This document shows, in pieces, positions 1 to 64,000 of a stretch of DNA of 64,000 bases. Positions within the stretch are counted from its first letter, which is position 1. Each line of letters begins with the position of its first letter. Location of the stretch: assembly GCA_965203275.1 (NCBI GenBank), contig OZ241865.1, positions 2,272,001 to 2,336,000 on the forward strand. The letters run 5' to 3'. The notes below the pieces were generated by a model, which was not told the DNA's origin, made no database searches, and saw only the letters and a list, made by a program, of their open reading frames with translations. Origin of the DNA: Bdellovibrionales bacterium. Lineage in GTDB: Bacteria > Bdellovibrionota > Bdellovibrionia > Bdellovibrionales > JAUICD01. The position numbers and the translations under genes are program-made.

Positions 1-11
1 TAAAGAAGGGA

Positions 12-113
12 TCACTTGCCACCTCTAAAAGGTGGCATTTGTTTTATGAGTATTTTACAACAATGACTAGGATTATTTGTGATGACTGATTCTAGATATT
101 CAACTTGATACAT
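12..113 (-). pseudogene. Truncated RelE/ParE-like toxin remnant (33 codons)
   Basis: My translation: MYQVEYLESVITNNPSHCCKILIKQMPPFRGGK*. The start overlaps the antitoxin 3' end, the first ~12 aa resemble a RelE/ParE N-terminus, and the ORF then runs into a GC hairpin (17-37). Confidence 0.4.
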
Positions 114-336
114 TACGCCAAGCCTTTTTATGAGGTATACGTTTTTGTTTTTTTTGAGATAGACGTCGATCGGCTACCTTAGAAAAATAAAAATCTTCTT
201 GTAATTCTAAAGCTTGATGAATTAAGTCTAAGCTCAATGTAGAAAGTTTTTGTTGTTTCTTTTGAGATAACTTATCTAATAATAAATAAGTTTGATGGTC
301 TATTGTTAAATTGATCTTTTTTTTCATAACAGGCAT
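100..336 (-). CDS. Ribbon-helix-helix (CopG-like) antitoxin
   Basis: 78 aa; KKINLTID beta-strand then helices; C-terminal ELQED...IPHKKAW typical of type II antitoxins. Confidence 0.6.
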   Translation of the reverse strand: MPVMKKKINLTIDHQTYLLLDKLSQKKQQKLSTLSLDLIHQALELQEDFYFSKVADRRLSQKKQKRIPHKKAWRNVSS

Positions 337-433
337 TAAATATCCCCTATCTCCTTATTTTTTATAAAAAATTGATTTAAATATATACTTCTACAATAAC
401 CTTAAAATCATTCACTGTCAAATCTTTTTTGTC

Positions 434-1375
434 TTATATTTGCTTATTAGGGATGCAAGAGTATTTAGAGGCTTCATATCTTTTAGTAATTTGTTCACAC
501 CTTGTTTTAATAGAGCAAAATAATTCTTTATCAATTTGAAAGTTTGCTGGTGTAAATAAATCAATCCTTCGATCTTGCCTTATACGTTTTGCTTTAGTAA
601 TAATTCTTTCTTGGGATTCTTTTGGATCAAACACGCCAATAGTCATCCCTCCTCTGGCTCTCACAAGGGAAAAGGCAGGAATATCTGTATCCCCATCGCC
701 AATATAAATCATGTTTTCAAATGGACACCATTCTTCCCCTTTAGATACAAAGTCGTCCACCTTGTATGAAGATTGCTTTTTAAAACAGCCCTTTTGGATT
801 TCAAATAAGGCTCTTGTTTTAGACGTTTTATCCATACAGTAGATAGGGATATTTTTTTCAATTTTTTTAGTCTTTATATCTTTAATAGCTTTATATTTAC
901 ATCCAAAAAATTGATGAATTAGAGAAGTTTCTTTGTGACATTCAAACACAGAAGATACTAAGTCCTGAAGCCCTGCTGTTATAATAAAATGATGTATGGC
1001 CATATTGTTATCTTGATAGAGTGGTTGAGAGGATAAGTTTTTTATTTCTTTAAGTCCCTTTAAAACATCAGGGTAAAATTTTATTTTATAAGCAATAAGA
1101 CTTTCAAATGTTCCTTTATCATCTAAAGCTATTTTTTTGCCTTGCTGATCTTTAGCTATTTCTGACAAGCGATACATCCAAACAGGAGCTTCACTGGTTG
1201 AGATAGAATCCATTGGTTCTTTTGCATCTACTCCTGATATTTCTTTCACATCTATCCAAAACTGTTTTGTTGCTTTTTTTCCTATAAAAAGTTCAATTAA
1301 CTCAGTTGTAGAATCATTTGAAGTAAGGGTTTTGTCAAAGTCCCAGATTATAGCAATATTGTTTTTTTTATTCAT
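434..1375 (-). CDS. HAD-superfamily hydrolase
   Basis: Motif I WDFDKT, motif II ITAG, motif IV YIGDGDTD. Start moved to ATG 1375 (MNKKNNIAII) to avoid overlap with the upstream ORF. Confidence 0.85.
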   Translation of the reverse strand: MNKKNNIAIIWDFDKTLTSNDSTTELIELFIGKKATKQFWIDVKEISGVDAKEPMDSISTSEAPVWMYRLSEIAKDQQGKKIALDDKGTFESLIAYKIKFYPDVLKGLKEIKNLSSQPLYQDNNMAIHHFIITAGLQDLVSSVFECHKETSLIHQFFGCKYKAIKDIKTKKIEKNIPIYCMDKTSKTRALFEIQKGCFKKQSSYKVDDFVSKGEEWCPFENMIYIGDGDTDIPAFSLVRARGGMTIGVFDPKESQERIITKAKRIRQDRRIDLFTPANFQIDKELFCSIKTRCEQITKRYEASKYSCIPNKQI

Positions 1376-1388
1376 ATTTAAAACACAT

Positions 1389-1889
1389 TTATTGAGGTGG
1401 TTGATTTGATACTTCTTGCTCTTTTTTTCTCTTTTCTTCTCGCTTGTAAAACTCTTTCCAGTTTTCTTGGACTTGTGGGTCATCCCAAGCTTTCTTATTA
1501 AGCTGTTGAATCCTTCCATAATCAAAAGGCTTTTGAGATGTGTCCATTTCTTTTTGTTTTTCAGCTTTTTCTTTTTGCTTTCTTATTTTTTCTCGCTTGT
1601 AAAACTCTTTCCAGTTTTCTTGGACTTGTGGATCAGCCCAAGCCTTCTTATTAAGTTGTTGAATCCTCTGATAATCAAAAGGCTTTTGAGATGTGTCCAT
1701 TTCTTTTTGTTTTTCAGCTTTTTCTTTTTGCTTTCTTATTCTTTCTCGCTTGTAAAACTCTTCCCAATTTTTTTTGACTTGTGGATTAGCCCGGGCCTTT
1801 TCTTTGAGTTGTTGAATGTTGCTATAATCAAAAGGCTCTTGAGATGTGTCCACTTCTTTTTGTTTTGTGATGGTTGCTACTTTACTCAT
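1389..1889 (-). CDS. Hypothetical charged protein made of three 51-aa tandem repeats
   Basis: GGAGG RBS upstream; 153-nt period (GAGATGTGTCC at 1535, 1688, 1841); repeat unit DTSQKPFDY..IQQL..KA..PQV..NW.EFYKRE. Confidence 0.7.
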   Translation of the reverse strand: MSKVATITKQKEVDTSQEPFDYSNIQQLKEKARANPQVKKNWEEFYKRERIRKQKEKAEKQKEMDTSQKPFDYQRIQQLNKKAWADPQVQENWKEFYKREKIRKQKEKAEKQKEMDTSQKPFDYGRIQQLNKKAWDDPQVQENWKEFYKREEKRKKEQEVSNQPPQ

Positions 1890-2013
1890 TATAATACCTC
1901 CTTTAGATTTATATTTAGCATAGTATTATGCTATTTTGTACTTATGTTCATAATAATACATTTTTATAATAATGTCAAAAAATCTCGAGGCCATCCTATC
2001 CTCTTATTTTTTA

Positions 2014-5000
2014 TCAAGATGTTTTATTATTTAACAACCACTGTTTTACTTGTGTTGTTTTTGGAATTGTGAACTCAACTGTTACTATATCATCAAATGA
2101 TTTAATTTTAACTTCATTTCGATCTTTAGGAAATTTAAAAGGTTGAGAAAACCACTGAAAATCTGAAGACATAAGATGATAATCGCTTCTATTGGTTTCT
2201 TTTGCTTTTTTAAAATTTTCTTTATCTTCATAGAGTTTAATTTTTCCTTTCCATGAATCTCTCTTAGAAATAAAAGGAATAGAAATTTTACCAATATCGG
2301 CTATATTCATAGTGATCTTTGCATCACATCGACCTGAATCTTTATGCCTAACTTTAGCACATTGAATGCAACTATCAGTTATATCTTTTTGAGATATAGT
2401 CATCCATTCTATGGGTTCAATATTCCAGCTTTGAGGTAATCCTGAATAATGTTTTTTAGGTACAGAGTTTTGACTTAAAATAGTATGGGGCCTATCTTTT
2501 CCTTCAAGTCCATACTTTGCCAATGAATCGTCTGATACTGTTTGAATAATTGTTTTTCTATCCCATGTGTTACGTCTTAATCGAATATTTCCTATTGTTG
2601 TAAGTATAGGCAATGAATATACTTTTTTTACTTTTTGATGTGGATGTTGATGATCTTCTTCACGACGAAATAAAAGACACTGTTGAAGAAACTTTTGCAA
2701 AGATTGATTGGGATCAGTTTCATCAAGCTCTGATTTAAGTTTTTCCCAAGAACTATAAAAAGGTAACAAAATTTTATCTTTACTAATAAACTTTTGATTT
2801 TTCTTTTCTATGATGCACTTACTCCAATTGTCAATAGCATCTTTGACTGTTTGAGGCTCTTTTTTGCCATTTGGTGTGAGTGCTGTTTGGATTTTAGTTT
2901 TGATAGTTTGATAACTTAGACCATCAAGTAATTTAGCTTGCTTTTTTTCATCTTTGTCTGCTTCACGAATACCAATATCCATCAGAAATTCTTGTGCCTT
3001 TTTCTTATTTATAAACCATAATTGATAATTTTCATCTGAAAATTTTGATCTTATCAAAAACTCCTGATCTCTTAATAAGTGAAAATCTTTTTCTTGATAA
3101 GATACTGCATTTTTGGGATGAAATCCTTTTTGTATTGTACCATCATCATTTTGAATCAATGGGAAAAATCTCTCTCCTATACTATTATCTCTATGTATCT
3201 TATAACTGATTTTAATTTGTTCTTTTTTATTTTGACTTAATAATTGGCGATGATGAGTTTCTACTGTGTAAGCTTTTCTTTTTTCTAAACATTTCTCTTG
3301 CAGTTGGTTTGGTGGAACTTTGATTAGATTAAAAATAAGGTTTTTAGTCACTTCACCTGTGCCTCTATTCATAGGCTCTAAATGAATATTTTGATCTATA
3401 TTGAGTTTAAGGCTACCCTCCTTCTTATGTTGATCTACTGCAATGGCAAAAGCTAAAGTAGCGTCTATTAAATGAGAATACGGCTTTTGAGAGTTACCTT
3501 CTTTAGCATAATCTTTGAATTCTGAAATATTAGAATATTTTTCATAATCTTTTCTTAGATCATAAATGCCATCACCTCTTGTATTAGACTGAGCCTCTAC
3601 TCCAAACCAATCAAAGCAAATTTGATCTTGCCAACCAGCACGTTTAGCTTTTTTATAAAAATTATTAGCAAGTACTTGAGCAAAATGTGGTTGTGTCCCA
3701 TTAACAAATGTCTTTGAACGGCTACTAATAGCATCAATGACTTTTTGATGCAATTCATGGTCTGTTAAAAATAAAGCATGTCGAAAAGCCCTCTGCTCAT
3801 CAGAAGTTAAGTTGATCAAGTTAGTGTATTTGCCAAACTTAAAATCTTCACCTTTACCATGACCTATTTGCTCCTCAATCCACTTCATAATCTTTTGATG
3901 ATCTGTTGTACCAAATAATTTTTGTTTGTATTTATTATGTAATTTTTGTATTTGTAAAGGATTGTTTCCTTTTGTCTTTAATTTATCAATACCTTCTAAG
4001 TAATAAACGACTTTATCATCTGTTAATCTTTTTTGATTCTCTGGTTGTTTTTTATTATCTGTATTTTTTGCATTTGGATTTTGATCTTGAGAATCAATAA
4101 ATTTCTCTAACTGTTGATTTGATATTTGCAAAACAGTAGCTAAGTCTTTTAATAACTGGTAACGCTTTTGCCGAGGCTTGTGATTACAATAAGTTAAAAG
4201 ACAATCCCGATCTTCAAATCGACCTGTATCTTCATAGCCTCGCCCTTTAACCAAACGATATCGTGGGTGGATAAATAATCTGCCATCTTTTGCCCTTTGC
4301 CTTAATTTGTAATATTTGCAAAGTAAATGAAGAAATGATTTTTGCTCAAATAAATCATCTGTTTGAAAGTTTGGTGTTGTTTCTAGGTGATCTGGTAACT
4401 CACTCTTTTTGATCACATCTTCTAATTTGCTTTTGGTTTCTGAAATATCTTGGCCATCTCTTTTAAGTTGTTTGATTTTTTTAGCATGGCTAAAAATTTC
4501 ATTGAGGTTTAAAGGATCATCCTTTTTAACTCTATCAAAAATAAATTGCAAAATCCTTGCATCAAGGTTTTTTTGATTTCTCTTATAGGTATCTTTTTTC
4601 AATTGATCAGCTTTTTGATTGTTAAAATATGGCTTCTTTTGACCACTTTGTAGACCTTTTAGCTCACTTTCAAAATCTTCTAAATAATTTTGAGATAACT
4701 CTTTAAGGCTACTTAGCCACTCTTGCCATTGAGGATATTTGCTATCTAAATATACAGGATTAAGAATTAAGCTTTGACAATGAGGAGGACGACGATTGTT
4801 ATTATTTTGATAAGGAGGAATGGTCCATTTAGGGTCTTCTCTAAGCCAAAAGTCAATCACACTGCCTGTTTTGTTTTCTTTATCATAATAAGTTTTCCAG
4901 CATTTTTTTAGTTTGTTATAGTCATAAGCTTCATCTTGGCTTTTGTCTTTGTCTTTTTCTGTCACACGCCATTGTTTATCAAGCCATCTATCAAAATATT

Positions 5001-6393
5001 TATTAAGTCTTTTTTCACACCAATAGTCACCTTCTTGATGCTTGAAATCATTAAAGTATTTTCTGAGAGGTTTTAGTTCTAAATTACTGAGATGACCAAT
5101 TAAGTGGGTAAGGCTCTCAACAGTGAGAGGCTCTCTGTTTGTTGGTTTATATCTTTTTGAATGCAGATTTGAATGCAAATGATCACAAAACACTTTTAAA
5201 AATTTATTTTGCTTCTTTTGTTTTTCAGAATGATTTTTATATTCTAAAACATTTTTAACTTCTTCAAAGTATTTGCTACGATGACGACCACCTGATTTGA
5301 GTTCCTCAAGATTTTGATAGATTGCAAAAGCCAAATGATTCAAATGTGTTTTCTTCCATTCAAGTTTCTTTTTTTGATAGTCATTGTCTTTTGATTCTTC
5401 TCTTTCTGGCTCATCAAAAGCATTTTCTTCTATCTTTTTATCTAAGTCTTTAAAACTTTCTGATTTAAAATTCCAAAAAGAGTTTTTTATCTCCTGATCT
5501 TCTGTATCCGGCTCTGGAAGATGATCTTTTAATTTTTGAATGTTTTCTTTTCTATCTTCTAAATACTTAATGAAATTCATTGTGTTAGAACTAAATGCTG
5601 ACTCTTTGTTTTGCTCTGTTTCATTTTCTTCTTTCCAATGATCCCATTCTTTTAATATTGATGAAAAGAAATCTTGAGTTTGCTGATGAGAACTTTGTTT
5701 CTGCCATTCCTCTATAATCCATCTTGATACATCAGATAATTTTGATTTGTTTTTATTTTGCTTATCTTTGTAATATTTTTGAGGATCTGTACAAAGCTTT
5801 TTAATTTCTTTTGTTCTACTAATGAATACTTGCCTTGAGGCCATTCTGTTAGGTTCTTTATTTATAGCTTCATATATTTTATCTAACTTTTCTTGTCCTT
5901 CTTTAGTCCATTCTTGTATGGCTGTATCAAAATCATAGCCATCTTGATTTTTCTCAACTCCATCTGGTAATTCTTTTGGCAATTCTTCTGGTAATTCATT
6001 ATAAACCTCTGTTGGAAACTGGCTTAAAATTTCAGCATTATACTGCTCTGTCAAAAAACTAAAGCCTCTGCGGTTCAACAAAAAACTAATGGTTTGTTGT
6101 ATGTCAGAATTCCACTCTAAACCAAACCTCTCACACCAAATCAACTTAAAAAGCCTTTTGACCATTTGACGACGGTCAAATCCTCTCTTTTGATGACGTT
6201 GAGCTGTGCGATCTCTCATCAACAATGTATAAGCGTCTTTTTCTAGCTGATAAATCTTACCCTTTTGATTAAGAGAAGTTTTAGAGCTTAACTCTGTTCC
6301 TTCAACATAATGAGCCGTATAAACTCCAGTTGCTTTAGCTCCTAAATCAATAGCAATAGGATGAATTATTTTTTTCTTGCGATTTTGAGACAT
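2014..6393 (-). CDS. cas9: Type II-B (Francisella-like) Cas9, 1459 aa, apparently lacking RuvC-II and the HNH active site
   Basis: IHPIAIDLGAKATGV (RuvC-I), bridge helix RTAQRHQKRGFDRRQMVKRL, SGGRHRSKYF, LSNLELKPLRKYFND, TIPPYQNNNNRRPPHCQSL, YCNHKPRQKRYQLL, RAFRHALFL, SHLIDATLAF (RuvC-III) all match recalled FnCas9 blocks. No DHIIP-type HNH motif. ATG 6393 has a GGAGG RBS. Confidence 0.93.
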   Translation of the reverse strand: MSQNRKKKIIHPIAIDLGAKATGVYTAHYVEGTELSSKTSLNQKGKIYQLEKDAYTLLMRDRTAQRHQKRGFDRRQMVKRLFKLIWCERFGLEWNSDIQQTISFLLNRRGFSFLTEQYNAEILSQFPTEVYNELPEELPKELPDGVEKNQDGYDFDTAIQEWTKEGQEKLDKIYEAINKEPNRMASRQVFISRTKEIKKLCTDPQKYYKDKQNKNKSKLSDVSRWIIEEWQKQSSHQQTQDFFSSILKEWDHWKEENETEQNKESAFSSNTMNFIKYLEDRKENIQKLKDHLPEPDTEDQEIKNSFWNFKSESFKDLDKKIEENAFDEPEREESKDNDYQKKKLEWKKTHLNHLAFAIYQNLEELKSGGRHRSKYFEEVKNVLEYKNHSEKQKKQNKFLKVFCDHLHSNLHSKRYKPTNREPLTVESLTHLIGHLSNLELKPLRKYFNDFKHQEGDYWCEKRLNKYFDRWLDKQWRVTEKDKDKSQDEAYDYNKLKKCWKTYYDKENKTGSVIDFWLREDPKWTIPPYQNNNNRRPPHCQSLILNPVYLDSKYPQWQEWLSSLKELSQNYLEDFESELKGLQSGQKKPYFNNQKADQLKKDTYKRNQKNLDARILQFIFDRVKKDDPLNLNEIFSHAKKIKQLKRDGQDISETKSKLEDVIKKSELPDHLETTPNFQTDDLFEQKSFLHLLCKYYKLRQRAKDGRLFIHPRYRLVKGRGYEDTGRFEDRDCLLTYCNHKPRQKRYQLLKDLATVLQISNQQLEKFIDSQDQNPNAKNTDNKKQPENQKRLTDDKVVYYLEGIDKLKTKGNNPLQIQKLHNKYKQKLFGTTDHQKIMKWIEEQIGHGKGEDFKFGKYTNLINLTSDEQRAFRHALFLTDHELHQKVIDAISSRSKTFVNGTQPHFAQVLANNFYKKAKRAGWQDQICFDWFGVEAQSNTRGDGIYDLRKDYEKYSNISEFKDYAKEGNSQKPYSHLIDATLAFAIAVDQHKKEGSLKLNIDQNIHLEPMNRGTGEVTKNLIFNLIKVPPNQLQEKCLEKRKAYTVETHHRQLLSQNKKEQIKISYKIHRDNSIGERFFPLIQNDDGTIQKGFHPKNAVSYQEKDFHLLRDQEFLIRSKFSDENYQLWFINKKKAQEFLMDIGIREADKDEKKQAKLLDGLSYQTIKTKIQTALTPNGKKEPQTVKDAIDNWSKCIIEKKNQKFISKDKILLPFYSSWEKLKSELDETDPNQSLQKFLQQCLLFRREEDHQHPHQKVKKVYSLPILTTIGNIRLRRNTWDRKTIIQTVSDDSLAKYGLEGKDRPHTILSQNSVPKKHYSGLPQSWNIEPIEWMTISQKDITDSCIQCAKVRHKDSGRCDAKITMNIADIGKISIPFISKRDSWKGKIKLYEDKENFKKAKETNRSDYHLMSSDFQWFSQPFKFPKDRNEVKIKSFDDIVTVEFTIPKTTQVKQWLLNNKTS

Positions 6394-6431
6394 AAAACCT
6401 CCATAAGGCTCAATATAAGTGCTAAAATCGC

Positions 6432-6461
6432 TAAGGTATAACAATCTTTATTTATTGTCAA
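6432..6461 (-). promoter_or_regulatory. Putative sigma70 promoter of cas9
   Basis: Minus strand TTGACA-N17-TACCTT, about 40 nt upstream of ATG 6393. Confidence 0.45.
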
Positions 6462-6592
6462 ACTCAATCGTCAGACCCATTCATTAAGAGTGACCTTTAG
6501 AGATCTCATGCGAGGGGATCGTGTTTTTCTCTATAATACATCAAATTGTCAGAGTGTTTCTTTAGGAAGTGGTATAGTGGGAGATAATATTC

Positions 6593-6619
6593 CGGGATCC
6601 GGCATCCGGCAACCCGGCA
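6593..6619. repeat. GC-rich heptamer array (GATCCGG/CATCCGG/CAACCCGG)
   Basis: ccgggatccggcatccggcaacccggcaac; related arrays near 8385, 10147, 21904, 34074 and 57101. Confidence 0.75.
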
Positions 6620-6836
6620 ACAAAATGACAAAAGGAAAAGGAAATAAGGCAGAAAAAATGCGTAAAGACATTATAAATGGTTAGAAAGATTGAAAATATT
6701 TTAAACCTTTTCAAAATAAAATTTGTGGATGCTAAATTTTATAAAAAGATGTTGACAAACAAAATAAAATATGGTTTACAGACAGTTTTTAGTCTACAAA
6801 TAAAAAACAAAAATAAAGCTGTGAATTACTTACATT

Positions 6837-8129
6837 GTGAAAAAGATAATTTTATTACGTCAAGTCATTTTATTATGCATGCTATTTTTGATGGCCACAG
6901 ATGTTGCTGAAAGCCACACAGCAGATCAAATTTGTACTCATGTTCTCATTACAACCGATGATCAAAGGTTGGTTCATCTAAAGAAATATCTTGAAACTTA
7001 TAATAAGAAACCTTTTGACCAACCCAAAACCTCATTAGCAGAAGCCCTCGCAGAAATATTGTTACACATAAACCCTACTTTCAATAGAAAAATACCTTCA
7101 GATGCAACTGTAAAAAGAAATGTCTCTAATAGTACAATTGATGAGTATCAATTTTCAGATGATATTTTCAAACTCTATCGTTATCTTTCTTTTAACAGAG
7201 ATGAAGGTTCTGTACATTATGGAAGATGGCTTTTTTTCCAAATAAATCAAGAGCCTATAGAACATCCACTGGCCACAACTTACAATATACAACATACAGG
7301 TGTTGTGCTAACAATCGAATCCTTAGATAGAAATCTATATCGATATCATCTTTATTATATTGAAGATCAAGGACTTATTTTAGAAACTTTTGATCCTATA
7401 GTAGGGTTTGACTTTTATCTATCTTACAAAATAGACGATATACATATTGTTCTGCCTCATAAACAATCATATTTAAAGAGTAAAATGAAAAAACGTAATG
7501 ATTATTATATCCATTTGAATGAATATTCTATCAATCAAAATGCAAATATTTTTAGAAGAATGTTTAACCATCGAAAAATAGAGGATAACTATCAATTTAT
7601 ATCCTATGAGAATAATGAAAAAGAAATTGTTCCAGGTAAGATTCTTAATATTACAAGTCGTGTGACAGTTAAAGGTTTAATGGGCATTTTCTCCTTAGAC
7701 AACAGAGAAGAACTCAATAGTGTTTGGGTAGATGAAATATTGGGTGAAATTCTTATAACTTCTTATTTTTCAGAAGATAAAAATAAACCTTTTGACCCTT
7801 ATGCATTTATGAAGCCTCTGCCTCCTAAAAAGCCTCTTGATTATTATAGTGCTTTTAGATTTGCAAAAATTTTTCAATCAGGCCATTTAAAAGAGGATGA
7901 ACGTTTTATTTCTTATCCTATATCTCATCCAGATGGTCAAAGACGTATTGCTCAAATTATTCAGTGGGATGAATATCAAATGCAACTGATAGAATACAGA
8001 GGCAATGGAAAACCTTTTGTATTTAATCGAATTATATTATCAAGTAAACTTTTAGATAATATAACAATCAGTCGATATGCTAAAGAATATTTTACTCAAG
8101 TGGACTTTAATCGTTACTTATTTCACTAA
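6837..8129 (+). CDS. Secreted hypothetical protein
   Basis: 430-aa ORF with a signal-peptide-like N-terminus (MKKIILLRQVILLCMLFLMA); stop codon lies in the repeat end TTTCACTAA. Confidence 0.7.
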   Translation: MKKIILLRQVILLCMLFLMATDVAESHTADQICTHVLITTDDQRLVHLKKYLETYNKKPFDQPKTSLAEALAEILLHINPTFNRKIPSDATVKRNVSNSTIDEYQFSDDIFKLYRYLSFNRDEGSVHYGRWLFFQINQEPIEHPLATTYNIQHTGVVLTIESLDRNLYRYHLYYIEDQGLILETFDPIVGFDFYLSYKIDDIHIVLPHKQSYLKSKMKKRNDYYIHLNEYSINQNANIFRRMFNHRKIEDNYQFISYENNEKEIVPGKILNITSRVTVKGLMGIFSLDNREELNSVWVDEILGEILITSYFSEDKNKPFDPYAFMKPLPPKKPLDYYSAFRFAKIFQSGHLKEDERFISYPISHPDGQRRIAQIIQWDEYQMQLIEYRGNGKPFVFNRIILSSKLLDNITISRYAKEYFTQVDFNRYLFH

Positions 8130-8497
8130 AAGTGGTCTGACCTCTGGTCACTTTCTGGTTGCCAGCCGAAGGCTTTCGCCTTCTCAAATGCTGGCAACCT
8201 AGAAAGCCTGACCACTTTTAGTAGGGAGGATCTCCTCGTTTCTTAACAGGATGTTAAGGAAACAAAATGCTTTCAAAATTATATTAAAAGAGCAATGTCT
8301 CAAAAATCCGTTTATTTTTAGTAGGGAGGATCCTCTTGTCTCTTTACACGATGTTAAGGAAACAAGGCGTTTGCTTCACCCTTGCCTGATGCCGAGTTGC
8401 CGGTTTAGCTCACTAAAAGTGGTCTAGCCTCTGGCTACTTTCTGGCAATGACCACGATGGCTCTCGCCGTCGATCAAAGGCTAAAAACCCACTTTTT
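8121..8497 (+). repeat. Family A structured repeat cluster (REP/BIME-like)
   Basis: Full hairpin 8125-8222 (ACTAAAAGTGGTC...GACCACTTTTAGT), GTAG-GGAGGATC module, TTAACA-N3-TGTTAAGGAAAC palindrome and partial copies. Confidence 0.9.
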
Positions 8498-8748
8498 CAT
8501 GGGTTTGACAATTCTTAGCTATCATTTAATCATCGTGAAAGCCACAATAAAGCCACTTTCATAGAAAACTTTAACTTTAAAAGTTAAATAAAATTAAATA
8601 AAAGTTTACTTTTAATTTAAAAGGTTTATAATAATACTAAAGGTAGGTTGTAGGTTAAAATGACAAAAGTCTATCTTTTTTCTAAAATTTATGTATAAAG
8701 CTCCGATTAAATAAAATAAACATAGATCATAAAAACAGGGAGGCTTTT

Positions 8749-9138
8749 ATGATAGAGGATACTCCAAAGAATGGAGATTCGGCAGGACATGAACAAATCT
8801 CACAGAATAATACGAAAGGGTATTTTTGGACACCAAAAGATGTTGTAATTTTTTCTTTTGGAATCTTAGGCAGTCTTCTTTTGCTTCTTATAGTTGGTGT
8901 CGTTAGTGTTGCAGGAAGTTTGTTTTTTGTCGGTAGCATGTTAAATGAGCCTATCAAATCACAAATAAGCAGTTTCGAAGCAAAGCTTGATGAAAAATTT
9001 GATAGTCTAGCCGAGCAAAATAAAGAGTTTCAAGAAGCAATGATTGAACGAAATGAAAAGTTTGAAAAAGCAATGATTGAACGAAGTGAAAAGTTTGAAG
9101 ATACAGTTATTGACATTGTTAGAGCTTCAAATAATTGA
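8749..9138 (+). CDS. Small membrane protein with C-terminal coiled coil
   Basis: GGGAGG RBS; hydrophobic stretch at aa ~31-63; 11-aa tandem repeat EAMIERNEKFE/KAMIERSEKFE. Confidence 0.7.
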   Translation: MIEDTPKNGDSAGHEQISQNNTKGYFWTPKDVVIFSFGILGSLLLLLIVGVVSVAGSLFFVGSMLNEPIKSQISSFEAKLDEKFDSLAEQNKEFQEAMIERNEKFEKAMIERSEKFEDTVIDIVRASNN

Positions 9139-9440
9139 CTTTATCTAAAGGCCTAGCAACATTCAATTAATAATATATATAGAACGTCTAAAAAGAAAGT
9201 AGCTCAACAAAAGAGCTTTACAGCCCTTTTATTTTATTTAAGTAAATCTAAAGCCTTGCTGATAAAGTATTTGGATAGCAATTTAAGCTTTATCAAGGTA
9301 TGAAAAATCTTCATAGTTGCATTAACTTCTCTTACGATCTAAATAAATCTTTTTATAGAAATTTCTTGACTATTCAATTAATAGGCTTTATAATTCATTC
9401 TATTCATTAAAACAATTATAATAAACAGGAGGATTATATT

Positions 9441-9959
9441 ATGGTGAACAAAATTCTTTTAATAGTAATAGTATGTTTTTGTTTTTCTACCAAACCCTTA
9501 TTTGCTCAAACTTTTTTTTCTGTTGAACCTATGATCATACTAAAAGGGAGTAGTTTGTTATTAGCTAGCAGGTACAATGATACAGAGACTTTAAGCTCGT
9601 TGTTGGAAAATGGTGCAGACGTCAATTATTCAAATAGATGGGGTTACCTTTCTTTAATCGTGGCTAGTAAGTTCGGTGCTTTAGAGGCTGTAAATTTATT
9701 GCTAGATGCCGGTGCAGATGTCAATGCTGTCCATGCCCCTTCTGGTTGGAATTCTTTAATGTTTGCTGTTTGGAATAGCCGTCTTAAGGTTGTGGAGTCA
9801 TTGTTAGAAGCTGGAGCCAACGTCAATTATCAAAGCCGATTTGGCTATACGGCTTTAAATTATGCTAGACAAAAAGATCATACAGCTTTCACGAGTGCTA
9901 GACGAAAAGATCATATTGAAATTTTAAAACTCTTAGAAGAGGCCGGAGCTACAGAATAA
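9441..9959 (+). CDS. Secreted ankyrin-repeat protein
   Basis: Signal peptide; repeats LLENGADVN, LLDAGADVN, LLEAGANVN; AGGAGG RBS. Confidence 0.9.
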   Translation: MVNKILLIVIVCFCFSTKPLFAQTFFSVEPMIILKGSSLLLASRYNDTETLSSLLENGADVNYSNRWGYLSLIVASKFGALEAVNLLLDAGADVNAVHAPSGWNSLMFAVWNSRLKVVESLLEAGANVNYQSRFGYTALNYARQKDHTAFTSARRKDHIEILKLLEEAGATE

Positions 9960-10039
9960 TACCAATTCTATAAAGCCACGTATTTTTTTGACTCTTTTAA
10001 AGCTGTGTTTGCATTTTGACATCAATAGAATGAGAGAAA

Positions 10040-10367
10040 GGAGGATCTTCTCGTTTTTTAACGTGATGTTAAGGAAACAGAGCTTTATTCGCAAACTGCT
10101 TGCTCTTGAGGCAATAAAAGAAATTTTTCCTTAACATGGTATTTATCCGGGATCTGGGATCCGGCAACCCGGCAGTCAGGCAAGGGTGAAGCAAACGCCT
10201 TGTTTCCTTAACATGGTGTTAAGAAAAGAGGAGATCCTCCTTACTAAAAATAAACGGATTTTTGAGGCAATCAGCCTTTGATCGACGGCGAGAGCCGTCG
10301 GGCTGATTGCCCAAAAACAGCCAGAGGCTGGTTTACTTTTAGTGAAATAGACCATTTTGAGTGAAAA
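10040..10367 (-). repeat. Family A repeat cluster
   Basis: B-type palindromes, a heptamer array and a full hairpin at ~10243-10348. Confidence 0.9.
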
Positions 10368-10447
10368 GATTTATGACCAAAAAATGGTTTAAGCAACAGG
10401 GCTTGTGATCTCTTTGTTAGTGGTAATTTGGAGTAATCAAAAATGGC

Positions 10448-11869
10448 TTAAGCAGCAGAGCTTGTGATCTGCTTAAGAACCTTGATAGATAAATTATAAG
10501 ATTCATTTAAATGCTCTGCCCGAATATCTGAACTTCCATCTATATCTGCAATAGTCCTAGCTACTTGGATAATAGATATACGTTTTCTGTGAGCATATCT
10601 GAGTTCAGGGAAATATCTACAAAAAATATCCTCAGAGACCAACTGATAAGTCTTTTCAACAGAAAGCTTACTATTCGTCTTTGTTTGCCCTCTACGCTTT
10701 AATGCAAAATCCCTAGCTTGAATAATTGTATCCCTTAAACTCAAGGCAGGAATACATGGCTTGTTTGAAAAATCATCTGCTACAATAAGTACCTGAAAAC
10801 GATCAAATAAAGGACCTGAAATTCTGTTTAAATACTTCTGTAACCTAAAAGAAGAGCAAATACACTTATCTGGATAAGATGGTAAAAAGTTTCCACAAGA
10901 ACAAAGATTGGTTGTAGCTAAACACAAAAACTCTGCCGGAAAAGTTTTCATCCCATTAGCTCTTGCTAAATGAACAACACCTGTTTCTAAAGATTCACGT
11001 AAAGCCTCTTGCACAGAGGTAGAAAATTCTAAAAGCTCATCTAAAATTAATGTTCCTCCATGAGCTTTTGTAATAGCCCCAGGCCGTATAGGATTCCCTC
11101 CTCCAATAATAGAAATATGACTGCTTGTGTGATGAGGTGTCAATATAGGCCTCCAAGAAAGACTTTCACCCATCCGCCTCCAAATAGATCGAGCAACAGT
11201 GTAAAGCTCATCAGGAGGATCAGGTAGGGACCTGGCTATAATATTTGCTGTTGTTGTTTTACCTGTACCAGGGGATCCTACAAAAATAGCATTGTGCTGG
11301 CCTGTTGCAATAATACAAGCAACTCTTGCTTGATAATTAGAAAGCTTGATTTGAGAGATATTAGGCCTTTTAATAAATGCCTTTTGATTGGTAGCTTGTA
11401 CAAAATTAGGATAACAAATAGCCTGAAGTGATTGCAACTGAAGTGAAGAAAAAGGCAACCCCTGACTCACACCAGTAAATACAGCCTCACTACTTTTAAT
11501 AGGAAGATCTAAAATATCATCAGGTGTAATGACCTCTCCTTTTAAACTTAATTCTCCATAAAACAACGGAGGATGCTCTCCTAACTGTATTTGCTTGGTT
11601 TCATACAAAATGCCAGCAGCTATAGCTAGATCTATCCCCAGGCTCTTCTTTTTAATGTGATTGGGACGAATATGCACCAAAACTTGATGCCTCTTTGGCC
11701 AAGCAAAACCAGCTGTTTTAAGAGCTGATTTGATTCGGATAGCACTCTCTTTAATAGACACATCTGGTAATCCTGTGATCTTCAAATCAGGTAGCCCTGC
11801 AAAAAGAGTAATGTCTATTTCTGCCTTTAAAAGCTCATATCCGTTATCAATAAAAGAATACACTCTCAC
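10448..11869 (-). CDS. comM: YifB/ComM Mg-chelatase-like AAA+ ATPase
   Basis: GLPDVSIKES..RIKSAL, Walker A GSPGTGKT, PHHTSS, LILDELLEF, RISGPLFDRF, VARTIADID. Confidence 0.9.
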   Translation of the reverse strand: MRVYSFIDNGYELLKAEIDITLFAGLPDLKITGLPDVSIKESAIRIKSALKTAGFAWPKRHQVLVHIRPNHIKKKSLGIDLAIAAGILYETKQIQLGEHPPLFYGELSLKGEVITPDDILDLPIKSSEAVFTGVSQGLPFSSLQLQSLQAICYPNFVQATNQKAFIKRPNISQIKLSNYQARVACIIATGQHNAIFVGSPGTGKTTTANIIARSLPDPPDELYTVARSIWRRMGESLSWRPILTPHHTSSHISIIGGGNPIRPGAITKAHGGTLILDELLEFSTSVQEALRESLETGVVHLARANGMKTFPAEFLCLATTNLCSCGNFLPSYPDKCICSSFRLQKYLNRISGPLFDRFQVLIVADDFSNKPCIPALSLRDTIIQARDFALKRRGQTKTNSKLSVEKTYQLVSEDIFCRYFPELRYAHRKRISIIQVARTIADIDGSSDIRAEHLNESYNLSIKVLKQITSSAA

Positions 11870-12169
11870 AATTTTATACCTTGCTTTTTAAGATAGATTA
11901 TATCAACTTGTGACTTTATTTACTTGCTATTTTAAACTTCCTGCGTGATATATATGCAAAAAGCAGGCCTATTTGAAATAGCCCTCATTTGAATATAATG
12001 GTTTTAATTTTGAATAATTGCCGGAATTTGAACAAAAAACTATAAATTAAGTGACAAAATAAACTTCCTGAGTTGGATAGCTGAAAAATAAATTTAAGAG
12101 AGCAGTCAACATAATGATGACTTTCTCTGAATAAAAACTCTGAATAAAAATAGGACCTACAAATATATT

Positions 12170-13429
12170 ATGAACTTTTCTAAAAAATCACCTCTTTTAA
12201 TTATTTTCCTCACCATTGCTATTGACCTCATTGGCTTTGGTATGATCATTCCTTTAAGTCCTTACTTGGCAAGATATTTTGATGCTACAGGTACTCAAAT
12301 AGGATTGCTAATGTTTACTTATGCTATCTTCCAGCTTTGTTTTTCACCCTTTTGGGGATACTTAAGCGATCTATTTGGACGTCGACCTATCTTACTTATT
12401 AGCCTTTTAGGTTCTGCTATCGCTCATTTCTATATGGCTTTTGCTTCAGAACTTTGGATGCTCTTTTTAGCAAGAGGTATGGCAGGATTTTTTGGAGCAA
12501 GCCTTTCTGTTGCAACAGCTTATATTGCAGATGTCACTCACTCTGCAAATAGATCCCAAAATATGGGGATTATTGGAGCTGCTTTTGGTTTAGGTTTTGT
12601 TTTAGGTCCTGCTATCTCTGGTGGACTTTCTTATTTAAGTACACAATGGGGATTTGATGGAGCCTTTCGTATTGCATTCCCTGCCTTAGGAGCTTCTTTT
12701 ATTTGTCTTGCTAATTTTGTTTTTGCTTATTTTAAATTGCCAGAACCACAAAAAATAAAAATTCATTATACAGATTCTATAGAACTTCTTACAAAAACTA
12801 AAGTTTGGAAAAAGTTTATATCTTACATCAAACACCCTCTCTTAGGTAAATTGCTTATGGCAGAAATGCTTTTGACAATAGGCATGGGACAAATGGAAGC
12901 AACCTTTGCTTTATTCCTTAAAGAAGTTTTCTTTTGGCCAGTCACTACAACAAGCTTTGCCTTTGTTTACATTGGTTTTATAATGGTCTTCACCCAAGGC
13001 TATTTGATACGTAAATTAATGCCTATCTATGGAGAAAGACTTCTTTTATTTGCAGGTATAATTATTAGTATAGTAGCTATGGCAGGGATAGCATTTTCTT
13101 TCTTTCTATCGCAATATGCTATCTGGATATTATTATTTGCAGTGACCCTATTGGCAGTAGGTAATGGTTTTTATACTCCTGCCCTCTTAGGAATTGTCAG
13201 CCTCTCTGCTAAACAATCAGAACAAGGACGTATAATGGGCATCTATCAAAGTTATATGTCCATTGGCCGTATGATAGGAGCCGTCCTGGGAGGCCGTCTT
13301 TTTGATCAGCTAGCTTCTTTGCCCTATTTAAATGCATCTCTTGTTATGTTTATGGCATTTATTCTTATTTTACCACTTTACTCTCAATTGCCAGAAAATA
13401 AAAAATCCAAAGGAGAAAACACACAATGA
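12170..13429 (+). CDS. MFS transporter (TetA/DHA1-like)
   Basis: DLIGFGMIIP, motif A GYLSDLFGRRP, motif C GFVLGPAISG; ~12 hydrophobic segments. Confidence 0.9.
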   Translation: MNFSKKSPLLIIFLTIAIDLIGFGMIIPLSPYLARYFDATGTQIGLLMFTYAIFQLCFSPFWGYLSDLFGRRPILLISLLGSAIAHFYMAFASELWMLFLARGMAGFFGASLSVATAYIADVTHSANRSQNMGIIGAAFGLGFVLGPAISGGLSYLSTQWGFDGAFRIAFPALGASFICLANFVFAYFKLPEPQKIKIHYTDSIELLTKTKVWKKFISYIKHPLLGKLLMAEMLLTIGMGQMEATFALFLKEVFFWPVTTTSFAFVYIGFIMVFTQGYLIRKLMPIYGERLLLFAGIIISIVAMAGIAFSFFLSQYAIWILLFAVTLLAVGNGFYTPALLGIVSLSAKQSEQGRIMGIYQSYMSIGRMIGAVLGGRLFDQLASLPYLNASLVMFMAFILILPLYSQLPENKKSKGENTQ

Positions 13430-15963
13430 AACATCTTTATCTTGTAGATGTAAGTTCTATGTATTTTCGCTCTTATTATGCCATTAGAGATTTGAAGACC
13501 TCTCAAGGCTTGCCAACAAATGCCCTCTATGGATTTCTCAAGATGACAATCAAACTGCTCACAGAAGTTAAACCTGAATTTTTAGCTTATTGCTTTGATC
13601 GCAAAGAACCTAGCTTTCGCAAAGAACTCTATGAGCCTTATAAAGCCAATCGTGCAGAAATGCCAGAGGACCTGCAAAAACAAGTTTTTTATATTCCCAA
13701 AATAACTCAAGCACTTGGCATTAATACTTTTGACAAAGAAAATTTTGAAGCTGATGACGTAATTGGAACTCTCTGTCAGTGGGGGCAATCTCAAGGTTTT
13801 AAAATCACAATTGTCAGTAGCGATAAAGATTTTGTACAGCTTTTAAATCCTCAAGTTACATTGTGGGATACTTTTAAAGATATTAAGTATGACCCTCAAA
13901 AAGCCTTTAAAAAATGGGGAGTAAAACCTTATCAGATGGTTGATTATCTTGCACTTTGTGGGGATGCATCTGATAACATCCCTGGTGTACGTGGCATCGG
14001 ACCTAAAGGGGCTACTATTTTACTCTCTGAATATGAATCTCTAAAAGATATTTATCAAAATATAGATAAGATTAAAAATAAAAAGCAAAAAGAAAATCTT
14101 TTATCTTGTAGAAAGGAAGCTTTTTTATCTCAAGAGCTTGTCACTATAAGAAAAAATATTCCTTTTGATTTGAAAGCAGAAGACTTTTGTATTCAAAAAA
14201 CAAATACAAAAGATTTAGAAAAACTTTTGAAAGAGTTAGAATTTAAAACTTTCCAAAAGATACTTTTGCCATCCTCTATCTCTGATTCTAAAGCAAATAG
14301 TCCTTCAGAGCAGGTTTCTAATCAAAAAATAGAGAGCCTCACATTAGAAAAAGCACAAAAGTTATTAAAAAAACAAGATATGGTATGGGGTTTTATGGCA
14401 GATGAAAATACCCTTTTAGGCATAGATTCTCATTTATTTTTACTTCATCCAGAAAGCAAAGAGCTTATCTTATATTTAGAATCACTTGATCTGCAATGGA
14501 AAGGCTTTGATTTGAAAGCTTTTTGGAGGAAGTTAAAATTTCAAAAGGCACAGAAGGCTTATTGGAGTAGCCAATTGGCTGCGTATGTGATATTTTCTGA
14601 AAAGATCACTTCTTGGAAAATGCTTTATGAAAAACTTAAAGATGATATGACATTAAGTGAATCTTCTGATGAATTAACTTCTAGCTTCTCTTATCAAAAA
14701 ATTTACGAAGTGCAATTAGCTTTTGAAATTCTGCTCAAAGAAAGGCTTAAAGAGGCTGACCCATCAGATATTTATGGTACCATCGAACTTCCGCTTTTAC
14801 CTATTTTATTTGATATGGAAAAACATGGTGTTTTAATTGATACGGATAAACTTACATTGCAAAGCCAAGAGTTAAAAACAAAGATTGATGAGATAGAAAC
14901 CAGGATTCATGCTCAAGCAGGTATAGATTTTAATATTGCAAGTCCTAAGCAGTTAGCCGAAGTTTTATTTGATCAGATGGGACTGCCTATTATTAAAAAA
15001 ACCAAAACAGGCCCTTCAACAGAATCTTCTGTGCTAGAAACTCTTGCTCCTTTATACCCTATTGCTCAGGATGTGATCCAGATCAGAGAACTTCTTAAAT
15101 TAAAGTCAACGTATGTGGATGCACTGCCTCAATTAATTGACCCTCAAACTCATCGAGTGCATACACATTTTAATCAAGCCACTGTGACAACAGGTAGACT
15201 TTCAAGTTCTTCACCTAATTTACAAAATATTCCAATTAAAAACAGAACTATACGACAAGCTTTCATCTGCCCTAAAGATATGTGTTTGGTTTCAGCCGAT
15301 TACAGTCAAATAGAGCTAAGAATTTTAGCACATTTGAGTGGTGACCCGGGTTTGGTTGCTGCTTTTAAAAAAGATATAGATGTGCATCTTGCAACAGCTA
15401 GAGAAATTTTCCCAGATCATTTTGCAAGCGGAGGTAGCTTAGAGGAAAAGCGATCCATTGCCAAAGCAGTTAATTTTGGATTAGCTTACGGACAAACAGC
15501 TTTTGGTTTATCTAAGGTTTTGAAGATCACTCAAATGGAAGCCAAGGAGATCATCACTCGTTATTTTGAGAGATTTCCAAGTGTTAAAGGCTATATGCAA
15601 GAAATTATTCAATTTGCTCAAAAGCATGGTTATGTAGAGACCCTTTTTGGTAGAAGGCGTATCATCTATGAGTTACATGCAAAAAAGGCCTTAAGACAAA
15701 AGTTTGGAGAGAGGGCTGCCATTAATGCCCCTTTGCAGGGTTCTGCCAGTGACATTGTTAAAAAAGCTATGATTTGTTTATTTTGTGAGTTAAACAGCCC
15801 AATGATTTTACAGGTACATGATGAGTTAGTATTTGAGGTAGCTTGTAACAAGCTTGAGAGTGAAATGGCATTGATTAAAGACATTATGGAAAATATCATC
15901 ACATTAAATATTCCACTGAAAGTGAATATCCAATCCGGCTCTAACTGGGACGAAGCTCATTAA
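13426..15963 (+). CDS. polA: DNA polymerase I
   Basis: 5'-3' exonuclease motifs (EADDVIGT, GDASDNIPGV); TTGRLSSSSPNLQNIP, DYSQIELRILAH, QVHDELVFE. Confidence 0.97.
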   Translation: MKHLYLVDVSSMYFRSYYAIRDLKTSQGLPTNALYGFLKMTIKLLTEVKPEFLAYCFDRKEPSFRKELYEPYKANRAEMPEDLQKQVFYIPKITQALGINTFDKENFEADDVIGTLCQWGQSQGFKITIVSSDKDFVQLLNPQVTLWDTFKDIKYDPQKAFKKWGVKPYQMVDYLALCGDASDNIPGVRGIGPKGATILLSEYESLKDIYQNIDKIKNKKQKENLLSCRKEAFLSQELVTIRKNIPFDLKAEDFCIQKTNTKDLEKLLKELEFKTFQKILLPSSISDSKANSPSEQVSNQKIESLTLEKAQKLLKKQDMVWGFMADENTLLGIDSHLFLLHPESKELILYLESLDLQWKGFDLKAFWRKLKFQKAQKAYWSSQLAAYVIFSEKITSWKMLYEKLKDDMTLSESSDELTSSFSYQKIYEVQLAFEILLKERLKEADPSDIYGTIELPLLPILFDMEKHGVLIDTDKLTLQSQELKTKIDEIETRIHAQAGIDFNIASPKQLAEVLFDQMGLPIIKKTKTGPSTESSVLETLAPLYPIAQDVIQIRELLKLKSTYVDALPQLIDPQTHRVHTHFNQATVTTGRLSSSSPNLQNIPIKNRTIRQAFICPKDMCLVSADYSQIELRILAHLSGDPGLVAAFKKDIDVHLATAREIFPDHFASGGSLEEKRSIAKAVNFGLAYGQTAFGLSKVLKITQMEAKEIITRYFERFPSVKGYMQEIIQFAQKHGYVETLFGRRRIIYELHAKKALRQKFGERAAINAPLQGSASDIVKKAMICLFCELNSPMILQVHDELVFEVACNKLESEMALIKDIMENIITLNIPLKVNIQSGSNWDEAH

Positions 15964-16386
15964 AAATTTATTTCTCCTTAAAAACATTGACAGCTAAAGG
16001 TTTCAAATTATTTTTTGATGGTATTATTTTGAGATAATAGATTTTAATGAGGCTTCACATTTGACACATTACTTTTGAACTTGAAAGATCAACAGCAATC
16101 AAATGATTTTATAGGTACATGATGCATTTGTATTTGCATGAAATATTTGCGATCAACTTGAGGATGAAATGGTATTGACAAAGATATTGTGGATGTCCCA
16201 TTGAATATTCTAAGATAATGCAGAAATACTAAACATTTTATTTTTTGATAATTCAGGCAAAATATATTTGACCTCATTGGAATAAATATTTAAAGTTTAC
16301 TTAATTTAATTTATGGCTTAGCCTGGTAAATTAAAAAATAGCTAAAAAAGAATAACAATCAAATAATAATAAGAAGGAGTATATAA

Positions 16387-17283
16387 TTGTCTATATTAGT
16401 TGATTCAAAGACAAAGGTTTTATGCCAGGGGTTTACTGGTTCACATGGAACTTTCCATTCTCAGCAAGCATTGGAATATGGTACGAAACTTGTCGGAGGG
16501 ATCACCCCTGGTAAGGGTGGTCAAAAACATCTTGGGTTGCCTGTTTTTAATACTGTCAAAGAGGCCGTGGATGCGACTGGAGCTAATGCTTCTATGATCT
16601 ATGTACCTCCAAAGTTCGCAGCTGATGCTATTATGGAAGCTGTTGATGCTCAGTTAGAATTAGTGGTTTGCATTACAGAAGGGATCCCTATTTTAGATAT
16701 GATGAAGGTTAAAGATTTTATGAAAGATCAGCCCACCAGATTAATAGGTCCGAATTGCCCAGGAGTAATTACACCTGGGCAATGCAAGATAGGTATTATG
16801 CCTGGATCCATTCATAAGCCTGGCTCTATTGGTATTTTATCGCGTTCTGGGACCCTCACTTATGAAGCTGTTTGGCAAGTTTCTCACATAGGTCTAGGTC
16901 AAAGTTCTTGTGTGGGTATTGGTGGTGACCCTATTAAAGGTACAGATTTTATAGATATTCTTAAATTATTTCAAGCTGATAGCCAAACTGAAGCTATTAT
17001 TTTAATTGGAGAAATTGGTGGGGACGGAGAAGAAAAAGCAGCTGAGTATATTCATTCAGAAGTAAGCAAACCCGTTGTAGCCTTTATTGCAGGAGCTACA
17101 GCTCCTCCTGGCAAGCGTATGGGTCATGCAGGAGCCATCATTGCAGGTTCATCAGGTCGTGCTGAAGATAAATTCAAAGCACTTGAAAAGGCCGGTTGTC
17201 ATATCAGTAAGAATCCAGCAAAGTTAGGTCATACTCTCAAGCAAACCTTAATCTCTTTGGGCAAGTTTGGGCCGAGACAATAG
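16387..17283 (+). CDS. sucD: Succinyl-CoA synthetase alpha subunit
   Basis: [30 protein letters not shown] start after AAGGAG. Confidence 0.97.
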
Positions 17284-18228
17284 CTTTTGTCTTAAATACT
17301 GCGAAACCTTATAACTTGATCCAATAGGAATACGTATGCGGTGTTGTTTAACAGAAAGAGGTATTCTTGAAAGTAACAGTTCAGGATTAAGTCTTCTCAA
17401 AAGACTAAGTGGAACATTCAAATGCCTTGCTAGATGAGATAAATACACACCCCCTGGCATCATAAAGTATTCAAAATGGTCTGGCTTTTGAGAATTGAGA
17501 TTTCTAAAGCCGTAAAGGCCTGGAGCTTTAGAGATCAGCATAGCTGCAATGATTTTTGGTACATAATGAATCGTTTCAGAATAGAGTGCTTTTTTCCTTG
17601 CTAATGTCCAAAAGTTGCGTGTGTTATGCTTTTTAATCAATCTTTTGATACGATTTTCTCCCGTGTTATAAGCAGCAGCTACAAGATACCAAGAACCAAA
17701 CATATCGTAAAGATATTTAATGTAACTACTAGCAGCTTTTGTGCTTTTATAAAGATCGCGTCGTTCATCTAACCACCAGGTTATTTGTAAACCAAAGCGT
17801 TGTCCTGTCTCTCGGATAAATTGCCATGGACCTACAGCAGAAGCTGAAGAAACAGCTTGAAAAGAAAATCCACTTTCAATCATTGCCATATATACCAAAT
17901 CTTTGGGCAAATTTTCATAAACTAAAATATTTTGTATAGGCCTTGAAACCCTTGTGTATCTTTCTAACCATAACCTAAAATGCACTTGACCTGTTGTTTG
18001 AAAATGATGAATCCAATTTTTGACTTGATTGTTGTATTCTACAGGGAGATCAAATATCAAAGAAGATTCTGTTTTCTCTATAACTTGCGTAGGCTTTATA
18101 GCTATTTGGTCAAAAGTAGGTATACTTTGCACAACAGCTATAGCTGGGGTAACAAAAATTAAAAAAAGCACGGCAAATTGCCAGCTGATCTTATAACAAA
18201 AATAAATAGATTGGGGTAAAAATCTCAT
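17248..18228 (-). CDS. Lytic murein transglycosylase (MltD-like SLT domain)
   Basis: [32 protein letters not shown]. Confidence 0.9.
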
Positions 18229-18471
18229 AATACTTATTTTTAAATAAATTCCTACACCTTGTCATCCTTAAGTACTTATCAACACTAGGCTTTAGTTGAG
18301 AAAGGACTTGTTTATTGACAGTTTTAAAGTGTGATCAGCGTGAGTGTTAAAATAGAAAAGTCTTTAAATAAGATGCTGTTTTTTTAGAATTTTTATGTTA
18401 AATAAAATAGAAAGTGTGTTGGAAAAAATAACAATAACCATTATGAAAGATATATCTTAAAGCCTTAGAAC

Positions 18472-21400
18472 ATGAAGCATCCTATACGTATTATCACTGC
18501 TGCAAGCCTTTTTGACGGACACGACGTCAGTATTAATATCATCAGACGTATGCTTCAAGATGCTGGTTGTGAAGTGATCCACTTAGGACATAACCGCTCA
18601 GTCGTGGACGTAGTGCGTACATCTCTCCAAGAATCTGCTCAAGCCATTTGTATTAGCAACTATCAAGGTGGACATGTAGCTTATTTTAAATATACACGTA
18701 GTTTACTTAATGAAAATGGAGCTTCTTATGTCAAAATCTTTGGTGGAGGCGGAGGCTTGATCACACCACAAGAAAAACAAGAACTAGAAGCCTTTGGCAT
18801 TAGTCGCATTTTTCGACCAGAAGACGGCAAAAAACTTGGTCTAGAGGGTATGATTCAAGAAATCATACAAATTTCTGATTTTGATGTGTGCCAAGCTTAC
18901 CTTAAATCTAAAACGAAATCTCAAATGCAACCTTCTATTTATCTTCTAGCCGATAAAGATTTAGGACTTAAACTCAGTGGTGTTGAGTCTAAAGAGTTAT
19001 TTCATTTACCTTATGTACCTGATAAAAATACCACCGCAAAGCCTTTAGTGTTAGGAGTGACAGGAACAGGCGGAGCAGGGAAGTCTTCACTTGTAGATGA
19101 ATTGCTTTTGCGTTTTGCAAGGTATTTTAAAAATATCAAGATAGGTATTTTATGTGTTGATCCTAGTAAAAAGAAAACTGGTGGAGCCTTGCTTGGTGAT
19201 CGTATCAGAATGAATAGTTTGTCTTTCTCACATTTTTTTATGAAGTCTTTGGCTTCTGGCACTTCAGGGAGAGAAATTTCTGATAATTTAAAATTTCTTT
19301 TAGATCAAATGAAAGATCAAGGGTTTGATTTGTTGATTGTAGAAACATCTGGTATTGGTCAAGCAGGATCAGCTATCACAGAGGTTTCAGACTTAAACCT
19401 TTATGTGATGACAAGTGATTTTGGTGCATCCACACAATTAGAAAAAATTGACATGATTGACTTTGCAGATTTTATTGCTATCAACAAAGCTGATCGTCAA
19501 GGTTCTGTTGATGCTTTGAGAGATGTGAGAAAACAATATAGACGATCTAGAAAACTCTTTGACCCTCAGTTAAAGTCGGATGGAAATTTACCTATTTTTT
19601 TAACACAGGCTTCTCATTTTAATAATAAAGGGGTCACTAAGCTATTCCTTGCTATTATAAAAAAACTCAATTGGAATATATCCACTGACAAAGAATCATC
19701 TTATTTATCTCATGGGTCTATTATTCCCACAGAAAGAAAGGGTTATTTAACAGAAATTGTAAAAACCATTCATAAATACAAATCAGAGGTTCAAAGCAAA
19801 GCAAAAATAGCCTATCAAATAGGAGCTTTAGAAGAAGCTCAGAGATTATTACCTCACTTCAAGGAAGATATAAAACTTGAATTATCAAGGCTTAAAAAAG
19901 ACTTAGGTTCTAAAAATTATCGACTTTTACAATCATGGGATGACAAGCAGAGAATCTATGAGCAAGACTCTATGCCTTATTCTGTAATGGGTGTGAATAA
20001 AACCTATCCTTTAAAGTACACATCTCTTGCAGGGACAACCTTAAAACGAGTTATTTTCCCTTCTATTCAAGATAAGGGAGAGCGGTTTAAGTTTTTAAAA
20101 TTAGAGAACATACCAGGGGAGTTTCCTTTCACAGCAGGAATATGGACACTGAAACGTCAAGATGAAGATCCTCAAAGGCAGTTTGCAGGAGAAGGGACTC
20201 CTGAAAAAACAAACAAAAGATTCCACTATCTTTGTCGCAACACAAAAGCCAAAAGATTATCTACAGCTTTTGACAGTGTGACATTGTACGGGGAAGATCC
20301 CGATCTACGTCCTGATATTTATAGTAGGATTGGAGAATGTGGTGTAAGTATTTGTACTTTAGATAATATGAAAACATTGTATCAAGAGTTTGATTTATGT
20401 GACCCTTCTACAAGTGTGAGTATGACCATTAATGGACCTGCTCCAATGATCTTAGCCTTTTTTATGAATGCAGCTATCGATCAACAAATAGAGAAAAAAG
20501 CTAAAAGCTTAAAGAGAAGTTTAACACATAAAGAAATAAAAGAAATAGAAACTCAAACTTTTAAAAGTGTGCGAGGAACAGTACAAGCTGATATTTTAAA
20601 GGAGGAGCAAGCTCAAAATACTTGTATTTTTTCAACAGACTTTGCATTAAAGATGATGGGAGATATTCAAGAGTTTTTTATTTTAAAAGGTGTGAGGTAT
20701 TTTTATTCTGTGAGTATTTCTGGTTATCATATTGCAGAAGCGGGTGCCAATCCTATTACTCAAGTTGCCTTTACTTTAGCTAATGCATTTACTTATGTGG
20801 AGTATTATTTATCTAGAGGGATGAAGGTGGATGAGTTTGCACCACATCTTTCATTATTTTTTTCAAATGGTTTAGATCCTGAGTACGCTGTGATTGGTAG
20901 GGTGGCTAGGCGGATTTGGGCTATTGCTTTAAGGGATTTGTATGCTGGAAATGAACGGAGTCAAAAACTAAAATATCATATTCAAACAAGTGGACGATCT
21001 CTTCACAATGAGGAGATGCAGTTTAATGATATTAGGACCACCTTACAAGCTTTGATTGCTATTTATGACAGGTGCAATAGCTTGCATACGAATTCCTATG
21101 ATGAGGCTGTTACGACACCTACACAGGAATCTGTTAGGAGAGCTATGGCTATTCAAATGATTATTAATCGTGAGTTTGGAATGAGTAAATGTGAAAATAC
21201 CATGCAAGGTAGTTATTGGTTAGAAGAATTAACAGATTTAGTGGAAGAAGCTATTTTAAGTGAATTTGTGAGGATTAGTGAAAGGGGTGGAGTATTGACA
21301 GCGATAGAGCATGGGTATCAAAGAGGCAGAATTCAAGATGAATCTTTATACTATGAGCATCTTAAACATTCTGGTGATTTGCCTATTATTGGTGTGAATA

Positions 21401-21684
21401 CCTATCTTGATCCTGATTTGAGTACAAAAGATACTCCATCTGTAGATGTTCAAAGATTGTCTAGATCAAATAAGCAAGAGAAGGATGAGCAGCTCCAACA
21501 TCTGCAAGATTTTAAGACAAAGCATCAAAAGCAAGCACAAGATCATTTGCAGAGATTAAAGCAAAAAATTTTATCAGGTCACAATATATTTGAAGCCTTG
21601 ATGGTGGCATCTAGATATTGCAGTTTAGGGCAGATGTCTGGAGCTTTGTATGAGGTGGGTGGTGCCTACCGCCGGTCAATATAG
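18472..21684 (+). CDS. icmF: Fused isobutyryl-CoA mutase / MeaB-like GTPase
   Basis: B12 domain FDGHDVS, GTPase GTGGAGKSS and ETSGIGQ, mutase RLSTAFDSVTLYG and SISGYHIAEAGANP; 1070 aa. Confidence 0.95.
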   Translation: MKHPIRIITAASLFDGHDVSINIIRRMLQDAGCEVIHLGHNRSVVDVVRTSLQESAQAICISNYQGGHVAYFKYTRSLLNENGASYVKIFGGGGGLITPQEKQELEAFGISRIFRPEDGKKLGLEGMIQEIIQISDFDVCQAYLKSKTKSQMQPSIYLLADKDLGLKLSGVESKELFHLPYVPDKNTTAKPLVLGVTGTGGAGKSSLVDELLLRFARYFKNIKIGILCVDPSKKKTGGALLGDRIRMNSLSFSHFFMKSLASGTSGREISDNLKFLLDQMKDQGFDLLIVETSGIGQAGSAITEVSDLNLYVMTSDFGASTQLEKIDMIDFADFIAINKADRQGSVDALRDVRKQYRRSRKLFDPQLKSDGNLPIFLTQASHFNNKGVTKLFLAIIKKLNWNISTDKESSYLSHGSIIPTERKGYLTEIVKTIHKYKSEVQSKAKIAYQIGALEEAQRLLPHFKEDIKLELSRLKKDLGSKNYRLLQSWDDKQRIYEQDSMPYSVMGVNKTYPLKYTSLAGTTLKRVIFPSIQDKGERFKFLKLENIPGEFPFTAGIWTLKRQDEDPQRQFAGEGTPEKTNKRFHYLCRNTKAKRLSTAFDSVTLYGEDPDLRPDIYSRIGECGVSICTLDNMKTLYQEFDLCDPSTSVSMTINGPAPMILAFFMNAAIDQQIEKKAKSLKRSLTHKEIKEIETQTFKSVRGTVQADILKEEQAQNTCIFSTDFALKMMGDIQEFFILKGVRYFYSVSISGYHIAEAGANPITQVAFTLANAFTYVEYYLSRGMKVDEFAPHLSLFFSNGLDPEYAVIGRVARRIWAIALRDLYAGNERSQKLKYHIQTSGRSLHNEEMQFNDIRTTLQALIAIYDRCNSLHTNSYDEAVTTPTQESVRRAMAIQMIINREFGMSKCENTMQGSYWLEELTDLVEEAILSEFVRISERGGVLTAIEHGYQRGRIQDESLYYEHLKHSGDLPIIGVNTYLDPDLSTKDTPSVDVQRLSRSNKQEKDEQLQHLQDFKTKHQKQAQDHLQRLKQKILSGHNIFEALMVASRYCSLGQMSGALYEVGGAYRRSI

Positions 21685-21689
21685 CCGGT

Positions 21690-22003
21690 TGCCGGTTTAG
21701 CTCACTCAAAGTGGCCTGTTTCACTAAAAGTAAACCAGCCGTTTGGTTCACTCAAAGTGGTCTAGCCTCTGGCTACTTTTGGGCAATGACCGCAAAGGCT
21801 TTCGCCTTTGACAAAATGGTCATTGCCTCAAAAGCCTGACCACTTTTAGTAGGAAGGATCCTTTCCTCTTTTGACACGATGTTAAGGAAAAAGATCTCCT
21901 TCTGATGCCGGGTTGCCGGATCCCGGATCCCAGATCCCGGGATCCCAGATCCCGGGATCCCAGATCCCGGGATCCCAGATCCCGGGATCCCGGAGGGAGG
22001 ATC
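21690..22003 (+). repeat. Family A repeat cluster plus 4x15-nt tandem GGATCCCAGATCCCG
   Basis: Hairpin ~21750-21850, B palindrome, tandem copies 21925-21984. Confidence 0.9.
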
Positions 22004-22128
22004 TTTTTTTTTATATTTTCTTAGATTTTGCATAACTTTCAAAAATATATTGACAGGGAATTATTAATAGTGTAAGCCTCATAATAATTATGTATGAACA
22101 ATCATGAAACAAACAAGAAGGAGGACTT

Positions 22129-22806
22129 ATGAACCTTATAAATGTAAACATGATCACGGCATGCTTATTGAGTATGTTATTTAGTGTATTTGCTTTAGCA
22201 AACGAACCTTGTGGTGAAGGTGTTGAAGGCCGTTACCATCATGATGGTGGTGGGTTTGTAGCAAATACAGCTTGGGTAGATGATACAGCTTATGTAGGAC
22301 GGCTTGCTGCTGTTTGTAATTATGCTACAGTCTCTGGCTATGCTGAAATATCTGGCTATGCTATCGTATCCGACAATGCTGAGGTTTCTGACTATGCTTT
22401 GATCGATGGCAATGCTATGGTCTCTGACTATGCTAAAATATCTGGCAATGCTGTAGTCACTGATCGTGCTAAGGTCTCTGGTGATGCTCAGATCTCTGGC
22501 CATGCTAAGATCTCTGGCGACGCTCAGATCTCTGACTATGCTAAAATATTTGACAATGCTGATATCTCTGATGATGCTATGGTCTATGACGATGCTAGAG
22601 TCTTTGGTAATGCTATGGTCTATGGCATTGCTAAGATCTATGGCAGGGCTATGGTTTTTGAAAATGCTAGGATCTCTGGTCATGCTATGGTTTTAAGTGG
22701 AGGTATAGTCTGTGGTAATACTACGGTTAAATCTACACCTGTGAGACGGCATCTAGGTAGATGTGGGCAGGGATTAGATGGATATTTAGATGGTCTTAGG
22801 CATTAA
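22129..22806 (+). CDS. Secreted hexapeptide-repeat (left-handed beta-helix) protein
   Basis: Signal peptide; about 25 A-x-[IV]-S-[GD]-x hexapeptides; AGGAGG RBS. Confidence 0.85.
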   Translation: MNLINVNMITACLLSMLFSVFALANEPCGEGVEGRYHHDGGGFVANTAWVDDTAYVGRLAAVCNYATVSGYAEISGYAIVSDNAEVSDYALIDGNAMVSDYAKISGNAVVTDRAKVSGDAQISGHAKISGDAQISDYAKIFDNADISDDAMVYDDARVFGNAMVYGIAKIYGRAMVFENARISGHAMVLSGGIVCGNTTVKSTPVRRHLGRCGQGLDGYLDGLRH

Positions 22807-23215
22807 GTTTATACATATAAGACAGTATCTAGGTAGATACCTAAGGTTAGATTCCATATCCTAAGTCCTAGGGTAGGCAGGCAGAATTTGGCAATGAGGC
22901 AAATGCTCCTTTTTCACCGCCTATCGTTTTTTTATTCTACCTTAATTCTTTCATCCTTTGTAAGATACTTCTCATTAAATAATAAAGATGCTAAAACACC
23001 CTTCAATGTTCCCCTGGCGTTTAAATGATTTTTATCTTTTTTCAAAAATATGTGCTATCGCGTTAATATCTTTCATAACTATCTGAAATTACAATGTAAT
23101 TTTATTTCTGTATGGGCAGTGAAGGCTAAAGGCAGTAAGATTTAAGGTAAATAAAAAGCTAAGTAAAATCTAAAGGCGATAAAGTTAATAGCAATGAAAG
23201 CTAAGGTAAATAATC

Positions 23216-23662
23216 TTAAGGTATGAGATGAATAACTAGTTGTGAAATGATATTTGTGATCAGTCCAGCGACAACATCATCTAAAACGATGCCCATGCCA
23301 CCCTTGATATTTTTATCTATATAATTAATAGGGAAAGGCTTTATGCCATCAAAAAGTCGAAACAGCACAAAAACAAATAAAATCCAATGCCACTGAAAAG
23401 GCATGCCTGCAAAAGCCACCAAATATCCTACCACCTCATCAATCACAATGGTTTTGCTATCATCTTCTGCTAACGTTCCATCATGTAACTCAGAGATCAG
23501 TATAGCTAATGAAATAAACATCATAGTAGCCGCCAAATAAGTGATCGTCCCCTCCAGAAGTAACAAACAATAAGACAAGGGAATACCTAAAAGTGTACCA
23601 AAAGTTCCAGGAAATTTTGGCATATAACCTATGTAAAAACCTGTTGCTAAAAATTTAATCAT
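23216..23662 (-). CDS. pgpA: Phosphatidylglycerophosphatase A
   Basis: PGTFGTL, IVIDEVVG, FRLFDGIKPFP, GIVLDDVVAG. Confidence 0.95.
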   Translation of the reverse strand: MIKFLATGFYIGYMPKFPGTFGTLLGIPLSYCLLLLEGTITYLAATMMFISLAILISELHDGTLAEDDSKTIVIDEVVGYLVAFAGMPFQWHWILFVFVLFRLFDGIKPFPINYIDKNIKGGMGIVLDDVVAGLITNIISQLVIHLIP

Positions 23663-24046
23663 ATCAATACCATTTCACTTGTATCATAGCTTAAACTTAA
23701 AAAAATAAACTCAATTAAAAAAAAGTCATGCCTCATCTCACAGATAGCTGTTTGATTTTGCTACTTTCTAATAGCTCTAGCATAATTTCTTTTTTTGATG
23801 AATAACATTGATCATTCGTAGATCATATCACCTTATATGCTAACCCTACATAGATTTATTTTTCAACTATTTTATTTTGTCTATCTTGTCTATCTTAAAA
23901 TCTATTTTAAAAACTTCAATCTATTGACAGATCAGTTAAAATGTAAGATACTAAAATGGCAAGTATTCAAATATACTTGCATTTTAAAAGTGGTTTGACC
24001 AGCCACCTGCAAACTAAAAAAAACCATTATTAAAAAGGTTTTTACA

Positions 24047-27000
24047 ATGAAGGCAATGACCAGTCAAGAAATAGAAAACAAATTTGTTGAATTTTTTGAA
24101 AACAAAGGACACAAGCATGTAAGTAGCTCCTCTTTGATCCCAGAAGGCAAAGACTTGCTGTTTACCAATGCAGGGATGAATCAATTTAAAGATATCTTTT
24201 TAGGTTTAAAGATACCTTCCTACAAAAGAGCTGTCACAGTCCAAAAATGCTTTCGAGCCAATGACCTGGACAATGTTGGCAAGACCCCTCGTCATCATAC
24301 CTTCTTTAAAATGTTGGGTAATTTTTCCTTTGGTGATTATTTTAAAAAGGAAGCTATCGAATGGGCATGGGAATTTTTAACTCATCCCGATTGGCTTGGT
24401 ATTGATAAAAGCCGATTTTATGTGACTGTTTTTGACACTGATGATGAAGCCCTTTGGGAGCAAATTTGGCAAAAAGACAAAGAGGCTATCAAACGAAACA
24501 AATATGCATTTATTAAAAAAGATAAAGATAACTTTTGGGAGATGGGATCGGTTGGCCCTTGCGGACCTTGCAGTGAGATTTTTTATAGTTATGGAGATCA
24601 CGACTCTCAGAGTCAAGACTCTCAGAGTCAAGATGTAGAAATTTGGAATTTGGTTTTTACTCAATCTGACCGGCAAAAAGATGGCTCTTTAAAAAAGCTT
24701 AAAGGTGGGCCTTTTATAGATACAGGGGCCGGATTAGAAAGACTAACAGCAGTGATGCAAGGGGTGGAAAGCAATTTTGAGACTGATATTTTTATGGATC
24801 TCTTTGGCTATTTGTTAGAGGAAAAGGTCATTGTAGCTACAATAAGAGCTTGGAGAAAAGGTATACAACAACCAAAGAATGAATCAGAAGCAAAAATACA
24901 AGATGAAAATATTAGACAAGTTTTTGATACTTTCCTTAAGGATTTATCTGATCATTTACAATTAGAGAGTGTCCCTAAAATGTCTGAAGATAGTCTTTCC
25001 AGATGGTTCTTTATGGATTATATTGGAGAATTTCAAAATATATTTGAAGGAATTCTTAAAAAACTAAATACACCTAATCAAAGAAAGGCTTTAATTAATT
25101 TTTTATGTGAATATCTTCAAAAAGACAGAACTCTTAGAGAAGATACAAAAAACTATAAACAAAATTTACTAAAACAAACAATAAATGAAGATCAGAAAAA
25201 ACAAAACCGTATTGCCCTTTTAAAAATAGCAGATCATGCCAGAGCTATAGCCTGTCTTTTAACAGATGGGGTGACTTTTCCAGATGAAGGACGTGGTTAC
25301 GTGGCAAGAGATATTTTTAAAAGAATGTGCAAATGTTTAGAGAAAATAGGTATCAGTATAATTGCTTCAACCCGTTATTATATGCCAAAGTTGCCAGCTT
25401 CCTTAGAGCGTAATTATTATACTCCCTGTTTTCTAGTCAACTATTTTATAAAACCAATAGATATTTCTTCATCATCTGAAGAAAAAAAACAATATCGTTT
25501 TATTATGGATTCAATAGTTAATGAAACTATTCGGCATGCAAATAAAGATGAAATGAAAGAAAGAGATCATCAAATATACAGCAATCGAGAGAAAATAAAA
25601 GATAAAATAAAAGAAATAAAACAAAGTGAAGAAAAAATTAAAAAATTAAAAAAAGAAATAGAAGAAAAGAAAAAAGCACTTCAAAAAACAAGCAGTCAAA
25701 AAAATAAAGATGACAGTGTGTTAATCACAGAAGAAGAAATAAAAAAGACAATTAAACAAAATAAAGATGAAATTGAAAAAGAAGAACAAAAGATAAAAAC
25801 AAATGCAGGGCCAATTCAAAAAGTAGAAAAAGAAATAGAAGAAAAGGAAAAAGAACAAACAGAGGACTTAAAAGAAGCTAAAGACGAAAAAATACAAAAA
25901 AAAGAAAATATATTCCATAAAGAGTTTGAAAAAGCATTTCAAAATCAAATACCATCACCGGAAGCACTTGGAGCATTTGCCTTTAAAATCTTTGAAACTT
26001 ATGGCATCTCTAAAGAGGGTATAAAACAGCTACTTCAAAAAAGAGATATTCAATTGAATGAAGATTTTGATAAAAGCTTCAAAGATGCAATGGAAAAAGT
26101 AAAAAAAGCAAGCTCACAAGAATATATAACTTCACAGGAAGAACATCTTAAAAAACTATGTAGACAAGCAAAAGCTAGTCTTTGTCTTTTCACCCAAAAA
26201 CATCTTGAAAAACTATGTGAAAAAATAAAAGCTAGTCTTTCCATCCAAGAACATTTTGTGGGGTATGATACTTTATCAACTCAAACACAAATTTTAAAAT
26301 TATCTGATGGCCAGCAAGAAGTTCAGCAACTACCAGCAGGGCAAAAAGGGTTTGCCTTCTTTAAACAAACACCCTTTTACGCTGAATCTGGTGAACAAAT
26401 GGCAGATCAAGGGGCAGTTAAGAACTTATCACAAGAAACTCTAGCTCAAATAACAGATTGTCAAAAATATGAGAATATTCATTATCACAAAATCCAAATC
26501 AAAAATAACATCCTCAGAGTCAACGACAAAGTTATATTACAGGTCGATTCTGAAAGACGTGCAGAAACTAAAAAGCATCACACAGCTAGTCTTTCCATTC
26601 AAAAATATTTTGTAGAACATTTTGTAGGGTATGATCAGCTATCAGCTGAAACACAAATTTTAAAATTATCTGATGGCCAGCAAGAAGTTCAGAAGTTGCC
26701 AGCAGGGCAGGAAGGCTATGCCATCTTTAAACAAACACCCTTCTACGCTGAGTCTGGCGGACAAATTGCAGATCAAGGGGAAGTTAAGAACTTATCACAA
26801 GAAACTCTAGCTCAAATAATAGATTGCCAAAAGTATGAGGATATTCATTATCACAAAATCCAAATTCAAAATAACATCCTCAAAGTCAATGACAAAGTCA
26901 TATTACAAGTCCACCCTGAAAGACGAGCAGAGACTAAAAAACATCACACAGCTACTCACCTCCTCCATGCAGCTTTAAAAGAGAAATTAGGAGATCTTGT

Positions 27001-27817
27001 CACACAGCGTGGTTCATTGGTTGCAGAGGATCATCTTCGCTTTGACTTCACTCATTCAAAGCCAGTCACCCCTCAAGAAATATCTCAAATAGAAAAACTG
27101 ATCAACAATCAAATTGCACAAGCCCTGCCTGTAACGACCACTATTGAAAAAGTAGAGGACGCAAAAGCCAAAGGGGCAGTGGCTTTTTTTGCTGAAAAAT
27201 ATCCTGAAAAGGTACGCGTATTATCGATTGGTCACAACAAAGAATCCATAGAGCTTTGCGGTGGCACACATGTTAAGAACACCAGTGAAATTCAAGCCTT
27301 TGTCATTACACTAGAAGAGAGCATCAAAGGAGGTATTCGTCGGATCAAAGCCCTAGCAGGTCAATCAGCTATCAAGTATCTTTTAGAGCAGAGCAAAAAA
27401 CTCACAGTAGCTCAACAAGAAGCTCAAACAAAAAAGCTGACTGAATGGATTCGGCAGAGTCAACAAAACAACAAAGCTCTTAATAAACAAGTACAAAAAC
27501 TCACAGTAGCTCAAATCGATATTGACGCACTTGTTGCTGGGGCTACTGCAATAGAAGGCGGTCAACAAGTCAAAGCCATTTTAGAGATTAGTGATCGAGA
27601 GGCTTTAAGGCAGATCACCGATCGCATTAAAAATAAATTGGATGCAGGGATTGTGATTGTGATGGGGCAGGGTGAAAAGGGACCTTTGATGGTGGCAGTA
27701 ACTCAAAACTTAAAAGACAAATACAATGCTGTCATAGAGCTTAAAAAATACGGACAGGGAGGTGGTCGCCCTGATTTTGCTCAAGGCTTTCACTCCGTTT
27801 CTTTTCACTCAAAATAG
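24047..27817 (+). CDS. alaS: Alanyl-tRNA synthetase, expanded (1256 aa)
   Basis: LLFTNAGMNQFK, RHHTFFKMLGNFSFGDYFK, GPCGPCSEI, HHTATHLLH, ELCGGTHV, GGGRPDFAQ; carries insertions and an internal duplication. Confidence 0.95.
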   Translation: MKAMTSQEIENKFVEFFENKGHKHVSSSSLIPEGKDLLFTNAGMNQFKDIFLGLKIPSYKRAVTVQKCFRANDLDNVGKTPRHHTFFKMLGNFSFGDYFKKEAIEWAWEFLTHPDWLGIDKSRFYVTVFDTDDEALWEQIWQKDKEAIKRNKYAFIKKDKDNFWEMGSVGPCGPCSEIFYSYGDHDSQSQDSQSQDVEIWNLVFTQSDRQKDGSLKKLKGGPFIDTGAGLERLTAVMQGVESNFETDIFMDLFGYLLEEKVIVATIRAWRKGIQQPKNESEAKIQDENIRQVFDTFLKDLSDHLQLESVPKMSEDSLSRWFFMDYIGEFQNIFEGILKKLNTPNQRKALINFLCEYLQKDRTLREDTKNYKQNLLKQTINEDQKKQNRIALLKIADHARAIACLLTDGVTFPDEGRGYVARDIFKRMCKCLEKIGISIIASTRYYMPKLPASLERNYYTPCFLVNYFIKPIDISSSSEEKKQYRFIMDSIVNETIRHANKDEMKERDHQIYSNREKIKDKIKEIKQSEEKIKKLKKEIEEKKKALQKTSSQKNKDDSVLITEEEIKKTIKQNKDEIEKEEQKIKTNAGPIQKVEKEIEEKEKEQTEDLKEAKDEKIQKKENIFHKEFEKAFQNQIPSPEALGAFAFKIFETYGISKEGIKQLLQKRDIQLNEDFDKSFKDAMEKVKKASSQEYITSQEEHLKKLCRQAKASLCLFTQKHLEKLCEKIKASLSIQEHFVGYDTLSTQTQILKLSDGQQEVQQLPAGQKGFAFFKQTPFYAESGEQMADQGAVKNLSQETLAQITDCQKYENIHYHKIQIKNNILRVNDKVILQVDSERRAETKKHHTASLSIQKYFVEHFVGYDQLSAETQILKLSDGQQEVQKLPAGQEGYAIFKQTPFYAESGGQIADQGEVKNLSQETLAQIIDCQKYEDIHYHKIQIQNNILKVNDKVILQVHPERRAETKKHHTATHLLHAALKEKLGDLVTQRGSLVAEDHLRFDFTHSKPVTPQEISQIEKLINNQIAQALPVTTTIEKVEDAKAKGAVAFFAEKYPEKVRVLSIGHNKESIELCGGTHVKNTSEIQAFVITLEESIKGGIRRIKALAGQSAIKYLLEQSKKLTVAQQEAQTKKLTEWIRQSQQNNKALNKQVQKLTVAQIDIDALVAGATAIEGGQQVKAILEISDREALRQITDRIKNKLDAGIVIVMGQGEKGPLMVAVTQNLKDKYNAVIELKKYGQGGGRPDFAQGFHSVSFHSK

Positions 27818-28649
27818 TCTAGCCGTCTTTTGCACTAAAAGTAAACTGACCTCTGGTCACTTTTGGATAGCCAGCCCGACGGCTTTCGCCGTCGATCAAA
27901 GGCTGGCTACCTCAAAAGTCCGTTTACTTTTAGTAGGGAGGATCTCATCGTTTTTTGACATGATGTTAAGGAAAAGTTCCTTCTTACATCTTTTGCCTGC
28001 AAAGGCTTTCGCCTTTGACAAAATGGTCATTGCCTCAAAAGCCTGACCACTTTTAGTAGGAAGGATCCTTTCCTCTTTTAACATCATGTTAAGGAAACAA
28101 AATGCTTTCAAAATTATATTAAAAGAGCAATGCCTCAAAAGTCCGTTTACTTTTAGTAGGGAGGATCTCTTCGTTTTTTAACACGATGTTAAGGAAACAA
28201 GAAGTTCGTTTCTCTGGATTTCTTTGGAAAGGTAAGGAATTTAGGTTTGGAAATTAGATTTTCAGTGATTTCAGCTATTTTGGTTCACTAAAAGTAAACT
28301 AGCCTCTGTTTCACTAAAAGTAAACCAACCTCTGGTTGCTTTTGGACAGTTAGCCCGACGGCTCTCGCCGTCGATCAAAGGCTAACTGTCTCAAAAGTCC
28401 GTTTACTTTTAGTAGGGGAGGATCCTCTCGTCTCTTGACCACATGTTAAGGAAAAAGTTCCTTCTTACACCTTGAGTGTTGCCTGCAACGGCTTTCGCCG
28501 TTGACAAAATAGGCAACATCTAAAAAATCTGCTCATTTTGAGTAGGGAGGATCTCTTCGTTTTTTAACACGATGTTAAGGAAACAAGATGTTTGCTTCAC
28601 GTTGGCAAAATGGTCATTGCCTCAAAAATTTATGCATTTTGAGTGAAAC
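27789..28649. repeat. Large Family A repeat mosaic
   Basis: Begins TTTCACTC and ends GAGTGAAAC; at least two full and several half hairpins, multiple B palindromes and module C (28193-28272). Confidence 0.9.
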
Positions 28650-28844
28650 AACAATCGAAGGGCGGTGGGTGGGGTTAGGGAATTAGCTGTCAAATTCAAG
28701 ACTTAATGAGAATTGATCTTTAAGATAGTTCTTGATCATTATCTCTTAAGCTTGTAAGCCAATGCTTTGTTTTAATGTTGATAACCGATAATAAACCACA
28801 TATTCTTTGATATTATCCAAACTCAAGCTCCCACATTATGGATA

Positions 28845-29303
28845 TTAAGGCTTATTTTCTAAAAAATAATCCCAGTTTTCTTTATACTTTTCAAGACTCG
28901 ATAAACTCTTGTTTTCCGGCCACTCGTTTATGTCTTCAACCGGAATTATATAACAATCTCCATTATTGCTATTTACACCAAAGATAATATCACAATCTCT
29001 TTTTGTGTATTTGTACTTTTTACTTTTTGCCTTCCTATCAATTTGTGTTCCTGATCTGCTACCACCCGTAAAATTCAAAATGCCAGTTGAAGTACCTTTT
29101 ATCTGTATTCTTAAAAGTTTTGTCTTCTTACCAGAAATATCTATAATTGCATCATACCTGGCATTTGTTATATCAACCTTAGAACATGCAAAACCTGCCT
29201 TGATCATCCGGCCTATAGCAATAAACTCGTCTGAATTGCCGTTTATAGTTCTAAATTTACCCTTATCTATATTAGTTATGTTCTTTTTCCACTTGTCAGG
29301 CAT
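28845..29303 (-). CDS. PD-(D/E)XK endonuclease (probable restriction partner)
   Basis: GNSDE..A, RYDAIID, RIQIKG; overlaps the end of the C5 MTase. Confidence 0.75.
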   Translation of the reverse strand: MPDKWKKNITNIDKGKFRTINGNSDEFIAIGRMIKAGFACSKVDITNARYDAIIDISGKKTKLLRIQIKGTSTGILNFTGGSRSGTQIDRKAKSKKYKYTKRDCDIIFGVNSNNGDCYIIPVEDINEWPENKSLSSLEKYKENWDYFLENKP

Positions 29304-30286
29304 TCCTTTATTTCCTTTGCTATTTGGAAAACGACAGGAACAGACACACTATTACCTATCTGTTTATATAAATGTGAGTTGGCTATATCAGGTAAGAGAA
29401 AGTCATCAGGGAAACCCTGAAACCTTGCACACTCTCTAGGAGTTAGCTTTCTGATACCATATTTATCTTTTATGAGAGGAACGTTGTGGCCTCCCGTACC
29501 CATATTGGCCGTTAGTGTTGGACAAACGTCCGACTTATTTTCTCTTACATAGGTCCGCCTCCATTGATAAAGAATATTCGGATTTTTTATGTCTTGTTTT
29601 AGTCTTTTGTGAATAGAAAATCTGTGATAATAAAAAGACTCATCCTGTTTATTAGCTAACAAAATATCTTTTATTTTTCTTTTTAGCTTTATAGGTTGAG
29701 GGAATTTAAAGCACGATTGATGTAAAAACCCGACAATATAAATACGTTCTCTTGTTTGTGGAATATTGCCATAATCTTTTGTATTCATTATTTTATAATC
29801 AACACTGTATCCAAGGGTTTTTATGTTCTCTAACATTTGCCTTAAAATTCTTCCTTTATCTAAAGAAGCAAGCCCTTTCACATTTTCTAAAAGAAAACCA
29901 TCTGGCCTTTTTTCTTTTAATATTCTTTGTATTTCAAAAAACAAACATCCTCTTTTATCTTTTAACCCTCTTTTTTCGCCGGCATAACTGAAAGGCTGAC
30001 AGGGAAACCCGGCAAGTAAAATATTATGATCTGGTATGTCTTTAGATGGTATCTTTGTTATGTCACCGCTTGGACTTTCTTTGAAGTTAGCTTTATACGT
30101 CAGTCTAGCCTTTTTATCTATCTCACTGGAAAAAACACACTGACCACCGGCCGCTTCAAATGCTAGTCGCAAACCACCGATACCTGCGAAAAGATCAATA
30201 AACTTTAGCTTATCAGAATGAATATCTGGAGGTCCCATTTTTATACCGGATTTCCTTTTTGTTTTTATTGGATCTTTTTTGGTCAA
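29276..30286 (-). CDS. DNA (cytosine-5) methyltransferase
   Basis: DLFAGIGG, GFPCQPFS, ENVKGL, QTRERIYIVG, YKQIGNSV. Confidence 0.95.
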   Translation of the reverse strand: MTKKDPIKTKRKSGIKMGPPDIHSDKLKFIDLFAGIGGLRLAFEAAGGQCVFSSEIDKKARLTYKANFKESPSGDITKIPSKDIPDHNILLAGFPCQPFSYAGEKRGLKDKRGCLFFEIQRILKEKRPDGFLLENVKGLASLDKGRILRQMLENIKTLGYSVDYKIMNTKDYGNIPQTRERIYIVGFLHQSCFKFPQPIKLKRKIKDILLANKQDESFYYHRFSIHKRLKQDIKNPNILYQWRRTYVRENKSDVCPTLTANMGTGGHNVPLIKDKYGIRKLTPRECARFQGFPDDFLLPDIANSHLYKQIGNSVSVPVVFQIAKEIKECLTSGKRT

Positions 30287-30489
30287 TATTATTAAACTAC
30301 TATCTATTTCTATATTTTATCAAGAGATTTTTTTATTTTTTTTTCTTTCTCTTAAAAATCAAGTCCCTTGTGTGTGTGGGGAGGGGGGTCTAACACTTGC
30401 GAGGTCTTAACAAAAAAATATTTGAGTTTTTTGTGATGGTTATTGGCTTACAAGCAGTTGAGCTTAAAAAATGCTATTTGCCTAAAAAA

Positions 30490-30552
30490 AACAAAAGGGC
30501 TACTAGGCCCTTTTGTTAAAAAAACATAGGGACTTTAGCAATAGTCCCTATG
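30490..30552 (-). terminator. Two hairpins downstream of the pilin gene
   Basis: AACAAAAGGGC-tactag-GCCCTTTTGTT and CATAGGGACT-ttagcaat-AGTCCCTATG, flanked by A/T runs. Confidence 0.65.
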
Positions 30553-30589
30553 CTCATCATACTTAAACTTTAAAATTAAAGGATTATGT

Positions 30590-31285
30590 TTATTTATTTA
30601 AGCCATCTTGTGTGTTTGATACCTTCTTACCTTGATCAATTATCCATCCATCGTGATCAGTAGCAGTCGGTGAAGCCTTTAAACCAAGATAACCAACAGC
30701 TCCCACAGTGAAAGATATTTGAGTTCCACCATCTGCTATTTCTAAACCATTAGAATCGTAAGTACCACTACAAGTGCTTGTTCCTGCAGTCCAAGTGCAA
30801 GAGTTTCTTGGAGTATTAACCGCGGTTTTACATGTTGCCGCAGTGCTAGGCCCTTCACAATCTAACTTTCCTTTAAAAGCATCATTGGTATTTGTAATCG
30901 TAGCAAGCCAATCAGCACCAACGTTTGGAGTACCAGGGTTCGCTGATCTTGTCGGACCTCTATACCCATCAGGCAAATCAGCACTGGCCGCATCTTTACT
31001 ATCAGAAGTTCTAGCCTGAAAACCAACAGAATAGACTGGAGAATCTCCCTCTAAAGCAAAACCTAACTGGGCCATATCAGACGAAGCAAATCTCCATTCT
31101 GTTATGAATGACTTCTCAGCTACGTACAGACCACTTAATGCTGTTTTAGCCTCTGTTTGCATTGCTCGCTTTTGAAAACGACCATATTGTGGTATAGCAA
31201 TGGCGGCCAGTAGACCAATAATAGCCACGACGACCATTAGCTCGATTAAACTAAAACCTTTTTGATTCTTAATTAAACGTTCCAT
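30590..31285 (-). CDS. pilA: Type IVa major pilin
   Basis: Prepilin motif NQKG|FSLIELMVVVAIIGLLAAIAIP; ATG 31285 after GGAGG. Confidence 0.85.
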   Translation of the reverse strand: MERLIKNQKGFSLIELMVVVAIIGLLAAIAIPQYGRFQKRAMQTEAKTALSGLYVAEKSFITEWRFASSDMAQLGFALEGDSPVYSVGFQARTSDSKDAASADLPDGYRGPTRSANPGTPNVGADWLATITNTNDAFKGKLDCEGPSTAATCKTAVNTPRNSCTWTAGTSTCSGTYDSNGLEIADGGTQISFTVGAVGYLGLKASPTATDHDGWIIDQGKKVSNTQDGLNK

Positions 31286-31402
31286 AATAACCTCCACGGT
31301 TTAAAATAATTCAATTCAATGGACAAGCATTTTTTACTTGCCCTTCTTTACTCTTTAGTTAGGCTTGTTTGTATCTCCCAGATGCTTATTCCACCTAATC
31401 TT

Positions 31403-31740
31403 TTTCACTCAAAATGAACTGACCTCTGGTCACTTTTGGACAATGACCGCAAAGCCTTTCGCCTTTGACAAAATGGTCATTGTCTCAAAAGCCTGTTCAT
31501 TTTGAGTAGGGCGAATCTCCTTGCTTCTTACACCATGTTAAGGAAAATTTTCTTTCATTGCCTTAAAGGCAAGCATTTTGCAAATGAAACTCTTTTTCCC
31601 TAACATCCTGTCAAAAAATGAGGAGATCCTCCCTACTAAAAGTGGTCAAGCTTTCTAGGCGATGACCATTTTATCGACGGCGAGAGCCGTCGTGGTCATC
31701 GCCAGAAAGTAGCCAGAGGCTAGACCACTTTTAGTGAAAC
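31403..31740. repeat. Family A cluster with two hairpins in opposite orientation (MITE-like)
   Basis: Starts TTTCACTCAAAATGAAC and ends GACCACTTTTAGTGAAAC. Confidence 0.9.
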
Positions 31741-31777
31741 AAACCTAAACGACCTAGTGATTTCAATGACTTAGCAC

Positions 31778-31801
31778 TGTAACTTTTGTATAAAAGTCAC
31801 A
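31778..31801. promoter_or_regulatory. Palindromic putative operator, copy 1
   Basis: TGTAACTTTT-GTAT-AAAAGTCACA. Confidence 0.4.
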
Positions 31802-32122
31802 ATTTGAAAGAGTAAAAAACAGACAAATTTTTGCAAGAAAATTGTTTTGAAAAATAAAACAAAGCAGAAGTTATAAAACACCAATGAAAAATCATTGCTC
31901 ATTTTACTGATCTTATGTTTTTAAGATTGGTCAAGTGTTTCAAGATGATACAAAAATTCAAAAAAGTGATTCTTTTTGATACAAAATGTCATTTTTTTTG
32001 ATTTTTTTTAACAAAAATATAAAGTTTTATGTCATAATAAACGATAAGAATTGTGTTAGACGAAAAATTAGAAATTTCTAAAGTCGACCTAAAAAAGTCT
32101 AACAATTACAAACACTTAATAC

Positions 32123-32146
32123 TGTAACTTTTATACAAAAGTCACA
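32123..32146. promoter_or_regulatory. Palindromic putative operator, copy 2
   Basis: TGTAACTTTT-ATAC-AAAAGTCACA. Confidence 0.4.
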
Positions 32147-32161
32147 ATACTAACTTATTGG

Positions 32162-32671
32162 AATCACTGAAAATCTAATTTTTAAACCCAAATTCTCTAC
32201 CTTTTCAAAGAAATCCAGAGAAACGAACACCTTGTTTCCCTAACATGGTATTAAAAAAAGAAGGGATCCTCCTTACTAAAAGTAAACGGACTTTTGAGGT
32301 AGCCAGCCTTTGATCGACGGCGTGAGCCAAAAGGTGTAAGAAAGAACTTTTTCCTTAACATGAAGTAAAAAGAAACGAAGAGATCCTCCTACTAAAAGTG
32401 GTCAAGCTTTCTAGGTTGCCATTGGTGATGAAGGAATTTTTCCTTAACATCATGTTAAAGGACGAAGAGATCCTTCCCTACTAAAAATAAACGGATTTTT
32501 GAGGCATTGCTCTTTTTGGACAGCGATAGCTGTCAGAGCAATGCCCAAAAACAGCCAGAGGCTGGTTTATTTTTAGTGAAAAAGATAAGAAGGCGACAGC
32601 CTTCGGCTGGCAACCAGAAAGTGACCAGAGGTCAGACCACTTTTAGTGAAACAACCACTTTTAGTGAAACA
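32162..32671 (-). repeat. Family A repeat mosaic including module C
   Basis: 32162-32239 is an inverted copy of 28193-28272; full hairpin ~32480-32580; tandem ACCACTTTTAGTGAAACA at the right edge. Confidence 0.9.
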
Positions 32672-33921
32672 ACTCATCAAACCAACGCCTTAGAGTGCTG
32701 ACAGAAATCTTTGTTTGTTTTGCTACTTCTGCAAAGGCTTTTTCAACTCCCATTTCTTTCTTTTTTTCAATAACTAGAGCAATGGTTTCTTCATGATGTT
32801 CTTGATAAAACAAACGTGTCAAATCGTCGACAGAGAACCCTGTTTTCTCTGCTACCTCTGCAATAGCTTTATCAAATGATTCCAGCTCTTTCTTTCTTTC
32901 AATAACTAGAGCTATGGCTTTACTTTTATATTTATAAAACCAATTCCTCAGAGTTCTGGCATGAATCCCTGTTTGCTCTGCTATTTCTGCAATAGCTTTC
33001 ATAATTCCTATCTTTTTATTTATTTTTTCCATCATTAGAGCAACGCCCTCTGCTTTTTGTTCTTTAGAATAATAATTGCGTTTTTTCTTTTTTGAAAAAT
33101 TCCAAAAAGATCGCTTAGCTTGATCTATCAATGGATAGAGTGTACCTTTAATCTGAGCCGGTGTCTTACCATCAAAATACTCTGATAGAAAATGAAAAAT
33201 AGGCGAATGAGTACCCGAGGAAGCTAAAAAGAAATGTTCTGGAAATGTGGGAATCCGAAAAGTCTTATCATATCGTTTTGTCTTATCTCTAATATTTATG
33301 TACCTGACTGCTTTTTCTGTATTACTAAGTTGTAAAATCCGACCATTTTGACGATGTATGTTTCTGATCTCTTCTTCTTTCTCACGAATAGCTAAATTCC
33401 ATAAACGATCAAATCCTTTGTCATAGCCGATCATTCTCAATGTCGATACAGTTTCATTTACATGTAGAAGAAGCAATCCATCTGACTAGAATTCAAAAGG
33501 CTCTGGGTCGCTACTATTTAAACCTATTTTTTCTAAAAGAAATCCTTGAAAATCCCTTAAAATCCCTAGATTTTCTAAAACAACAAACAATGCACTTTTA
33601 TTTTCACCATCACCATCTATATCCATTAAATTTAAACGATAGATGGCTTCATCGGCTGATTGGATTTTTGTCAAAGCTGCAAAGGACATGATAAATATTT
33701 ACTTTTGGGTTTACGCTATTGTTATGTGTCACTTGAGCAATGATTGAAGCTATCTGGAGCATGTTTTGAGCTTCTGGTGAAAGTTCTCTGAACCTTTGAT
33801 GATCTTTATCCAGAGTGGTAAGTAAAACGCCAGGGCAGTCTTCTTGCGGGAGGGCAAATGCCTCACCAACATTGACTACATTGACTACAAAAAATAAACA
33901 TAAAAAATATTTTTTCATCAT
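32661..33921 (-). pseudogene. Disrupted secreted protein with three C-terminal HTH repeats
   Basis: Three ORF pieces joined by a frameshift near 33690-33698 and an in-frame TAG at 33486-33488; N-terminal signal peptide; AIAEIAEQTGI...TLRNW-type repeats. Confidence 0.7.
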
Positions 33922-34073
33922 AAGTGAGTTATATTATATTTTTCCTCTATTGCAAGTTAAGAGAAGACATATTTGTAAAAAAAACATGTTTGTAAAAAAG
34001 ATATGCCCTTTGCAAGGGTTTATATAAATAAATTACACGGCATTTGACAATTGATTCTTGATTTGGTTTTCCC

Positions 34074-34496
34074 TCCGGGATCCGGGATCCGGCATCAGAA
34101 AGATTTGTTTCCTTAACATCGTGTAAAGAGACGAGAGGATCCTTCCTACTAAAAGTAAACGGACTTTTGAGACATTGCTCTTTTTGGACAGCGTAAGCTG
34201 TCAGAGCAATGTCCAAAAGTAGCCAGAGGCTAGTTTACTTTTAGTGCAAATCAAATGAGGCAATGACCATTTTGTCAACGTGAAGTAAACATCTTGTTTC
34301 CTTAACATCGTGTAAAGAGACAAGAGGATTCTTCCTACTAAAAATAAACGGATTTTTGAGGCAATCAGCCTTTGATCGACGGCGACAGCCGTCGGGCTGA
34401 TTGCCCAAAAAGAGCCAGAGGCTGGTTTATTTTTAGTGAAACAAACGCGGTCATTGTCCAAAAACATGCCAGAGGCATGATGCATTTTGAGTGAAA
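34074..34496 (-). repeat. Family A repeat cluster
   Basis: Heptamer array, B palindromes, full hairpins at ~34148-34247 and ~34337-34441. Confidence 0.9.
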
Positions 34497-34509
34497 GTAA
34501 CAAGCAAAG

Positions 34510-35646
34510 TTAGCTGGAAATGAGCTGATCAAAATAATGAAAGACGGCAGGTGTTGCCCAATTTTCTGTAGAAGCAACCTTTTTAATGAGTTTATGTTCT
34601 CTATTTAAAATATAACTTTCTGGTAATCTCCAAGTTCCCCAACTTTCTGCAATTTGCTTATTTCCATGCAGAATAATAAAATCAGAGGAGTCCATTTCAA
34701 AAGCCTTCATAAAATGAATGATATCTGATTTGTTTTCATCCATAGATATTGCTAAAATTTTTACCTGCCCTTGAAATTTATCCACAAGCTTCAACATAGA
34801 ATCTATCTCTTCTATACAGGGGGAACACCATGTTGCCCAAAAATTTACAATAGTGATAGTCCCTCTCAAATCAGACAAGGACACCAAACGATCATCATCT
34901 GCTATAACAGAAGGTAAACTGAAATTCGATGCCCCTACTTCTTCTAATTGAGATAAAATATTCTGATCTTGAGTGACTGCTTGATCCTTATAACCAACAC
35001 AGTTGCGTGCAACAAAAGCAATAGTTGCCAATAAAACAATCAGAATAAAGGCTATTAAAAGGCCCTTTGTCTTTGGAGTTAAGAAAGACTTTAATCGAGA
35101 CCATAAAGATGGCTTTGTGATCACCTGAGCCTTTACAGGAGTCTTATCTTCTGGCGTTTGATCAGGAGGAAGAGCCTTACCCTTGCTTTCTGGTTGCACT
35201 GGAGGTTTTGCCTTTTTAGCTGGTTTCAACTTGACGACCTCTTTCTGCATGAGCTTGATTCTATCTTCCTTACTTAAAATCAAACCAGGCTCAACCCATT
35301 CAATCAAAGCCATATTGGCATTGTCTCCCATACGACAACCAGACTTAATAATACGTGTATAACCTCCTTTGCGATCCACAAACTGAGGAGCTAAACGATT
35401 AAAAACATCTGCAATGAGTTTCTTGTTAGGATACCTAGCTAAGAGTAACCTTCGTTCATGCAAACCACCTTTCTTAGCTAGAGTGATAAGCTTTTCTGCA
35501 TGTCTTCTGAGTTCTTTGGCCTTCGCTAAAGTAGTTGTGATACGTCCATATTGAATCAAATCAAAGACTAAGTTCCTTAATAAAGACTTCTTATGATTAT
35601 CACTACGGCCAAAACTCTTGCGTTGGACTTTGACTCTATGTCTCAT
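34510..35646 (-). CDS. rplQ: 50S protein L17 fused to a TM helix and a TlpA/ResA-like thioredoxin
   Basis: aa 1-118 L17 (MRHR..., ITTTLAKAKELR, RKGGYTRIIK); Pro/Lys linker; hydrophobic LLIAFILIVLLATIAFVA; NFWATWCSPC...LPESYILNR. Confidence 0.9.
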   Translation of the reverse strand: MRHRVKVQRKSFGRSDNHKKSLLRNLVFDLIQYGRITTTLAKAKELRRHAEKLITLAKKGGLHERRLLLARYPNKKLIADVFNRLAPQFVDRKGGYTRIIKSGCRMGDNANMALIEWVEPGLILSKEDRIKLMQKEVVKLKPAKKAKPPVQPESKGKALPPDQTPEDKTPVKAQVITKPSLWSRLKSFLTPKTKGLLIAFILIVLLATIAFVARNCVGYKDQAVTQDQNILSQLEEVGASNFSLPSVIADDDRLVSLSDLRGTITIVNFWATWCSPCIEEIDSMLKLVDKFQGQVKILAISMDENKSDIIHFMKAFEMDSSDFIILHGNKQIAESWGTWRLPESYILNREHKLIKKVASTENWATPAVFHYFDQLISS

Positions 35647-35667
35647 AAACTTACCTTTATAAATGCT

Positions 35668-37290
35668 CTAATTACTTTGGCCTGTTGATCCCCCACCTTT
35701 CTGATCAGTGGGATCATGTTGATCTGTTGCAGGGTCATAACCATCAGAATGTTCTACAGATCCTTGATCTGTTGGATCTGTTGTGTATCCAGTGGCTCCC
35801 CCTTGACCATATCCACCTTGTCCACCCTGTTGACCATATCCACCTTGTCCACCCTGTTGACCATATCCACCTTGTCCACCTTGTTGACCATATCCACCTT
35901 GTCCACCCTGTTGACCATATCCACCTTGTCCACCTTGTCCTTGACCATGTCCACCCTGCCTTGGATGTCTATATGAAGGATCCTGTCCTCCTTGTTGATT
36001 ATAAGGATCTTGTTGTCCGTACCCACCTTGTCCAGTAGAGGATCTGTACGGATGACCCTCTTGTTGACCATACCCTTCTTGTGCTGGAGCTTCTCCCCCA
36101 TAACCACCTTGTTGCATTGCTCCATATCCACCACCCTGCCCTTGACCATGTCCTCCTACTGGCCCGCCTTCATAAGGTGGCCCAGCAGGTCCACCAGGTC
36201 CAGCAGGTCCACCAGGTCCAGCAGGTCCACCAGAGCCTTGTTGCTGATATCCTGCCCTCATAGCCATGTTTTCATTGTTGTTATCCATCATTTCAATAGA
36301 AGAAGGAGGCCATCCATCAACTCTCATCCCTAAACTCAAATTCATACTTGTAAGTATTTCTTTAATTTCATTTAAGGACTTCCTTCCAAAGTTTTTTGTT
36401 TTGAGCATATCAGCTTCTGTCTTTGTAACAAGCTCTCCAATATAACGAATATTTGCATTTTTTAAACAGTTAGCACTTCTAACTGATAACTCCAAGTCAT
36501 CCACAGATCGAAATAAATTATCATTCAGTTGTGGCATAGCAGCTTCTTTTGCTACCTCTTGTACTTCTACAACTTCATCAAAATTAATAAAGACTTGAAC
36601 TTGCTCTTTGATAATCTTAGCAGCTAGAGTACATGCCTCATCTGGCTTTAAAGATTCATCTGTCCAGATTTCTAAGACAAGTCGATCATAGTCTGTTCTC
36701 TGTCCCACACGAGCATTCCCTACATGGTAATTGACTTTTCGAACAGGACTATACAAACTATCTACAGCAATAAAATCTACTGGTAAATCAGTCTTTTGAT
36801 CAGAATAAAGCACATAACCTCTACCAAACCGGCATATAATTTCAGCATGAAATTTACCATTTTCTCCTAGTGTACATATATGCTGATGAGGATTGATCAC
36901 AGAGATTTTATCATTGACCTGAATATCAGCTGCTGTCACTGGACCTTGCCCTTCTTTAACGATTGTGAGAGTGACAGGCTCTGGAGTAAACTGACGAAAA
37001 CGTACTTCTTTAAGGTTTAAAATAATATCAGTCACATCCTCTAACACATCAGGAATAGTCGTAAACTCATGGAGTACCCCTTCAAAACGCACGGCAGCCA
37101 CTGCCGACCCCATCATAGAACTGAGCAAAACTCTCCGAAGGGAGTTGCCTAAAGTTGTCCCATAACCCCTCTCTAAAGGTGCAATGGTAAACTTCCCATA
37201 ACCATCTGTTAAAGAGTCTTGATCTATGTCAAAAGACTTAGGCTTAATTAGCTTTTGCCAAAATTGATTGTAATGCTTTTGAATTTCCAT
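35668..37290 (-). CDS. rpoA: RNA polymerase alpha subunit with a long Gly/Gln-rich C-terminal tail
   Basis: [44 protein letters not shown]; ~210 extra aa after GWPP. Confidence 0.96.
35803..35940 (-). repeat. 27-nt coding tandem repeat (QGGQGGYGQ) x~5 in rpoA
   Basis: ttgaccatatccaccttgtccaccctg repeated; also an 18-nt GPAGPG repeat x3 at ~36179-36232. Confidence 0.9.
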
Positions 37291-37436
37291 TGATTTATCT
37301 CCTTTTGTTGTCAGTATTTTGTTGTCACCATTTTGTTGTCACTCATTGTTGTTAGTTAAAATGACAGTTTATAATAAAATCTAATGATTAATCTTAATCA
37401 ATTTTTATATTTATTACCCTTTTACCTAGAATATTT

Positions 37437-38063
37437 TTACCTAGAATAAAATTCTACAATCATATTTTCTTCTACCGATAAAGTAATTTGGTTTCTCGCA
37501 GGTAAGCTATTAACTTTGCCTTTAAAGTTTTTATGTTCTGCTAATAGCCAATTAGGTATTTCACGTTTTTGTGAGAGTTCTATTGCTGTTACAATTTTAG
37601 TCTTATCACGACTTTTTTCTCGTACCTCTAAAATATCTCCCACACTTAATAAATAGCTTGGAATATTTACACGTTTTGCATTCACTAAAAAATGATTATG
37701 TCGAATCATTTGCTTAGCTTCTCTCCGACTAGCGGCATAGCCTAAGCTGTAAACTACATTATCTAATCTCATCTCTAACTGCCTTAAAAAATTCAAGCCT
37801 GTATCACCTTTCATTCTGTTTGCATTATAATAATATATCCTAAATTGCCGTTCAAACACCCCGTAATATCTACGTGCTTTTTGTTTCTCTCGAAGTTGTA
37901 ACGAAAATTCAGAAAATTTTAATCTCTTTTGTCCAGCTTGGCCAGGAGGATAAGAACGTCTTTCATATCCACATTTATCTGTATGACAGCGTGTTCCTTT
38001 AAGGTAAAGCTTCTGCCCTTCTCTCCGGCAAAGCCTGCACACACTCTCCATAATCTTACTCAT
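37437..38063 (-). CDS. rpsD: 30S protein S4
   Basis: CRLCRREG, QLREKQK, LEMRLDNVV, IVEFYSR. Confidence 0.97.
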   Translation of the reverse strand: MSKIMESVCRLCRREGQKLYLKGTRCHTDKCGYERRSYPPGQAGQKRLKFSEFSLQLREKQKARRYYGVFERQFRIYYYNANRMKGDTGLNFLRQLEMRLDNVVYSLGYAASRREAKQMIRHNHFLVNAKRVNIPSYLLSVGDILEVREKSRDKTKIVTAIELSQKREIPNWLLAEHKNFKGKVNSLPARNQITLSVEENMIVEFYSR

Positions 38064-38095
38064 TTTTATTTCTCCATTACTTAAATCATCAATCA

Positions 38096-38485
38096 TTAAA
38101 CCCGTCTACGCTTAGGCGGACGACATCCATTGTGAGGCACAGGTGTCACATCTCGGAAGCTCATTACTTTTAATCCTAAATTAGCAATAGATCGCACAGC
38201 CGGCTCCCGTCCTGCCCCTGGACCCTTCACTATAATATCTACTGACTGCATGCCACGATCCATAGCTAATTTAATAGCATCTTCAGCAGCCATTTGAGCA
38301 GCAAAGGCTGTTCCCTTACGACTTCCTTTAAACCCTAACTTACCTGCACTTGACCAACAAACTGTCCCACCATCTGGATTGGTCACAGTGATTATAGTGT
38401 TGGAAAAACCAGATTGAATATAAACCTTTCCAATAGGTATTGCTACTTTTTTAGCTTTTTTCTTATGTACTGCTTTACTAGCCAT
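38096..38485 (-). CDS. rpsK: 30S protein S11
   Basis: [25 protein letters not shown]. Confidence 0.97.
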
Positions 38486-38496
38486 AACTTACCTGA

Positions 38497-38874
38497 TTAT
38501 TTTGTTGCCTGTTTTTTATTTGCGACAGTCTTTTTAGGACCCTTACGAGTTCTACAGTTAGTTCTTGTATTTTGACCTCTCACAGGCATTCCTTGTTTAT
38601 GACGTATACCTCGATAACAATTTAAGTCCATTAAACGTTTTTTAGCCATAGAAGTTTCACGCCTTAAATCCCCTTCAACTTTATAGGAATCTTGAAGTAA
38701 ATCTCTAATCTTAGCCACATCATGATCTGTTAAGTCTTCTGTACGAAATGAAGGCTTAAAATTAAGCTGACGGCATATCTTTTCAGATGTCTTTCTACCT
38801 ATTCCATATAAATAAGTCAATGCTACGACAATTCTTTTATTTTTAGGTAAGTCCACACCACTCACTCTAGCCAT
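38497..38874 (-). CDS. rpsM: 30S protein S13
   Basis: [23 protein letters not shown]. Confidence 0.97.
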
Positions 38875-38883
38875 ATTTTCTAC

Positions 38884-38997
38884 CTACCCTTGTCTTTGTT
38901 TATGTTTAGGGTTTTCACAAATGACTCGGATCACACCCGATCTTTTAATGATTTTACACTTATTGCATATTTTTTTGACAGAAGGTCTTACTTTCAT
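38884..38997 (-). CDS. rpmJ: 50S protein L36
   Basis: My translation (not in the ORF track): [37 protein letters not shown]. Confidence 0.97.
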
Positions 38998-39114
38998 TGT
39001 ATATCCCTTTCATTTATTTTTTTCTGCTTTTCATTTAAAAATGATTTAAAAATATTAAGCCTTCGTTACTTTAACAAAATATTAAAGGAAAAGTCAAATA
39101 ACAAACATCATTCC

Positions 39115-39762
39115 TTAATCACCTTTGTTAAAAAATGACTCAATTTGAGTAAATACCTCGTCTTCACTCCCTTGTCCATCAATTTCCAGCAAAATGCCCT
39201 TTTCTTTATAATAAGCAATCAAAGGAACTGTATTTTGAGCATACACATCTAATCGTGTTTTGACAACTGATTCGCTATCATCAGCCCTCTGAAAAAGCTC
39301 TCCTCCACAATAACGACAGCGTTTAGAGTCCGGAGAATTTATATCAAAATGGAAAATACTCTTGCACTTCTTACAAATACGACGACTTGTAAGTCTTTCA
39401 ATCAATACATTTTGAGGAGTCGTTAAAAAAATGGCTTTTTCTAATTGAATATGCTTTTTTTCAAGCAAATCAGATAAACCCTCTGCCTGTCTAATAGTAC
39501 GAGGGAAGCCATCTAAAACAAACCCTTTAGATAAGTCTAAATGGTCAAAAACATCATAAAATAACTCTAAAACAATAGGGTCAGGGACATATTGTCCTAC
39601 ATTAATATAGCCCCTAGCTTTTTGACTCCATGGAGATTGCTCTTTGAGATGCTTACGAAATAAATCTCCTGTCGAAATATGATGTATACCATATTTTTTT
39701 TTTAATCTTGCAGATTGTGTGCCTTTACCTGCACCGGGTGGGCCAAATAATAATATATTCAA
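39115..39762 (-). CDS. adk: Adenylate kinase
   Basis: GPPGAGKGT, STGDLFR, LDGFPRT, zinc lid CKKC...CRYC. Confidence 0.96.
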   Translation of the reverse strand: MNILLFGPPGAGKGTQSARLKKKYGIHHISTGDLFRKHLKEQSPWSQKARGYINVGQYVPDPIVLELFYDVFDHLDLSKGFVLDGFPRTIRQAEGLSDLLEKKHIQLEKAIFLTTPQNVLIERLTSRRICKKCKSIFHFDINSPDSKRCRYCGGELFQRADDSESVVKTRLDVYAQNTVPLIAYYKEKGILLEIDGQGSEDEVFTQIESFFNKGD

Positions 39763-39776
39763 TATTACATCCTTGC

Positions 39777-41093
39777 TTAATATTGTACTCTTCTACTTTT
39801 AATCTTGTATCCTTTGACAAAGCCATCATATTGGATATTTAAAAGGTGAGATTGCACCTGTTGCATAAAATCCAGGGCCACACCTACTAAAATTAACAAG
39901 CTTGTTCCTCCAAAAAAGAATGGCACTCTAGCTTGCTCCATTAAAAAGCCTGGCAAAATACACACAGCACTTAAATAAATAGCTCCTACTGTATTAATGC
40001 GGTTGAGAACCCTTTGGATATATTCCGAAGTGTGTTGACCTGCTCGAATCCCTGGAATAAAACCCCCATGCTTTTTTAAATTTTCTGCCACGTCATCAGG
40101 CTTAAATACAATTTCTGCATAGAAAAAGCAAAAGAAAATAATTAAAGTCACAAATAAAATATTGTAAATAGCTCCTGTAGGCTGAAAAGAATCTCTCAAA
40201 CTTGCTAACCACTGGCTACTTGTAAATTGAGCTAGGGTAGCAGGCAACATCAATAGACTACTGGCAAAAATAGGAGGAATAACTCCTGAAAAATTAATTT
40301 TAAGAGGCAAATGTGTACTTTGAGTAGCTCCCATACGGCTAGCTCTCTGTGAATACTGAATAGTGATGCGTCTTTGAGCAACCTCCATCCAAATAATATA
40401 AGCAATCACCCCTAACATAAATATCAAAAGCAATAATACAAATAAAGAACTCATCTGACCTTGCCTGATCATGCTGATCATACTGGTGGTAGCACTTGGC
40501 ATACCTGCTGCAATCCCTGCAAAAATAATCAAAGAAGCTCCATTGCCAATGCCTCTTTCTGTGATTTGCTCACCTAACCACATAATAAAACAAGTGCCAG
40601 CTGTGAGAGTAATAATGGTCATTAATTCAAAAGGAATAATTCCTACATAAGGGGAATTGACCAATGGCACTCCTGCTGCTGTCGTGGAGTTTTTTAAGAA
40701 GGTACTCATGCCATAACCTTGGATAATAGCTAAGATCACAGTACCATAACGTGTGTATTGATTGATTTTCTTCTGGCCTTGTTGGCCTTCTTTTTTAAGT
40801 TGTTCTAAGTAAGGAACTGTTGCCCCTAAAAGTTGAAAAATAATCGAACTAGAAATATAAGGCATAATCCCAAGGGCAAAAACAGAAAACTGCTCTAATG
40901 CCCCACCAGTAAAGGTATTAAATAAACCAAAGATACCATCGCTTTGAGCTACAAAGAATTCTTGAACTGCGTCATTATCAACGCCAGGTGCTGGTACATG
41001 AACACCAATCCTGTAGATCACTAAAATCCATAGCGTAAAAAGCAGGCGGTTTCTCAAAGCCTCATTTTTAATTAATCCTTCTACGGCCGACAT
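39777..41093 (-). CDS. secY: Preprotein translocase SecY
   Basis: FALGIMPYISSSII, WLGEQITERGIGNG, GVIPPIFASS, GGFIPGIRAG. Confidence 0.98.
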   Translation of the reverse strand: MSAVEGLIKNEALRNRLLFTLWILVIYRIGVHVPAPGVDNDAVQEFFVAQSDGIFGLFNTFTGGALEQFSVFALGIMPYISSSIIFQLLGATVPYLEQLKKEGQQGQKKINQYTRYGTVILAIIQGYGMSTFLKNSTTAAGVPLVNSPYVGIIPFELMTIITLTAGTCFIMWLGEQITERGIGNGASLIIFAGIAAGMPSATTSMISMIRQGQMSSLFVLLLLIFMLGVIAYIIWMEVAQRRITIQYSQRASRMGATQSTHLPLKINFSGVIPPIFASSLLMLPATLAQFTSSQWLASLRDSFQPTGAIYNILFVTLIIFFCFFYAEIVFKPDDVAENLKKHGGFIPGIRAGQHTSEYIQRVLNRINTVGAIYLSAVCILPGFLMEQARVPFFFGGTSLLILVGVALDFMQQVQSHLLNIQYDGFVKGYKIKSRRVQY

Positions 41094-41135
41094 AGCTCTC
41101 CTTGCCTCAAAAATATGTTATTTTCTTTCACTTAT

Positions 41136-41615
41136 TTATGAATTTATAATTTCTATTTTACCACCTGCTTTTTCAATAGCTACTCTTGCAGATCGACTTA
41201 AGGCATGCACCTTAGCATGAAAAGCCTGTTGAACAGGTTGCAAACCACAGAGAATTTTAATAGGTTTATTTTGTTTTCGAATAAGTCCAAATTTTTGCAA
41301 AACATCAGGGGTGATCTGGTAAATGCCTTGCTCATTTTTATCTAAAGATTGATGTGGTAATTTGATGATGCGATCTAAAGATACAATATGAAACTTCACT
41401 TTGTTCAAAGGAGTAAAGCCAAACTTAGGTAACCTTTGCCATAGAGGCATTTGACCGCCCTCAAAAGTAGCCCTTTGTTTGCTACCAGAGCGAGCTTTCT
41501 GCCCCTTATAACCTCTAGCTGCCGTTGTCCCCCATCCAGAGCTATTCCCACGGCCTATGCGTTTTTTACTAGATGTAGATTTTAGAATGGGTTTGAGTTC
41601 TGAAAGCAACGACAT
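41136..41615 (-). CDS. rplO: 50S protein L15
   Basis: RIGRGNSSGWG, GQKARSG, FEGGQMPL. Confidence 0.96.
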   Translation of the reverse strand: MSLLSELKPILKSTSSKKRIGRGNSSGWGTTAARGYKGQKARSGSKQRATFEGGQMPLWQRLPKFGFTPLNKVKFHIVSLDRIIKLPHQSLDKNEQGIYQITPDVLQKFGLIRKQNKPIKILCGLQPVQQAFHAKVHALSRSARVAIEKAGGKIEIINS

Positions 41616-41624
41616 TTTTATCCT

Positions 41625-41825
41625 TTATTTGTTATTTGTTTGTACCTGTACATCTAAAAGATGTTGCATTTTAAATATTTTCCCCTTCACAGAAGGGCTA
41701 TCTGCAAAAACTTTTTCTGAACCAATTTTCTTCAAACCTAAGCATCTAATAGTTTCTTTTTGTCTCTTAGTACAACCAATTGTGCTTTTTTTGAGTCTGA
41801 CTTTAAAAAATTTTATATCTGCCAT
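41625..41825 (-). CDS. rpmD: 50S protein L30
   Basis: KSTIG...LGLKKIG; lies between rpsE and rplO. Confidence 0.93.
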   Translation of the reverse strand: MADIKFFKVRLKKSTIGCTKRQKETIRCLGLKKIGSEKVFADSPSVKGKIFKMQHLLDVQVQTNNK

Positions 41826-41836
41826 AATATTATTCC

Positions 41837-42310
41837 CTATATGCCACGTTCTGCTTTGACAATACTATCTGTTTTGAGTTGTTGAAGCCCTTGAAATGTA
41901 GCACGAACAGCTGTATGAGAATTCCTAGTACCAACACATTTTGTGAGGATGTTTTTTATACCCGCTACTTCTAATACAGATCGTACAGCACCTCCTGCAA
42001 TCACACCAGTTCCTGACATTGCAGGGAACATAATGATCTTACCTACACCGTATTTGCCAATCACTTCATGCGGGATAGTGCCTTTTTCAATAATGATTTT
42101 AGAGATGTTGTTTTTAGCAGCTCGACCTGCTTTGCCAATAGCTATAGGTACTTCATTGGCTTTGCCAAGACCAAAACCTATCTCGCCGTTTTTATTGCCT
42201 ATAACCACTAAAGCCGAAAAAGAAAACCTTCGTCCACCTTTCACAACCTTAGCTACTCGATTGACACTCACAACTCGCTCTTCAAACTCTTGCATTGTTT
42301 CTTCTTCCAC
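41837..42310 (-). CDS. rpsE: 30S protein S5
   Basis: [32 protein letters not shown] 42310 after GGGAG chosen as start. Confidence 0.95.
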
Positions 42311-42322
42311 AAACACTCCCAA

Positions 42323-42691
42323 TTCGTTCGTTCTTGGGTAAGTCGCAAGGCGACTTACCTGTCATCCCTCTGTGTTCCTTCGTTCATCATCGTCACATAG
42401 GACCCTTACTTAGACTGCTCATTCATTTGTTTGTTGGGCAATCCGCAAGGCGGCTTGCCTGTCATTCCTCTGTGTTCCTTCGCTTATCATCGTCATATAG
42501 AACCCTTACTTAGACTGCTCATTCATTCTACTATTCGTTCGTTCTTGGGTAAGTCGCAAGGCGGCTTGCCTGTCATTCTCCTGTGTTCCTTCGTTCATCA
42601 TCGTCACATAGGACCCTTACTTAGACTGCTCATTTTGTGTTCCTTCGTTCATCATCGTCATATAGGACCTTTGCTCATTCTCATTTCATTT
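42323..42691. repeat. Family B tandem repeat (~100-nt units)
   Basis: Units GTTCTTGGGCAATCCGCAAGGCGGCTTGCCTGTCATT...CCTTCGTTCATCATCGTCACATAGGACCCTTRCTTAGACTGCTCATT, about 3.5 copies. Confidence 0.9.
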
Positions 42692-42897
42692 TTAAAATTG
42701 TAATCCCTTTTCACGAGCAGCATCTGCCAAGGACTTGATACGACCATGATATAAATAGCCACTGCGATCAAATTTGACAGATTTAATGTTTTTCTCTAAA
42801 GCTATTTGGGCTATTTTAAACCCAAGAGACTTAGCTGTCTCTTTATTATTTTTAGCTTCCTTAAGTGAGGAAGCAAAAGCTAATGTTTTTTTCATTT
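42692..42897 (-). pseudogene. Duplicated 3' two-thirds of rplR
   Basis: Identical to 42999-43204 except three synonymous changes; 5' end replaced by a Family B unit. Confidence 0.8.
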
Positions 42898-42998
42898 GTT
42901 TCTTGGGCAATCCTCAAAGAGGCTTGCCTGTCATTCTCCTGTGTTCCTTCGTTCATCATCGTCACATAGGACCCTTGCTTAGACTGCTCATTTCATTT
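42895..42998. repeat. Single Family B unit
   Basis: CTTGGGCAATCCTCAAAGAGGCTTGCCTGTCATT...GACTGCTCATT. Confidence 0.9.
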
Positions 42999-43361
42999 TT
43001 AAAATTGTAATCCCTTTTCACGAGCAGCATCTGCCAAGGATTTGATACGACCATGATATAGATAGCCACTGCGGTCAAATTTGACAGATTTAATGTTTTT
43101 CTCTAAAGCTATTTGGGCTATTTTAAACCCAAGAGACTTAGCTGTCTCTTTATTATTTTTAGCTTCCTTAAGTGAGGAAGCAAAAGCTAATGTTTTTTTC
43201 ATTTGATCGTCAATAACTTGGGCATAAATGTATTTATTGGACCGAAATACAGCCAATCGAGGTCTTTCACTAGTACCCTCTAGCTTCTTTCTAATATGAA
43301 CTCGATTTTTTAACCGAGATATGACTTTTTTTGCAGTGGATTTATGTATTTGTAATCTCAT
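42999..43361 (-). CDS. rplR: 50S protein L18
   Basis: [41 protein letters not shown]. Confidence 0.97.
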
Positions 43362-43446
43362 TTCTTTCCTTCTTTGGACAATTTGCTAAAACAACTGACT
43401 TGTCATTTTCTCACACCTATAAGCTTGCCTATCATAGAAAACCTGC

Positions 43447-43995
43447 TTACTTACTTCCTGTCTTCCCTGCTTTACGTTTGATCGTTTCATCTGAGTATTT
43501 AACTCCTTTGCCTAAGTAAGGCTCTGGTGGTCTAAAAGATCGTATCTTTGCTGCTAGTTGCCCTACGACTTGTTTATTTGATCCCTTAATATGTACAGTG
43601 GTTTGTTTGTCAACTTTCACTTCAATATTTGATGGTAACTTTAAAACAATAGGATGACTATAACCTAAACTTAATTCTAAAGCACTTCCTTTGACAGTGG
43701 CCCTATAACCTACACCTTTCATTTCCAATGTTTTTGTCCAACCATCTGTGACACCCTTGACAGCATTGTAAACCAAAGACCTATAAAGTCCATGCAGAGA
43801 TCGACTTGTCTTTGAATCATCTTTTCTAGTTAATAAAATAGCGTTATCTTTAATAGAAGCCGATATTGCAGGTTTCATACAAATCACTTGAGCCAATCCA
43901 GAGGCTCCTTTGATCTTGACCTCACGGCCATTATCAAGAATGTCTACTTGGATATTTGATCCAAACATAATCGGAAGTTTACCAATTCTAGACAT
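43447..43995 (-). CDS. rplF: 50S protein L6
   Basis: MSRIGKLPI, GVGYRA, LGYSHP, RPPEPYLGKGVKY. Confidence 0.97.
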   Translation of the reverse strand: MSRIGKLPIMFGSNIQVDILDNGREVKIKGASGLAQVICMKPAISASIKDNAILLTRKDDSKTSRSLHGLYRSLVYNAVKGVTDGWTKTLEMKGVGYRATVKGSALELSLGYSHPIVLKLPSNIEVKVDKQTTVHIKGSNKQVVGQLAAKIRSFRPPEPYLGKGVKYSDETIKRKAGKTGSK

Positions 43996-44008
43996 CATCT
44001 AAACCCTT

Positions 44009-44412
44009 TGTTTGTTCGTTCTTGGGTAAGTCGCAAGGCGACTTACCTGTCATTATCCTGTGTTCCTTCGTTCATCATCGTCATATAGGACCCTTGCTTA
44101 GACTGCTCATTTGTTTCTTGGGCAATCCGCAAGGCGGCTTGCCTGTCATTCTTTTGTATTCCTTCGTCCATCATCGTCATATAGGACATTTGCTCAAACT
44201 GCTCATTCATTTGTTCTTGGGCAATCCGCAGGGTGGCTTGCCTGTCATTCTTTTGTGTTCCTTCGCTTATCATCGTCACATAGGACCCTTGCTTAGACTG
44301 CTCATTTGTTTCTTGGGCAATCCGCAGGGTGGCTTGCCTGTCATTCTTTTGTGTTCCTTCGCCTATCATCGTCATATAGGACCCTTGCGTTCGTCGTTGG
44401 GCAATCCGCAGT
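44009..44412. repeat. Family B tandem array (4 units plus partial; periods 96, 99, 96 nt)
   Basis: CTTGGG anchors at 44021, 44117, 44216, 44312. Confidence 0.92.
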
Positions 44413-44422
44413 TAGTTTATTT

Positions 44423-44806
44423 TTACCAAACTTGAATGAGGACCTCTCCGCCCACGTTATGCTTTTTAGCTTCTTCCCCTGACATCACGCCTTTACTCGT
44501 ACTTAAAATTGAAAGCCCATAACCTGATCGCACCTGAGGTATTTGTTCTACGCCTACATATTTTCTCAAACTTGGTTTACTCACTAAACGGATAGTATTT
44601 ATTAAAGGCTTTTGTTGCTGTGTGTACTTAAGATCAATCTGTAAAACATCCTGCTTAGAATCTTTATAAACCATAAAGTTTTTGATAAAACCATTTTTCT
44701 TTAAAACAACAGCAATAGCTTTCTTTATATGTGAGTATGGTACATCTACTTGAGTGTGATTTGCCATTTGGGCATTTCTTATACGGGTAATAAAATCAGC
44801 AATCAT
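44423..44806 (-). CDS. rpsH: 30S protein S8
   Basis: IADFITRIRNA, SKPSLRKY, ILSTSKGVM, GGEVL. Confidence 0.97.
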   Translation of the reverse strand: MIADFITRIRNAQMANHTQVDVPYSHIKKAIAVVLKKNGFIKNFMVYKDSKQDVLQIDLKYTQQQKPLINTIRLVSKPSLRKYVGVEQIPQVRSGYGLSILSTSKGVMSGEEAKKHNVGGEVLIQVW

Positions 44807-44830
44807 TGATTGAACTCCTTTTAATCTGTA

Positions 44831-45016
44831 TTACCAACTAGCTTTGATCACTCCAGGAATTAAACCATTACCTGCTCTCTGTCTGAAGCAAATACGGCAC
44901 ATTGCAAATTTTCGCATATAGCTACGTGGCCTTCCACAAATAAGACAACGATTATATTTTCTGACTTTAAATCTTGGCTTTTTTTGAGCCTTAGCAATCA
45001 TTGCTTTTTTAGCCAT
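44831..45016 (-). CDS. rpsZ: 30S protein S14 type Z
   Basis: 61 aa; RCLICGRPR...CRICFR...PGVIKASW. Confidence 0.95.
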
Positions 45017-45044
45017 ATCTCTACTTTTTCCTTTTAGGCTTTCT

Positions 45045-45181
45045 GTTCATTCGTTCGTTCTTGGGCAATCCTCAAAGAGGCTTGCCTGTCATTCTCCTGT
45101 GTTCCTTCGCCCATCATCGTCATATAGGACCTTTGCTTTTGATTTGTTCTTGGGCAATCCTCAAAGAGGCTTGCCTGTTAT
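45045..45181. repeat. Family B units (about 1.4 copies)
   Basis: GTTCTTGGGCAATCCTCAAAGAGGCTTGCCTGT occurs twice. Confidence 0.88.
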
Positions 45182-45183
45182 TG

Positions 45184-45729
45184 TTATTTCTTCTTAAAAG
45201 GCATGCCCAGAGAATCCAATAAAGCTAATCCTTCTTTATTTGTTTTTGCTGATGTGCAAATAGAAATATTCATCCCTCTAATCTGATCAATTTTATCATA
45301 ATTAATTTCAGGGAAAACAATTTGCTCTCTAAGTCCCATATTAAAATTGCCTCTGCCATCAAAGCCTTGTGGGGAAATACCTCTAAAGTCCCTTACACGT
45401 GGAAGAGCTAAACAAATTAAACGATCTAAAAAAGCCCACATTTTTTCCCTTCTCAGAGTGACATAAGCCCCTAATGCCATACCTTTCCTTAATTTAAAAT
45501 TAGCAATAGCTTTTTTTGCCCTCGCTGTGCAAGCTTTTTGTCCTGTCACTTGAGCTAGTTCTGCTTCTATCACATTGACAATTTTAGAATTTTTAACAGC
45601 TTCTTTGCCAGCACACACACTCACTACAATTTTTTTAAGCTTAGGTACCTGCATAACAGAGCCACAAGCAAGTTGCTCCTTAAGCTTTAATTTAACTTCT
45701 GAATGATACTTTTTTTGTAGTCTTTGCAT
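45184..45729 (-). CDS. rplE: 50S protein L5
   Basis: LPRVRDFRG, FDGRGNF, EQIVFPEI. Confidence 0.97.
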   Translation of the reverse strand: MQRLQKKYHSEVKLKLKEQLACGSVMQVPKLKKIVVSVCAGKEAVKNSKIVNVIEAELAQVTGQKACTARAKKAIANFKLRKGMALGAYVTLRREKMWAFLDRLICLALPRVRDFRGISPQGFDGRGNFNMGLREQIVFPEINYDKIDQIRGMNISICTSAKTNKEGLALLDSLGMPFKKK

Positions 45730-45763
45730 TGTTTCCCTTACATGTTCCCTTTTTATGTTATGT

Positions 45764-45848
45764 ATTATGATATAGCCCTATATGAAGAGTCAAGATACTT
45801 TTAAAAAGTATAAAAAACCAATTTATATCACTTTATAAAAGGAGTCAA
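45764..45848 (-). promoter_or_regulatory. Putative tandem sigma70 promoters for the detached rplE-rplQ operon
   Basis: TTGACT-N18-CATAAT and TTGACT-N17-TAAATT on the minus strand upstream of rplE. Confidence 0.45.
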
Positions 45849-45875
45849 GAAAGCCATTTAAATCATAACAAATAC

Positions 45876-45906
45876 AAAAAGGCAAGCAAATTTTGCTTAC
45901 CCTTTT
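45876..45906. terminator. Intrinsic terminator-like hairpin
   Basis: AAAAAGGCAAGCAAA-TT-TTGCTTACCCTTTTT, downstream of the lipoprotein gene. Confidence 0.55.
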
Positions 45907-45938
45907 TGTTCAAACAACTCAATATTAAAATATTATTT

Positions 45939-46567
45939 CTATTTTGCTTCTTCCGGATTGGCCTGATTGGTATTATTGTTATCATCATTGGTAGCTTCTT
46001 GAGGATTGTCCTGAGCGTCTCCATTATCACCTTCTGCTTCATCTATTTCAGCAGGGAAATTACGTACCACTTCCGAATTATCTTCATCTGTGATCTGATC
46101 TAGTAAATCCTGTGGTAGGACTCCTCCTTGAGGATTATTGTTTCGAAAGGCTTCAATAGCATCTAATACATCTTCATTAACTACTTTATAAAGTGTAAGA
46201 TGGCCTGTTTCTTCACTTTCTCTTTCGCCTATAAGAACAAATCCTTCTTCAACTGCTACCTCATCTTCAGTCTCTTCTACTGGAGGGGTTGCTCCATCTG
46301 AAGTATCTGCTACTGGACTGGATCAGGTTTAGTAACATCGCTATAAAAATAAACTGCCGTTTGATCATTATCTGCAACATCATGTCTTATATTAAAATTA
46401 TAATCAACGTCAACTGTCGTATTCGTATATGTATAACCTTTATCGTTGGTATTGTTTTTTAATTTATGTTCTGTTCCATTTTGTTTGTTAGGCTTACCAC
46501 AACCTATTAAAAATATTGTAGTTAAAGCCGTTGTAAATAACAGTGTATTTTTAAGTGCGTTTTTCAT
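45939..46567 (-). pseudogene. Lipoprotein frameshifted by a 5-nt duplication
   Basis: Lipobox FLIG|C; CCAGT-CCAGT at 46312-46321. Removing one copy gives a continuous 207-aa acidic ORF ending at TAG 45939. Confidence 0.75.
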
Positions 46568-46796
46568 TTTAACCCCCTCTAATGGTTTTAATTATTTTTA
46601 TTAATGACTTTTTTAAAGCTTATCTTTAAGGATAAAAAAATAAAAAATACTTTGTCTATTGTTTTTTATTTTTTACCTATATATTATTATTACATAAGTT
46701 TAAGGTCTAAATTGTCAAACCTCATATCTTTAGTCCTGACTTTAGGTATAACGCACCGCATCAACGCCCCTTTTATTTAAGTAAAATGAAATAACT

Positions 46797-48146
46797 ATGA
46801 AGATAAAAAAAGGAGAAAATGATCTGGAAAATAAATATAGTTTTCAAGAAATACAAAATTTAATGAACCAACGCAATCTTATGCCTTGCAAGCTACCTAC
46901 ACTTAAGGCTATGCAAAGAGGATTTGATCATCTCATACAAAATAATCCATCTATATCTTCTAATTTAACAAAATCAAAAGTTATTTTAATTGCAGGGACA
47001 AATGGCAAAGGCACAGTTGCAAAAACTTTACAAACCCTTCTGACTGAAAATAATCAATACGTAGGTCTTTTTACTTCACCACACCTTATGTCTATTTGTG
47101 AAAGCATACAAATTGACGGACAACCTCTTAGTGAAGATTTGTTTGTTAAATGTTTCCACTTGCTTTTTGATATTTATCAAAAGTGGCATTTAAGTCATTT
47201 TGAAATGCTTACATTAATGACTACAGAGTTATTTTTTGGTCATCGTATTTCACCCTCTGTTAAATATGCTATTTTTGAAGTAGGTATGGGAGGTAAGTTA
47301 GATGCTACAAACGTTATTCCACATGACTTATCTATCATTACACAAATAAGTTATGATCACCAACATTTATTAGGATATAACTTAGAAGATATTGCAAAAC
47401 ATAAGTTAGGTATTATTTCCAAAAACAATCAAGTGGTTGCTGCTAGCTGTTTTTGGCAAAATCCTCGATTGGCTTCTCTTAAAAAAAACATACAAAAACA
47501 AACACAATCTCAATGGCATACAGTTGATTCTTTCAGTTATCAAACTCAGTACTCTCCACCAGAAGGTTTTATTTCTATCTATGGTCAAAAGCAGAAGATG
47601 GGTTTATTAGGAAGAAGATCTGCTGAAAATACAGCTATGGCATTAAAGGCTTATCAGTTATTAGGTTTTAACCCACAAGCCCATTTGAAAACTCTTGCTA
47701 AGGTGCAGTGGAAAGGACGCATGCATCAAGAAAACATAACTTTCTGCCCTTGCTCTGTTTATTTTTCAGGAGATCATAATAAGCAAGGTATTGAAAGCTT
47801 GATTGAAATTTTAAAAGACTTTCATTACAAAAATATTTATTTTTTAGTCAGTGTGGGGCAAGCAAAAGATCCAGAAGATATTTTGTCAGACCTTTTCAAT
47901 GTTAAGAATGCATTTATTTATTTAACAACAGCCCATTTTAGAGGAATGCAAAAATCTGAATATAGACAGTGGCTTTCAAAGGTTTCTGGTTATATTGCAA
48001 AACCACAAGAAGCTTTTTTGCAGATATGTAAAAAATGTCAAAAAGATGATTTGTTTGTTGTAACAGGTTCTCTTTATTTAGTAGGAGAACTCATGTCTTA
48101 TCTCAAGTCAAAGGAATCTATTCCAAGTGGATGTGAATCTAAATAA
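46797..48146 (+). CDS. folC: Folylpolyglutamate/dihydrofolate synthase
   Basis: IAGTNGKG, FTSPHL, FEVGMGGKLDATN, VTGSLYLVGE. Confidence 0.93.
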   Translation: MKIKKGENDLENKYSFQEIQNLMNQRNLMPCKLPTLKAMQRGFDHLIQNNPSISSNLTKSKVILIAGTNGKGTVAKTLQTLLTENNQYVGLFTSPHLMSICESIQIDGQPLSEDLFVKCFHLLFDIYQKWHLSHFEMLTLMTTELFFGHRISPSVKYAIFEVGMGGKLDATNVIPHDLSIITQISYDHQHLLGYNLEDIAKHKLGIISKNNQVVAASCFWQNPRLASLKKNIQKQTQSQWHTVDSFSYQTQYSPPEGFISIYGQKQKMGLLGRRSAENTAMALKAYQLLGFNPQAHLKTLAKVQWKGRMHQENITFCPCSVYFSGDHNKQGIESLIEILKDFHYKNIYFLVSVGQAKDPEDILSDLFNVKNAFIYLTTAHFRGMQKSEYRQWLSKVSGYIAKPQEAFLQICKKCQKDDLFVVTGSLYLVGELMSYLKSKESIPSGCESK

Positions 48147-51100
48147 ATAATAAATAATTTAATTTTTTGTTGTGGATATTTTTCAGCTAAAGCTTCCCCA
48201 TAATATCTTAACTGCTTGCGTTCTTTTTGATGATCCGTCTTCTGGCCTGTCTTATAATCCACAATGTAAAGCACATCTCCTATAATACCCCATAGATCAA
48301 TCTTCCCTTCAATAATTTGCTTCTCCGAATGGTGATAGTGTAAAAAAGACCACTCTGAATACCCTTTCATTAAAAGTTGTTTGATAGGAGGTTCCTCTAA
48401 AGATAATAAAGATACAATAGATTGAATGATCTGCTGATGTGTGTTCTTTTGAAAATAACATGAAAAGTGTTTCTCAATGATGTCTTGTGGCTTTTCTTCT
48501 ATAAAGTGTGGATTTAAACAAAATGCTTGAAGTAATCTATGAAAAGCACTGCCTAAGTGCATTTTTTCTACCTTTTTTAAAAGCATATATTTGTTACTTT
48601 TTTGTTTTGTTAGCTCTACTGATGGTTTTTTCTCTTGGAGTAGCTCTGTCACACTCATTCGCTGTATATTTGTTTTGTGATCGAGATCTAGTTGTAATTT
48701 TTCTTTGGTGGATTGACTTTCTGCATTTTGTTTTATATTCAAAGGAGGCATTTGACCATCAAAATCTTTGATTGCATAGCTATAATGCGTACAGATTTGT
48801 TTCCCTATAATTTCTGGAGGTATCCACAAATGACATTTGCTACGATCTTGCCAACTATCTTTGGCAATCTTCTGACTGTGACAAAAAAGATGAACTGACT
48901 TTTTAGCTCTTGTCATAGCTACATACAATAACCTGTCGGATTCCATTTGTTCTCTTTTTTTGATCTCCTCTACTGCAAGATCACCTAATAAAGAGTGTTT
49001 TTTTGTGTCATCTTTATTTTTAAGGCCGATGCCCCATAAATGATCACGTTGTGATCCCTCTCTTTCTAAAACAAAAAAAGGCTTTGCTGTAGTTGTGTAC
49101 TCAGGAGCTTCATTGACATGAGGGATTAAGACATGTTGAAATTCTAAACCTTTTGATTTATGCACTGTCATCAATTGCAAGCGATGGGATTGTAAGGAAG
49201 GTACAGCATCAGATTGCAAGTCATTAGGGGATAAAAAATCTAAAGTAAACTTTAAATAGTTAAACCCTGGTTGTTGTTCTTCTGATTGTATTTGTATAAA
49301 GTACTTCCAAATATGAGCTTCAAGATCACCTGAGCCATCATACATCTTACAAAAATCAATCATACCTAAACTTATGCAAGCTTTTTTAAGAGCTTCAGTT
49401 ATGCCTAGTGTATCGGCATCTTGAATCCATTTTTTTAACTTTGTTTTTAAAGATTCCCAATCTTGATTTTGCAAAGATAAAAGTGTTTGCCAAAGAGAAT
49501 TTAGCTTTTTGTTTTGATATTCATTCATTAAAATATGAAGGTCTGATATAGATAGTCTAATCCAAATAGACCTTAAAACCTCTATTAAATTCAAATCATT
49601 GTAAGGATTGAGGATAAATTTTAAAATGTTATTAATGGACCTTATATATTTAGGAGGAGTTTTTTCTGATGTGAATAAATGATAAGGAATAGAATATTGT
49701 GTCAGCTTTTTAGCTATGCGAGAAAGATGGTGATTCTTTCTACAAATAATAGATATGTCAGAGTAAGAAGCTCCTTTGTTTAACAATTCAATCACCTCTG
49801 CTACCACTCCTTGATCGTGTATTTCATTTTTATTGTGTCTTATGTTGTATTTTGAGGATTCTTTAGAAGTATCAAAGGTTTGTGTGTCTTGATAGCGGGT
49901 GAATAAAGCCACAGGGTGAATCGTTTGAAAGTCTAAAGATTTTGGTTTGATCACTGCAAAAGGACTTTGCATATTTTGAAAGAAATCATTAAAAAAACAA
50001 ACAAGACTTGGTTGAGCTCTGTAGTTTGTATCAAGTTTTTGTGTGTTTTGTATGGACTTTTGTTTATCTTCAAAAACTTCAGATCTTGCTCCTCTGAAAA
50101 GATAAATACTTTGTTGAGGATCTCCTACGATAAATTCTTGGGAGGAACCCTTCAAATGATTTAAAATTTTTGCTTGTATAGGTGTAGTGTCTTGATATTC
50201 GTCAATCAGCCAATAATCCCATTCTTTAGAAAAAGATTGAATAGTGTTAGGATGGTTTTTTAAAATTTTTAATATGACAAACTCTAAGTCTCTTATGGAC
50301 ATCAACCCATGGGCTTGTTTGACACTTTCAAAAACAAGGACAAACTGTTGAGCTAAATGATCAAAAAGTGAAAAATATTCAGCATATTGTTTTAAGTATT
50401 TTGTCTGATAAAGATGTTCTTTTTCAAAAAAGCTTTTCCAATCTTTGAATGCAGGTATTTTGAAATATTTTTTTGTATCTTTATGTGCTTTAAGGCTATC
50501 AAAGTTTTTATTAATAAATTTTAGAGAGTCTAAAAGAGTTTCATAAGATTGATTTTGAGTTTCATCAGAGTTATTAAAATATTGATGAAGATGAGAACTT
50601 ATGTTGAGGTTTTTGTAAAAATCAAGACAATACAAGTTCTGCCAGAGGCTTTTGATTTTATGGATGTTCATAGCTATAAGGTCTTCTGTGGATGGTGGTT
50701 TAAGATTTTGAAAAGTATAAAAAGATGATAAGTAATACAAACAGAGAGATTGCATTTGTGAAAAACTGTAATGATCAAATAACTTTTGATACTCTGCATT
50801 TTTTTTAATTAAATTTCTTAAAGTATTTAAGGCCCATTTTTTATTATTTGTAGATTCTATGATCTGAAAGCCAGGGTCATATCCTGTTTCAAAAGCATAT
50901 TGTTTTAAAAATAAGGATAATAAACCATCAATTGTAGAAACATGTATTTGACGCGTAAGGATAAAATCTTTTAAAAAATCAAATTGATTTTGAGAGTGTT
51001 TTGAATGAGAAATTTCTTGAATAGCTCTAAGGATGAGGCGTTCTTTAAGCTCTTGTGTGGCCTTTCTAGTAAAAGTTGTGACAATAACTCTGGGCCAGCG

Positions 51101-51211
51101 TTCATTTTGTTGATAAAAATGAAAAGCATAGTTTTGGATTTGTTGAATCAATTGAGTTGTTTTGCCTGCACCTGCCCCTGCTCTATAAATAGCAGATTGA
51201 TTAAGATTCAT
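48098..51211 (-). CDS. addA: AddA/RecB-like UvrD helicase-nuclease
   Basis: AGAGAGKT, TFTRKAT, LIDEYQDT, GDPQQSIYLFRGA, MTVHKSKGLEF, LYVAMTRAK, C-terminal GKIDL...VDYKTG. Confidence 0.85.
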   Translation of the reverse strand: MNLNQSAIYRAGAGAGKTTQLIQQIQNYAFHFYQQNERWPRVIVTTFTRKATQELKERLILRAIQEISHSKHSQNQFDFLKDFILTRQIHVSTIDGLLSLFLKQYAFETGYDPGFQIIESTNNKKWALNTLRNLIKKNAEYQKLFDHYSFSQMQSLCLYYLSSFYTFQNLKPPSTEDLIAMNIHKIKSLWQNLYCLDFYKNLNISSHLHQYFNNSDETQNQSYETLLDSLKFINKNFDSLKAHKDTKKYFKIPAFKDWKSFFEKEHLYQTKYLKQYAEYFSLFDHLAQQFVLVFESVKQAHGLMSIRDLEFVILKILKNHPNTIQSFSKEWDYWLIDEYQDTTPIQAKILNHLKGSSQEFIVGDPQQSIYLFRGARSEVFEDKQKSIQNTQKLDTNYRAQPSLVCFFNDFFQNMQSPFAVIKPKSLDFQTIHPVALFTRYQDTQTFDTSKESSKYNIRHNKNEIHDQGVVAEVIELLNKGASYSDISIICRKNHHLSRIAKKLTQYSIPYHLFTSEKTPPKYIRSINNILKFILNPYNDLNLIEVLRSIWIRLSISDLHILMNEYQNKKLNSLWQTLLSLQNQDWESLKTKLKKWIQDADTLGITEALKKACISLGMIDFCKMYDGSGDLEAHIWKYFIQIQSEEQQPGFNYLKFTLDFLSPNDLQSDAVPSLQSHRLQLMTVHKSKGLEFQHVLIPHVNEAPEYTTTAKPFFVLEREGSQRDHLWGIGLKNKDDTKKHSLLGDLAVEEIKKREQMESDRLLYVAMTRAKKSVHLFCHSQKIAKDSWQDRSKCHLWIPPEIIGKQICTHYSYAIKDFDGQMPPLNIKQNAESQSTKEKLQLDLDHKTNIQRMSVTELLQEKKPSVELTKQKSNKYMLLKKVEKMHLGSAFHRLLQAFCLNPHFIEEKPQDIIEKHFSCYFQKNTHQQIIQSIVSLLSLEEPPIKQLLMKGYSEWSFLHYHHSEKQIIEGKIDLWGIIGDVLYIVDYKTGQKTDHQKERKQLRYYGEALAEKYPQQKIKLFIIYLDSHPLGIDSFDLR

Positions 51212-51374
51212 AAAAGTACCTCTTTGTTGGAATCGTGATGGCTTTGACTTGCTTGTTATAGTATCTTTTGATAAATTTTACAATACTAACGTTTTATATC
51301 TTTTAACAATTTTGAGGTAAATTAAAACAACCCCATATAAAACAAGTTATTTACTTAAGTTATTATTGTTTTAG

Positions 51375-52271
51375 GTGAGCAGGCCCATGCAACATATACA
51401 CAATACATTTTTTCAACAAGTTCATCATCAGACAAGTTGTGTTTCAAGACAAACCAATACAGATATTTTAAAATGGCTAGATAAAATCTATTGTGGTGAT
51501 TGTTTGGAAGTCATGCAAAAGATACCAGCAGATTCCATAGATTTGATTGTCACATCACCACCATACGCAGATGCCCGTAAGCACACTTATGGTGGCATTC
51601 TCCCAGATCGATACACACAATGGTTTTGCCAGAGAGCAAAGCAGATGTTAAGGATTTTAAAACCTACAGGTTCCTTTGTGTTGAATATTAAAGAGAAGGC
51701 CATTGATGGAGAACGTCACCCTTATGTATTAGAGTTAATTCTTGCACTTAAGAAACAAGTAGGGTTTAGATGGGTAGAAGAGTACATTTGGCATAAAACA
51801 ACATCTGCTCCTGGAAAATGGAAGTATCGTTTTAGGGATTCTTGGGAACGCATTTTACATTTTTCAAAAACAAAAAACATTAAAATGAGACAGGAGGCTG
51901 TTAAAATTCCTGTTGGTGATTGGACGAAGCAACGATTAAAAAATATGAGTCAGCGAGATTTGCTACGTCAAAATTCAGCTACCAATAGTAAAATGGGACG
52001 GCGGATTGCAGCTTGGAAGGGAAAGAAGTTAGTTTATCCAAGTAATGTTTTGCATCGCCCTCCTGTGTGCCACAATACAGGTCATAGTGCAGCTTTCCCT
52101 AAATGGTTACCAGAATTTTTTATTTTGTTGTTTACTGATCCTCAAGATATTGTACTGGATCCTTTTCTGGGGAGTGGTACAACATATCTAGTAGCTAAGA
52201 GATTAAATCGCAGACCTATTGGTATTGAGATCAATAAACTCTACATTGAAAAAATATCAGAGGATATTTAG
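51375..52271 (+). CDS. Amino-MTase (N4-C/N6-A), beta order
   Basis: TSPPY precedes DPFLGSGTT. Confidence 0.9.
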   Translation: MSRPMQHIHNTFFQQVHHQTSCVSRQTNTDILKWLDKIYCGDCLEVMQKIPADSIDLIVTSPPYADARKHTYGGILPDRYTQWFCQRAKQMLRILKPTGSFVLNIKEKAIDGERHPYVLELILALKKQVGFRWVEEYIWHKTTSAPGKWKYRFRDSWERILHFSKTKNIKMRQEAVKIPVGDWTKQRLKNMSQRDLLRQNSATNSKMGRRIAAWKGKKLVYPSNVLHRPPVCHNTGHSAAFPKWLPEFFILLFTDPQDIVLDPFLGSGTTYLVAKRLNRRPIGIEINKLYIEKISEDI

Positions 52272-52293
52272 TGAAAATCAAAATAACCCCCCA

Positions 52294-53601
52294 ATGAATA
52301 TGAAATGGATGAATATGAAATGGATGAATATGAACACTATAGACAAAAAAACCATTCGCATTGAAGGTGATATCCCTGTACAATTACCTATTCACAATGG
52401 CAGTCGCTTTTTATTTATCAGTTATGATCAGAGTGCTTTAACACACGGTATTCATAAATATCCAGCAAAGTTTTTTCCTGAACTGCCTCGCTGGTTTATT
52501 CAAAGATATTCTCAACCTGGTGATATCATTCTTGATCCTTTCATGGGAAGTGGTACCACTAATTTGGAAGCTTCATTACTTGGACGTCACAGTGTAGGTG
52601 TAGATGTGGATCCGTTCTCTCGATTTATTGCAACAGTTAAGACAACCCCATTGCCAACACAGAGGCTTATAAAGGTTTATAATGAACTTAAAGCAAAAGT
52701 GAGCCTTTATGTTGAACCAAAGCATCTAAAAAATGTTCCTGATTTTCCTTATAGGGATAAATGGTTTAAGCCTTACATTCTCAAGGAATTAGCGTACATC
52801 AAGACATCTATTGAACGATTACAGACAGTTCAATCTATTAAAAATTTTTTTCTTGTTTGTTTTTCTTCTATCATTCGGCAAGTTTCTGAAGCAGACAATA
52901 ATTGTACAAGAACAGTTATAAGGAAGAAACTCAACAAGCAGGTTTTGCCATGTTATGCAATAAATTTGTTTTTGAAAAAGATAGAAGTACATGTAAAAAA
53001 TATGATTCTTTTTGCAAAAAAGAAACCAAAGGGAAGAGTCACCATTCCTCAAAATGTGGATGCAAGAGATATGTCTGTTTTTCAGGATGAAATTTTTAAT
53101 CTTGCTATCACCTCTCCTCCTTATTTGAATGCAGTAGATTATCCTCGTACACATCAGCTAGAGATATATTGGTTAGGCTTTGCTAGTGGTTCACTTAAGT
53201 CACTTAAAAGTCACCATGTAGGATCAGAGATTGTATCATCAAAAGAATACTCTCAGTTTCATAAAACAAATTGTCAGCTTGCCAATGATGTTATTGATAA
53301 AATTTATAAAATTGATCCACGCCGTGCTTATATTGCAACAAAATACATACAAGACATGATCATTAACTTACGTGAAGTTTATCGTGTGTTAAAATGTGGA
53401 TCTCCATACATCATTGTGGTTGGTAATAATTTGATTCGTGGTTTTCCATTTGAAACATGGCGTTATCTTCAAGAGGAAGCACTTAAAATAGGCTATAAAG
53501 TAGAGTCTTATTTTGTATCAGAAATCATCAATCACTTTATCAAAGTTCCACGTAAAGAACGCATTAACAATGATTATATTCTTATCTTAAGGAAGCCATA
53601 A
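52294..53601 (+). CDS. Amino-MTase (probably N4-C), alpha order
   Basis: HKYPAKF, DPFMGSGTT precedes TSPPY; start uncertain because of the tandem MNMKW repeat. Confidence 0.9.
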   Translation: MNMKWMNMKWMNMNTIDKKTIRIEGDIPVQLPIHNGSRFLFISYDQSALTHGIHKYPAKFFPELPRWFIQRYSQPGDIILDPFMGSGTTNLEASLLGRHSVGVDVDPFSRFIATVKTTPLPTQRLIKVYNELKAKVSLYVEPKHLKNVPDFPYRDKWFKPYILKELAYIKTSIERLQTVQSIKNFFLVCFSSIIRQVSEADNNCTRTVIRKKLNKQVLPCYAINLFLKKIEVHVKNMILFAKKKPKGRVTIPQNVDARDMSVFQDEIFNLAITSPPYLNAVDYPRTHQLEIYWLGFASGSLKSLKSHHVGSEIVSSKEYSQFHKTNCQLANDVIDKIYKIDPRRAYIATKYIQDMIINLREVYRVLKCGSPYIIVVGNNLIRGFPFETWRYLQEEALKIGYKVESYFVSEIINHFIKVPRKERINNDYILILRKP

Positions 53602-54459
53602 TGGATCATAAAAACTATTTTTGAGGTCGTCATTTGTTATTAATCTGCCTCCTGTTTGCTTAGCTAAAATATCCTTTTGTACTAATGTCTTTATATCAGA
53701 TAGCATCCTAGACTGACAGACAATCAAGAGCGTATCCATGCCCATAGCTCCACAACCTTTCACCACTGTTTTAGGAAAGTATTTTTTAATATGTTGTTTT
53801 AGTTTTTGTGTATTTTGACAACAAAATCTCTTTTCCTCTAAACATTGAGCAAATTCTTCTAAAGCCTTTAAAAATTCTGGTATGTTTTTTTGTAAGAGGG
53901 CCTTAATGGCTTTTTGGCTTTTTTGAGCAAGCAACTGACAAGCTTGTAAGTTAATATTTTCTTTAAGATGTTGATGTGTCAATATTTTATGACCTGTTGT
54001 GCAGATCACAAAACTTAAACCTTTAAAAAATTCTTTAAAAGGAAGAATCTTGAAAGTATTTTTTGGTATATCAATATAACACATTCCACCTAAGCATTGA
54101 GAGAGGACATCAACTCCACTAGGAGCAATGCCACCTTGACCCATATCTTTTTGATATTGGTTTTTAATTTTAGAAGCTAATTTTGCAGAGAGGTTATGAT
54201 GAAAGAGACATGTTTTTTCATATTCGCTAAGGTGATTGCCAGAAAGATATTGACAGAGCCATTTGGCACTTGAAGCTCCAAAGCCTCCTACTTTAGAGGC
54301 TTTTTGGGTTTTGTCGTTTTGATTTTGTTGGTATGGGTCTAAAAAGTGTCCATCTTGAAATTGAAAGTAGGGGAGGGTATTAAGGAGCAAAGCACCTCCT
54401 TCTTGTAGGACACCATATTCTCCTATGAGAAATGTTTTACTTGGAATTAAAAAAGGCAT
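53587..54459 (-). CDS. GHMP kinase (mevalonate/phosphomevalonate kinase-like)
   Basis: PSKTFLIGEY, GGFGASSA, PSGVD, KGCGAMG. Confidence 0.75.
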   Translation of the reverse strand: MPFLIPSKTFLIGEYGVLQEGGALLLNTLPYFQFQDGHFLDPYQQNQNDKTQKASKVGGFGASSAKWLCQYLSGNHLSEYEKTCLFHHNLSAKLASKIKNQYQKDMGQGGIAPSGVDVLSQCLGGMCYIDIPKNTFKILPFKEFFKGLSFVICTTGHKILTHQHLKENINLQACQLLAQKSQKAIKALLQKNIPEFLKALEEFAQCLEEKRFCCQNTQKLKQHIKKYFPKTVVKGCGAMGMDTLLIVCQSRMLSDIKTLVQKDILAKQTGGRLITNDDLKNSFYDPLWLP

Positions 54460-54573
54460 TTTCTTCCTTCTTAAGGCTTGATTTTTTTATTTATAGCTGT
54501 ATAGTGTTTAACTGTAAAGTAAGGTCACTTACAAATAATATTTTTATAGAACAACAAAACAAATTGATGAAAA

Positions 54574-54810
54574 ATGGCAGATAAAGATGAAAAATTTGAA
54601 GATAATGTACCGGGGAAGTACTATGTGGACACATCTTGTATTGCCTGCGACGCTTGCTCTGTGGCAGCCCCAGATAACTTTAAACTAAGTGAGGAGTTAG
54701 AACATGCCTTTGTTGCAAAACAACCCTCCTCACCGCAAGAAGAAGAAGAATGTCAAGAGGCCCTTGAAAGTTGCCCTGTCGAAGCCATTGGCAGTGATGG
54801 GGACAAATAA
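54574..54810 (+). CDS. Ferredoxin
   Basis: CIACDAC...ALESCPVEAI. Confidence 0.92.
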   Translation: MADKDEKFEDNVPGKYYVDTSCIACDACSVAAPDNFKLSEELEHAFVAKQPSSPQEEEECQEALESCPVEAIGSDGDK

Positions 54811-55438
54811 AGCCAGTAGAAATCAACAAATTATTTTAAAGCTACTCAAAGAACATTATCAATCTTCTCGATGTGCTTTATCTTATAAAACGCCTTACCA
54901 ACTGCTTGTGGCAACTATTCTTTCAGCTCAATGTACAGATCAGAGAGTCAACCAAGTCACGCCTGCTCTTTTTAAGAAATATCCAGATGCTCAAAAAATG
55001 TCTCAAGCTCATCTGAAAGAGATAGAGACTCTCATTCGATCGACTGGTTTTTACAAAAACAAAGCTAAACATATTTTAGCTACCTCTCAGGAGGTGGTCA
55101 GGCAATATAAAGGGCAAGTTCCTTGTACAATGGAGGAGTTAAGTCGTTTACCAGGCGTAGGAAGGAAAACAGCTAATGTGGTTTTAGGTAATGCCTTTGG
55201 TATTCCTGGGATAGTGGTAGACACTCATGTCACAAGGCTCTCTAATCGACTGGGATTAGCTAGTGGGTTAAATGCTGTGAAGTTAGAAAAAGACTTAGAA
55301 AGAGTTGTGTGCCGAGAAGATTGGATTGACTTTTCACACTGGATGATTTGGCATGGTCGAAAGCTTTGCAAAGCTAGAAAACCTCTGTGTGGAGATTGCT
55401 TTCTACAACATGTATGTACTTTTTCTCACTTGAAATAA
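54797..55438 (+). CDS. nth: Endonuclease III
   Basis: ILSAQCTD, HhH LPGVGRKTANVV, VDTHV, 4Fe-4S motif CKARKPLCGDCFLQHVC. Confidence 0.96.
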   Translation: MGTNKASRNQQIILKLLKEHYQSSRCALSYKTPYQLLVATILSAQCTDQRVNQVTPALFKKYPDAQKMSQAHLKEIETLIRSTGFYKNKAKHILATSQEVVRQYKGQVPCTMEELSRLPGVGRKTANVVLGNAFGIPGIVVDTHVTRLSNRLGLASGLNAVKLEKDLERVVCREDWIDFSHWMIWHGRKLCKARKPLCGDCFLQHVCTFSHLK

Positions 55439-55445
55439 GACACGT

Positions 55446-55982
55446 TTATGTTATGTGTTTTTGATTTGAATTTCTTTCATAGATGAGAAAGGTGAAAGAT
55501 GGGGTGATCTCCGGCGAATGAGTAGAAGGGCAAGCTGAAATAAGCTCAAAAGCTTTTTTATCAAAGTCAGGGAAAAAGGTATCTCCTTCATATACTTCAT
55601 CAATTAAAGTTAAATAAATACGATCTGCTATGTCCATTGTTTGCTCATAAATCTGACTTCCACCACAAATAAAAATTTCCTCTGGCCAAAGTTTCTGATC
55701 AATTTGTTTTTGACACAGTGCAATAGCGTCCTGAATAGAAGGTACAACGCAAACTTCTGCATAAGGGAATTTTAAATCTTTTTGCTGTGTGACTACCACA
55801 TTGAGGCGATCTTTTAAAGGTTTATTGGATATGGAGTTAAAAGTTTTTCGCCCCATCACAATGCAGTGTCCTTTTGTTTTTTCTTGGAAATAATGCATAT
55901 CTTCAGGGATATTCCAAGGGAGGTGATTTCCCTTACCAATCACCTTATTTTCAGACATAGCAACAATTTGAGAAATAATCAT
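55446..55982 (-). CDS. folA: Dihydrofolate reductase
   Basis: [28 protein letters not shown]. Confidence 0.96.
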
Positions 55983-56776
55983 ACAGACACCTCCGCTTTA
56001 ATTTTAGGGTAAGGATGATAATTGATCAACTGAAAATCCTCATACTTAAATGCATCAATGTTTTTAATATGACGATTAAGAATTAAAGTAGGTAAGGGAC
56101 GTGGTTGCCTAGAAAGTTGTAATTTAACCTGTGGTAAATGGTTAGAGTAAATATGGGCATCTCCTAGAGTATGTACAAACTCTCCTGGTGTTAAGTCACA
56201 TACTTGAGCAATCATCATAGTTAGCAAACTATAGCTGGCAATGTTAAAAGGCACACCTAAGAACAAATCGGCACTTCTTTGATAGAGTTGACAAGACAAT
56301 TGACCGAGGTCATCCACATAAAATTGAAAAAGCGTATGGCAAGGGGGCAAAGCCATTTGATCTAAATCTGATACATTCCATGCACTGACAATCAATCTTC
56401 TAGAAGTGGGGTCTTTTTTAATTTGGCTGATCACTTGAGCAACTTGATCCACACTTTTTTGAGAGGAAACCTTCCAAGATCGCCATTGTTGTCCATAAAT
56501 AGGACCTAGATACCCTTTTGAATCAGCCCATTCATTCCAAATACTCACTTTATTTTCTTGTAAATATTTGACATTGGTATCCCCTTTTAAAAACCAAAGT
56601 AACTCATAAATAATAGAACGTAAATGAACTTTTTTGGTGGTTAAGAGCGGGAATCCTTTTTGAAGGTTATATCTAGCTTGTAGACCAAATTTGCTTAAAG
56701 TCCCTGTACCAGTGCGGTCTTTACGCTCCTGGCCTGTCTCAATAACATCTTTTAAAATATCTAAATAAGATTTCAT
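55979..56776 (-). CDS. thyA: Thymidylate synthase
   Basis: [32 protein letters not shown]. Confidence 0.98.
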
Positions 56777-57164
56777 TTTAAATCTACTATTATGTATTTT
56801 GTTTATTTTATTTAATGATTAAATTTTTTGATTTTTTTTTAAAACCATCACATTATTTTAAAAAGTTTATATTATATATAATGGGGTCTAGTCATTGGCA
56901 AAAAATTCTTAATAATTTAAATAAAAATATACTTAATTTTGACTTTGACAGTTTATATAGATTAAACTATACCTCTACAAATTAAGATAATCATATTTTT
57001 TTATTCTGGCTTTGACTTTGATACTCTCAATAGGGTATATTTTTTAGCTTTGTAATAAATGAATAATTATAATATATTAATAGAAGGAAAGTGTTTATTT
57101 GGGATCCGGGATCCGGGATCCGGCAACAGAAGGGAAGGCATTTTGTTTCTTTAACATGGAAATG

Positions 57165-57274
57165 TATGAGTGGAATGCGGGGGCAGGCTTCCGAAGTCCT
57201 CAACCTTCGCTTGCTCTTGAGGGAGCAAGCGGGTTTGCGGAAGATCTTCAGCCTACCCCCGCCTCCCACTCATA
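57165..57274. other. 110-nt GC-rich rod-like hairpin (candidate ncRNA or repeat element)
   Basis: TATGAGTGG/CCACTCATA, GCGGGGGCAGGCT/AGCCTACCCCCGC, CGCTTGCTC/GAGCAAGCG. Confidence 0.6.
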
Positions 57275-57312
57275 ATATTTATGTTTTTTAAGAATTATAA
57301 TTATAAAGATGT

Positions 57313-57471
57313 CTTGTTTCCTTAACTTAATCAGTTCACATGGTGTTAAGGAACGAAAGGATCCTCCTTACTCAAAGTGAACAGGCTTTCTAGGTTGCCA
57401 GCATTTGAGAAGGCGGTAGCCTTCGGCTGGCAACCAGAAAGTGGCCAGAGGCCAGTTCACTTTGAGTGAAA
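57313..57471 (-). repeat. Family A unit (B module plus full hairpin)
   Basis: ACTCAAAGTGAAC...GTTCACTTTGAGTGAAA. Confidence 0.9.
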
Positions 57472-57741
57472 AAGACAATGAAAGTTTCAAAGAAAAGATT
57501 GAGAATGATATATACAACAAAGAGTGAACATATATGATGTTATGCAGTGAGTTTCTGACCGATTGCCTCAAAATTGACCTTCCGGTTCTCTGAAAGGGGC
57601 TTGATCTGGTGGATCTACGAAGTGAGATAATGATAGATTCAAGGAAGGGAAATTTTGAGGGGGACAGTTCACGTATTTCTAAAAGAGGTACGTACGGGTA
57701 GACGAAGATCAACGAAATTAGACAATGAAAGGTACATACGT

Positions 57742-58059
57742 ATGCAAAATCAAAAAATCCATATTTGTTTAAAGGCATTTGATCACAGGTTGTTAGATCA
57801 ATCTACAAAGGAGATCATTGAAACTGTGCGTAGGACAGGTGCGAAGATATCTGGACCTATTCCTTTACCGACTCGGATTAATCGCTATACTGTTTTAACA
57901 TCTCCTCATGTTGATAAAAAATCAAGAGAACAATTTGAGATACGCACACATAAGAGGATTTTAGACATCCTTGACTCCACAAAACAAACAGTTGATCAGC
58001 TCAGTAAATTAGACCTTTCTGCAGGAGTTAATGTTGAAATTAAGCTATCAGCAAATTAA
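57742..58059 (+). CDS. rpsJ: 30S protein S10
   Basis: [30 protein letters not shown]; start at MQNQK. Confidence 0.97.
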
Positions 58060-58159
58060 TTATTTATTTTAAATAAAATATGATACTTATAAAGAGGTAC
58101 ATAGAAGATACATACAGGGCAAGACAGTTAAATAACAATTAAACAACACAAGGTCTCTA

Positions 58160-59278
58160 ATGACTACAAACAAACCTATTGAAAAAAATACAGAAAGCAA
58201 CCTTCTAGTAGAAGATATTCCTAAAGGAGCTTCGTCTTCAGAAGATACGTCTATTCAAAAAGAAACTTCTATTCAAAAAGAATCTTCTACTCAAACAGAA
58301 ACTTCTTTACCTCAAAAACAATCCTCACAAAATGACATAAAACAAGACAAAAAAGAAAGCATATCAAAAGTCAAAGAAGATACAAAACCACCAAAAGTAC
58401 AAGTTCAAGAAAAAGATACAAACAAGCAAGAAGAAAAACCACAAGAAGTCAGCACTCAGAAAAAAGAAGATTCATCACAGGATGCTCCTAAAGAGCAAAA
58501 AGAATTACAAATAACAGATCAAAACCCAAACAAAACCCCAAAACAAAAACAAGAGGCTTTACCTCGTGAAGAAATAACAGTTCAAAAAGAACCTGATCTT
58601 CCTCATTTGCGTCTTAATGGTCTTTATGCGACAAAGTTGGGTATGTCTTCTATTTATAACGAACAAGGACAGGTTGTACCTGTTACAGTTTTGAGATTTG
58701 ACATTTGGAAGGTGACACAAATTAAAACAAAAGAAAAGGACGGATATACAGCTATTCAAATAGGTTCCATGCCTAAGTCTCAAAGAAAATCTAACAAAGC
58801 TCAAATAGGACATCTTAAAAAGTCAAGTTTTTCTAGTTCGGTGACTTTTCTGCGTGAAATTCGAGGTGATCTTCCCAAACAGCCAGATCATGTTGATGTA
58901 GCAGAAGATTCTCATGGCCAATTAGGTCAGACCATATCTATTGAAAGTCTTGCTAAAGGAGATCGAGTCCATCTTTCTTCTACTTCAAAAGGACGGGGCT
59001 TTACAGGAACAATGAAAAGATGGGGTTATGGTGGAGGGCCTTCTTCGCATGGTTCTCAATTTCACAGACAACCAGGTTCTGTGGGCATGTGTGAAGAACC
59101 TGCCAGGGTGATACCTGGTAAAGGGATGCCGGGTCGTCATGGAGGGAAGAGAGTAACTCTCAAACATGTTGAAGTTGTAGATATCCTACCAGATAAAGCT
59201 CTTATTTTAGTTAAGGGAGGTGTTCCTGGAGCTACAAACACTCTTGTACAGCTTATGAAGGAGGGGGTGTCGCAATGA
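58160..59278 (+). CDS. rplC: 50S protein L3 with ~148-aa N-terminal extension
   Basis: Core from GLYATKLGMS; SKGRGFTGTMKRWG, GGVPGA. Confidence 0.95.
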   Translation: MTTNKPIEKNTESNLLVEDIPKGASSSEDTSIQKETSIQKESSTQTETSLPQKQSSQNDIKQDKKESISKVKEDTKPPKVQVQEKDTNKQEEKPQEVSTQKKEDSSQDAPKEQKELQITDQNPNKTPKQKQEALPREEITVQKEPDLPHLRLNGLYATKLGMSSIYNEQGQVVPVTVLRFDIWKVTQIKTKEKDGYTAIQIGSMPKSQRKSNKAQIGHLKKSSFSSSVTFLREIRGDLPKQPDHVDVAEDSHGQLGQTISIESLAKGDRVHLSSTSKGRGFTGTMKRWGYGGGPSSHGSQFHRQPGSVGMCEEPARVIPGKGMPGRHGGKRVTLKHVEVVDILPDKALILVKGGVPGATNTLVQLMKEGVSQ

Positions 59279-59994
59279 CTCAAATCAATGTATTAGATTG
59301 GAATAAACAATCAATTAAAAGCATAGAACTTCCGGATAGCATTTTTGCACAGCCTGTTGCAAAGCATCTTTTACATGATGTGGTCAAATGGCAGTTAGCT
59401 AAGAAACGTAAAGGGAATCATCAAACAAAAACACGTGCTTTGGTCTCGGGAGGAGGTAAAAAACCTTTTAAACAAAAAGGTTCTGGCAGAGCTCGTCAAG
59501 GTTCTATTCGTTCTCCTTTAATGAGGGGAGGGGGTGTGATCTTTGGACCTTCTAAAAGGGATTATGATTATACTCTCCCTAGAAAAATCAAAAGGGCAGC
59601 CTTAAGGTCGGCTCTTTCTTATTTAGTGAAAGAAAAACGCTTTCATGTTGTGTCGGAGATGACCTCACAAGAAGGTAAAACAAAAGCTCTTTTCAAACAA
59701 CTGCAAAATTTTGGTATTTTGAAAACTGTCTTAATAGATCATCAAGAAAATATACAGTTTAAAAGAGCAGCTAGAAATATACCTAATATCTGTTATTACT
59801 CCACCCAAGGTCTTAATGTATATGACCTTCTCAAATATAATTCAGCTATTGTGACAGAAGGTAGCATTCAAAATATCATTACTAGATGTCAAATACCTCC
59901 TCCTGTTAAAAAGAAGACAAAACCAAAAGCACAACCTAGAGACACAAAGTCTCATAATCAAAACAACCCTCCCCATCAACAAAAGGATCATTAA
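59275..59994 (+). CDS. rplD: 50S protein L4
   Basis: VSGGGKKPFKQKGSGRARQGS; ~30-aa P/K/Q/N tail. Confidence 0.96.
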   Translation: MTQINVLDWNKQSIKSIELPDSIFAQPVAKHLLHDVVKWQLAKKRKGNHQTKTRALVSGGGKKPFKQKGSGRARQGSIRSPLMRGGGVIFGPSKRDYDYTLPRKIKRAALRSALSYLVKEKRFHVVSEMTSQEGKTKALFKQLQNFGILKTVLIDHQENIQFKRAARNIPNICYYSTQGLNVYDLLKYNSAIVTEGSIQNIITRCQIPPPVKKKTKPKAQPRDTKSHNQNNPPHQQKDH

Positions 59995-59996
59995 TC

Positions 59997-60296
59997 ATGT
60001 ATCACATTATCAAAGCACCTTTAAGGACAGAAAAGAACACAGCTCTTCAAAACAACAATAATACTTATGTTTTTGAGGTGGACAGAAGGGCCAATAAAAA
60101 GCAAATTGCTAAGGCTGTTGAACAGCTTTTTGATGTCAAAGTGATGACTGTCAGGACTTTGATCAACAGATATCGGCAATACAAAAACCGGCAGTTTGGT
60201 CAGAAGATGAAAAATCAATCCAGAGTGCATTATTGGAAAAAGGCTTTTGTTCAATTATATCCAGGAAATAAAATCCGTCTTTTTGAGGGGGCTTAA
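59997..60296 (+). CDS. rplW: 50S protein L23
   Basis: PLRTEK, YVFEV, WKKAFV. Confidence 0.94.
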
Positions 60297-60298
60297 TT

Positions 60299-61135
60299 AT
60301 GAGCCTTAGAAACTACAAACCTTTTACATCTTCTCGACGTACAATGACCAAATCAGACTTTTCCTCAATCACAAAAGCCCATCCAGAAAAATCATTATTG
60401 ACTAAAAAAACTCAAAAAGCAGGCCGTAACAACACAGGTCGTATGACAGTGCGTTTCCGTGGAGGGGGTCATAAGAAACGCTATCGGGTGATAGATTTTA
60501 AACGCACAAAAATTGATATTCCAGCTGTTGTAGCTGCTATTGAATATGATCCTAACAGATCAGCTTTCATAGCCCTTCTGCATTATATTGATGGAGAAAA
60601 ATCTTATATTATTGCTCCATTAAACCTAAAGGTAGGTGATCAAGTTATTGCTTCTGAATCAGCAGATATCAAGCCTGGCAATAATATGACATTAGCTCAA
60701 GTGCCATTAGGTACATTGATTCACAATGTGGAAATAAAATCACACAAAGGGGGACAATTAGCTCTTTCAGCAGGTTCTTCGGCCACTCTTGTTGCTAAGG
60801 AGGGAAAATATGTTTTAGTGAAGTTACCTTCAGGAGAGGTGAGGAAAATTCTCACTGTATGTCGTGCTTCCATTGGTCAAGTAGGTAATCCAGAAAATGA
60901 AAATACCAAAATAGGTAAAGCAGGTCGGACAAGGTGGATGGGATGGAGACCGCATGTAAGAGGGATGTGTCAAAACCCTATTGATCATCCTATGGGAGGC
61001 GGTGAAGGTAAGGGTAAGGGTAATCACCCTCAGACTCCATGGGGTAAACCTTGTAAAGGACATAAAACACGTCATAACAAAAGGAACGATGATTTGATTG
61101 TGACCCGTAGAAAACCTAGAAAGAAAAAGAAATAA
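60299..61135 (+). CDS. rplB: 50S protein L2
   Basis: [24 protein letters not shown]. Confidence 0.98.
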
Positions 61136-61316
61136 TAAGAAAAAGAAATAAGGTGTTTTTCATTTGTGGTCAAATAGTTAGCAAAGACTTTGATTGTTAA
61201 ATTAAAAGAGCATAAGGAGACTGAGTGGGTTTTGTTGCTTATACAAAAACTTTTCAAATATTGGTGGTTTAATTTTTAAAAATAACAAATAATAATAAAT
61301 AAAAAAGGAGAACAAA

Positions 61317-61601
61317 ATGGGACGTTCCATTAAAAAGGGACCTTTTATAGACGATCATTTGTTAAAAAAGATACATAAAGCAAAATCTCAAGCAGATCGT
61401 AAAGTCATTAAAACATGGTCGAGGCGGTCTACAATTATTCCGGATGCTGTGGGGTTGACCTTTGCTATTCACAATGGTAAAAAGTTTGTTCCTGTCTATG
61501 TGACAGAAAATATGATTGGGCATAAGTTTGGTGAATTTGCCCCTACAAGAATTTTTACTGGTCACTCCGGAGATAAAAAAATGAATGTGACAAGAAAATA
61601 G
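61317..61601 (+). CDS. rpsS: 30S protein S19
   Basis: [27 protein letters not shown]. Confidence 0.98.
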
Positions 61602-61608
61602 GTGGTTT

Positions 61609-61941
61609 ATGGAATTAAAATCTTCTTTAAAATTTGTCAGGGTTGGAACACAAAAAGCCAGAGTTGTTGCTAACCTTGTAAGAGGACAGAATGTCAATAA
61701 TGCTTTGACACGACTGGCTTTTTTGAACCGCAAATCATCTCATATTATAAAAAAGCTTATTTTATCTACAGTGGAAAGGGCAAAACAAAGAGGTCATATT
61801 GATATAGATACACTTTTTATTTCAAAGATCACAGTGGATGAGGGTCCTCATTATAAGAGACATCTACCACGGGCTCAAGGACGGGCCTCTTTGATTAAAA
61901 AAAAATCAAGCCATATTTACATTGTATTAGATGAAAAATAA
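61609..61941 (+). CDS. rplV: 50S protein L22
   Basis: [23 protein letters not shown]. Confidence 0.96.
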
Positions 61942-61979
61942 TAAAAAAGATAAAAACAAACGCAAAAGGATCAAATAAA

Positions 61980-62648
61980 ATGGGACAAAAAGTTAATCCA
62001 ATTGGACTGAGATTAGGTGTTAATCGAACGTGGGATTCTCGTTGGTATACTAAAGGTCCTGGCTTTTCTAAAAACTTACATGAAGATTTTAAACTGCGAG
62101 CTTATGTGAAAAAGCAACTAAAGCATGCAGGTGTTTCTCGTGTAGAAATTGAACGGATAGCCAGTAAAATCAAAATTATTGTTTTTTCTGCTAGGCCGGG
62201 TGTAGTTATTGGAAAAAAGGGGACAGGCATTGATGCTCTCAAAGCTGACATACAACGTCTGACAAAAGATGAAGTTTTTATTAATATTCAAGAAATTAGA
62301 AAAGCTGATATAGATGCTTACTTAGTGGCTAAGAATATTGCCATTCAATTAGAAAAACGAGTTTCTTGGCGAAGAGCTTTAAAGAAAGCTTTAAAAGCAG
62401 CCATTTTAGGAGGTGTTAAGGGTATCAAGGTGCAAGTTTCAGGACGACTTGATGGAGCAGAAATTGCTAGAACAGAGTGGTATACTGAAAAAAGTGTGCC
62501 GCTACATACACTTAGAGCAGATATTGACTATCAAACAGCAGAAGCTTTAACTTCTTATGGGATCATTGGTGTGAAAGTATGGATTTATAAAGGAGATATT
62601 GTTTCTGCGAAATTGCCTCAAGCGTATAAGGAGACCATTGATGCTTAG
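61980..62648 (+). CDS. rpsC: 30S protein S3
   Basis: [35 protein letters not shown]. Confidence 0.98.
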
Positions 62649-63054
62649 CCCTAAAAAAATCAAATGGAGAAAGCAATTTCGTCCTTATTTAAGAGGTAAG
62701 GCTCATTCAGGTCATAAAATCTCTTTTGGTGATTTTGGCATCCAAGCTGTTACAGCCGGTAAGTTGACCTCTCGTCAAATAGAGGCTAGCCGTATTGCCA
62801 TTAGTCGTTCTGTAAAAAGAGGAGGCCGGATGTGGATTCGTGTTTTTCCTCATATTCCTGTAACAAAAAAGCCAGCAGAAACTCGTATGGGTAGCGGTAA
62901 AGGTAATCCTGAATATTGGATTGCCCACGTAAAGCCTGGAACAGTCATTTTTGAATTGACGGGTATTGCTATAGAACAAGCTAGAAGAGCTTTTCAGCTA
63001 GCAAGTTATAAGCTTCCTATCAAAACTAAATTTTTAAAAAGAGAGGCTTTATGA
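62641..63054 (+). CDS. rplP: 50S protein L16
   Basis: MLSPKK, RMGSGKG, KLPIKT. Confidence 0.97.
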
Positions 63055-63245
63055 AGTACAAAAATATAAAAAATTTAGAAAAAGAAGAAATTTTAAAAAA
63101 AATTACAGCATGTTTTTCTGAACTTTTCCAACTAAAGATGAACAAAAAACTCAATCAAATTAGCAATCCTCTTAAGATCAGAAACCTAAGAAGAGATATT
63201 GCCCGTTTAAAAACTTTATTAACTGAAAAACAATCACAAAGGTAA
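63051..63245 (+). CDS. rpmC: 50S protein L29
   Basis: ELFQLK...[13 protein letters not shown]. Confidence 0.94.
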
Positions 63246-63250
63246 AATTT

Positions 63251-63613
63251 ATGGACTTAAATACTCAAACAACTCCACAAAAAGATAATGCCAATGTACT
63301 TACCGAAAGTACAGATCAAAAACCTTCTCCTGTAAAAAGTATTAAAAAACAAAAAAAGCGTGGGCGAAGAATTGAAGTCATTGGCCACGTGGTCAGCGAT
63401 CAAATGGATAAAACTATTACAGTAGAAGTTTATAGACAAGTACGTCACCCTCGCTTAGGTAAGTACATTAAGAAAAGTACAAAGTTCAAAGCCCATGACG
63501 AAAAAAATACAGCCAGTAGAGGTGATAAGGTTTTGATTCATGCCACTCGTGCTTTTAGCAAAACAAAGTTTTGGAAATTATCTAAGATTGTGGAGAAAAG
63601 TCAAAAATTATAA
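63251..63613 (+). CDS. rpsQ: 30S protein S17 with N-terminal extension
   Basis: GHVVSDQMDKTI, KFKAHDE, SKTKFW. Confidence 0.95.
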   Translation: MDLNTQTTPQKDNANVLTESTDQKPSPVKSIKKQKKRGRRIEVIGHVVSDQMDKTITVEVYRQVRHPRLGKYIKKSTKFKAHDEKNTASRGDKVLIHATRAFSKTKFWKLSKIVEKSQKL

Positions 63614-63633
63614 TTTTCTAAGAGGTTTTGATA

Positions 63634-64000
63634 ATGATTCAAATGCAGTCATGGTTAAGGGTGGCAGATAATTCTGGAGCTAAAGAGCTTCAATGTATCA
63701 AAGTACTTGGAGGTTCTCAAAGGACCATAGCATCTATTGGTGATGTTATTGTGGTCTCAATTAAATCAGCTATTCCTAACTCTAAGGTCAAAAAAGGTGA
63801 AACAACTAAAGCTGTGATTGTCAGGACAATACATAAAATACGTCGAAGTGATGGCAGTTATATTCGTTTTGATGAAAATGCTGCTGTTTTAGTCAATGCC
63901 AATAAAGAGCCTATTGGTACTCGTATTTTTGGTCCTGTTGCAAGAGAGCTTCGAGCTAAAAAGTTCATTAAAATTATTTCTCTTGCTCCTGAAGTTCTAT
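63634..64000 (+). CDS. rplN: 50S protein L14 (stop codon cut by window edge)
   Basis: My translation: [17 protein letters not shown]...[13 protein letters not shown]...SLAPEVL. Confidence 0.96.

Follow-up and report, generated by a model that had tools for sequence, protein, structure and literature searches.

A type II-B cas9 gene with an in-frame deletion of RuvC-II and the HNH core in a composite and probably decaying CRISPR locus

A type II-B cas9 gene that keeps an open reading frame while lacking the parts needed for DNA cleavage raises the question of whether it encodes a natural RNA-guided DNA binder or is a gene in early decay. The gene considered here, cas9-delta, lies on the minus strand of a 64,000-nt stretch of DNA (the window). 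The source is an uncultured Bdellovibrionales-related bacterium from sponge-associated samples.

An open frame without RuvC-II and the HNH core

The cas9-delta ORF spans positions 2014-6393 of the window (minus strand) and encodes 1459 aa from an ATG, uninterrupted as the initial annotation had it, with no stop or frameshift found over the 1459 codons. The same frame is open as far upstream as a TTG at 6444, from which the product would have 1476 aa, whereas 89 and 193 stops occur in the two alternative frames of this DNA of 31% G+C. A ribosome-binding site had also been claimed, and a Shine-Dalgarno-like GGAGG 4 nt before the ATG (6398..6402, minus strand) can be read directly from the sequence. 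The promoter-like signals described with it are at chance level, with 54 matches seen and 49.9 expected. Judged from its sequence, cas9-delta is a type II-B Cas9 by descent, matching the Csx12-type alpha-helical REC lobe (PF21069, E 5.5e-96, with 323 bits where the cut-off is 27), the FnCas9 chain 5b2q_A, and TIGR03031 with 379.9 bits, which is below the NCBIfam equivalog cut-off of 399.4 and covers only profile positions 1-583 of 802. In a Pfam search the Csx12 REC lobe is the only match, and neither of the HNH families PF01844 and PF13395 appears at E values up to 1. The RuvC-I Asp and RuvC-III residues previously recognized are indeed kept: D16 (codon at 6346..6348, minus strand) occupies an invariant column of the family alignment, and H974 and D977, the His and Asp of RuvC-III (codons H974 to D977 at 3463..3474, minus strand), fall in invariant or nearly invariant ones.

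The protein aligns with solved FnCas9 in two stretches (chain 5b2q_A, E 7.7e-218), residues 10-770 with 8-694 and residues 805-1292 with 998-1477, and with the nearest full-length homologue, P0003, as residues 8-776 with 7-758 and 795-1453 with 1025-1681. Because comparison with the closest relative, P0029 (65% identity), identifies residues 771-807 as still native REC3 sequence, the junction falls between codons T807 (3975-3973) and K808 (3972-3970) at 3970..3975 on the minus strand, that is at window 3973|3972 and inside the interval of about 3965-3985 given in the initial annotation. The in-frame loss comprises about 265-280 residues (about 265 aa, about 773-1037, relative to P0003; about 280 aa, about 721-1000, relative to FnCas9) and takes away most of the REC3 clamp and the remainder of REC3, together with RuvC-II, the linker L1 and the HNH core. 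A deletion is in frame with a prior of 1 in 3; this and a frame still open over 1459 codons at such a base composition were both counted against decay.

With conserved columns defined as those at least 95% conserved in a family alignment of cas9-delta and 70 other full-length sequences, cas9-delta lacks 51, all of them within P0003 776-1033. The conserved columns of the REC3 clamp (776-880) are gapped, as are all columns of the RuvC-II motif P-I-I-x-E-x-N-x-F-x-F-E-P with its catalytic Glu (943-955) and those of the HNH motif D-H-I-x-P-R...N-D-E-x-N...N (1007-1033), and a tblastn search of the genome did not find the missing segment encoded elsewhere. The alignments to FnCas9 and to the II-B homologues thus confirm that RuvC-II and the HNH core have been lost in frame, as proposed, and both nuclease sites should be dead, as had been supposed, because the RuvC-II and HNH motifs are missing. 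In FnCas9 numbering the missing part includes N995, which we take to be an HNH catalytic residue, and N931 of linker L1. It also includes H969, which is mutated in the FnCas9 nickase (PMC8996390), and most of the REC3 clamp at 710-801, which is reported to be conserved across II-B (PMC12231574).

The AlphaFold2 model of cas9-delta has pLDDT values below 50 at residues 738-759, 765-812 and 890-900, and its best fold matches are FnCas9 chains (E 2.8e-52). Helices, not a strand, are modelled at the junction, and the predicted structure offers no replacement fold for the deleted part. RuvC-II forms a central strand of the RNase H-like sheet in the RuvC fold of Cas9, and the deletion crosses domain borders and does not remove one module.

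A composite II-B locus with guide-RNA genes

The gene had been called an orphan, no cas1, cas2, cas4 or array being present in the window, but this is an artefact of the window edge: within 0-5.6 kb past the left edge there are cas1, cas2 and cas4 genes, a tracrRNA and an array of 24 repeats, and the locus is a composite II-B locus with guide-RNA genes. Directly upstream of cas1 is the remnant cas9B (G000 2270971-2271795, minus strand), the C-terminal 274 aa of a second, different II-B cas9 that shares 51% identity with residues 1401-1640 of the Cas9 of the same-genus relative G001 and is sister to it in a tree (100/98). The cas1 gene (G000 2269831-2270795, minus strand) lies in two frames, split by a 1-nt frameshift in this genome that is polymorphic between samples: an extra G restores a 322-aa frame in run X7, and runs X1 and X3 match the frameshifted form. 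The cas2 (G000 2269520-2269837) and cas4 (G000 2268955-2269557) genes, both on the minus strand, are intact. A search with TIGR03031 finds one place only, and the genome additionally carries V-A and type I loci as well as an intact II-C Cas9 with its array. Unrelated genes occupy the place where adaptation genes would follow cas9. One of them, at 434..1525 (minus strand), encodes a HAD-like phosphatase in which DxDxT and GDGxxD motifs are seen and which matches PDC-S34, a phage-defence candidate of PADLOC, over profile positions 1-274 of 284 (E 1.7e-45). A 166-aa ORF composed of three 153-nt tandem repeats (1389..1889, minus strand) sits between cas9-delta and the tracrRNA, and a 78-aa ORF at 100..336 (minus strand) may be ribbon-helix-helix-like, judged by eye only; no family was found for either.

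The canonical II-B tracrRNA is antisense to the cas genes and extends over L011 11913-12042 (window -87..42), with its 3′ end and terminator inside the window at 1..42 (plus strand). It scores 76.6 bits on a model built from relatives only, folds well (z = -4.27) and pairs full-length with the array repeat at -37.3 kcal/mol, compared with -27.7 for the most stable of 200 shuffles. This intact copy is displaced from the usual site between cas4 and the array and is the one nearest cas9-delta, while the two tracr-like copies at the canonical position beside the array (G000 2268237-2268358 and 2268741-2268886, plus strand) are degenerate and reach only 19 bits. In the array (G000 2266380-2268103), 23 of the 24 repeats are identical and there are 23 spacers; RNase III is encoded in the genome. 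The completeness of this guide-RNA set (tracrRNA, array and RNase III) was counted against decay. II-B spacer 2 is identical to the first spacer of the V-A array at 26 of 27 nt, a sign that both were once taken up from a shared invader; against the chromosome itself, outside CRISPR arrays, the spacers give chance-level short matches only, and a search for a solitary scaRNA-like repeat found none. A close known counterpart is the Francisella novicida system (FnCas9; PDB 5b2o/5b2q, 9ehf and others), with which cas9-delta shares family and domain order and its locus shares the tracrRNA core, an array transcribed antisense to the cas genes and a cas1-cas2-cas4 module.

The deletion among relatives and in the sampled population

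The initial annotation pointed to related genomes as a place to look for the same deletion; it is present in none of 21 related loci and in none of 70 aligned full-length homologues, no one of which lacks more than two conserved columns. The complete 265-aa segment is found in 18 of the 21 loci, and the other three hold short N-terminal cas9 fragments only. Open cas9 frames of 1595-1698 aa occur in the relatives G001, G003 and G011. Decayed II-B cas9 genes are also common (L038, L042, L043; split ORFs P0124-P0129), and the ORF of P0029 ends just before HNH. The cas9 remnant and frameshifted cas1 of the present locus resemble these degraded loci with their N-terminal stubs, split ORFs and premature stop; unlike them, cas9-delta has neither stop nor frameshift and its guide-RNA genes look intact.

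Outside the deletion, cas9-delta keeps 209 of 217 conserved columns, the sixth lowest of the 71 sequences (median 98.5%), and it is no farther from eight outgroups than its sister P0029 and therefore shows no sign of long neutral drift; this retention and the normal outgroup distance were counted against decay. Relative to the family consensus, the most divergent stretch is residues 864-903 (3685..3802, minus strand), from the end of HNH into the start of RuvC-III, with the changes R882H, N891S, R894K, R902P and Y903H. Its z of -3.36 is the lowest of the 71 sequences, but an equally extreme window occurs somewhere in 9 of the 71. Changes specific to cas9-delta at conserved columns number 3 of 22 inside residues 859-923 and 2 of 188 outside (p = 0.009, for a region chosen post hoc), and lower conservation thresholds give p values of 0.058 and 0.074. 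Such clustering beside the deletion, likewise counted against decay, may reflect a period of evolution in which the rest of the protein stayed constrained.

An identical 1476-aa ORF is present on two contigs, the longer of 2,582,838 bp, and a one-residue variant on a third of 61,662 bp, so that three assemblies differ by 1 residue in 1476; contigs of sequencing runs add two differences, one synonymous and one R89G. As 6.35% of substitutions in cas9-delta would create a stop, this little divergence leads to an expectation of about 0.1-0.2 stops, and in a sampled population that is near-clonal, too clonal for dN/dS, an open frame is hardly informative about selection. Seven runs each contain at least half of the sampled words, six of them 92-99%. 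The allele is found in runs from at least three studies, an observation also counted against decay.

Decay, binding or a residual role

With a probability of about 0.6, cas9-delta was inactivated recently and belongs to a defence locus that is recombined and decaying. This type II-B allele has lost about 800 bp in frame, and the loss of REC3 parts, RuvC-II, L1 and the HNH core should leave the protein unable to cut either DNA strand. A second, different II-B cas9 in the same defence island has been cut to its last 274 codons, and the II-B system would recently have ceased interference and now be in the course of being lost, with the II-C, V-A and type I systems remaining. The frame would still be open as a result of a deletion that happened in frame and too little time for stops to arise. 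The anatomy of the gene, the absent motifs, the composite nature of the locus and the near-clonality of the population are shown by the data, and from them we infer both the loss of function and the recency of the deletion. Early decay fits better than a domesticated binder because the neighbouring cas9 is a remnant, because cas1 is frameshifted, because the deletion occurs only in a near-clonal population and in no diverged lineage, and because it crosses domain borders and does not remove one module.

A working nuclease-dead Cas9 that loads crRNA:tracrRNA, finds PAM-flanked targets and stays bound is considerably less probable than decay. Such a protein, locked in a non-cleaving state without the REC3 clamp and HNH, would block transcription or replication of invaders in the manner of Cas12m or would repress chromosomal genes as FnCas9 does with scaRNA. 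The fuller version, a natural type II 'dCas9' made by one in-frame deletion that silences invaders or genes by binding alone with its tracrRNA and 23-spacer array, is doubtful to a slightly greater degree, and if true the RuvC-II strand would be dispensable for target binding. The open frame, the in-frame deletion, the good ribosome-binding site, normal conservation outside the deletion and the substitution cluster beside the lost HNH speak for binding, as does the intact cognate tracrRNA, which is fully complementary to the array and survives nearest cas9-delta with the array-side copies degenerate. However, a central RNase H-like strand is also gone, the AlphaFold2 model is not confident near the junction, an equally strong outlier window is seen in 9 of 71 sequences, an open frame is expected under neutrality too in a near-clonal population, the deletion is absent from diverged lineages, the flanking cas genes are decaying, and neither an own-chromosome spacer match beyond the short chance-level ones outside arrays nor a solitary scaRNA-like repeat was found.

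Precedents for binding without cutting bear on this alternative in both directions. FnCas9 represses without cutting, through a short scaRNA match, while its REC3 clamp (710-801) is undocked (PMC12231574), yet it stays an active nuclease, whereas cas9-delta could presumably never cut. Engineered HNH-deleted or minimised dCas9 variants (Sternberg delta768-919; MISER in SpCas9) retain binding and CRISPRi after loss of HNH or REC3, but the large deletions tolerated in SpCas9 end at domain termini with RuvC-II kept, and the portion of that account available describes no tolerated deletion across RuvC-II (PMC8476515); the single natural deletion in cas9-delta runs from inside REC3 through RuvC-II into HNH. 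If it works, cas9-delta would be like Cas12m, which protects by binding (PMC11013384, PMC10442227), and like TnpB-derived TldR and exapted Cas12f homologues, in all of which guide-directed binding blocks or steers transcription (PMC11013384, PMC10442227, PMC10705468, PMC13472631). Those are whole families whose active sites are altered, whose activity has been tested and which are conserved in many lineages, whereas cas9-delta is one allele in one near-clonal population and belongs to another effector class (type II); conservation of the inactive form across diverged lineages under purifying selection, as for Cas12m, is not seen, the form being confined to assemblies that differ by 1 residue in 1476.

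It is improbable that cas9-delta keeps only a role outside interference, be it by helping tracrRNA and RNase III to mature crRNAs, by selecting PAMs when Cas1-Cas2-Cas4 take up spacers, or by acting as a dominant-negative guide-RNA sponge. The genome does have the guide-RNA genes, RNase III and intact cas2 and cas4, the cas1 allele of run X7 is intact as well, the spacer shared with the V-A array suggests past uptake, and in type II-A systems the nuclease activity of Cas9 is dispensable for adaptation. Yet the cas1 of this genome carries the frameshift, the crRNAs no longer have an active II-B nuclease to guide (the one TIGR03031 match and the 274-aa cas9B remnant), and no such role offers an evident benefit alone.

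Least probable of all is that the deletion arose in assembly or consensus calling, or is a minority variant with the full-length gene in most cells. Two runs, each from a different study, have Logan contigs (X1 record 8, X6 record 21) that stop at the junction itself, L011 15972 or window 3972, where codon K808 begins, as expected from an assembly-graph branch, and none of the pieces listed (32 of 170) spans the junction. Misassembly is nevertheless unlikely because the same ORF occurs in two other assemblies, and six of the seven runs above contain 92-99% of the sampled words. A collection of 5.8 billion clusters holds no near-identical full-length protein, the next identity after the 100% match being 53%, and the X6 depth bin over the junction is full (2.19, with about 2 elsewhere), which implies further, unlisted pieces continuing past L011 15972.

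An in-frame deletion in a type II-B Cas9

The cas9-delta gene runs on the minus strand from an ATG at window position 6393 to position 2014 and encodes 1459 aa, with the frame open further upstream to a TTG at 6444 (1476 aa). The uninterrupted 1459-aa frame described at 2014..6393 in the initial annotation is correct, and of the expression signals proposed with it the ribosome-binding site stands, as a GGAGG 4 nt upstream of the ATG, but promoter-like matches around the gene are no commoner than in shuffled sequence (54 versus 49.9 expected). Pfam recognizes in the protein the Csx12 REC lobe of type II-B Cas9 alone (PF21069, E 5.5e-96) and gives no match to an HNH domain, and the NCBIfam II-B Cas9 model reaches 379.9 bits, below its cut-off of 399.4, and covers only profile positions 1-583 of 802. 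Alignment to the solved Francisella novicida protein, FnCas9, yields two blocks (residues 10-770 with 8-694 and 805-1292 with 998-1477), as does alignment to P0003, the nearest full-length homologue (1685 aa; 8-776 with 7-758 and 795-1453 with 1025-1681). What is absent between these blocks amounts to ~265 residues compared with P0003 and ~280 compared with FnCas9 (roughly positions 721-1000). Because P0029, the closest relative (65% identity), shows residues 771-807 to be native REC3 sequence, the junction is placed between T807 and K808, at window positions 3973 and 3972, within the nt ~3965-3985 interval in which a jump of the chain had been noticed.

A conservation alignment of the protein with 70 full-length homologues (the first 70 of 98 homologues sized 1580-1800 aa) shows that 51 columns with a conservation of 95% or more among the other sequences are absent here, all 51 within P0003 776-1033, while no other aligned homologue (n = 70) lacks more than two such columns. 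Those lost include the RuvC-II motif with its catalytic Glu and the HNH D-H...N...N motif, to which N995 of FnCas9 belongs; D16 of RuvC-I and H974/D977 of RuvC-III are kept. The deletion also takes in most of the REC3 clamp (FnCas9 residues 710-801), which one study describes as a docking checkpoint that licenses HNH and is conserved across II-B (PMC12231574). The deleted segment was not found elsewhere in the source genome. The proposed in-frame loss of RuvC-II and the HNH core is thus confirmed by alignment to FnCas9 and other II-B proteins, which finds no intact motif of either domain, and with these motifs missing both nuclease sites should, judging from the sequence, be dead.

A composite locus with a displaced tracrRNA

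The initial annotation had called this cas9 an orphan, which does not hold, as cas1, cas2, cas4, a tracrRNA and an array lie to the left of the window start at position 2272001 of the source genome; "orphan" calls close to a window edge require checking. In the direction of the cas genes, cas9-delta is followed by a 166-aa ORF built from three copies of a 153-nt repeat, a HAD-like gene (window 434-1525, minus strand) matching the PADLOC defence candidate PDC-S34 (E 1.7e-45), a 78-aa ORF, the antisense tracrRNA (11913-12042 in L011, the coordinates of the surrounding locus), a 274-aa ORF corresponding to the C-terminal end of a second cas9 (the remnant), cas1, cas2 and cas4, two tracr-like copies, and an array with 24 repeats, each 38 nt long and 23 of them identical, with spacers of 33-37 nt and one two-spacer unit duplicated. 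The PDC-S34-like gene at this place marks the region as a defence island. Beyond the array lies a gene for a DUF6119/TIGR04141 "sporadically distributed" protein (L011 2391-3974, minus strand), and repeat families of ~90-150 nt, whose members are ~60-90% alike, lie on either side of the array and of genes close to it (L011 1395-1730, 4122-4214, 5826-6383 and 8510-8664) and look like a dispersed intergenic repeat.

Over 245 residues the remnant shares 51% identity with positions 1401-1640 in the 1653-aa Cas9 from G001, a same-genus genome, versus only 36% over 96 residues with the cas9-delta C-terminus. In a tree of C-terminal regions it is sister to the G001 Cas9 (100/98), and cas9-delta groups with P0003 and a Francisella philomiragia Cas9 in the second main clade (clade split 100/100). 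The genome encoding P0029 carries the cas9-delta type and G001 the remnant type, both at 69% PolA identity to the source organism, and since two equidistant relatives carry one type each, the locus is a composite of two II-B lineages. Assignment of cas1, cas2 and cas4 to one of these lineages failed, as they are about equally distant (~48-63%) from all relatives, and synteny with G001 is not kept. The nearest named relatives of the source bacterium by PolA are Bdellovibrionales MAGs at 46-53% identity.

In each of 15 related loci an 11-nt motif from the core of II-B tracrRNAs is present a single time; in the three where its position was checked (L024, L025 and L030) it sits antisense to cas9 in the interval separating cas4 from the array. 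In the source genome it is displaced to L011 11964-11974, directly upstream of the remnant. Trained on the 15 relatives with the source genome left out, a covariance model matches L011 11913-12042 over its full length (76.6 bits, E 2.9e-17) and gives the two tracr-like copies at the usual position only 19 bits. The canonical tracrRNA has a fold z of -4.27, its 3′ end is the best terminator-like site of the region, and its predicted duplex with the array repeat spans all 38 nt and has an energy of -37.3 kcal/mol (shuffles: mean -15.9, best -27.7); the degenerate copies reach -22.9 at best, within the shuffle range. Given this score, fold and pairing, and an RNase III gene in the genome, the RNA parts for a working effector complex look intact at the level of sequence. 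No Rfam family was found in the locus. The tracr-like copies were considered as a separate "type B" tracrRNA, an idea dropped because the G001 tracrRNA is of the canonical kind; a ~230-nt segment carrying the degenerate sequence is duplicated between cas4 and the array at 97-98% identity (L011 8163-8393 and 8667-8886). Within the array, the second copy of the duplicated unit, which comprises two repeats with two spacers, matches the first exactly (L011 7329-7475 and 7476-7622; spacers 13/14 = 15/16).

The 24-26 nt cores of four of the 21 distinct spacers have no exact match in viral contigs, and within the source genome spacer 2 (L011 6564-6599) alone matches above chance-level short hits, inside the V-A array. 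There it overlaps the first spacer (11324-11350 of L044, the V-A locus) with 26 of 27 nt identical, so both systems once sampled the same invader. The genome additionally holds a II-C locus (Cas9 of 1047 aa, cas1, cas2 and array) and a type I locus beside an IS256 transposase. The V-A locus (G000:C1:234001-252000) contains two divergent type V effector genes back to back (1349-4297, minus strand, and 4802-8779, plus strand) adjoining cas1, cas2 and a Cas12a-type array; the 1325-aa effector matches PADLOC Cas12a models, the 982-aa ORF covers only Cpf1 model positions 327-1287 and so is 5′-truncated, and BLASTP detects no likeness between the two. The pattern of an effector with a remnant is the same in the V-A and II-B loci.

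Inactivation versus binding without cleavage

The likeliest status of cas9-delta, at a probability of roughly 0.6, is that of a cas9 inactivated recently within a II-B locus that has recombined and is decaying, in an uncultured bacterium. The neighbouring cas1 is split over two frames, on which contigs of two sequencing runs (X1 and X3) agree, and one contig of a further run (X7) has an extra G that yields a 322-aa frame 59% identical to the G001 Cas1; the frameshift is therefore genuine, of recent origin and polymorphic. Among 21 related loci, three from other MAGs (L038, L042 and L043) retain only a cas9 stub of 94-141 residues corresponding to the P0003 N-terminus, and further assemblies contain short, split cas9 ORFs. 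The P0029 ORF itself ends just after RuvC-II, and no C-terminal partner ORF was found for it, the best short match being 52% identical. If the protein is dead, which we consider likelier, the locus is still a clear example of CRISPR locus rebuilding and loss in defence islands: two cas9 lineages have come together there, the tracrRNA is displaced, the cas1 frameshift is polymorphic, and a candidate defence gene has been inserted between cas genes.

The remaining protein shows no sign of long neutral drift. Outside the deletion it keeps 209 of 217 conserved columns (sixth lowest of 71; median 98.5%), and its distance to eight outgroups is not greater than that of P0029. In the known population one residue differs among assemblies, with two further single-contig differences (one synonymous, one R89G). 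Of the possible substitutions in the gene, 6.35% create a stop, and well under one stop is expected over the observed divergence, so that the open frame cannot tell decay from function. A hint in the opposite direction comes from residues 864-903, adjoining the lost HNH, where the protein is the most divergent of 71 (z = -3.36) and carries R902P and Y903H among other non-conservative substitutions, although an equally extreme window occurs somewhere in 9 of the 71 sequences. Fisher tests for changes beside the deletion give p = 0.009, 0.058 and 0.074 at three conservation thresholds, for a region (859-923) picked post hoc.

The strongest competing explanation, to which we give perhaps one chance in four, is a Cas9 that only binds, using the intact tracrRNA and array and working as FnCas9 would in its repressing state or as Cas12m would. 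The predicted full pairing of tracrRNA and repeat favours it, as does SpCas9, which without HNH or REC3 retains DNA binding and CRISPRi (PMC8476515). The large tolerated SpCas9 deletions are, however, reported to be bounded by domain termini (REC2, REC3, HNH, RuvC-III; PMC8476515), whereas the present one starts inside REC3, passes through RuvC-II and ends within HNH. An AlphaFold2 model of residues 1-1200 (41 sequences; mean pLDDT 74.3, pTM 0.46), with pLDDT below 50 at 738-759, 765-812 and 890-900, has helices at the junction and no substitute strand, and Foldseek re-finds FnCas9 with it and nothing else. In the Cas9 RuvC fold, RuvC-II provides the central strand with the Glu. Protein scans of genome and metagenome contigs returned no relative with the same deletion, the exact 40-nt flank has no match in metagenome contigs, and no RNA run is among the listed runs that contain the stretch. 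A search of literature listings revealed no description of a naturally occurring Cas9 that lacks HNH. If it still binds targets, the protein would be the first natural nuclease-free Cas9, an evolutionary snapshot of an RNA-guided nuclease becoming a binder in a subtype for which cleavage-free repression is already known, and a naturally minimised scaffold for protein engineers, ~170 residues shorter than FnCas9. It is less likely, and seems improbable, that the protein retains a residual part in processing crRNAs or acquiring spacers.

The deletion is real. Two contigs, of which the longer measures 2,582,838 bp, encode the identical 1476-aa protein, and a third of 61,662 bp encodes a one-residue variant (A for T at 753); the stretch is present, whole or partly, in 12 public runs from five studies, with at least half of the sampled words in seven. 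Logan contigs from two runs of two studies (X1, depth 45.7, and X6, depth 2) end exactly at L011 15972, the junction base, no piece bridging it is among the 32 listed of 170 pieces, and runs X1 and X3 have holes across much of cas9 although they contain 99% of the sampled words. The shared ends may reflect a branch of the assembly graph, and hence a second allele in the samples; that the deletion is an artefact, or a minority allele beside a full-length gene, is nevertheless very improbable given the three agreeing contigs and the X6 depth, which implies further pieces continuing beyond that base.

Two other genes in the window encode unusually long products. An alanyl-tRNA synthetase of 1256 aa (window 24047-27817, plus strand) matches the alaS model (847 positions) in three separate stretches and has ~400 residues in excess of it. 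The RpoA ORF (window 35668-37290, minus strand) spans 540 aa, and as RpoA models stop near residue 340, it carries either a C-terminal extension of ~200 aa or a wrongly extended frame.

What the first reader, a model, noticed from the sequence alone, without database searches (positions are those of the whole stretch)
8121..57471. Dispersed ~100-nt branched hairpin family whose stems co-vary between copies
Seen in eight intergenic clusters (8121, 10040, 21690, 27789, 31403, 32162, 34074, 57313), with about ten full and many partial copies. The stems change sequence but stay paired. Outer 13-bp stem: ACTAAAAGTGGTC, ACTCAAAATGAAC, ACTCAAAGTGAAC, ACTAAAAGTAAAC, ACTAAAAATAAAC, each with its matching complement. 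Side hairpin: TGACC, TAGCC, CAGCC, CAACC, TGGCC or ATGCC, always closing a TCT loop. Long stem: GGTTGCCAGC, GGCAATGACC, GGCAATCAGCC, GACAGTTAGCC or GGCATTGCTC with complements. The apical stem ends in a c-GNNA-g loop on one strand (GAAA, GAGA, GACA, GGTA, GATA, GTAA). Junction nucleotides are conserved. The hairpin is followed by GTAG-GGAGGATC(C/T)CTC and a TTCCTTAACA-N3-TGTTAAGGAA palindrome. Established: GTAG plus palindrome defines RAYT-mobilised REPs, and cGNNAg loops are unusually stable in DNA. Inference: an undescribed structure-selected mobile ssDNA/RNA element, more complex than classical REPs. No mobilising gene is in the window.
Basis: partly seen in the sequence, partly recalled or inferred. 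Interest (0 to 1): 0.85.

Follow-up and report, generated by a model that had tools for sequence, protein, structure and literature searches.

The report
Self-nesting three-armed hairpin DNA repeat
A 145-base non-coding DNA unit that folds into a three-armed hairpin makes up about 6% of the genome of an uncultured Bdellovibrio-like bacterium; it behaves as a selfish repeat that keeps its shape while its letters change, and its insertion scars suggest it is pasted in as a single strand by short sequence matches, with no known jumping-gene enzyme found in the genome.

Summary
The window has 11 full and 10 partial copies; the 2.57-Mb genome has about 750 full copies, about 6% of its DNA, nearly all intergenic. 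Stems covary beyond relatedness: 30 of 41 pairs change on both sides, and amplified copies are almost always perfectly paired. No Rfam match; a covariance model finds it in 3 of 121 genomes of the order, and one of these probably holds mis-binned contigs, so it looks confined to one genus. The REP reading is weak: GTAG is not invariant, the quoted palindrome never occurs exactly, and no RAYT was found. Reverse transcriptase, IS91 and IS110 were not found either. Comparison with element-free paralogues shows no fixed duplication, loss of a few to tens of target bases, loose ends and excess microhomology. Best reading: a selfish single-strand donor pasted in by microhomology and homology during replication; the helper is unknown, and recJ was not found. 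A four-helix-bundle gene and Rpn genes are closely tied but act at least partly as targets. The scan reported this family earlier from other windows of the same genome. New variant of a known kind.

The parts
8121..8262 (+). Full copy used as reference. Head TTTC; outer stem P1 8125-8137/8210-8222; side hairpin P2 8138-8150 (TCT loop 8143-8145); long stem P3 8151-8166/8190-8206 with T bulge at 8200; apical stem P4 8168-8183; 3-nt junction 8207-8209; weak hairpin T1 8225-8235; tail hairpin T2 8240-8261 with fixed right arm. The head supplies the stop codon of ORF 6837-8129.
8284..8362 (+). Partial copy (3' half and tail)
8410..8489 (+). Partial copy (5' half)
10036..10077 (+). Tail only
10147..10183 (+). 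7-base tandem repeats (GGGATCT/GGGATCC/GGCAACC type) of the kind that flank the four-helix-bundle gene elsewhere in the genome
   Evidence: sequence
10203..10346 (-). Full copy, preceded by an orphan head at 10363
21700..21746 (+). Two stacked orphan heads in front of the full copy
   Evidence: sequence; (head at 21722)
21747..21890 (+). Full copy
21904..21993 (-). 7-base tandem repeat array joined to the tail
   Evidence: sequence
27803..27828 (+). Orphan head; supplies the stop codon of alaS (24047-27817)
27832..27974 (+). Full copy
27995..28197 (+). Two partial copies (27995-28097, 28119-28197)
28283..28454 (+). Orphan head cut at the P2 loop (28283-28308), followed directly by a full copy (28310-28454): the commonest nesting pattern
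28476..28646 (+). Two partial copies (28476-28583, 28600-28646)
31404..31546 (+). Full copy, tail to tail with the next
31595..31738 (-). Full copy
32235..32421 (-). Two partial copies (32235-32328, 32350-32421)
32439..32580 (-). Full copy
32589..32650 (-). Partial copy (5' part), cut where the next copy begins
34076..34098 (+). 7-base tandem repeats at the tail of the next copy
   Evidence: sequence
34108..34247 (-). Full copy
34297..34440 (-). Full copy, preceded by an orphan head at 34493
57335..57471 (-). Full hairpin; tail hairpin interrupted near its end

Best explanation
A selfish, non-coding, non-autonomous repeat confined, so far, to one genus of Bdellovibrionales. Shown: it multiplies, lands in tolerated DNA (older copies of itself, other repeats, four-helix-bundle and Rpn genes, gene ends), and copies that fold perfectly are the ones that amplify. 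Inferred: the mobile form is one strand, more likely DNA than RNA, whose whole body folds into a three-way junction plus two small hairpins, leaving a short leader and a 10-35-base trailer free. Trailer and leader anneal to exposed single-stranded chromosome by homology and microhomology, the folded body loops out between them, and host replication or repair fixes it in place. The few to tens of target bases between the two matches are lost, as in short-patch double illegitimate recombination. Inferred: the invariant unpaired bases (TCT loop, AAA bulge, T bulge, ATGTTARGG) are read by a protein that makes or protects the donor strand. That protein is not identified; the multi-copy four-helix-bundle protein and the Rpn nucleases are the candidates present. 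Odds: selfish mobile repeat with selection on its fold about 0.9; single-strand donor joined by annealing about 0.55; the whole model with host enzymes doing the joining 0.4.
For: Abundance and intergenic position. Covariation: 96.4% of cells paired, 30 of 41 pairs changed on both sides, slid controls at most 47% (30 sequences). P1 arms 75 bases apart are more tightly linked (NMI 0.66) than neighbouring modules (0.48, 0.30) on 468 distinct hairpins. P1 is perfect in 71% of distinct hairpins against 40% (max 44%) when shuffled within the same inner-allele class, and in 92 of 103 hairpins with 2 or more copies against 242 of 365 singletons (p=2e-6). Junctions: 63 distinct filled/empty pairs, 47 with target loss of 3-114 bases, 16 with overlaps of 2-40, no fixed duplication; among the 16 single-unit inserts 13 replace 4-29 bases and the tail junction lies 9-34 bases past the fixed motif. 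695 of 1327 heads directly follow an older copy. The same codon of the four-helix-bundle gene is hit in both genomes with small target loss and no duplication. No Y1, RT or IS110 in G000, with controls ringing. recJ was not found in G000 or G001, a prediction I noted before the search; single RecJ deficiency raises this kind of recombination slightly (10.1101/2023.11.22.568220, first third of the text read).
Against: Such recombination is very rare in Acinetobacter (about 1e-12 or below in wild type) and is suppressed by RecA and DprA; both are present in G000, as are MutS and ExoVII. recJ is also not found in G003, G004 and G009, which lack the element on their own contigs, so its loss is at most permissive. 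56 of 109 head junctions show no microhomology, and the estimate is partly circular because the donor flanks come from the same genome. Paralogues are not true pre-insertion alleles; later gene conversion can mimic deletions, and several 'overlaps' are tandem repeats. Invariant loops point to a dedicated protein, and the assembly is 90% complete, so a transposase or RT could be missing or lost. Strand evidence conflicts. No mobility was observed directly; laid runs showed no empty site.
Confidence: 0.4

Rival explanations
1. An elaborate REP/REPIN-like element moved by a Y1 HUH transposase (RAYT/TnpA-REP) that has been lost or was not assembled. The enzyme binds the fold near GTAG, cuts single-stranded DNA at short words at variable distances on both sides and rejoins strands.
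Against: No Y1 gene in G000 and no HUH-like motif candidate of that kind; G001's is an IS200 with no element in its 3.4-kb locus. GTAG varies, whereas it is conserved in over 90% of members of most REP families (PMC3733652, passages). The hairpin after GTAG has 5 or more pairs in only 172 of 703 copies against 94 in column shuffles. The last target base at the head is C in 10 of 109 junctions.
Confidence: 0.2
2. A retro-element without its own polymerase, like a SINE: an RNA of the reverse strand, trimmed to the foot of the outer stem, is reverse-transcribed from a nick in the target by a borrowed RT, with the Avd-like four-helix-bundle protein as chaperone.
For: One end is nearly fixed with 0-10 extra bases, the other is variable and carries flank. 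In G000, 25 of 28 four-helix-bundle 3' ends have the element starting 40-200 bases downstream on the same strand, against 76 of 1535 ORFs. The protein is TIGR02436, its one PDB match is XCC0516, and that family resembles Avd (PMC10053308, passages). G001 has three RT matches.
Against: No RT in G000 by profile, by tblastn with relatives' RTs or by motif. No wobble alleles in the main stems: 7 GT and 5 AC among 2987 pairs of amplified hairpins. About a third of apical loops break the GNRA rule (GGTA 91, GATA 88, GACA 49 of 747). The gene is expanded without the element in other genomes (0 of 11 loci from the G004-type large contigs; at most four weak hits, E 0.003-0.06, among 54 loci of other genomes), sits in other orientations in G001 and is itself a target.
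Confidence: 0.17
3. The copies are made by replication accidents at the hairpin (stalling, template switching, gene conversion), and covariation comes from one arm being copied onto the other, not from selection; or the host keeps the fold for a use of its own such as mRNA protection or nucleoid organisation.
For: 9 of 29 double changes between stem alleles are transversions, which one-step arm copying explains easily. Mosaic, self-nested clusters. GC skew is flat along the contig, which suggests heavy rearrangement. Heads tend to face neighbouring genes.
Against: Arm copying does not explain invariant unpaired bases (94-100% at the loop, bulge and tail positions), nor fixed polarity, nor why amplified copies are more often perfect than singletons. 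The family is missing from 118 of 121 genomes of the order, breaks genes and shows no conserved position, which argues against a host role.
Confidence: 0.13
4. A miniature rolling-circle element (IS91/ISCR/Helitron type): the head is the origin, the tail palindrome a leaky terminator, and read-through carries flanking DNA.
For: Two unlike ends, no target duplication and capture of flank at one end match IS91 one-ended transposition; the commonest bases before the head (TTTG, TCTG, GTTG) resemble the CTTG target (PMC13181058, passages).
Against: No Y2 transposase in 5 genomes (no control genome rang, so this is weak). The head junction is not base-exact, only 99 of 287 heads with unique flanks have TG at the expected place, and target bases are lost.
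Confidence: 0.08

Closest known systems
REP / BIME / REPIN elements with RAYT (TnpA-REP) (PMC3733652, PMC8266576, PMC3116915; passages read)
   Same: Hundreds of intergenic, non-coding palindromic units; subfamilies with alternative complementary stems; inverted pairs and tandem clusters carrying flank; no target duplication; GTAG before a small palindrome in most copies.
   Different: 145 bases with a three-way junction against 20-40-base single hairpins; GTAG not invariant; no wobble in main stems; no RAYT found; strong self-nesting and target loss.
[quoted passage not shown]
   Same: Replacement of a few to about 100 target bases, junctions at microhomologies, no dedicated enzyme, raised by loss of RecJ.
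   Different: SPDIR is a rare mutation process with random donors, not a family; here one donor is copied about 1300 times with fixed polarity, and RecA and DprA are present.
IS91 family and one-ended transposition (PMC13181058; passages read)
   Same: Two unlike ends with palindromes, no target duplication, flank carried at one end.
   Different: No transposase, no exact end, no fixed four-base target, target bases lost.
Bacterial MITEs: Correia/NEMIS, ERIC, RUP, RPE, CIR, YPAL (PMC2229807; first third read)
   Same: 100-200 bases, non-autonomous, strongly folded, intergenic.
   Different: No terminal inverted repeats at the true ends, no TA ends, no target duplication; branched fold with exchangeable stems.
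Four-helix-bundle (TIGR02436 / 23S-IVP, Avd-like) genes of rRNA intervening sequences and diversity-generating retroelements (PMC10053308, passages; PMC4990558, search listing only)
   Same: A multi-copy gene of this family with 7-base repeats travels next to the element in G000.
   Different: No RT, template repeat or rRNA context; the gene is expanded without the element elsewhere and is also a target.
Small dispersed repeats of Nostoc and double-hairpin elements of fungal mitochondria (recalled; the Nostoc paper was not held)
   Same: Small structure-conserving repeats with no known mover; the Nostoc ones are recalled as tied to heptamer repeats.
   Different: Much shorter (about 20-80 bases) and unbranched; not compared by sequence here.

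Membership tests
REP/REPIN with RAYT | Conserved GTAG at the foot of the palindrome (over 90% in most families) | tested here: not met
   521 of 688 (76%) in G000; GGAG and GTAA in G001 copies
REP/REPIN with RAYT | 20-40-base single stem-loop, or an inverted doublet of it | tested here: not met
   145-base unit with a three-way junction; hairpin after GTAG weak
REP/REPIN with RAYT | Y1 transposase gene flanked by the repeats | tested here: not met
   None in G000 (90% complete); G001's IS200 and G002's three Y1 loci carry no element
REP/REPIN with RAYT | High copy number, intergenic, clustered | tested here: met
REP/REPIN with RAYT | Cleavage of the single strand at CT or CA by the cognate enzyme | not testable with these tools
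   Junction bases do not single out C|T (10 of 109 end in C), but microhomology blurs the cut point
MITE (DDE-mobilised) | Terminal inverted repeats at both ends | tested here: not met
   Ends are head and tail, unlike each other; the inverted P1 arms lie at 5-17 and about 92-104 of 145
MITE (DDE-mobilised) | Fixed-length target-site duplication | tested here: not met
   63 junction pairs range from -40 to +114 with no mode
IS91/ISCR miniature | Base-exact origin end next to a fixed four-base target | tested here: not met
IS91/ISCR miniature | Y2 transposase in the genome | tested here: inconclusive
   0 of 5 genomes, but no control genome rang
Retro-element or DGR-like | Reverse transcriptase available | tested here: not met
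   None in G000; three in G001, one of them with a copy about 450 bases away, which the copy density could explain
Retro-element or DGR-like | Avd-like accessory gene linked to the element | tested here: inconclusive
   25 of 28 in G000; 9 of 15 loci within about 500 bases in the element-bearing relative, mixed orientation; 0 of 11 on G004-type large contigs
Retro-element or DGR-like | Discrete RNA of the element | not testable with these tools
   no RNA holder listed
Known structured RNA (Rfam 15) | Match at the gathering score | tested here: not met
   0 in the whole window; only sub-threshold hits, best to a plant microRNA hairpin, in 27700-34600
Integron attC site | Integron integrase and gene-cassette arrays | tested here: not met
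   Two tyrosine recombinases in G000, by my reading a XerD-like and a 187-aa protein; copies lie between housekeeping genes
IS110/IS1111 bridge-RNA remnant | DEDD recombinase in the genome | tested here: not met
   0 in G000 and G001, controls ring

The most novel reading that the evidence does not exclude
A DNA parasite that needs no transposase: its fold alone makes it a stable single strand that loops out and is pasted in by the host's replication at short matches, possibly protected or delivered by the Avd-like four-helix-bundle pentamer. It would be selected as a shape, swap whole stems as modules, and give a first role to a widespread protein family of unknown function.
Probability: 0.2. 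Interest if true: 0.85.

Novelty: new variant of a known kind. Interest (0 to 1): 0.57.

Why it matters
How the many bacterial palindromic repeat families without a known transposase spread is an open question. This family offers about 750 full copies, about 26 perfectly paired stem alleles in four helices, and dozens of scorable junctions in one genome, so rival mechanisms can be told apart by allele comparison and a simple insertion assay. If folded single strands are pasted in by host enzymes, that is a mode of selfish spread outside the transposase and retro classes. If an enzyme exists, it reads a DNA three-way junction and has escaped the standard profiles. Either way the repeat has reshaped about 6% of a small genome and breaks multi-copy genes.

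Tried and rejected
Rfam at gathering and E-value thresholds: nothing real. Plasmid and phage collections by blastn, and one strict pattern in viral contigs: no match. One head pattern in metagenome contigs gave 15 loci, none matched by the covariance model. Presence in a second genus (G004): rejected as probable mis-binning, because all 12 model hits lie on three small contigs, and contig C11 carries a second rplN 98% identical to G001's while the copy on large contig C14 is 79%; C1 and C4 were not tested this way. Rpn nucleases as the dedicated mover: attractive at first (51 of 56 ORFs of the paralogue cluster flanked, against 516 of 1832), but the cluster includes 7 unrelated proteins and many fragments made by insertion, only 3 of 9 G001 loci have a copy, and G003 has 20 Rpn matches and no element; kept only as a candidate source of nicks. 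The four-helix-bundle gene as an obligatory partner: rejected, see rivals. Tyrosine recombinases: not tied to the element. Leading or lagging strand bias: not testable, GC skew is flat. Sequencing runs: no RNA holder listed; contigs of four runs confirm the repeat at about 100-200 times flank depth in three of them (X2, X6, X8; less in X7) but showed no join across a cluster. PF17917 search uninformative, no control rang. mostly compared elements with elements and was replaced. One search used a structure string out of register and was replaced. The model R1 used the tool's own consensus structure. Ten paper searches found no description of this family; the library lacks most subscription journals, and supplements were not read.

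Full report
Observation. The eight clusters are in the sequence. A profile trained on genome copies finds 11 full and 10 partial copies in the window, plus orphan heads; 6 weak opposite-strand self-matches were set aside. The unit is 145 bases: a head (TTTC), a 13-bp outer stem P1, a 5-6-bp side hairpin P2 with a TCT loop, a long stem P3 with one T bulge, an internal loop ending in AAA, an apical stem P4 with a 4-5-base loop, a 3-base junction, a weak hairpin T1 and a tail hairpin T2. Three copies fold with z of -7.2 to -9.7 on either strand as DNA or RNA.

Scale and range. The window lies in a 2.57-Mb, 35% GC, single-contig genome, 90% complete. A profile from 9 window copies gives 1340 hits, and 0 in the reversed genome; 747 span the model; coverage is 5.9-6.1%; 6 of 1340 lie inside long ORFs. 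Independent runs show the repeat at about 100-200 times flank depth in three of four laid, so it is not an assembly artefact; one of them is labelled sponge metagenome and holds diverged flanks. Relatives of a linked gene lie in records titled Bdellovibrionales, Bacteriovoracaceae or Oligoflexia; the 16S looked Bdellovibrio-like to me (recalled). A covariance model finds the unit in 3 of 121 genomes of the order. In G004 all 12 hits are on three small contigs, and C11 carries a second rplN 98% identical to G001's, against 79% for the copy on large contig C14; those contigs are probably mis-binned, leaving one genus. No match in Rfam, plasmids, phages or viral contigs, nor in 15 metagenome pattern hits.

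Covariation. On 30 copies from three assemblies, 96.4% of cells pair, 30 of 41 pairs change on both sides, and slid structures reach at most 47%; the shuffle control there ignores relatedness. Controls that keep it: on 468 distinct hairpins the two P1 arms, 75 bases apart, share more information (0.66) than P1 with its neighbour P2 (0.48) or P2 with P3 (0.30), and P2, P3 and P4 arms reach 0.83-0.90. P1 is perfect in 71% of distinct hairpins against 13% in free shuffles and 40% in shuffles within the same inner-allele class. Each of the eight common P4 alleles occurs with 3-9 perfect P1 alleles, so stems are exchanged as modules. Among hairpins with 2 or more copies and the same P3 arm, 12 of 21 differing pairs have both P1 arms changed and perfect, 6 differ in one arm and 3 are imperfect; with singletons included the figures are 57 of 276, 120 and 99. 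P1 is perfect in 92 of 103 amplified hairpins against 242 of 365 singletons (p=2e-6): the fold is selected at copying, and chimeras are dead ends, though recent chimeras would be singletons anyway. Unpaired bases at the P2 loop, AAA, T bulge and tail motif are 94-100% fixed; the 3-base junction is not (51-80%).

DNA or RNA. Amplified hairpins have 7 GT and 5 AC among 2987 pairs, and the non-Watson-Crick alleles with 5 or more copies are mostly chimeras of two good alleles. Reverse-strand loops include GGTA 91, GATA 88 and GACA 49 of 747, outside the RNA GNRA rule and inside the c-GNNA-g class of stable DNA loops (recalled). DNA is more likely; the strand is open. No RNA run was listed.

How it lands. 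Of 1327 heads, 695 follow an older copy directly, mostly at the P2 loop (about 200) or in the middle of an opposite-strand tail (89); many of these are amplified composites, not separate events. For 67 heads with a non-element flank and an element-free paralogue, 63 distinct junction pairs show 3-114 target bases lost (47) or 2-40 overlapping (16), with no fixed duplication; 13 of 16 single-unit inserts replace 4-29 bases, and the tail junction lies 9-34 bases beyond the fixed motif. At 109 head junctions the last target base lies 0-14 bases before the head, and microhomology averages 1.69 against 0.63 at random sites, although 56 have none and the measure is partly circular. Among 287 heads with unique flanks only a weak T-rich, TG preference appears. 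The cleanest natural pair is the four-helix-bundle gene, interrupted at the same codon in G000 and G001 with a few bases lost, a 14-20-base trailer and no duplication. These scars exclude cut-and-paste MITEs and conservative recombinases and fit exact-nick HUH enzymes poorly.

Search for a mover. Not found in G000: Y1, RT, IS110, Y2 (no control), HUH motifs. The two tyrosine recombinases look like housekeeping ones. Two multi-copy genes are tied to the repeat. A 101-aa TIGR02436 four-helix-bundle gene (PDB match XCC0516; family resembles Avd, PMC10053308 passages) has 33 matches, and 25 of 28 3' ends are followed by the element against 76 of 1535 ORFs. It is also expanded in genomes without the element (G004 24, G021 23, G025 12), is near the element in 9 of 15 loci of the element-bearing relative in mixed orientation and 0 of 11 on G004-type large contigs, and forms its own cassette with a leader hairpin and 7-8-base repeats. 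Rpn nuclease ORFs are flanked in 51 of 56 cases, but many are fragments made by insertion, G001 shows 3 of 9 and element-free G003 has 20 matches. RpnA is a non-specific endonuclease whose cuts can prime template switching and which showed no preference for a cruciform (PMC5350276, passages). Both are targets and passengers at least in part; either could still be the helper. recJ was not found in G000 or G001, nor in G003, G004 and G009, and was found in 4 of 9 genomes; RecA, DprA, MutS, ExoVII and a weak RecO match are present.

Mechanism. I commit to a single-strand donor pasted in by annealing. The folded body brings leader and trailer close, both anneal to exposed chromosome, the body loops out, and replication fixes it with loss of the bases in between, as described for short-patch double illegitimate recombination (10.1101/2023.11.22.568220, first third read). 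This explains selection on pairing regardless of sequence, junctions just outside the folded body, self-nesting through homology, and module exchange. It does not explain the invariant loops without a protein, and the known process is very rare when RecA and DprA are present. Shown: amplification, selection on fold, junction pattern, absence of profile-detectable movers in a 90% complete assembly. Inferred: single-strand intermediate, annealing, host joining. Confidence 0.4; lost RAYT 0.2; borrowed RT with the Avd-like protein 0.17; replication accident or host use 0.13; rolling circle 0.08.

Comparison and verdict. It works like REP/REPIN and other non-autonomous palindromic repeats but fails their membership tests (PMC3733652, PMC8266576, PMC3116915, PMC13181058: passages; PMC2229807: first third). 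Ten paper searches found no description; subscription journals and supplements were not covered, and the paper on Nostoc small dispersed repeats was not held. Earlier notes of this scan describe the same family from six other windows of this genome and four-helix-bundle cassettes in other genomes; I saw them after finding the gene link and tested the claims I use. New variant of a known kind; interest 0.57.

Noticed in passing
window 57160-57290: A second long-hairpin repeat (about 110 bases, DNA fold z -7 to -9) with 57 matches in G000 and none in 12 relatives by BLAST; it is a frequent target of the main element. G001 has a hairpin family sharing short motifs with it.
   Followed up: partly
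window 42322-45193: A 100-base repeat with one small hairpin, 11 matches, all between genes of the ribosomal protein operon and nowhere else in the genome. Unexplained.
   Followed up: partly
window 2014-6444 (-): A 1476-aa Cas9-like gene (Pfam Csx12 lobe) with no cas1, cas2 or array evident in the window; the ORF beside it (1416-2072) has three 153-base repeats.
   Followed up: no
window 34510-45729 (-) and 58160-64000 (+): The S10-spc-alpha ribosomal operon is split into two oppositely oriented blocks; RpoA (540 aa, repeat-rich tail), L17 (fused to a thioredoxin-like domain), L3 and AlaS are longer than usual. GC skew is flat over the whole contig.
   Followed up: no
window 8127-8129 and 27815-27817: Element heads supply the stop codons of ORF 6837-8129 and of alaS.
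   Followed up: no
L044, L025, L035, L043, L037 (G026, G025, G021) and many of L095-L158: Four-helix-bundle genes in other Bdellovibrionota sit behind a long perfect hairpin covering the ribosome site, often with an inverted second copy or inverted first codons upstream, and 7-8-base repeats nearby (22 of 80 loci periodic against 14 of 301 control spots).
   Followed up: partly
G004:C11 (L007), also C1 and C4: Probably mis-binned contigs from a G001-like organism: duplicate rplN at 98% to G001. G001 and G004:C11 also hold extra partial rplN copies.
   Followed up: partly
G000 whole genome: Large paralogue expansions: about 57 Rpn matches, 34 pilin-like genes, 58 small coiled-coil membrane proteins, ankyrin proteins, and by my reading IS256-like (9) and IS1634-like (9) transposases; at least ten further non-coding repeat families.
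   Followed up: partly
G003, G004 (large contigs): No tyrosine recombinase match at all, so no XerC/XerD found, in two 1.6-Mb relatives.
   Followed up: no
window 31760-32230: A 470-base AT-rich spacer between two clusters is itself a multi-copy repeat (about 57 related intervals; raised depth) and a frequent target.
   Followed up: no
window 28845-30286 (-) and 51375-54459: Two probable restriction-modification units: C5 methylase with PD-(D/E)XK nuclease, and two N6/N4 methylases facing an unknown gene.
   Followed up: no

What the first reader, a model, noticed from the sequence alone, without database searches (positions are those of the whole stretch)
34510..35646. Ribosomal protein L17 fused through a TM helix to a CxxC thioredoxin: a possible built-in ribosome membrane anchor
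Seen: one 378-aa ORF at the normal rplQ position: complete L17, a ~70-aa Pro/Lys linker, a basic stretch then an 18-aa hydrophobic helix, and a TlpA/ResA domain (WCSPC). There is no stop or Met near the TM to indicate a separate gene. The positive-inside rule puts L17 in the cytoplasm and the redox domain outside. Established: L17 is on the solvent face of the 50S on the exit-tunnel side. Inference: ribosomes could be tethered to the inner membrane and linked to periplasmic thiol chemistry. A Cys after the helix (VARNC) raises possible cleavage as an alternative.
Basis: partly seen in the sequence, partly recalled or inferred. Interest (0 to 1): 0.8.

Follow-up and report, generated by a model that had tools for sequence, protein, structure and literature searches.

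The report
Ribosomal protein L17 with membrane anchor
In one small group of uncultured Bdellovibrio relatives the only gene for the essential ribosomal protein L17 runs on, without a stop, into a membrane helix and an outward-facing thioredoxin, and these same bacteria have lost the machinery that normally brings ribosomes to the membrane, so their ribosomes may be permanently leashed to it.

Summary
Window 34510..35646 (minus strand) is one 378-aa frame: complete bL17, a 76-aa Lys/Pro linker, one transmembrane helix and a TlpA/ResA-type WCxPC thioredoxin. It is not an artefact. It is the only L17 gene in a closed 2.57-Mb genome. Contigs from a second study match it exactly. Ten full-length relatives at 54-58% identity keep the same frame. 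Strain variants carry mostly silent changes and only in-frame indels.

The fusion is a single event, a lost stop codon. Across Bdellovibrionota a membrane-anchored thioredoxin gene lies just downstream of rplQ, often with a restart codon a few bases after the stop. Of 51 loci examined, only this genus is fused. A search of 1.84 billion representative proteins found no second fusion.

New here: Ffh, FtsY and SRP RNA are all undetectable in this genus and its sister genus, yet present in 36 of 41 genomes of the order. A second SRP-less clade in the phylum also carries an aromatic-basic motif in its L17 tail, which SRP-bearing relatives largely lack.

Best reading, about 50%: L17 stays attached and leashes 50S subunits to the inner membrane, replacing SRP targeting as in mitochondria. 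Main rival: the linker is cleaved.

The parts
34510..35646 (-). Whole fused gene rplQ-TM-tlpA-like (378 codons plus stop)
   Evidence: Open frame. It is the sole L17 match in the genome. Ten full-length relatives keep the same frame.
35290..35646 (-). bL17 domain, residues 1-119
   Evidence: PF01196 at 22-118, 119.2 bits; TIGR00059 at 12-119, 124.1 bits. It is 60-67% identical to the L17 of family members. The strain variant shows 7 silent and 1 replacement change here.
35065..35289 (-). Lys/Pro/Glu-rich linker, residues 120-194. The model predicts a helix at 126-139 and disorder at 140-181.
   Evidence: Composition and length, 54-78 aa in the 11 fused proteins. AlphaFold2 secondary structure from a low-confidence model. 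The strain variant shows 4 silent and 2 replacement changes plus one in-frame 3-base insertion.
35065..35115 (-). Aromatic-basic stretch just before the helix, residues 178-194 (K-P-S-L-W-S-R-L-K-S-F...)
   Evidence: P179 and a following W/F are nearly invariant in the fused clade. It aligns with the end of the free L17 tail in the unfused sister genus. A comparable motif sits in L17 tails of the other SRP-less clade.
35008..35064 (-). Single transmembrane helix, residues 195-213, predicted N-in/C-out
   Evidence: Kyte-Doolittle 3.01 with flank charges +4 and 0; the same pattern holds in all 11 fused proteins. The model has a helix at 191-216.
34999..35007 (-). R-N-C just outside the helix (residues 214-216); the Cys is specific to the fused clade
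   Evidence: R214 is invariant and C216 nearly invariant in A1, missing only in P0007. Split relatives have no Cys at this position.
34513..34932 (-). TlpA/ResA-like thioredoxin-fold domain, residues 239-378
   Evidence: AhpC-TSA, Redoxin and Thioredoxin_8 all over their cut-offs. Best solved relatives are 3kcm (1.8e-22) and B. subtilis ResA 1st9 (1.6e-17). The strain variant shows 6 silent and 1 replacement change plus one codon deletion.
34816..34830 (-). Active-site W-C-S-P-C, residues 273-277
   Evidence: Read from the sequence. W273, C274, P276 and C277 are invariant in 13 of 13 rows of A1.
34465..34479 (-). Terminator-like hairpin 31 bases after the stop; likely end of the alpha operon. 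It lies inside a high-copy repeat.
   Evidence: Pattern scan. Contig depth at 34400-34500 runs to the thousands, against 7-52 over the gene.
35668..37290 (-). rpoA directly upstream (operon context)
   Evidence: RNA_pol_A_bac, RNA_pol_L and RNA_pol_A_CTD matches.

Best explanation
This is a genuine, selectively maintained gene fusion. In the ancestor of one genus-level clade of Bdellovibrionota, the stop codon of rplQ was lost. rplQ already carried a long basic tail ending in a short aromatic-basic stretch. Translation then ran on into the tightly coupled downstream gene for a membrane-anchored TlpA/ResA-like thioredoxin. The product is made as one polypeptide from the rplQ start. It inserts as a single-pass membrane protein with L17 in the cytoplasm and the CxxC domain in the periplasm. 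Those steps are shown or follow closely from the sequence. The rest is inferred. The L17 part is built into 50S subunits while still attached, so each large subunit hangs on a leash of about 75 residues from the inner membrane, on the exit-tunnel side. This lineage has no signal recognition particle, neither Ffh, FtsY nor 4.5S RNA. Permanent proximity to SecYEG/YidC would therefore replace SRP-dependent targeting, as membrane-tethered mitoribosomes do in mitochondria that lost SRP. The thioredoxin keeps its own periplasmic job and serves mainly as the donor of the anchor.
For: Real and sole copy: one L17 match in a one-contig genome of 2,567,810 bases without N, and no second L17 in G001. Independent contigs are identical. 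Ten full-length relatives in four deep sublineages (56-62% identity between them) keep frame, helix and CxxC despite many linker indels. The fused rows are one side of a single branch on the tree (SH-aLRT 99). Strain changes are 17 silent and 4 replacement, plus two in-frame indels. One product: there is no conserved internal start and A-runs reach at most 6. Origin: 46 of 51 loci have rplQ followed on the same strand by a separate thioredoxin gene. Seven loci have a single stop and a TTG/GTG restart 2-4 codons later. In the sister genus the start lies 2-8 bases after the stop, and the end of its free L17 tail aligns with the pre-helix stretch here. The L17 C-terminus tolerates appendages: tails run from 24 to 154 aa in relatives. 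SRP loss: PF00448 and PF02978 find nothing in G000, G001, G003 or G004, while G002 of the same family has Ffh (582.7 bits on TIGR00959), FtsY and SRP RNA. Controls ring in 14 of 14 genomes. tblastn of G002 Ffh and FtsY against the whole genome gives nothing better than E 0.014. Ffh is present in 36 of 41 genomes of the order; the fifth genome lacking it is 77% complete. YidC has no long ribosome-binding tail in these genomes. Second clade: families f20, f24, f25, f27 and f28 also lack the Ffh M domain. Five of their genomes (f20, f24, f25, f27) tested further lacked SRP RNA and kept only one SRP54-type GTPase, and the three of those scanned (f20, f24, f25) score best as FlhF. Thirteen of 14 of their L17 tails carry a conserved D-P-F...F motif. 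Overall, 17 of 18 SRP-less tails hold F/W, whereas 50 of 57 SRP-bearing tails hold none. Literature read as passages: bL17 lies at the tunnel vestibule/periphery (PMC12752688), and mitochondria without Ffh/FtsY keep ribosomes stably tethered, with Ffh partly rescuing loss of the tether (PMC8321541).
Against: Nothing shows the fate of the protein: there is no proteome and no listed RNA run. The link between SRP loss and the L17 tail rests on only two independent evolutionary events. It also has exceptions: SRP-bearing families f26 and f18 (G075, G089, G061) have F-F-type stretches in their tails, and G055 (SRP-less) lacks the clear motif. The sister genus g3 is SRP-less without a fused anchor, so the anchor is not required for life without SRP. 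The lineage looks host-associated and repeat-ridden, so SRP loss could be plain genome decay. Anchoring all L17 forces 50S assembly to finish at the membrane and fixes a 1:1 ratio of ribosome to thioredoxin, both of which are costly. Membrane binding by the aromatic-basic stretch is not tested. The structure model is poor (mean pLDDT 55.9).
Confidence: 0.5

Rival explanations
1. Precursor that is cut. The fusion is translated as one chain and inserted into the membrane. A cytoplasmic protease then severs the disordered linker, releasing ordinary soluble L17 with a tail and leaving an ordinary anchored thioredoxin. The fusion would then be only an expression device giving strict 1:1 coupling, comparable to the ubiquitin-ribosomal protein precursors of eukaryotes.
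For: The linker is long, variable (54-78 aa), Lys/Pro-rich and predicted disordered, so it is an easy protease target. In 46 of 51 loci the two proteins are separate, so both work alone. The neighbours were already translationally coupled, so fusing changes expression little. It avoids the cost of anchoring every ribosome.
Against: No conserved cleavage motif is visible in the linker alignment. When the stop was first lost, no dedicated site could have existed, yet the sole essential L17 had to work at once. Equally long basic tails stay attached to the L17 reading frame in relatives and are conserved in length class. This reading leaves the loss of SRP and the conserved aromatic-basic stretch before the helix unexplained.
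Confidence: 0.3
2. Two products by translation. Most ribosomes stop or shift frame in the linker and give free L17, and the thioredoxin is made from an internal start. The long frame would then be only a minor product.
For: The window has in-frame GTG/TTG codons in the linker (L140, V150, V175). Both alternative frames of the linker hold many stops that a frameshift would reach.
Against: No in-frame start exists between codons 139 and 198 in G001. Shine-Dalgarno pairing at the window's candidates is weak (-3.3 to -7.0 kcal/mol). A-runs reach at most 6 bases. The frame is kept through every linker indel in 11 lineages and one strain variant, which two independent cistrons would not need.
Confidence: 0.07
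3. Tolerated accident. The fusion is real and stays intact, but it has no role in targeting. Leashed ribosomes simply work well enough in small, slow-growing, host-associated cells, and SRP loss is an unrelated piece of genome decay.
For: The sister genus and a second clade live without SRP and without a fused anchor. About a tenth of this genome is selfish repeats according to earlier notes, and completeness scores are 90-93% for closed genomes.
Against: The fusion has persisted through deep divergence under purifying selection. An aromatic-basic element in the L17 tail recurs in both SRP-less clades and is rare elsewhere.
Confidence: 0.1
4. Artefact or dying gene: a sequencing or assembly error, or a recent stop-codon mutation in one genome.
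For: None found.
Against: Contigs from two studies are identical and a variant strain in a third keeps the frame. Eleven protein clusters from NCBI, ENA and Logan assemblies, on contigs up to 2.9 Mb, show the same fusion. It is the only L17 gene in the genome.
Confidence: 0.01

Closest known systems
TlpA / ResA / CcmG (DsbE) membrane-anchored periplasmic thiol-disulfide oxidoreductases
   Same: Thioredoxin fold with W-C-x-P-C, one N-terminal anchor helix and an extracytoplasmic orientation. Solved relatives are ResA (1.6e-17), TlpA (2.5e-8) and CycY (5.9e-8). The genome also holds a DsbD-type electron transporter, a ResB-like protein and SCO1 as possible partners.
   Different: The anchor helix here is internal, preceded by a whole ribosomal protein. 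Scores are far below the curated cut-offs for ResA (73.9 vs 170), DsbE (45 vs 123) and TlpA (42 vs 230). It is a family member in the broad sense only, and its client is unknown.
bL17 with C-terminal extensions (for example NCBIfam NF051448, 'sunset domain variant')
   Same: A normal L17 core followed by a long appended C-terminal region. The relatives here have tails of 24-154 aa.
   Different: The window scores 130.3 bits against a cut-off of 280 and matches only the core part of that model. Four relatives also fall below it. No described L17 extension that I could find holds a transmembrane helix or an exported domain.
Mitoribosome membrane tethers (Mba1/mL45, Oxa1 C-terminal tail, Mdm38, Mrx15) in mitochondria that lost Ffh/FtsY
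   Same: The logic is the same. There is no SRP, and the large subunit is held at the inner membrane near the exit tunnel so that insertion is co-translational by proximity. Ffh partly rescues loss of the tether (PMC8321541, passages read).
   Different: Those tethers are separate proteins or peripheral contacts and are not homologous to anything here. In this case a core bacterial ribosomal protein would itself be an integral membrane protein. No homology was tested; this is a comparison of how the systems work.
YqjD/ElaB/YgaM, C-tail-anchored ribosome-binding proteins of E. coli
   Same: These are bacterial proteins with one C-terminal membrane helix that hold 50S subunits at the membrane through contacts around the tunnel exit (bioRxiv 10.1101/2024.08.16.608256, passages read).
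   Different: They bind non-covalently, act in stationary phase and inactivate ribosomes by blocking the tunnel. Here the anchor is part of a constitutive, essential subunit and must be compatible with translation.
Ubiquitin-eL40 and ubiquitin-eS31 precursor fusions of eukaryotes (recalled, no call)
   Same: An essential ribosomal protein is encoded only as a fusion with an unrelated domain.
   Different: Those are cleaved at a defined site by dedicated enzymes before assembly, and the partner is N-terminal and soluble. No cleavage site is evident here.

Membership tests
bL17 (Ribosomal_L17, PF01196 / TIGR00059) | Profile match over the curated cut-off across the whole domain | tested here: met
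   PF01196 covers profile positions 1-97 of 97 at 119.2 bits (cut-off 27). TIGR00059 scores 124.1 bits (cut-off 70.05).
bL17 (Ribosomal_L17, PF01196 / TIGR00059) | Last gene of the alpha operon, after rpsM-rpsK-rpsD-rpoA | tested here: met
   S13, S11, S4 and RpoA lie directly upstream on the same strand.
bL17 (Ribosomal_L17, PF01196 / TIGR00059) | Supplies the cell's L17 (no other copy) | tested here: met
   One match in the closed genome G000; no second L17 match in G001.
bL17 (Ribosomal_L17, PF01196 / TIGR00059) | Physically present in the 50S subunit | not testable with these tools
   Needs ribosome purification or a structure.
TlpA-like thioredoxin family (ResA/TlpA/CcmG) | Thioredoxin-fold domain of the AhpC-TSA/Redoxin type | tested here: met
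   PF00578 scores 59.3, PF08534 45.4 and PF13905 36 bits, all over their cut-offs. PDB sequence matches to ResA, TlpA and CycY.
TlpA-like thioredoxin family (ResA/TlpA/CcmG) | CxxC active site | tested here: met
   W-C-x-P-C is invariant in 13 of 13 aligned sequences.
TlpA-like thioredoxin family (ResA/TlpA/CcmG) | Membrane anchor that places the domain outside the cytoplasm | tested here: inconclusive
   All 11 fused proteins have one strong hydrophobic helix with a positive N flank and a neutral or negative C flank. Topology is predicted, not measured.
ResA, DsbE/CcmG or TlpA as specific equivalogs | Score over the curated NCBIfam cut-off | tested here: not met
   ResA subfamily 73.9 vs 170; DsbE 45 vs 123.15; TlpA 42 vs 230; StoA 42 vs 210.
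L17 'sunset domain variant' (NF051448) | Score over 280 bits, with a match to the C-terminal part of the model | tested here: not met
   130.3 bits, covering model positions 10-140 of 229 only. Four relatives score 106-139 bits.
Bacterial lipoprotein (signal peptidase II substrate) | N-terminal signal peptide ending in a lipobox, with small uncharged residues before the Cys (pattern recalled, no call) | tested here: not met
   The helix is internal (residues 195-213). The residues before the Cys are A-R-N here and V/F/A-R-S in relatives.
SRP-dependent targeting system (as context) | Ffh, FtsY and SRP RNA present in the genome | tested here: not met
   PF00448, PF02978 and RF00169 give no significant match in G000, G001, G003 or G004. 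tblastn with a family member's Ffh and FtsY is also negative. Positive controls ring in 12-14 of 14 genomes, and G002 is positive.

The most novel reading that the evidence does not exclude
A lineage of bacteria has replaced the otherwise near-universal SRP targeting pathway by hard-wiring its ribosomes to the cytoplasmic membrane. The C-terminal tail of bL17 first gained a lipid- or translocon-binding aromatic-basic element, seen in two independent SRP-less clades of Bdellovibrionota. In one genus it then became a true transmembrane anchor by capturing the signal-anchor of the downstream thioredoxin. The anchored state would be self-propagating, because new L17-anchor chains are made and inserted by ribosomes that are already anchored. 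This would be a free-standing bacterial parallel to the evolution of the membrane-bound mitoribosome.
Probability: 0.4. Interest if true: 0.95.

Novelty: new variant of a known kind. Interest (0 to 1): 0.85.

Why it matters
Both halves belong to textbook families, but I found no report of the combination. A ribosomal protein that is itself an integral membrane protein was not found in the papers searched. Beyond this one clade it was also not found among 5.8 billion or 1.84 billion proteins.

Because it is the only L17 gene, the cell must either live with membrane-leashed ribosomes or process an essential ribosomal protein from a membrane precursor. Either would be new for bacteria.

The associated loss of Ffh, FtsY and 4.5S RNA in closed genomes of 1.6-2.9 Mb bears on an old question: how can co-translational membrane insertion work without SRP? 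The only well-studied natural answer so far is the mitochondrion. These genomes offer a bacterial case that can be tested in E. coli with existing bL17- and SRP-depletion strains.

Tried and rejected
1. I first read the 'open_frame_aa' column as showing fusions in five families. Stop-to-stop checks showed those loci are two genes, so 'repeated fusion' was dropped.

2. The genome-contig scan was swamped by generic TlpA-like genes. It gave only one useful locus (L065) and a taxon name.

3. I looked for independent fusions elsewhere. The multi-stretch hits (P0254, P0279, P0330, P0365, P0391) are tandem thioredoxins, and P0252, P0257 and P0377 are double L17. None is an L17-thioredoxin fusion.

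4. Internal start, frameshift and poly-A slippage are not supported.

5. The lipobox/signal peptidase reading of the Cys was rejected (pattern recalled).

6. A YidC2/Oxa1-like ribosome-binding tail as the compensation for SRP loss was rejected. YidC C-termini are short in G000-G004.

7. I sought a functional clue from the longer thioredoxin genes of family f15. Their extra 230 aa or so match no Pfam family, and the next gene is an H+-pyrophosphatase.

8. The L17 'sunset' variant is not met, and no paper mentions the term.

9. The AlphaFold2 model is too poor (pLDDT 55.9) for a fold search, so none was run.

10. Expression: no RNA holder is listed.

11. The listing of cluster members gave no names.

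12. Earlier scan notes by sequence and by words held nothing on this gene.

The amphipathic character of the motif is therefore judged by eye only.

14. No literature on SRP loss in Bdellovibrionota was found. This covers open-access papers and bioRxiv only.
Full report
**1. The observation**

Window 34510..35646 on the minus strand is one open frame of 378 codons.
- Pfam finds a complete Ribosomal_L17 domain at residues 22-118 (119.2 bits) and AhpC-TSA/Redoxin/Thioredoxin_8 at 239-360.
- NCBIfam finds L17 (TIGR00059, 124.1 bits) and, below their cut-offs, ResA, DsbE and TlpA models that start at the hydrophobic helix.
- W-C-S-P-C is residues 273-277.
- Residues 195-213 form the only strongly hydrophobic segment (Kyte-Doolittle 3.01; next best 0.89). 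The preceding 15 residues have net charge +4 and the following 15 have 0.
- The stretch between the L17 core and the helix is 76 residues, with 18 K+R and 11 P.
- A shallow-alignment AlphaFold2 model is poor (mean pLDDT 55.9). Its secondary structure still agrees: L17 elements at 16-118, a helix at 126-139, no structure at 140-181, a helix at 191-216, and a thioredoxin pattern at 264-377.
- The gene is the last of a normal S13-S11-S4-RpoA-L17 operon that follows SecY and adenylate kinase. A terminator-like hairpin lies 31 bases downstream.

**2. It is real, translated through, and the only L17**

- The genome holding the window is one contig of 2,567,810 bases with no N. It has a single L17 match.
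- Logan contigs from two studies cover the gene with no difference (X1, possibly the source sample, and X2). A related strain in a third study (X7) differs by 21 substitutions within the gene and two indels of exactly three bases.
- Those substitutions are 7 silent and 1 replacement in L17, 4 and 2 in the linker, and 6 and 1 in the thioredoxin.
- A search of 5.8 billion proteins found ten full-length relatives at 54-58% identity with both Pfam domains, plus two fragments.
- In their alignment the CxxC, much of both domains, and an R-S/N-C just after the helix are invariant or nearly so. The linker varies freely in sequence and length (54-78 aa) and is never interrupted.
- The relatives fall into four sublineages that are only 56-62% identical to each other.
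- There is no conserved internal start. In the same-genus genome G001 no ATG, GTG or TTG lies in frame between codons 139 and 198. The window's candidates pair weakly with the anti-Shine-Dalgarno sequence. Homopolymer runs are at most six bases.
- The thioredoxin can therefore be made only by translation from the rplQ start, and the full-length chain is the primary product.

**3. Where it came from**

The nearest named sequences are a Bdellovibrionales L17 (61% identity) and a Pseudobdellovibrionaceae contig. Earlier notes on this genome also call it an uncultured Bdellovibrio relative.

I first misread a column as showing fusions in five families. Direct stop-to-stop analysis corrected this. 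Of the 51 loci examined:
- 2 are fused: the window's genome and G001 of the same genus.
- 46 have rplQ followed on the same strand by a separate gene for a thioredoxin of about 190-210 aa that begins with its own anchor helix.
- 2 have no same-strand downstream thioredoxin gene.
- 1 lacks L17 on the fragment.

This neighbourhood spans at least 16 families of the phylum. The coupling is often tight.
- In seven loci of families f17 and f29, a single stop is followed 2-4 codons later by an in-frame TTG or GTG.
- Elsewhere the stop abuts or overlaps the start.
- Some lineages do have a terminator-like hairpin between the genes.

In the sister genus g3 (G003, G004), L17 has a 143-154-aa Lys/Ser/Thr-rich tail and the thioredoxin ATG lies 2-8 bases after the stop. 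The last residues of that tail align with the stretch just before the helix in the window. On a tree of the concatenated domains, the 11 fused rows form one side of a single branch (SH-aLRT 99), inside family f1. A profile-free scan of 1.84 billion representative proteins returned one representative of this clade (426 bits). Nothing else carried both domains; the next score is 156 bits, and the multi-stretch hits are tandem thioredoxins or double L17. The fusion is therefore one event, loss of the rplQ stop, and it has been kept since.

**4. The thioredoxin half**

It belongs to the broad TlpA-like family. By sequence it is closest to an uncharacterised Thioredoxin-family structure (3kcm, 1.8e-22) and to B. 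subtilis ResA (1.6e-17). It reaches none of the curated equivalog cut-offs, so its client is unknown. The genome has a DsbD-type membrane reductant carrier, a ResB-like cytochrome c assembly protein and SCO1, so the usual periplasmic reducing pathway is available. A second, weaker thioredoxin paralogue exists elsewhere in the genome.

**5. The unexpected context: no SRP**

I asked whether a cell with anchored ribosomes still keeps the targeting machinery. Trigger factor is present, but SRP is not.
- The SRP54-type GTPase domain shared by Ffh and FtsY finds nothing in the genome, while it rings in 14 of 14 control genomes.
- With a loose threshold, the best hits in G000, G001, G003 and G004 are P-loop fragments of 17.5 bits or less. 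G002, of the same family but another genus, has Ffh, FtsY and FlhF.
- The Ffh M domain and the SRP RNA model behave the same way: present in G002 and absent in the other four.
- G002's Ffh is a full equivalog (582.7 bits against 473.2). tblastn with it and with FtsY against the laid genome gives nothing better than E 0.014.
- G000, G001 and G003 are each a single contig, so assembly gaps are an unlikely cause.
- Across the order, Ffh is found in 36 of 41 genomes. The fifth genome without it is a 77%-complete, 790-contig assembly.
- YidC is present, but its C-terminus is short in all five family members, unlike the ribosome-binding tails of Oxa1.

**6. A second SRP-less clade and the L17 tail**

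In a phylum-wide sample of 121 genomes at least 85% complete, the Ffh M domain is missing from whole families: f24 (0 of 6), f25 (0 of 6), and f19, f20, f27 and f28 (0 of 1 each). It is also missing from two fragmented assemblies. Five of these genomes, from f20, f24, f25 and f27, have no SRP RNA match and only one SRP54-type GTPase. The three of those scanned with NCBIfam (f20, f24, f25) score best as FlhF, two over its cut-off.

I then compared L17 tails in 77 loci with a simple, pre-stated count of F and W beyond the first eight tail residues.
- SRP-bearing genomes: 50 of 57 have none, and three of these have no tail at all.
- SRP-less genomes: 17 of 18 have at least one, and 14 of 18 have two or three within twelve residues.
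- The one SRP-less zero is G001, where my cut at the helix removed its Y-W.
- In the second clade, 13 of 14 tails share a conserved D-P-F/L...F motif followed by G and basic residues, set in otherwise low-complexity sequence.
- Exceptions are recorded: SRP-bearing f26 (two loci) and one f18 locus have F-F-type stretches, four other SRP-bearing loci have a single F or up to two W, and G055 lacks the clear motif.

These genomes are related, so the comparison amounts to two independent losses, not 18.

**7. What this suggests**

bL17 lies at the periphery of the tunnel vestibule and contacts trigger factor (PMC12752688, passages read). Its C-terminus tolerates tails of up to 154 aa in these bacteria. 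In mitochondria that lack Ffh and FtsY, the ribosome is stably tethered to the inner membrane by the Oxa1 tail, Mba1/mL45, Mdm38 and Mrx15, and bacterial Ffh partly rescues loss of the tether (PMC8321541, passages read). In E. coli, C-tail-anchored YqjD/ElaB/YgaM hold 50S subunits at the membrane by contacts around the tunnel exit, though they do so to silence them (bioRxiv 10.1101/2024.08.16.608256, passages read).

The most economical reading of the window is this. The L17 tail already served as a membrane or translocon contact in an SRP-less ancestor. Fusion to the neighbour's signal-anchor then made that contact permanent.
- Shown: the fusion, its single origin, its maintenance, the sole-copy status, and the absence of detectable SRP components.
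- Inferred: topology, incorporation of the uncut chain into 50S subunits, membrane binding by the tail motif, and any causal link to SRP loss.

**8. Rivals**

- Cleavage of the linker after insertion would restore two ordinary proteins. This is the main alternative (about 0.3). It fits the disordered linker, but it needs a cleavage activity to have existed the moment the stop was lost, and it explains neither the SRP loss nor the conserved pre-helix stretch.
- Separate products by internal initiation or frameshifting are poorly supported.
- The fusion may be a tolerated accident unrelated to SRP loss. The sister genus shows that life without SRP does not require the anchor.
- An artefact is excluded.

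**9. Verdict**

The suggested link to thiol chemistry and the Cys-cleavage idea find no support. I found no description of this architecture or of SRP loss in this phylum in the open literature searched; subscription-only papers were not covered.

Noticed in passing
G000, G001, G003, G004 whole genomes; G002 as contrast: Ffh, FtsY and SRP (4.5S) RNA are all undetectable in two genera of family f1. Three of the four genomes are single contigs. The third genus of the family, and 12 other families of the order, have them. These four genomes also lack any FlhF.
   Followed up: yes
Phylum sample: families f19, f20, f24, f25, f27, f28 (for example G083, G147, G076, G090, G047): A second, larger group of Bdellovibrionota families lacks the Ffh M domain. 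Five genomes tested further lack SRP RNA and keep only one SRP54-type GTPase, which scores as FlhF in the three scanned. Their L17 tails carry a conserved D-P-F...F-x-G motif.
   Followed up: partly
L112-L118 (families f17 and f29): rplQ and the thioredoxin gene are in the same frame, separated by exactly one stop codon. An in-frame TTG or GTG follows 2-4 codons later and no ATG is present. This looks like termination-reinitiation coupling, and it would also allow occasional read-through fusion.
   Followed up: partly
window 35668..36300 (minus strand; C-terminal third of rpoA): RpoA is 540 aa, with a Gly/Gln/Tyr-rich low-complexity C-terminal extension of about 210 aa made of G-G-Y-G-Q-Q-type repeats. 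The same-genus genome has a 393-aa RpoA with only a short G-Q repeat.
   Followed up: partly
window 34200..34505: Immediately downstream of the gene lie copies of a short hairpin repeat (C-C-A-G-A-G-G-C loops). Their contig depth runs to the thousands, against 7-52 for the gene. This matches the selfish hairpin repeat family described in earlier notes on this genome.
   Followed up: partly
window 32661..33476 (minus strand): A 271-aa frame holds several tandem helix-turn-helix units (MerR/ISL3-type Pfam hits at 131-193, 162-184, 199-223 and 246-268). Its function is unknown.
   Followed up: no
window 28845..30286 (minus strand): A C-5 cytosine DNA methylase (336 aa) overlaps a PD-(D/E)XK endonuclease-like frame (152 aa), probably a restriction-modification pair. 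A type IV pilin-like protein with an N-methylation motif lies at 30590..31297.
   Followed up: no
L132 547-1779, L135 612-1922 (family f15): The rplQ-linked thioredoxin is 410-436 aa in this family, with an extra C-terminal region of about 230 aa that matches no Pfam family. It is followed by an H+-pyrophosphatase gene.
   Followed up: partly
P0252, P0257, P0377, P0109 (database proteins): Other odd L17 architectures exist. There are proteins with two L17 domains in tandem (193-211 aa) and a 613-aa protein with L17 at its C-terminus after about 490 unassigned residues. They may be real or gene-calling chimeras.
   Followed up: no
L010, L012 (genus g3, genomes of 1.6 Mb): L17 is 260-272 aa, more than double the usual size, through a Lys/Ser/Thr-rich tail. 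The genomes are small and SRP-less, which suggests a host-dependent lineage.
   Followed up: partly
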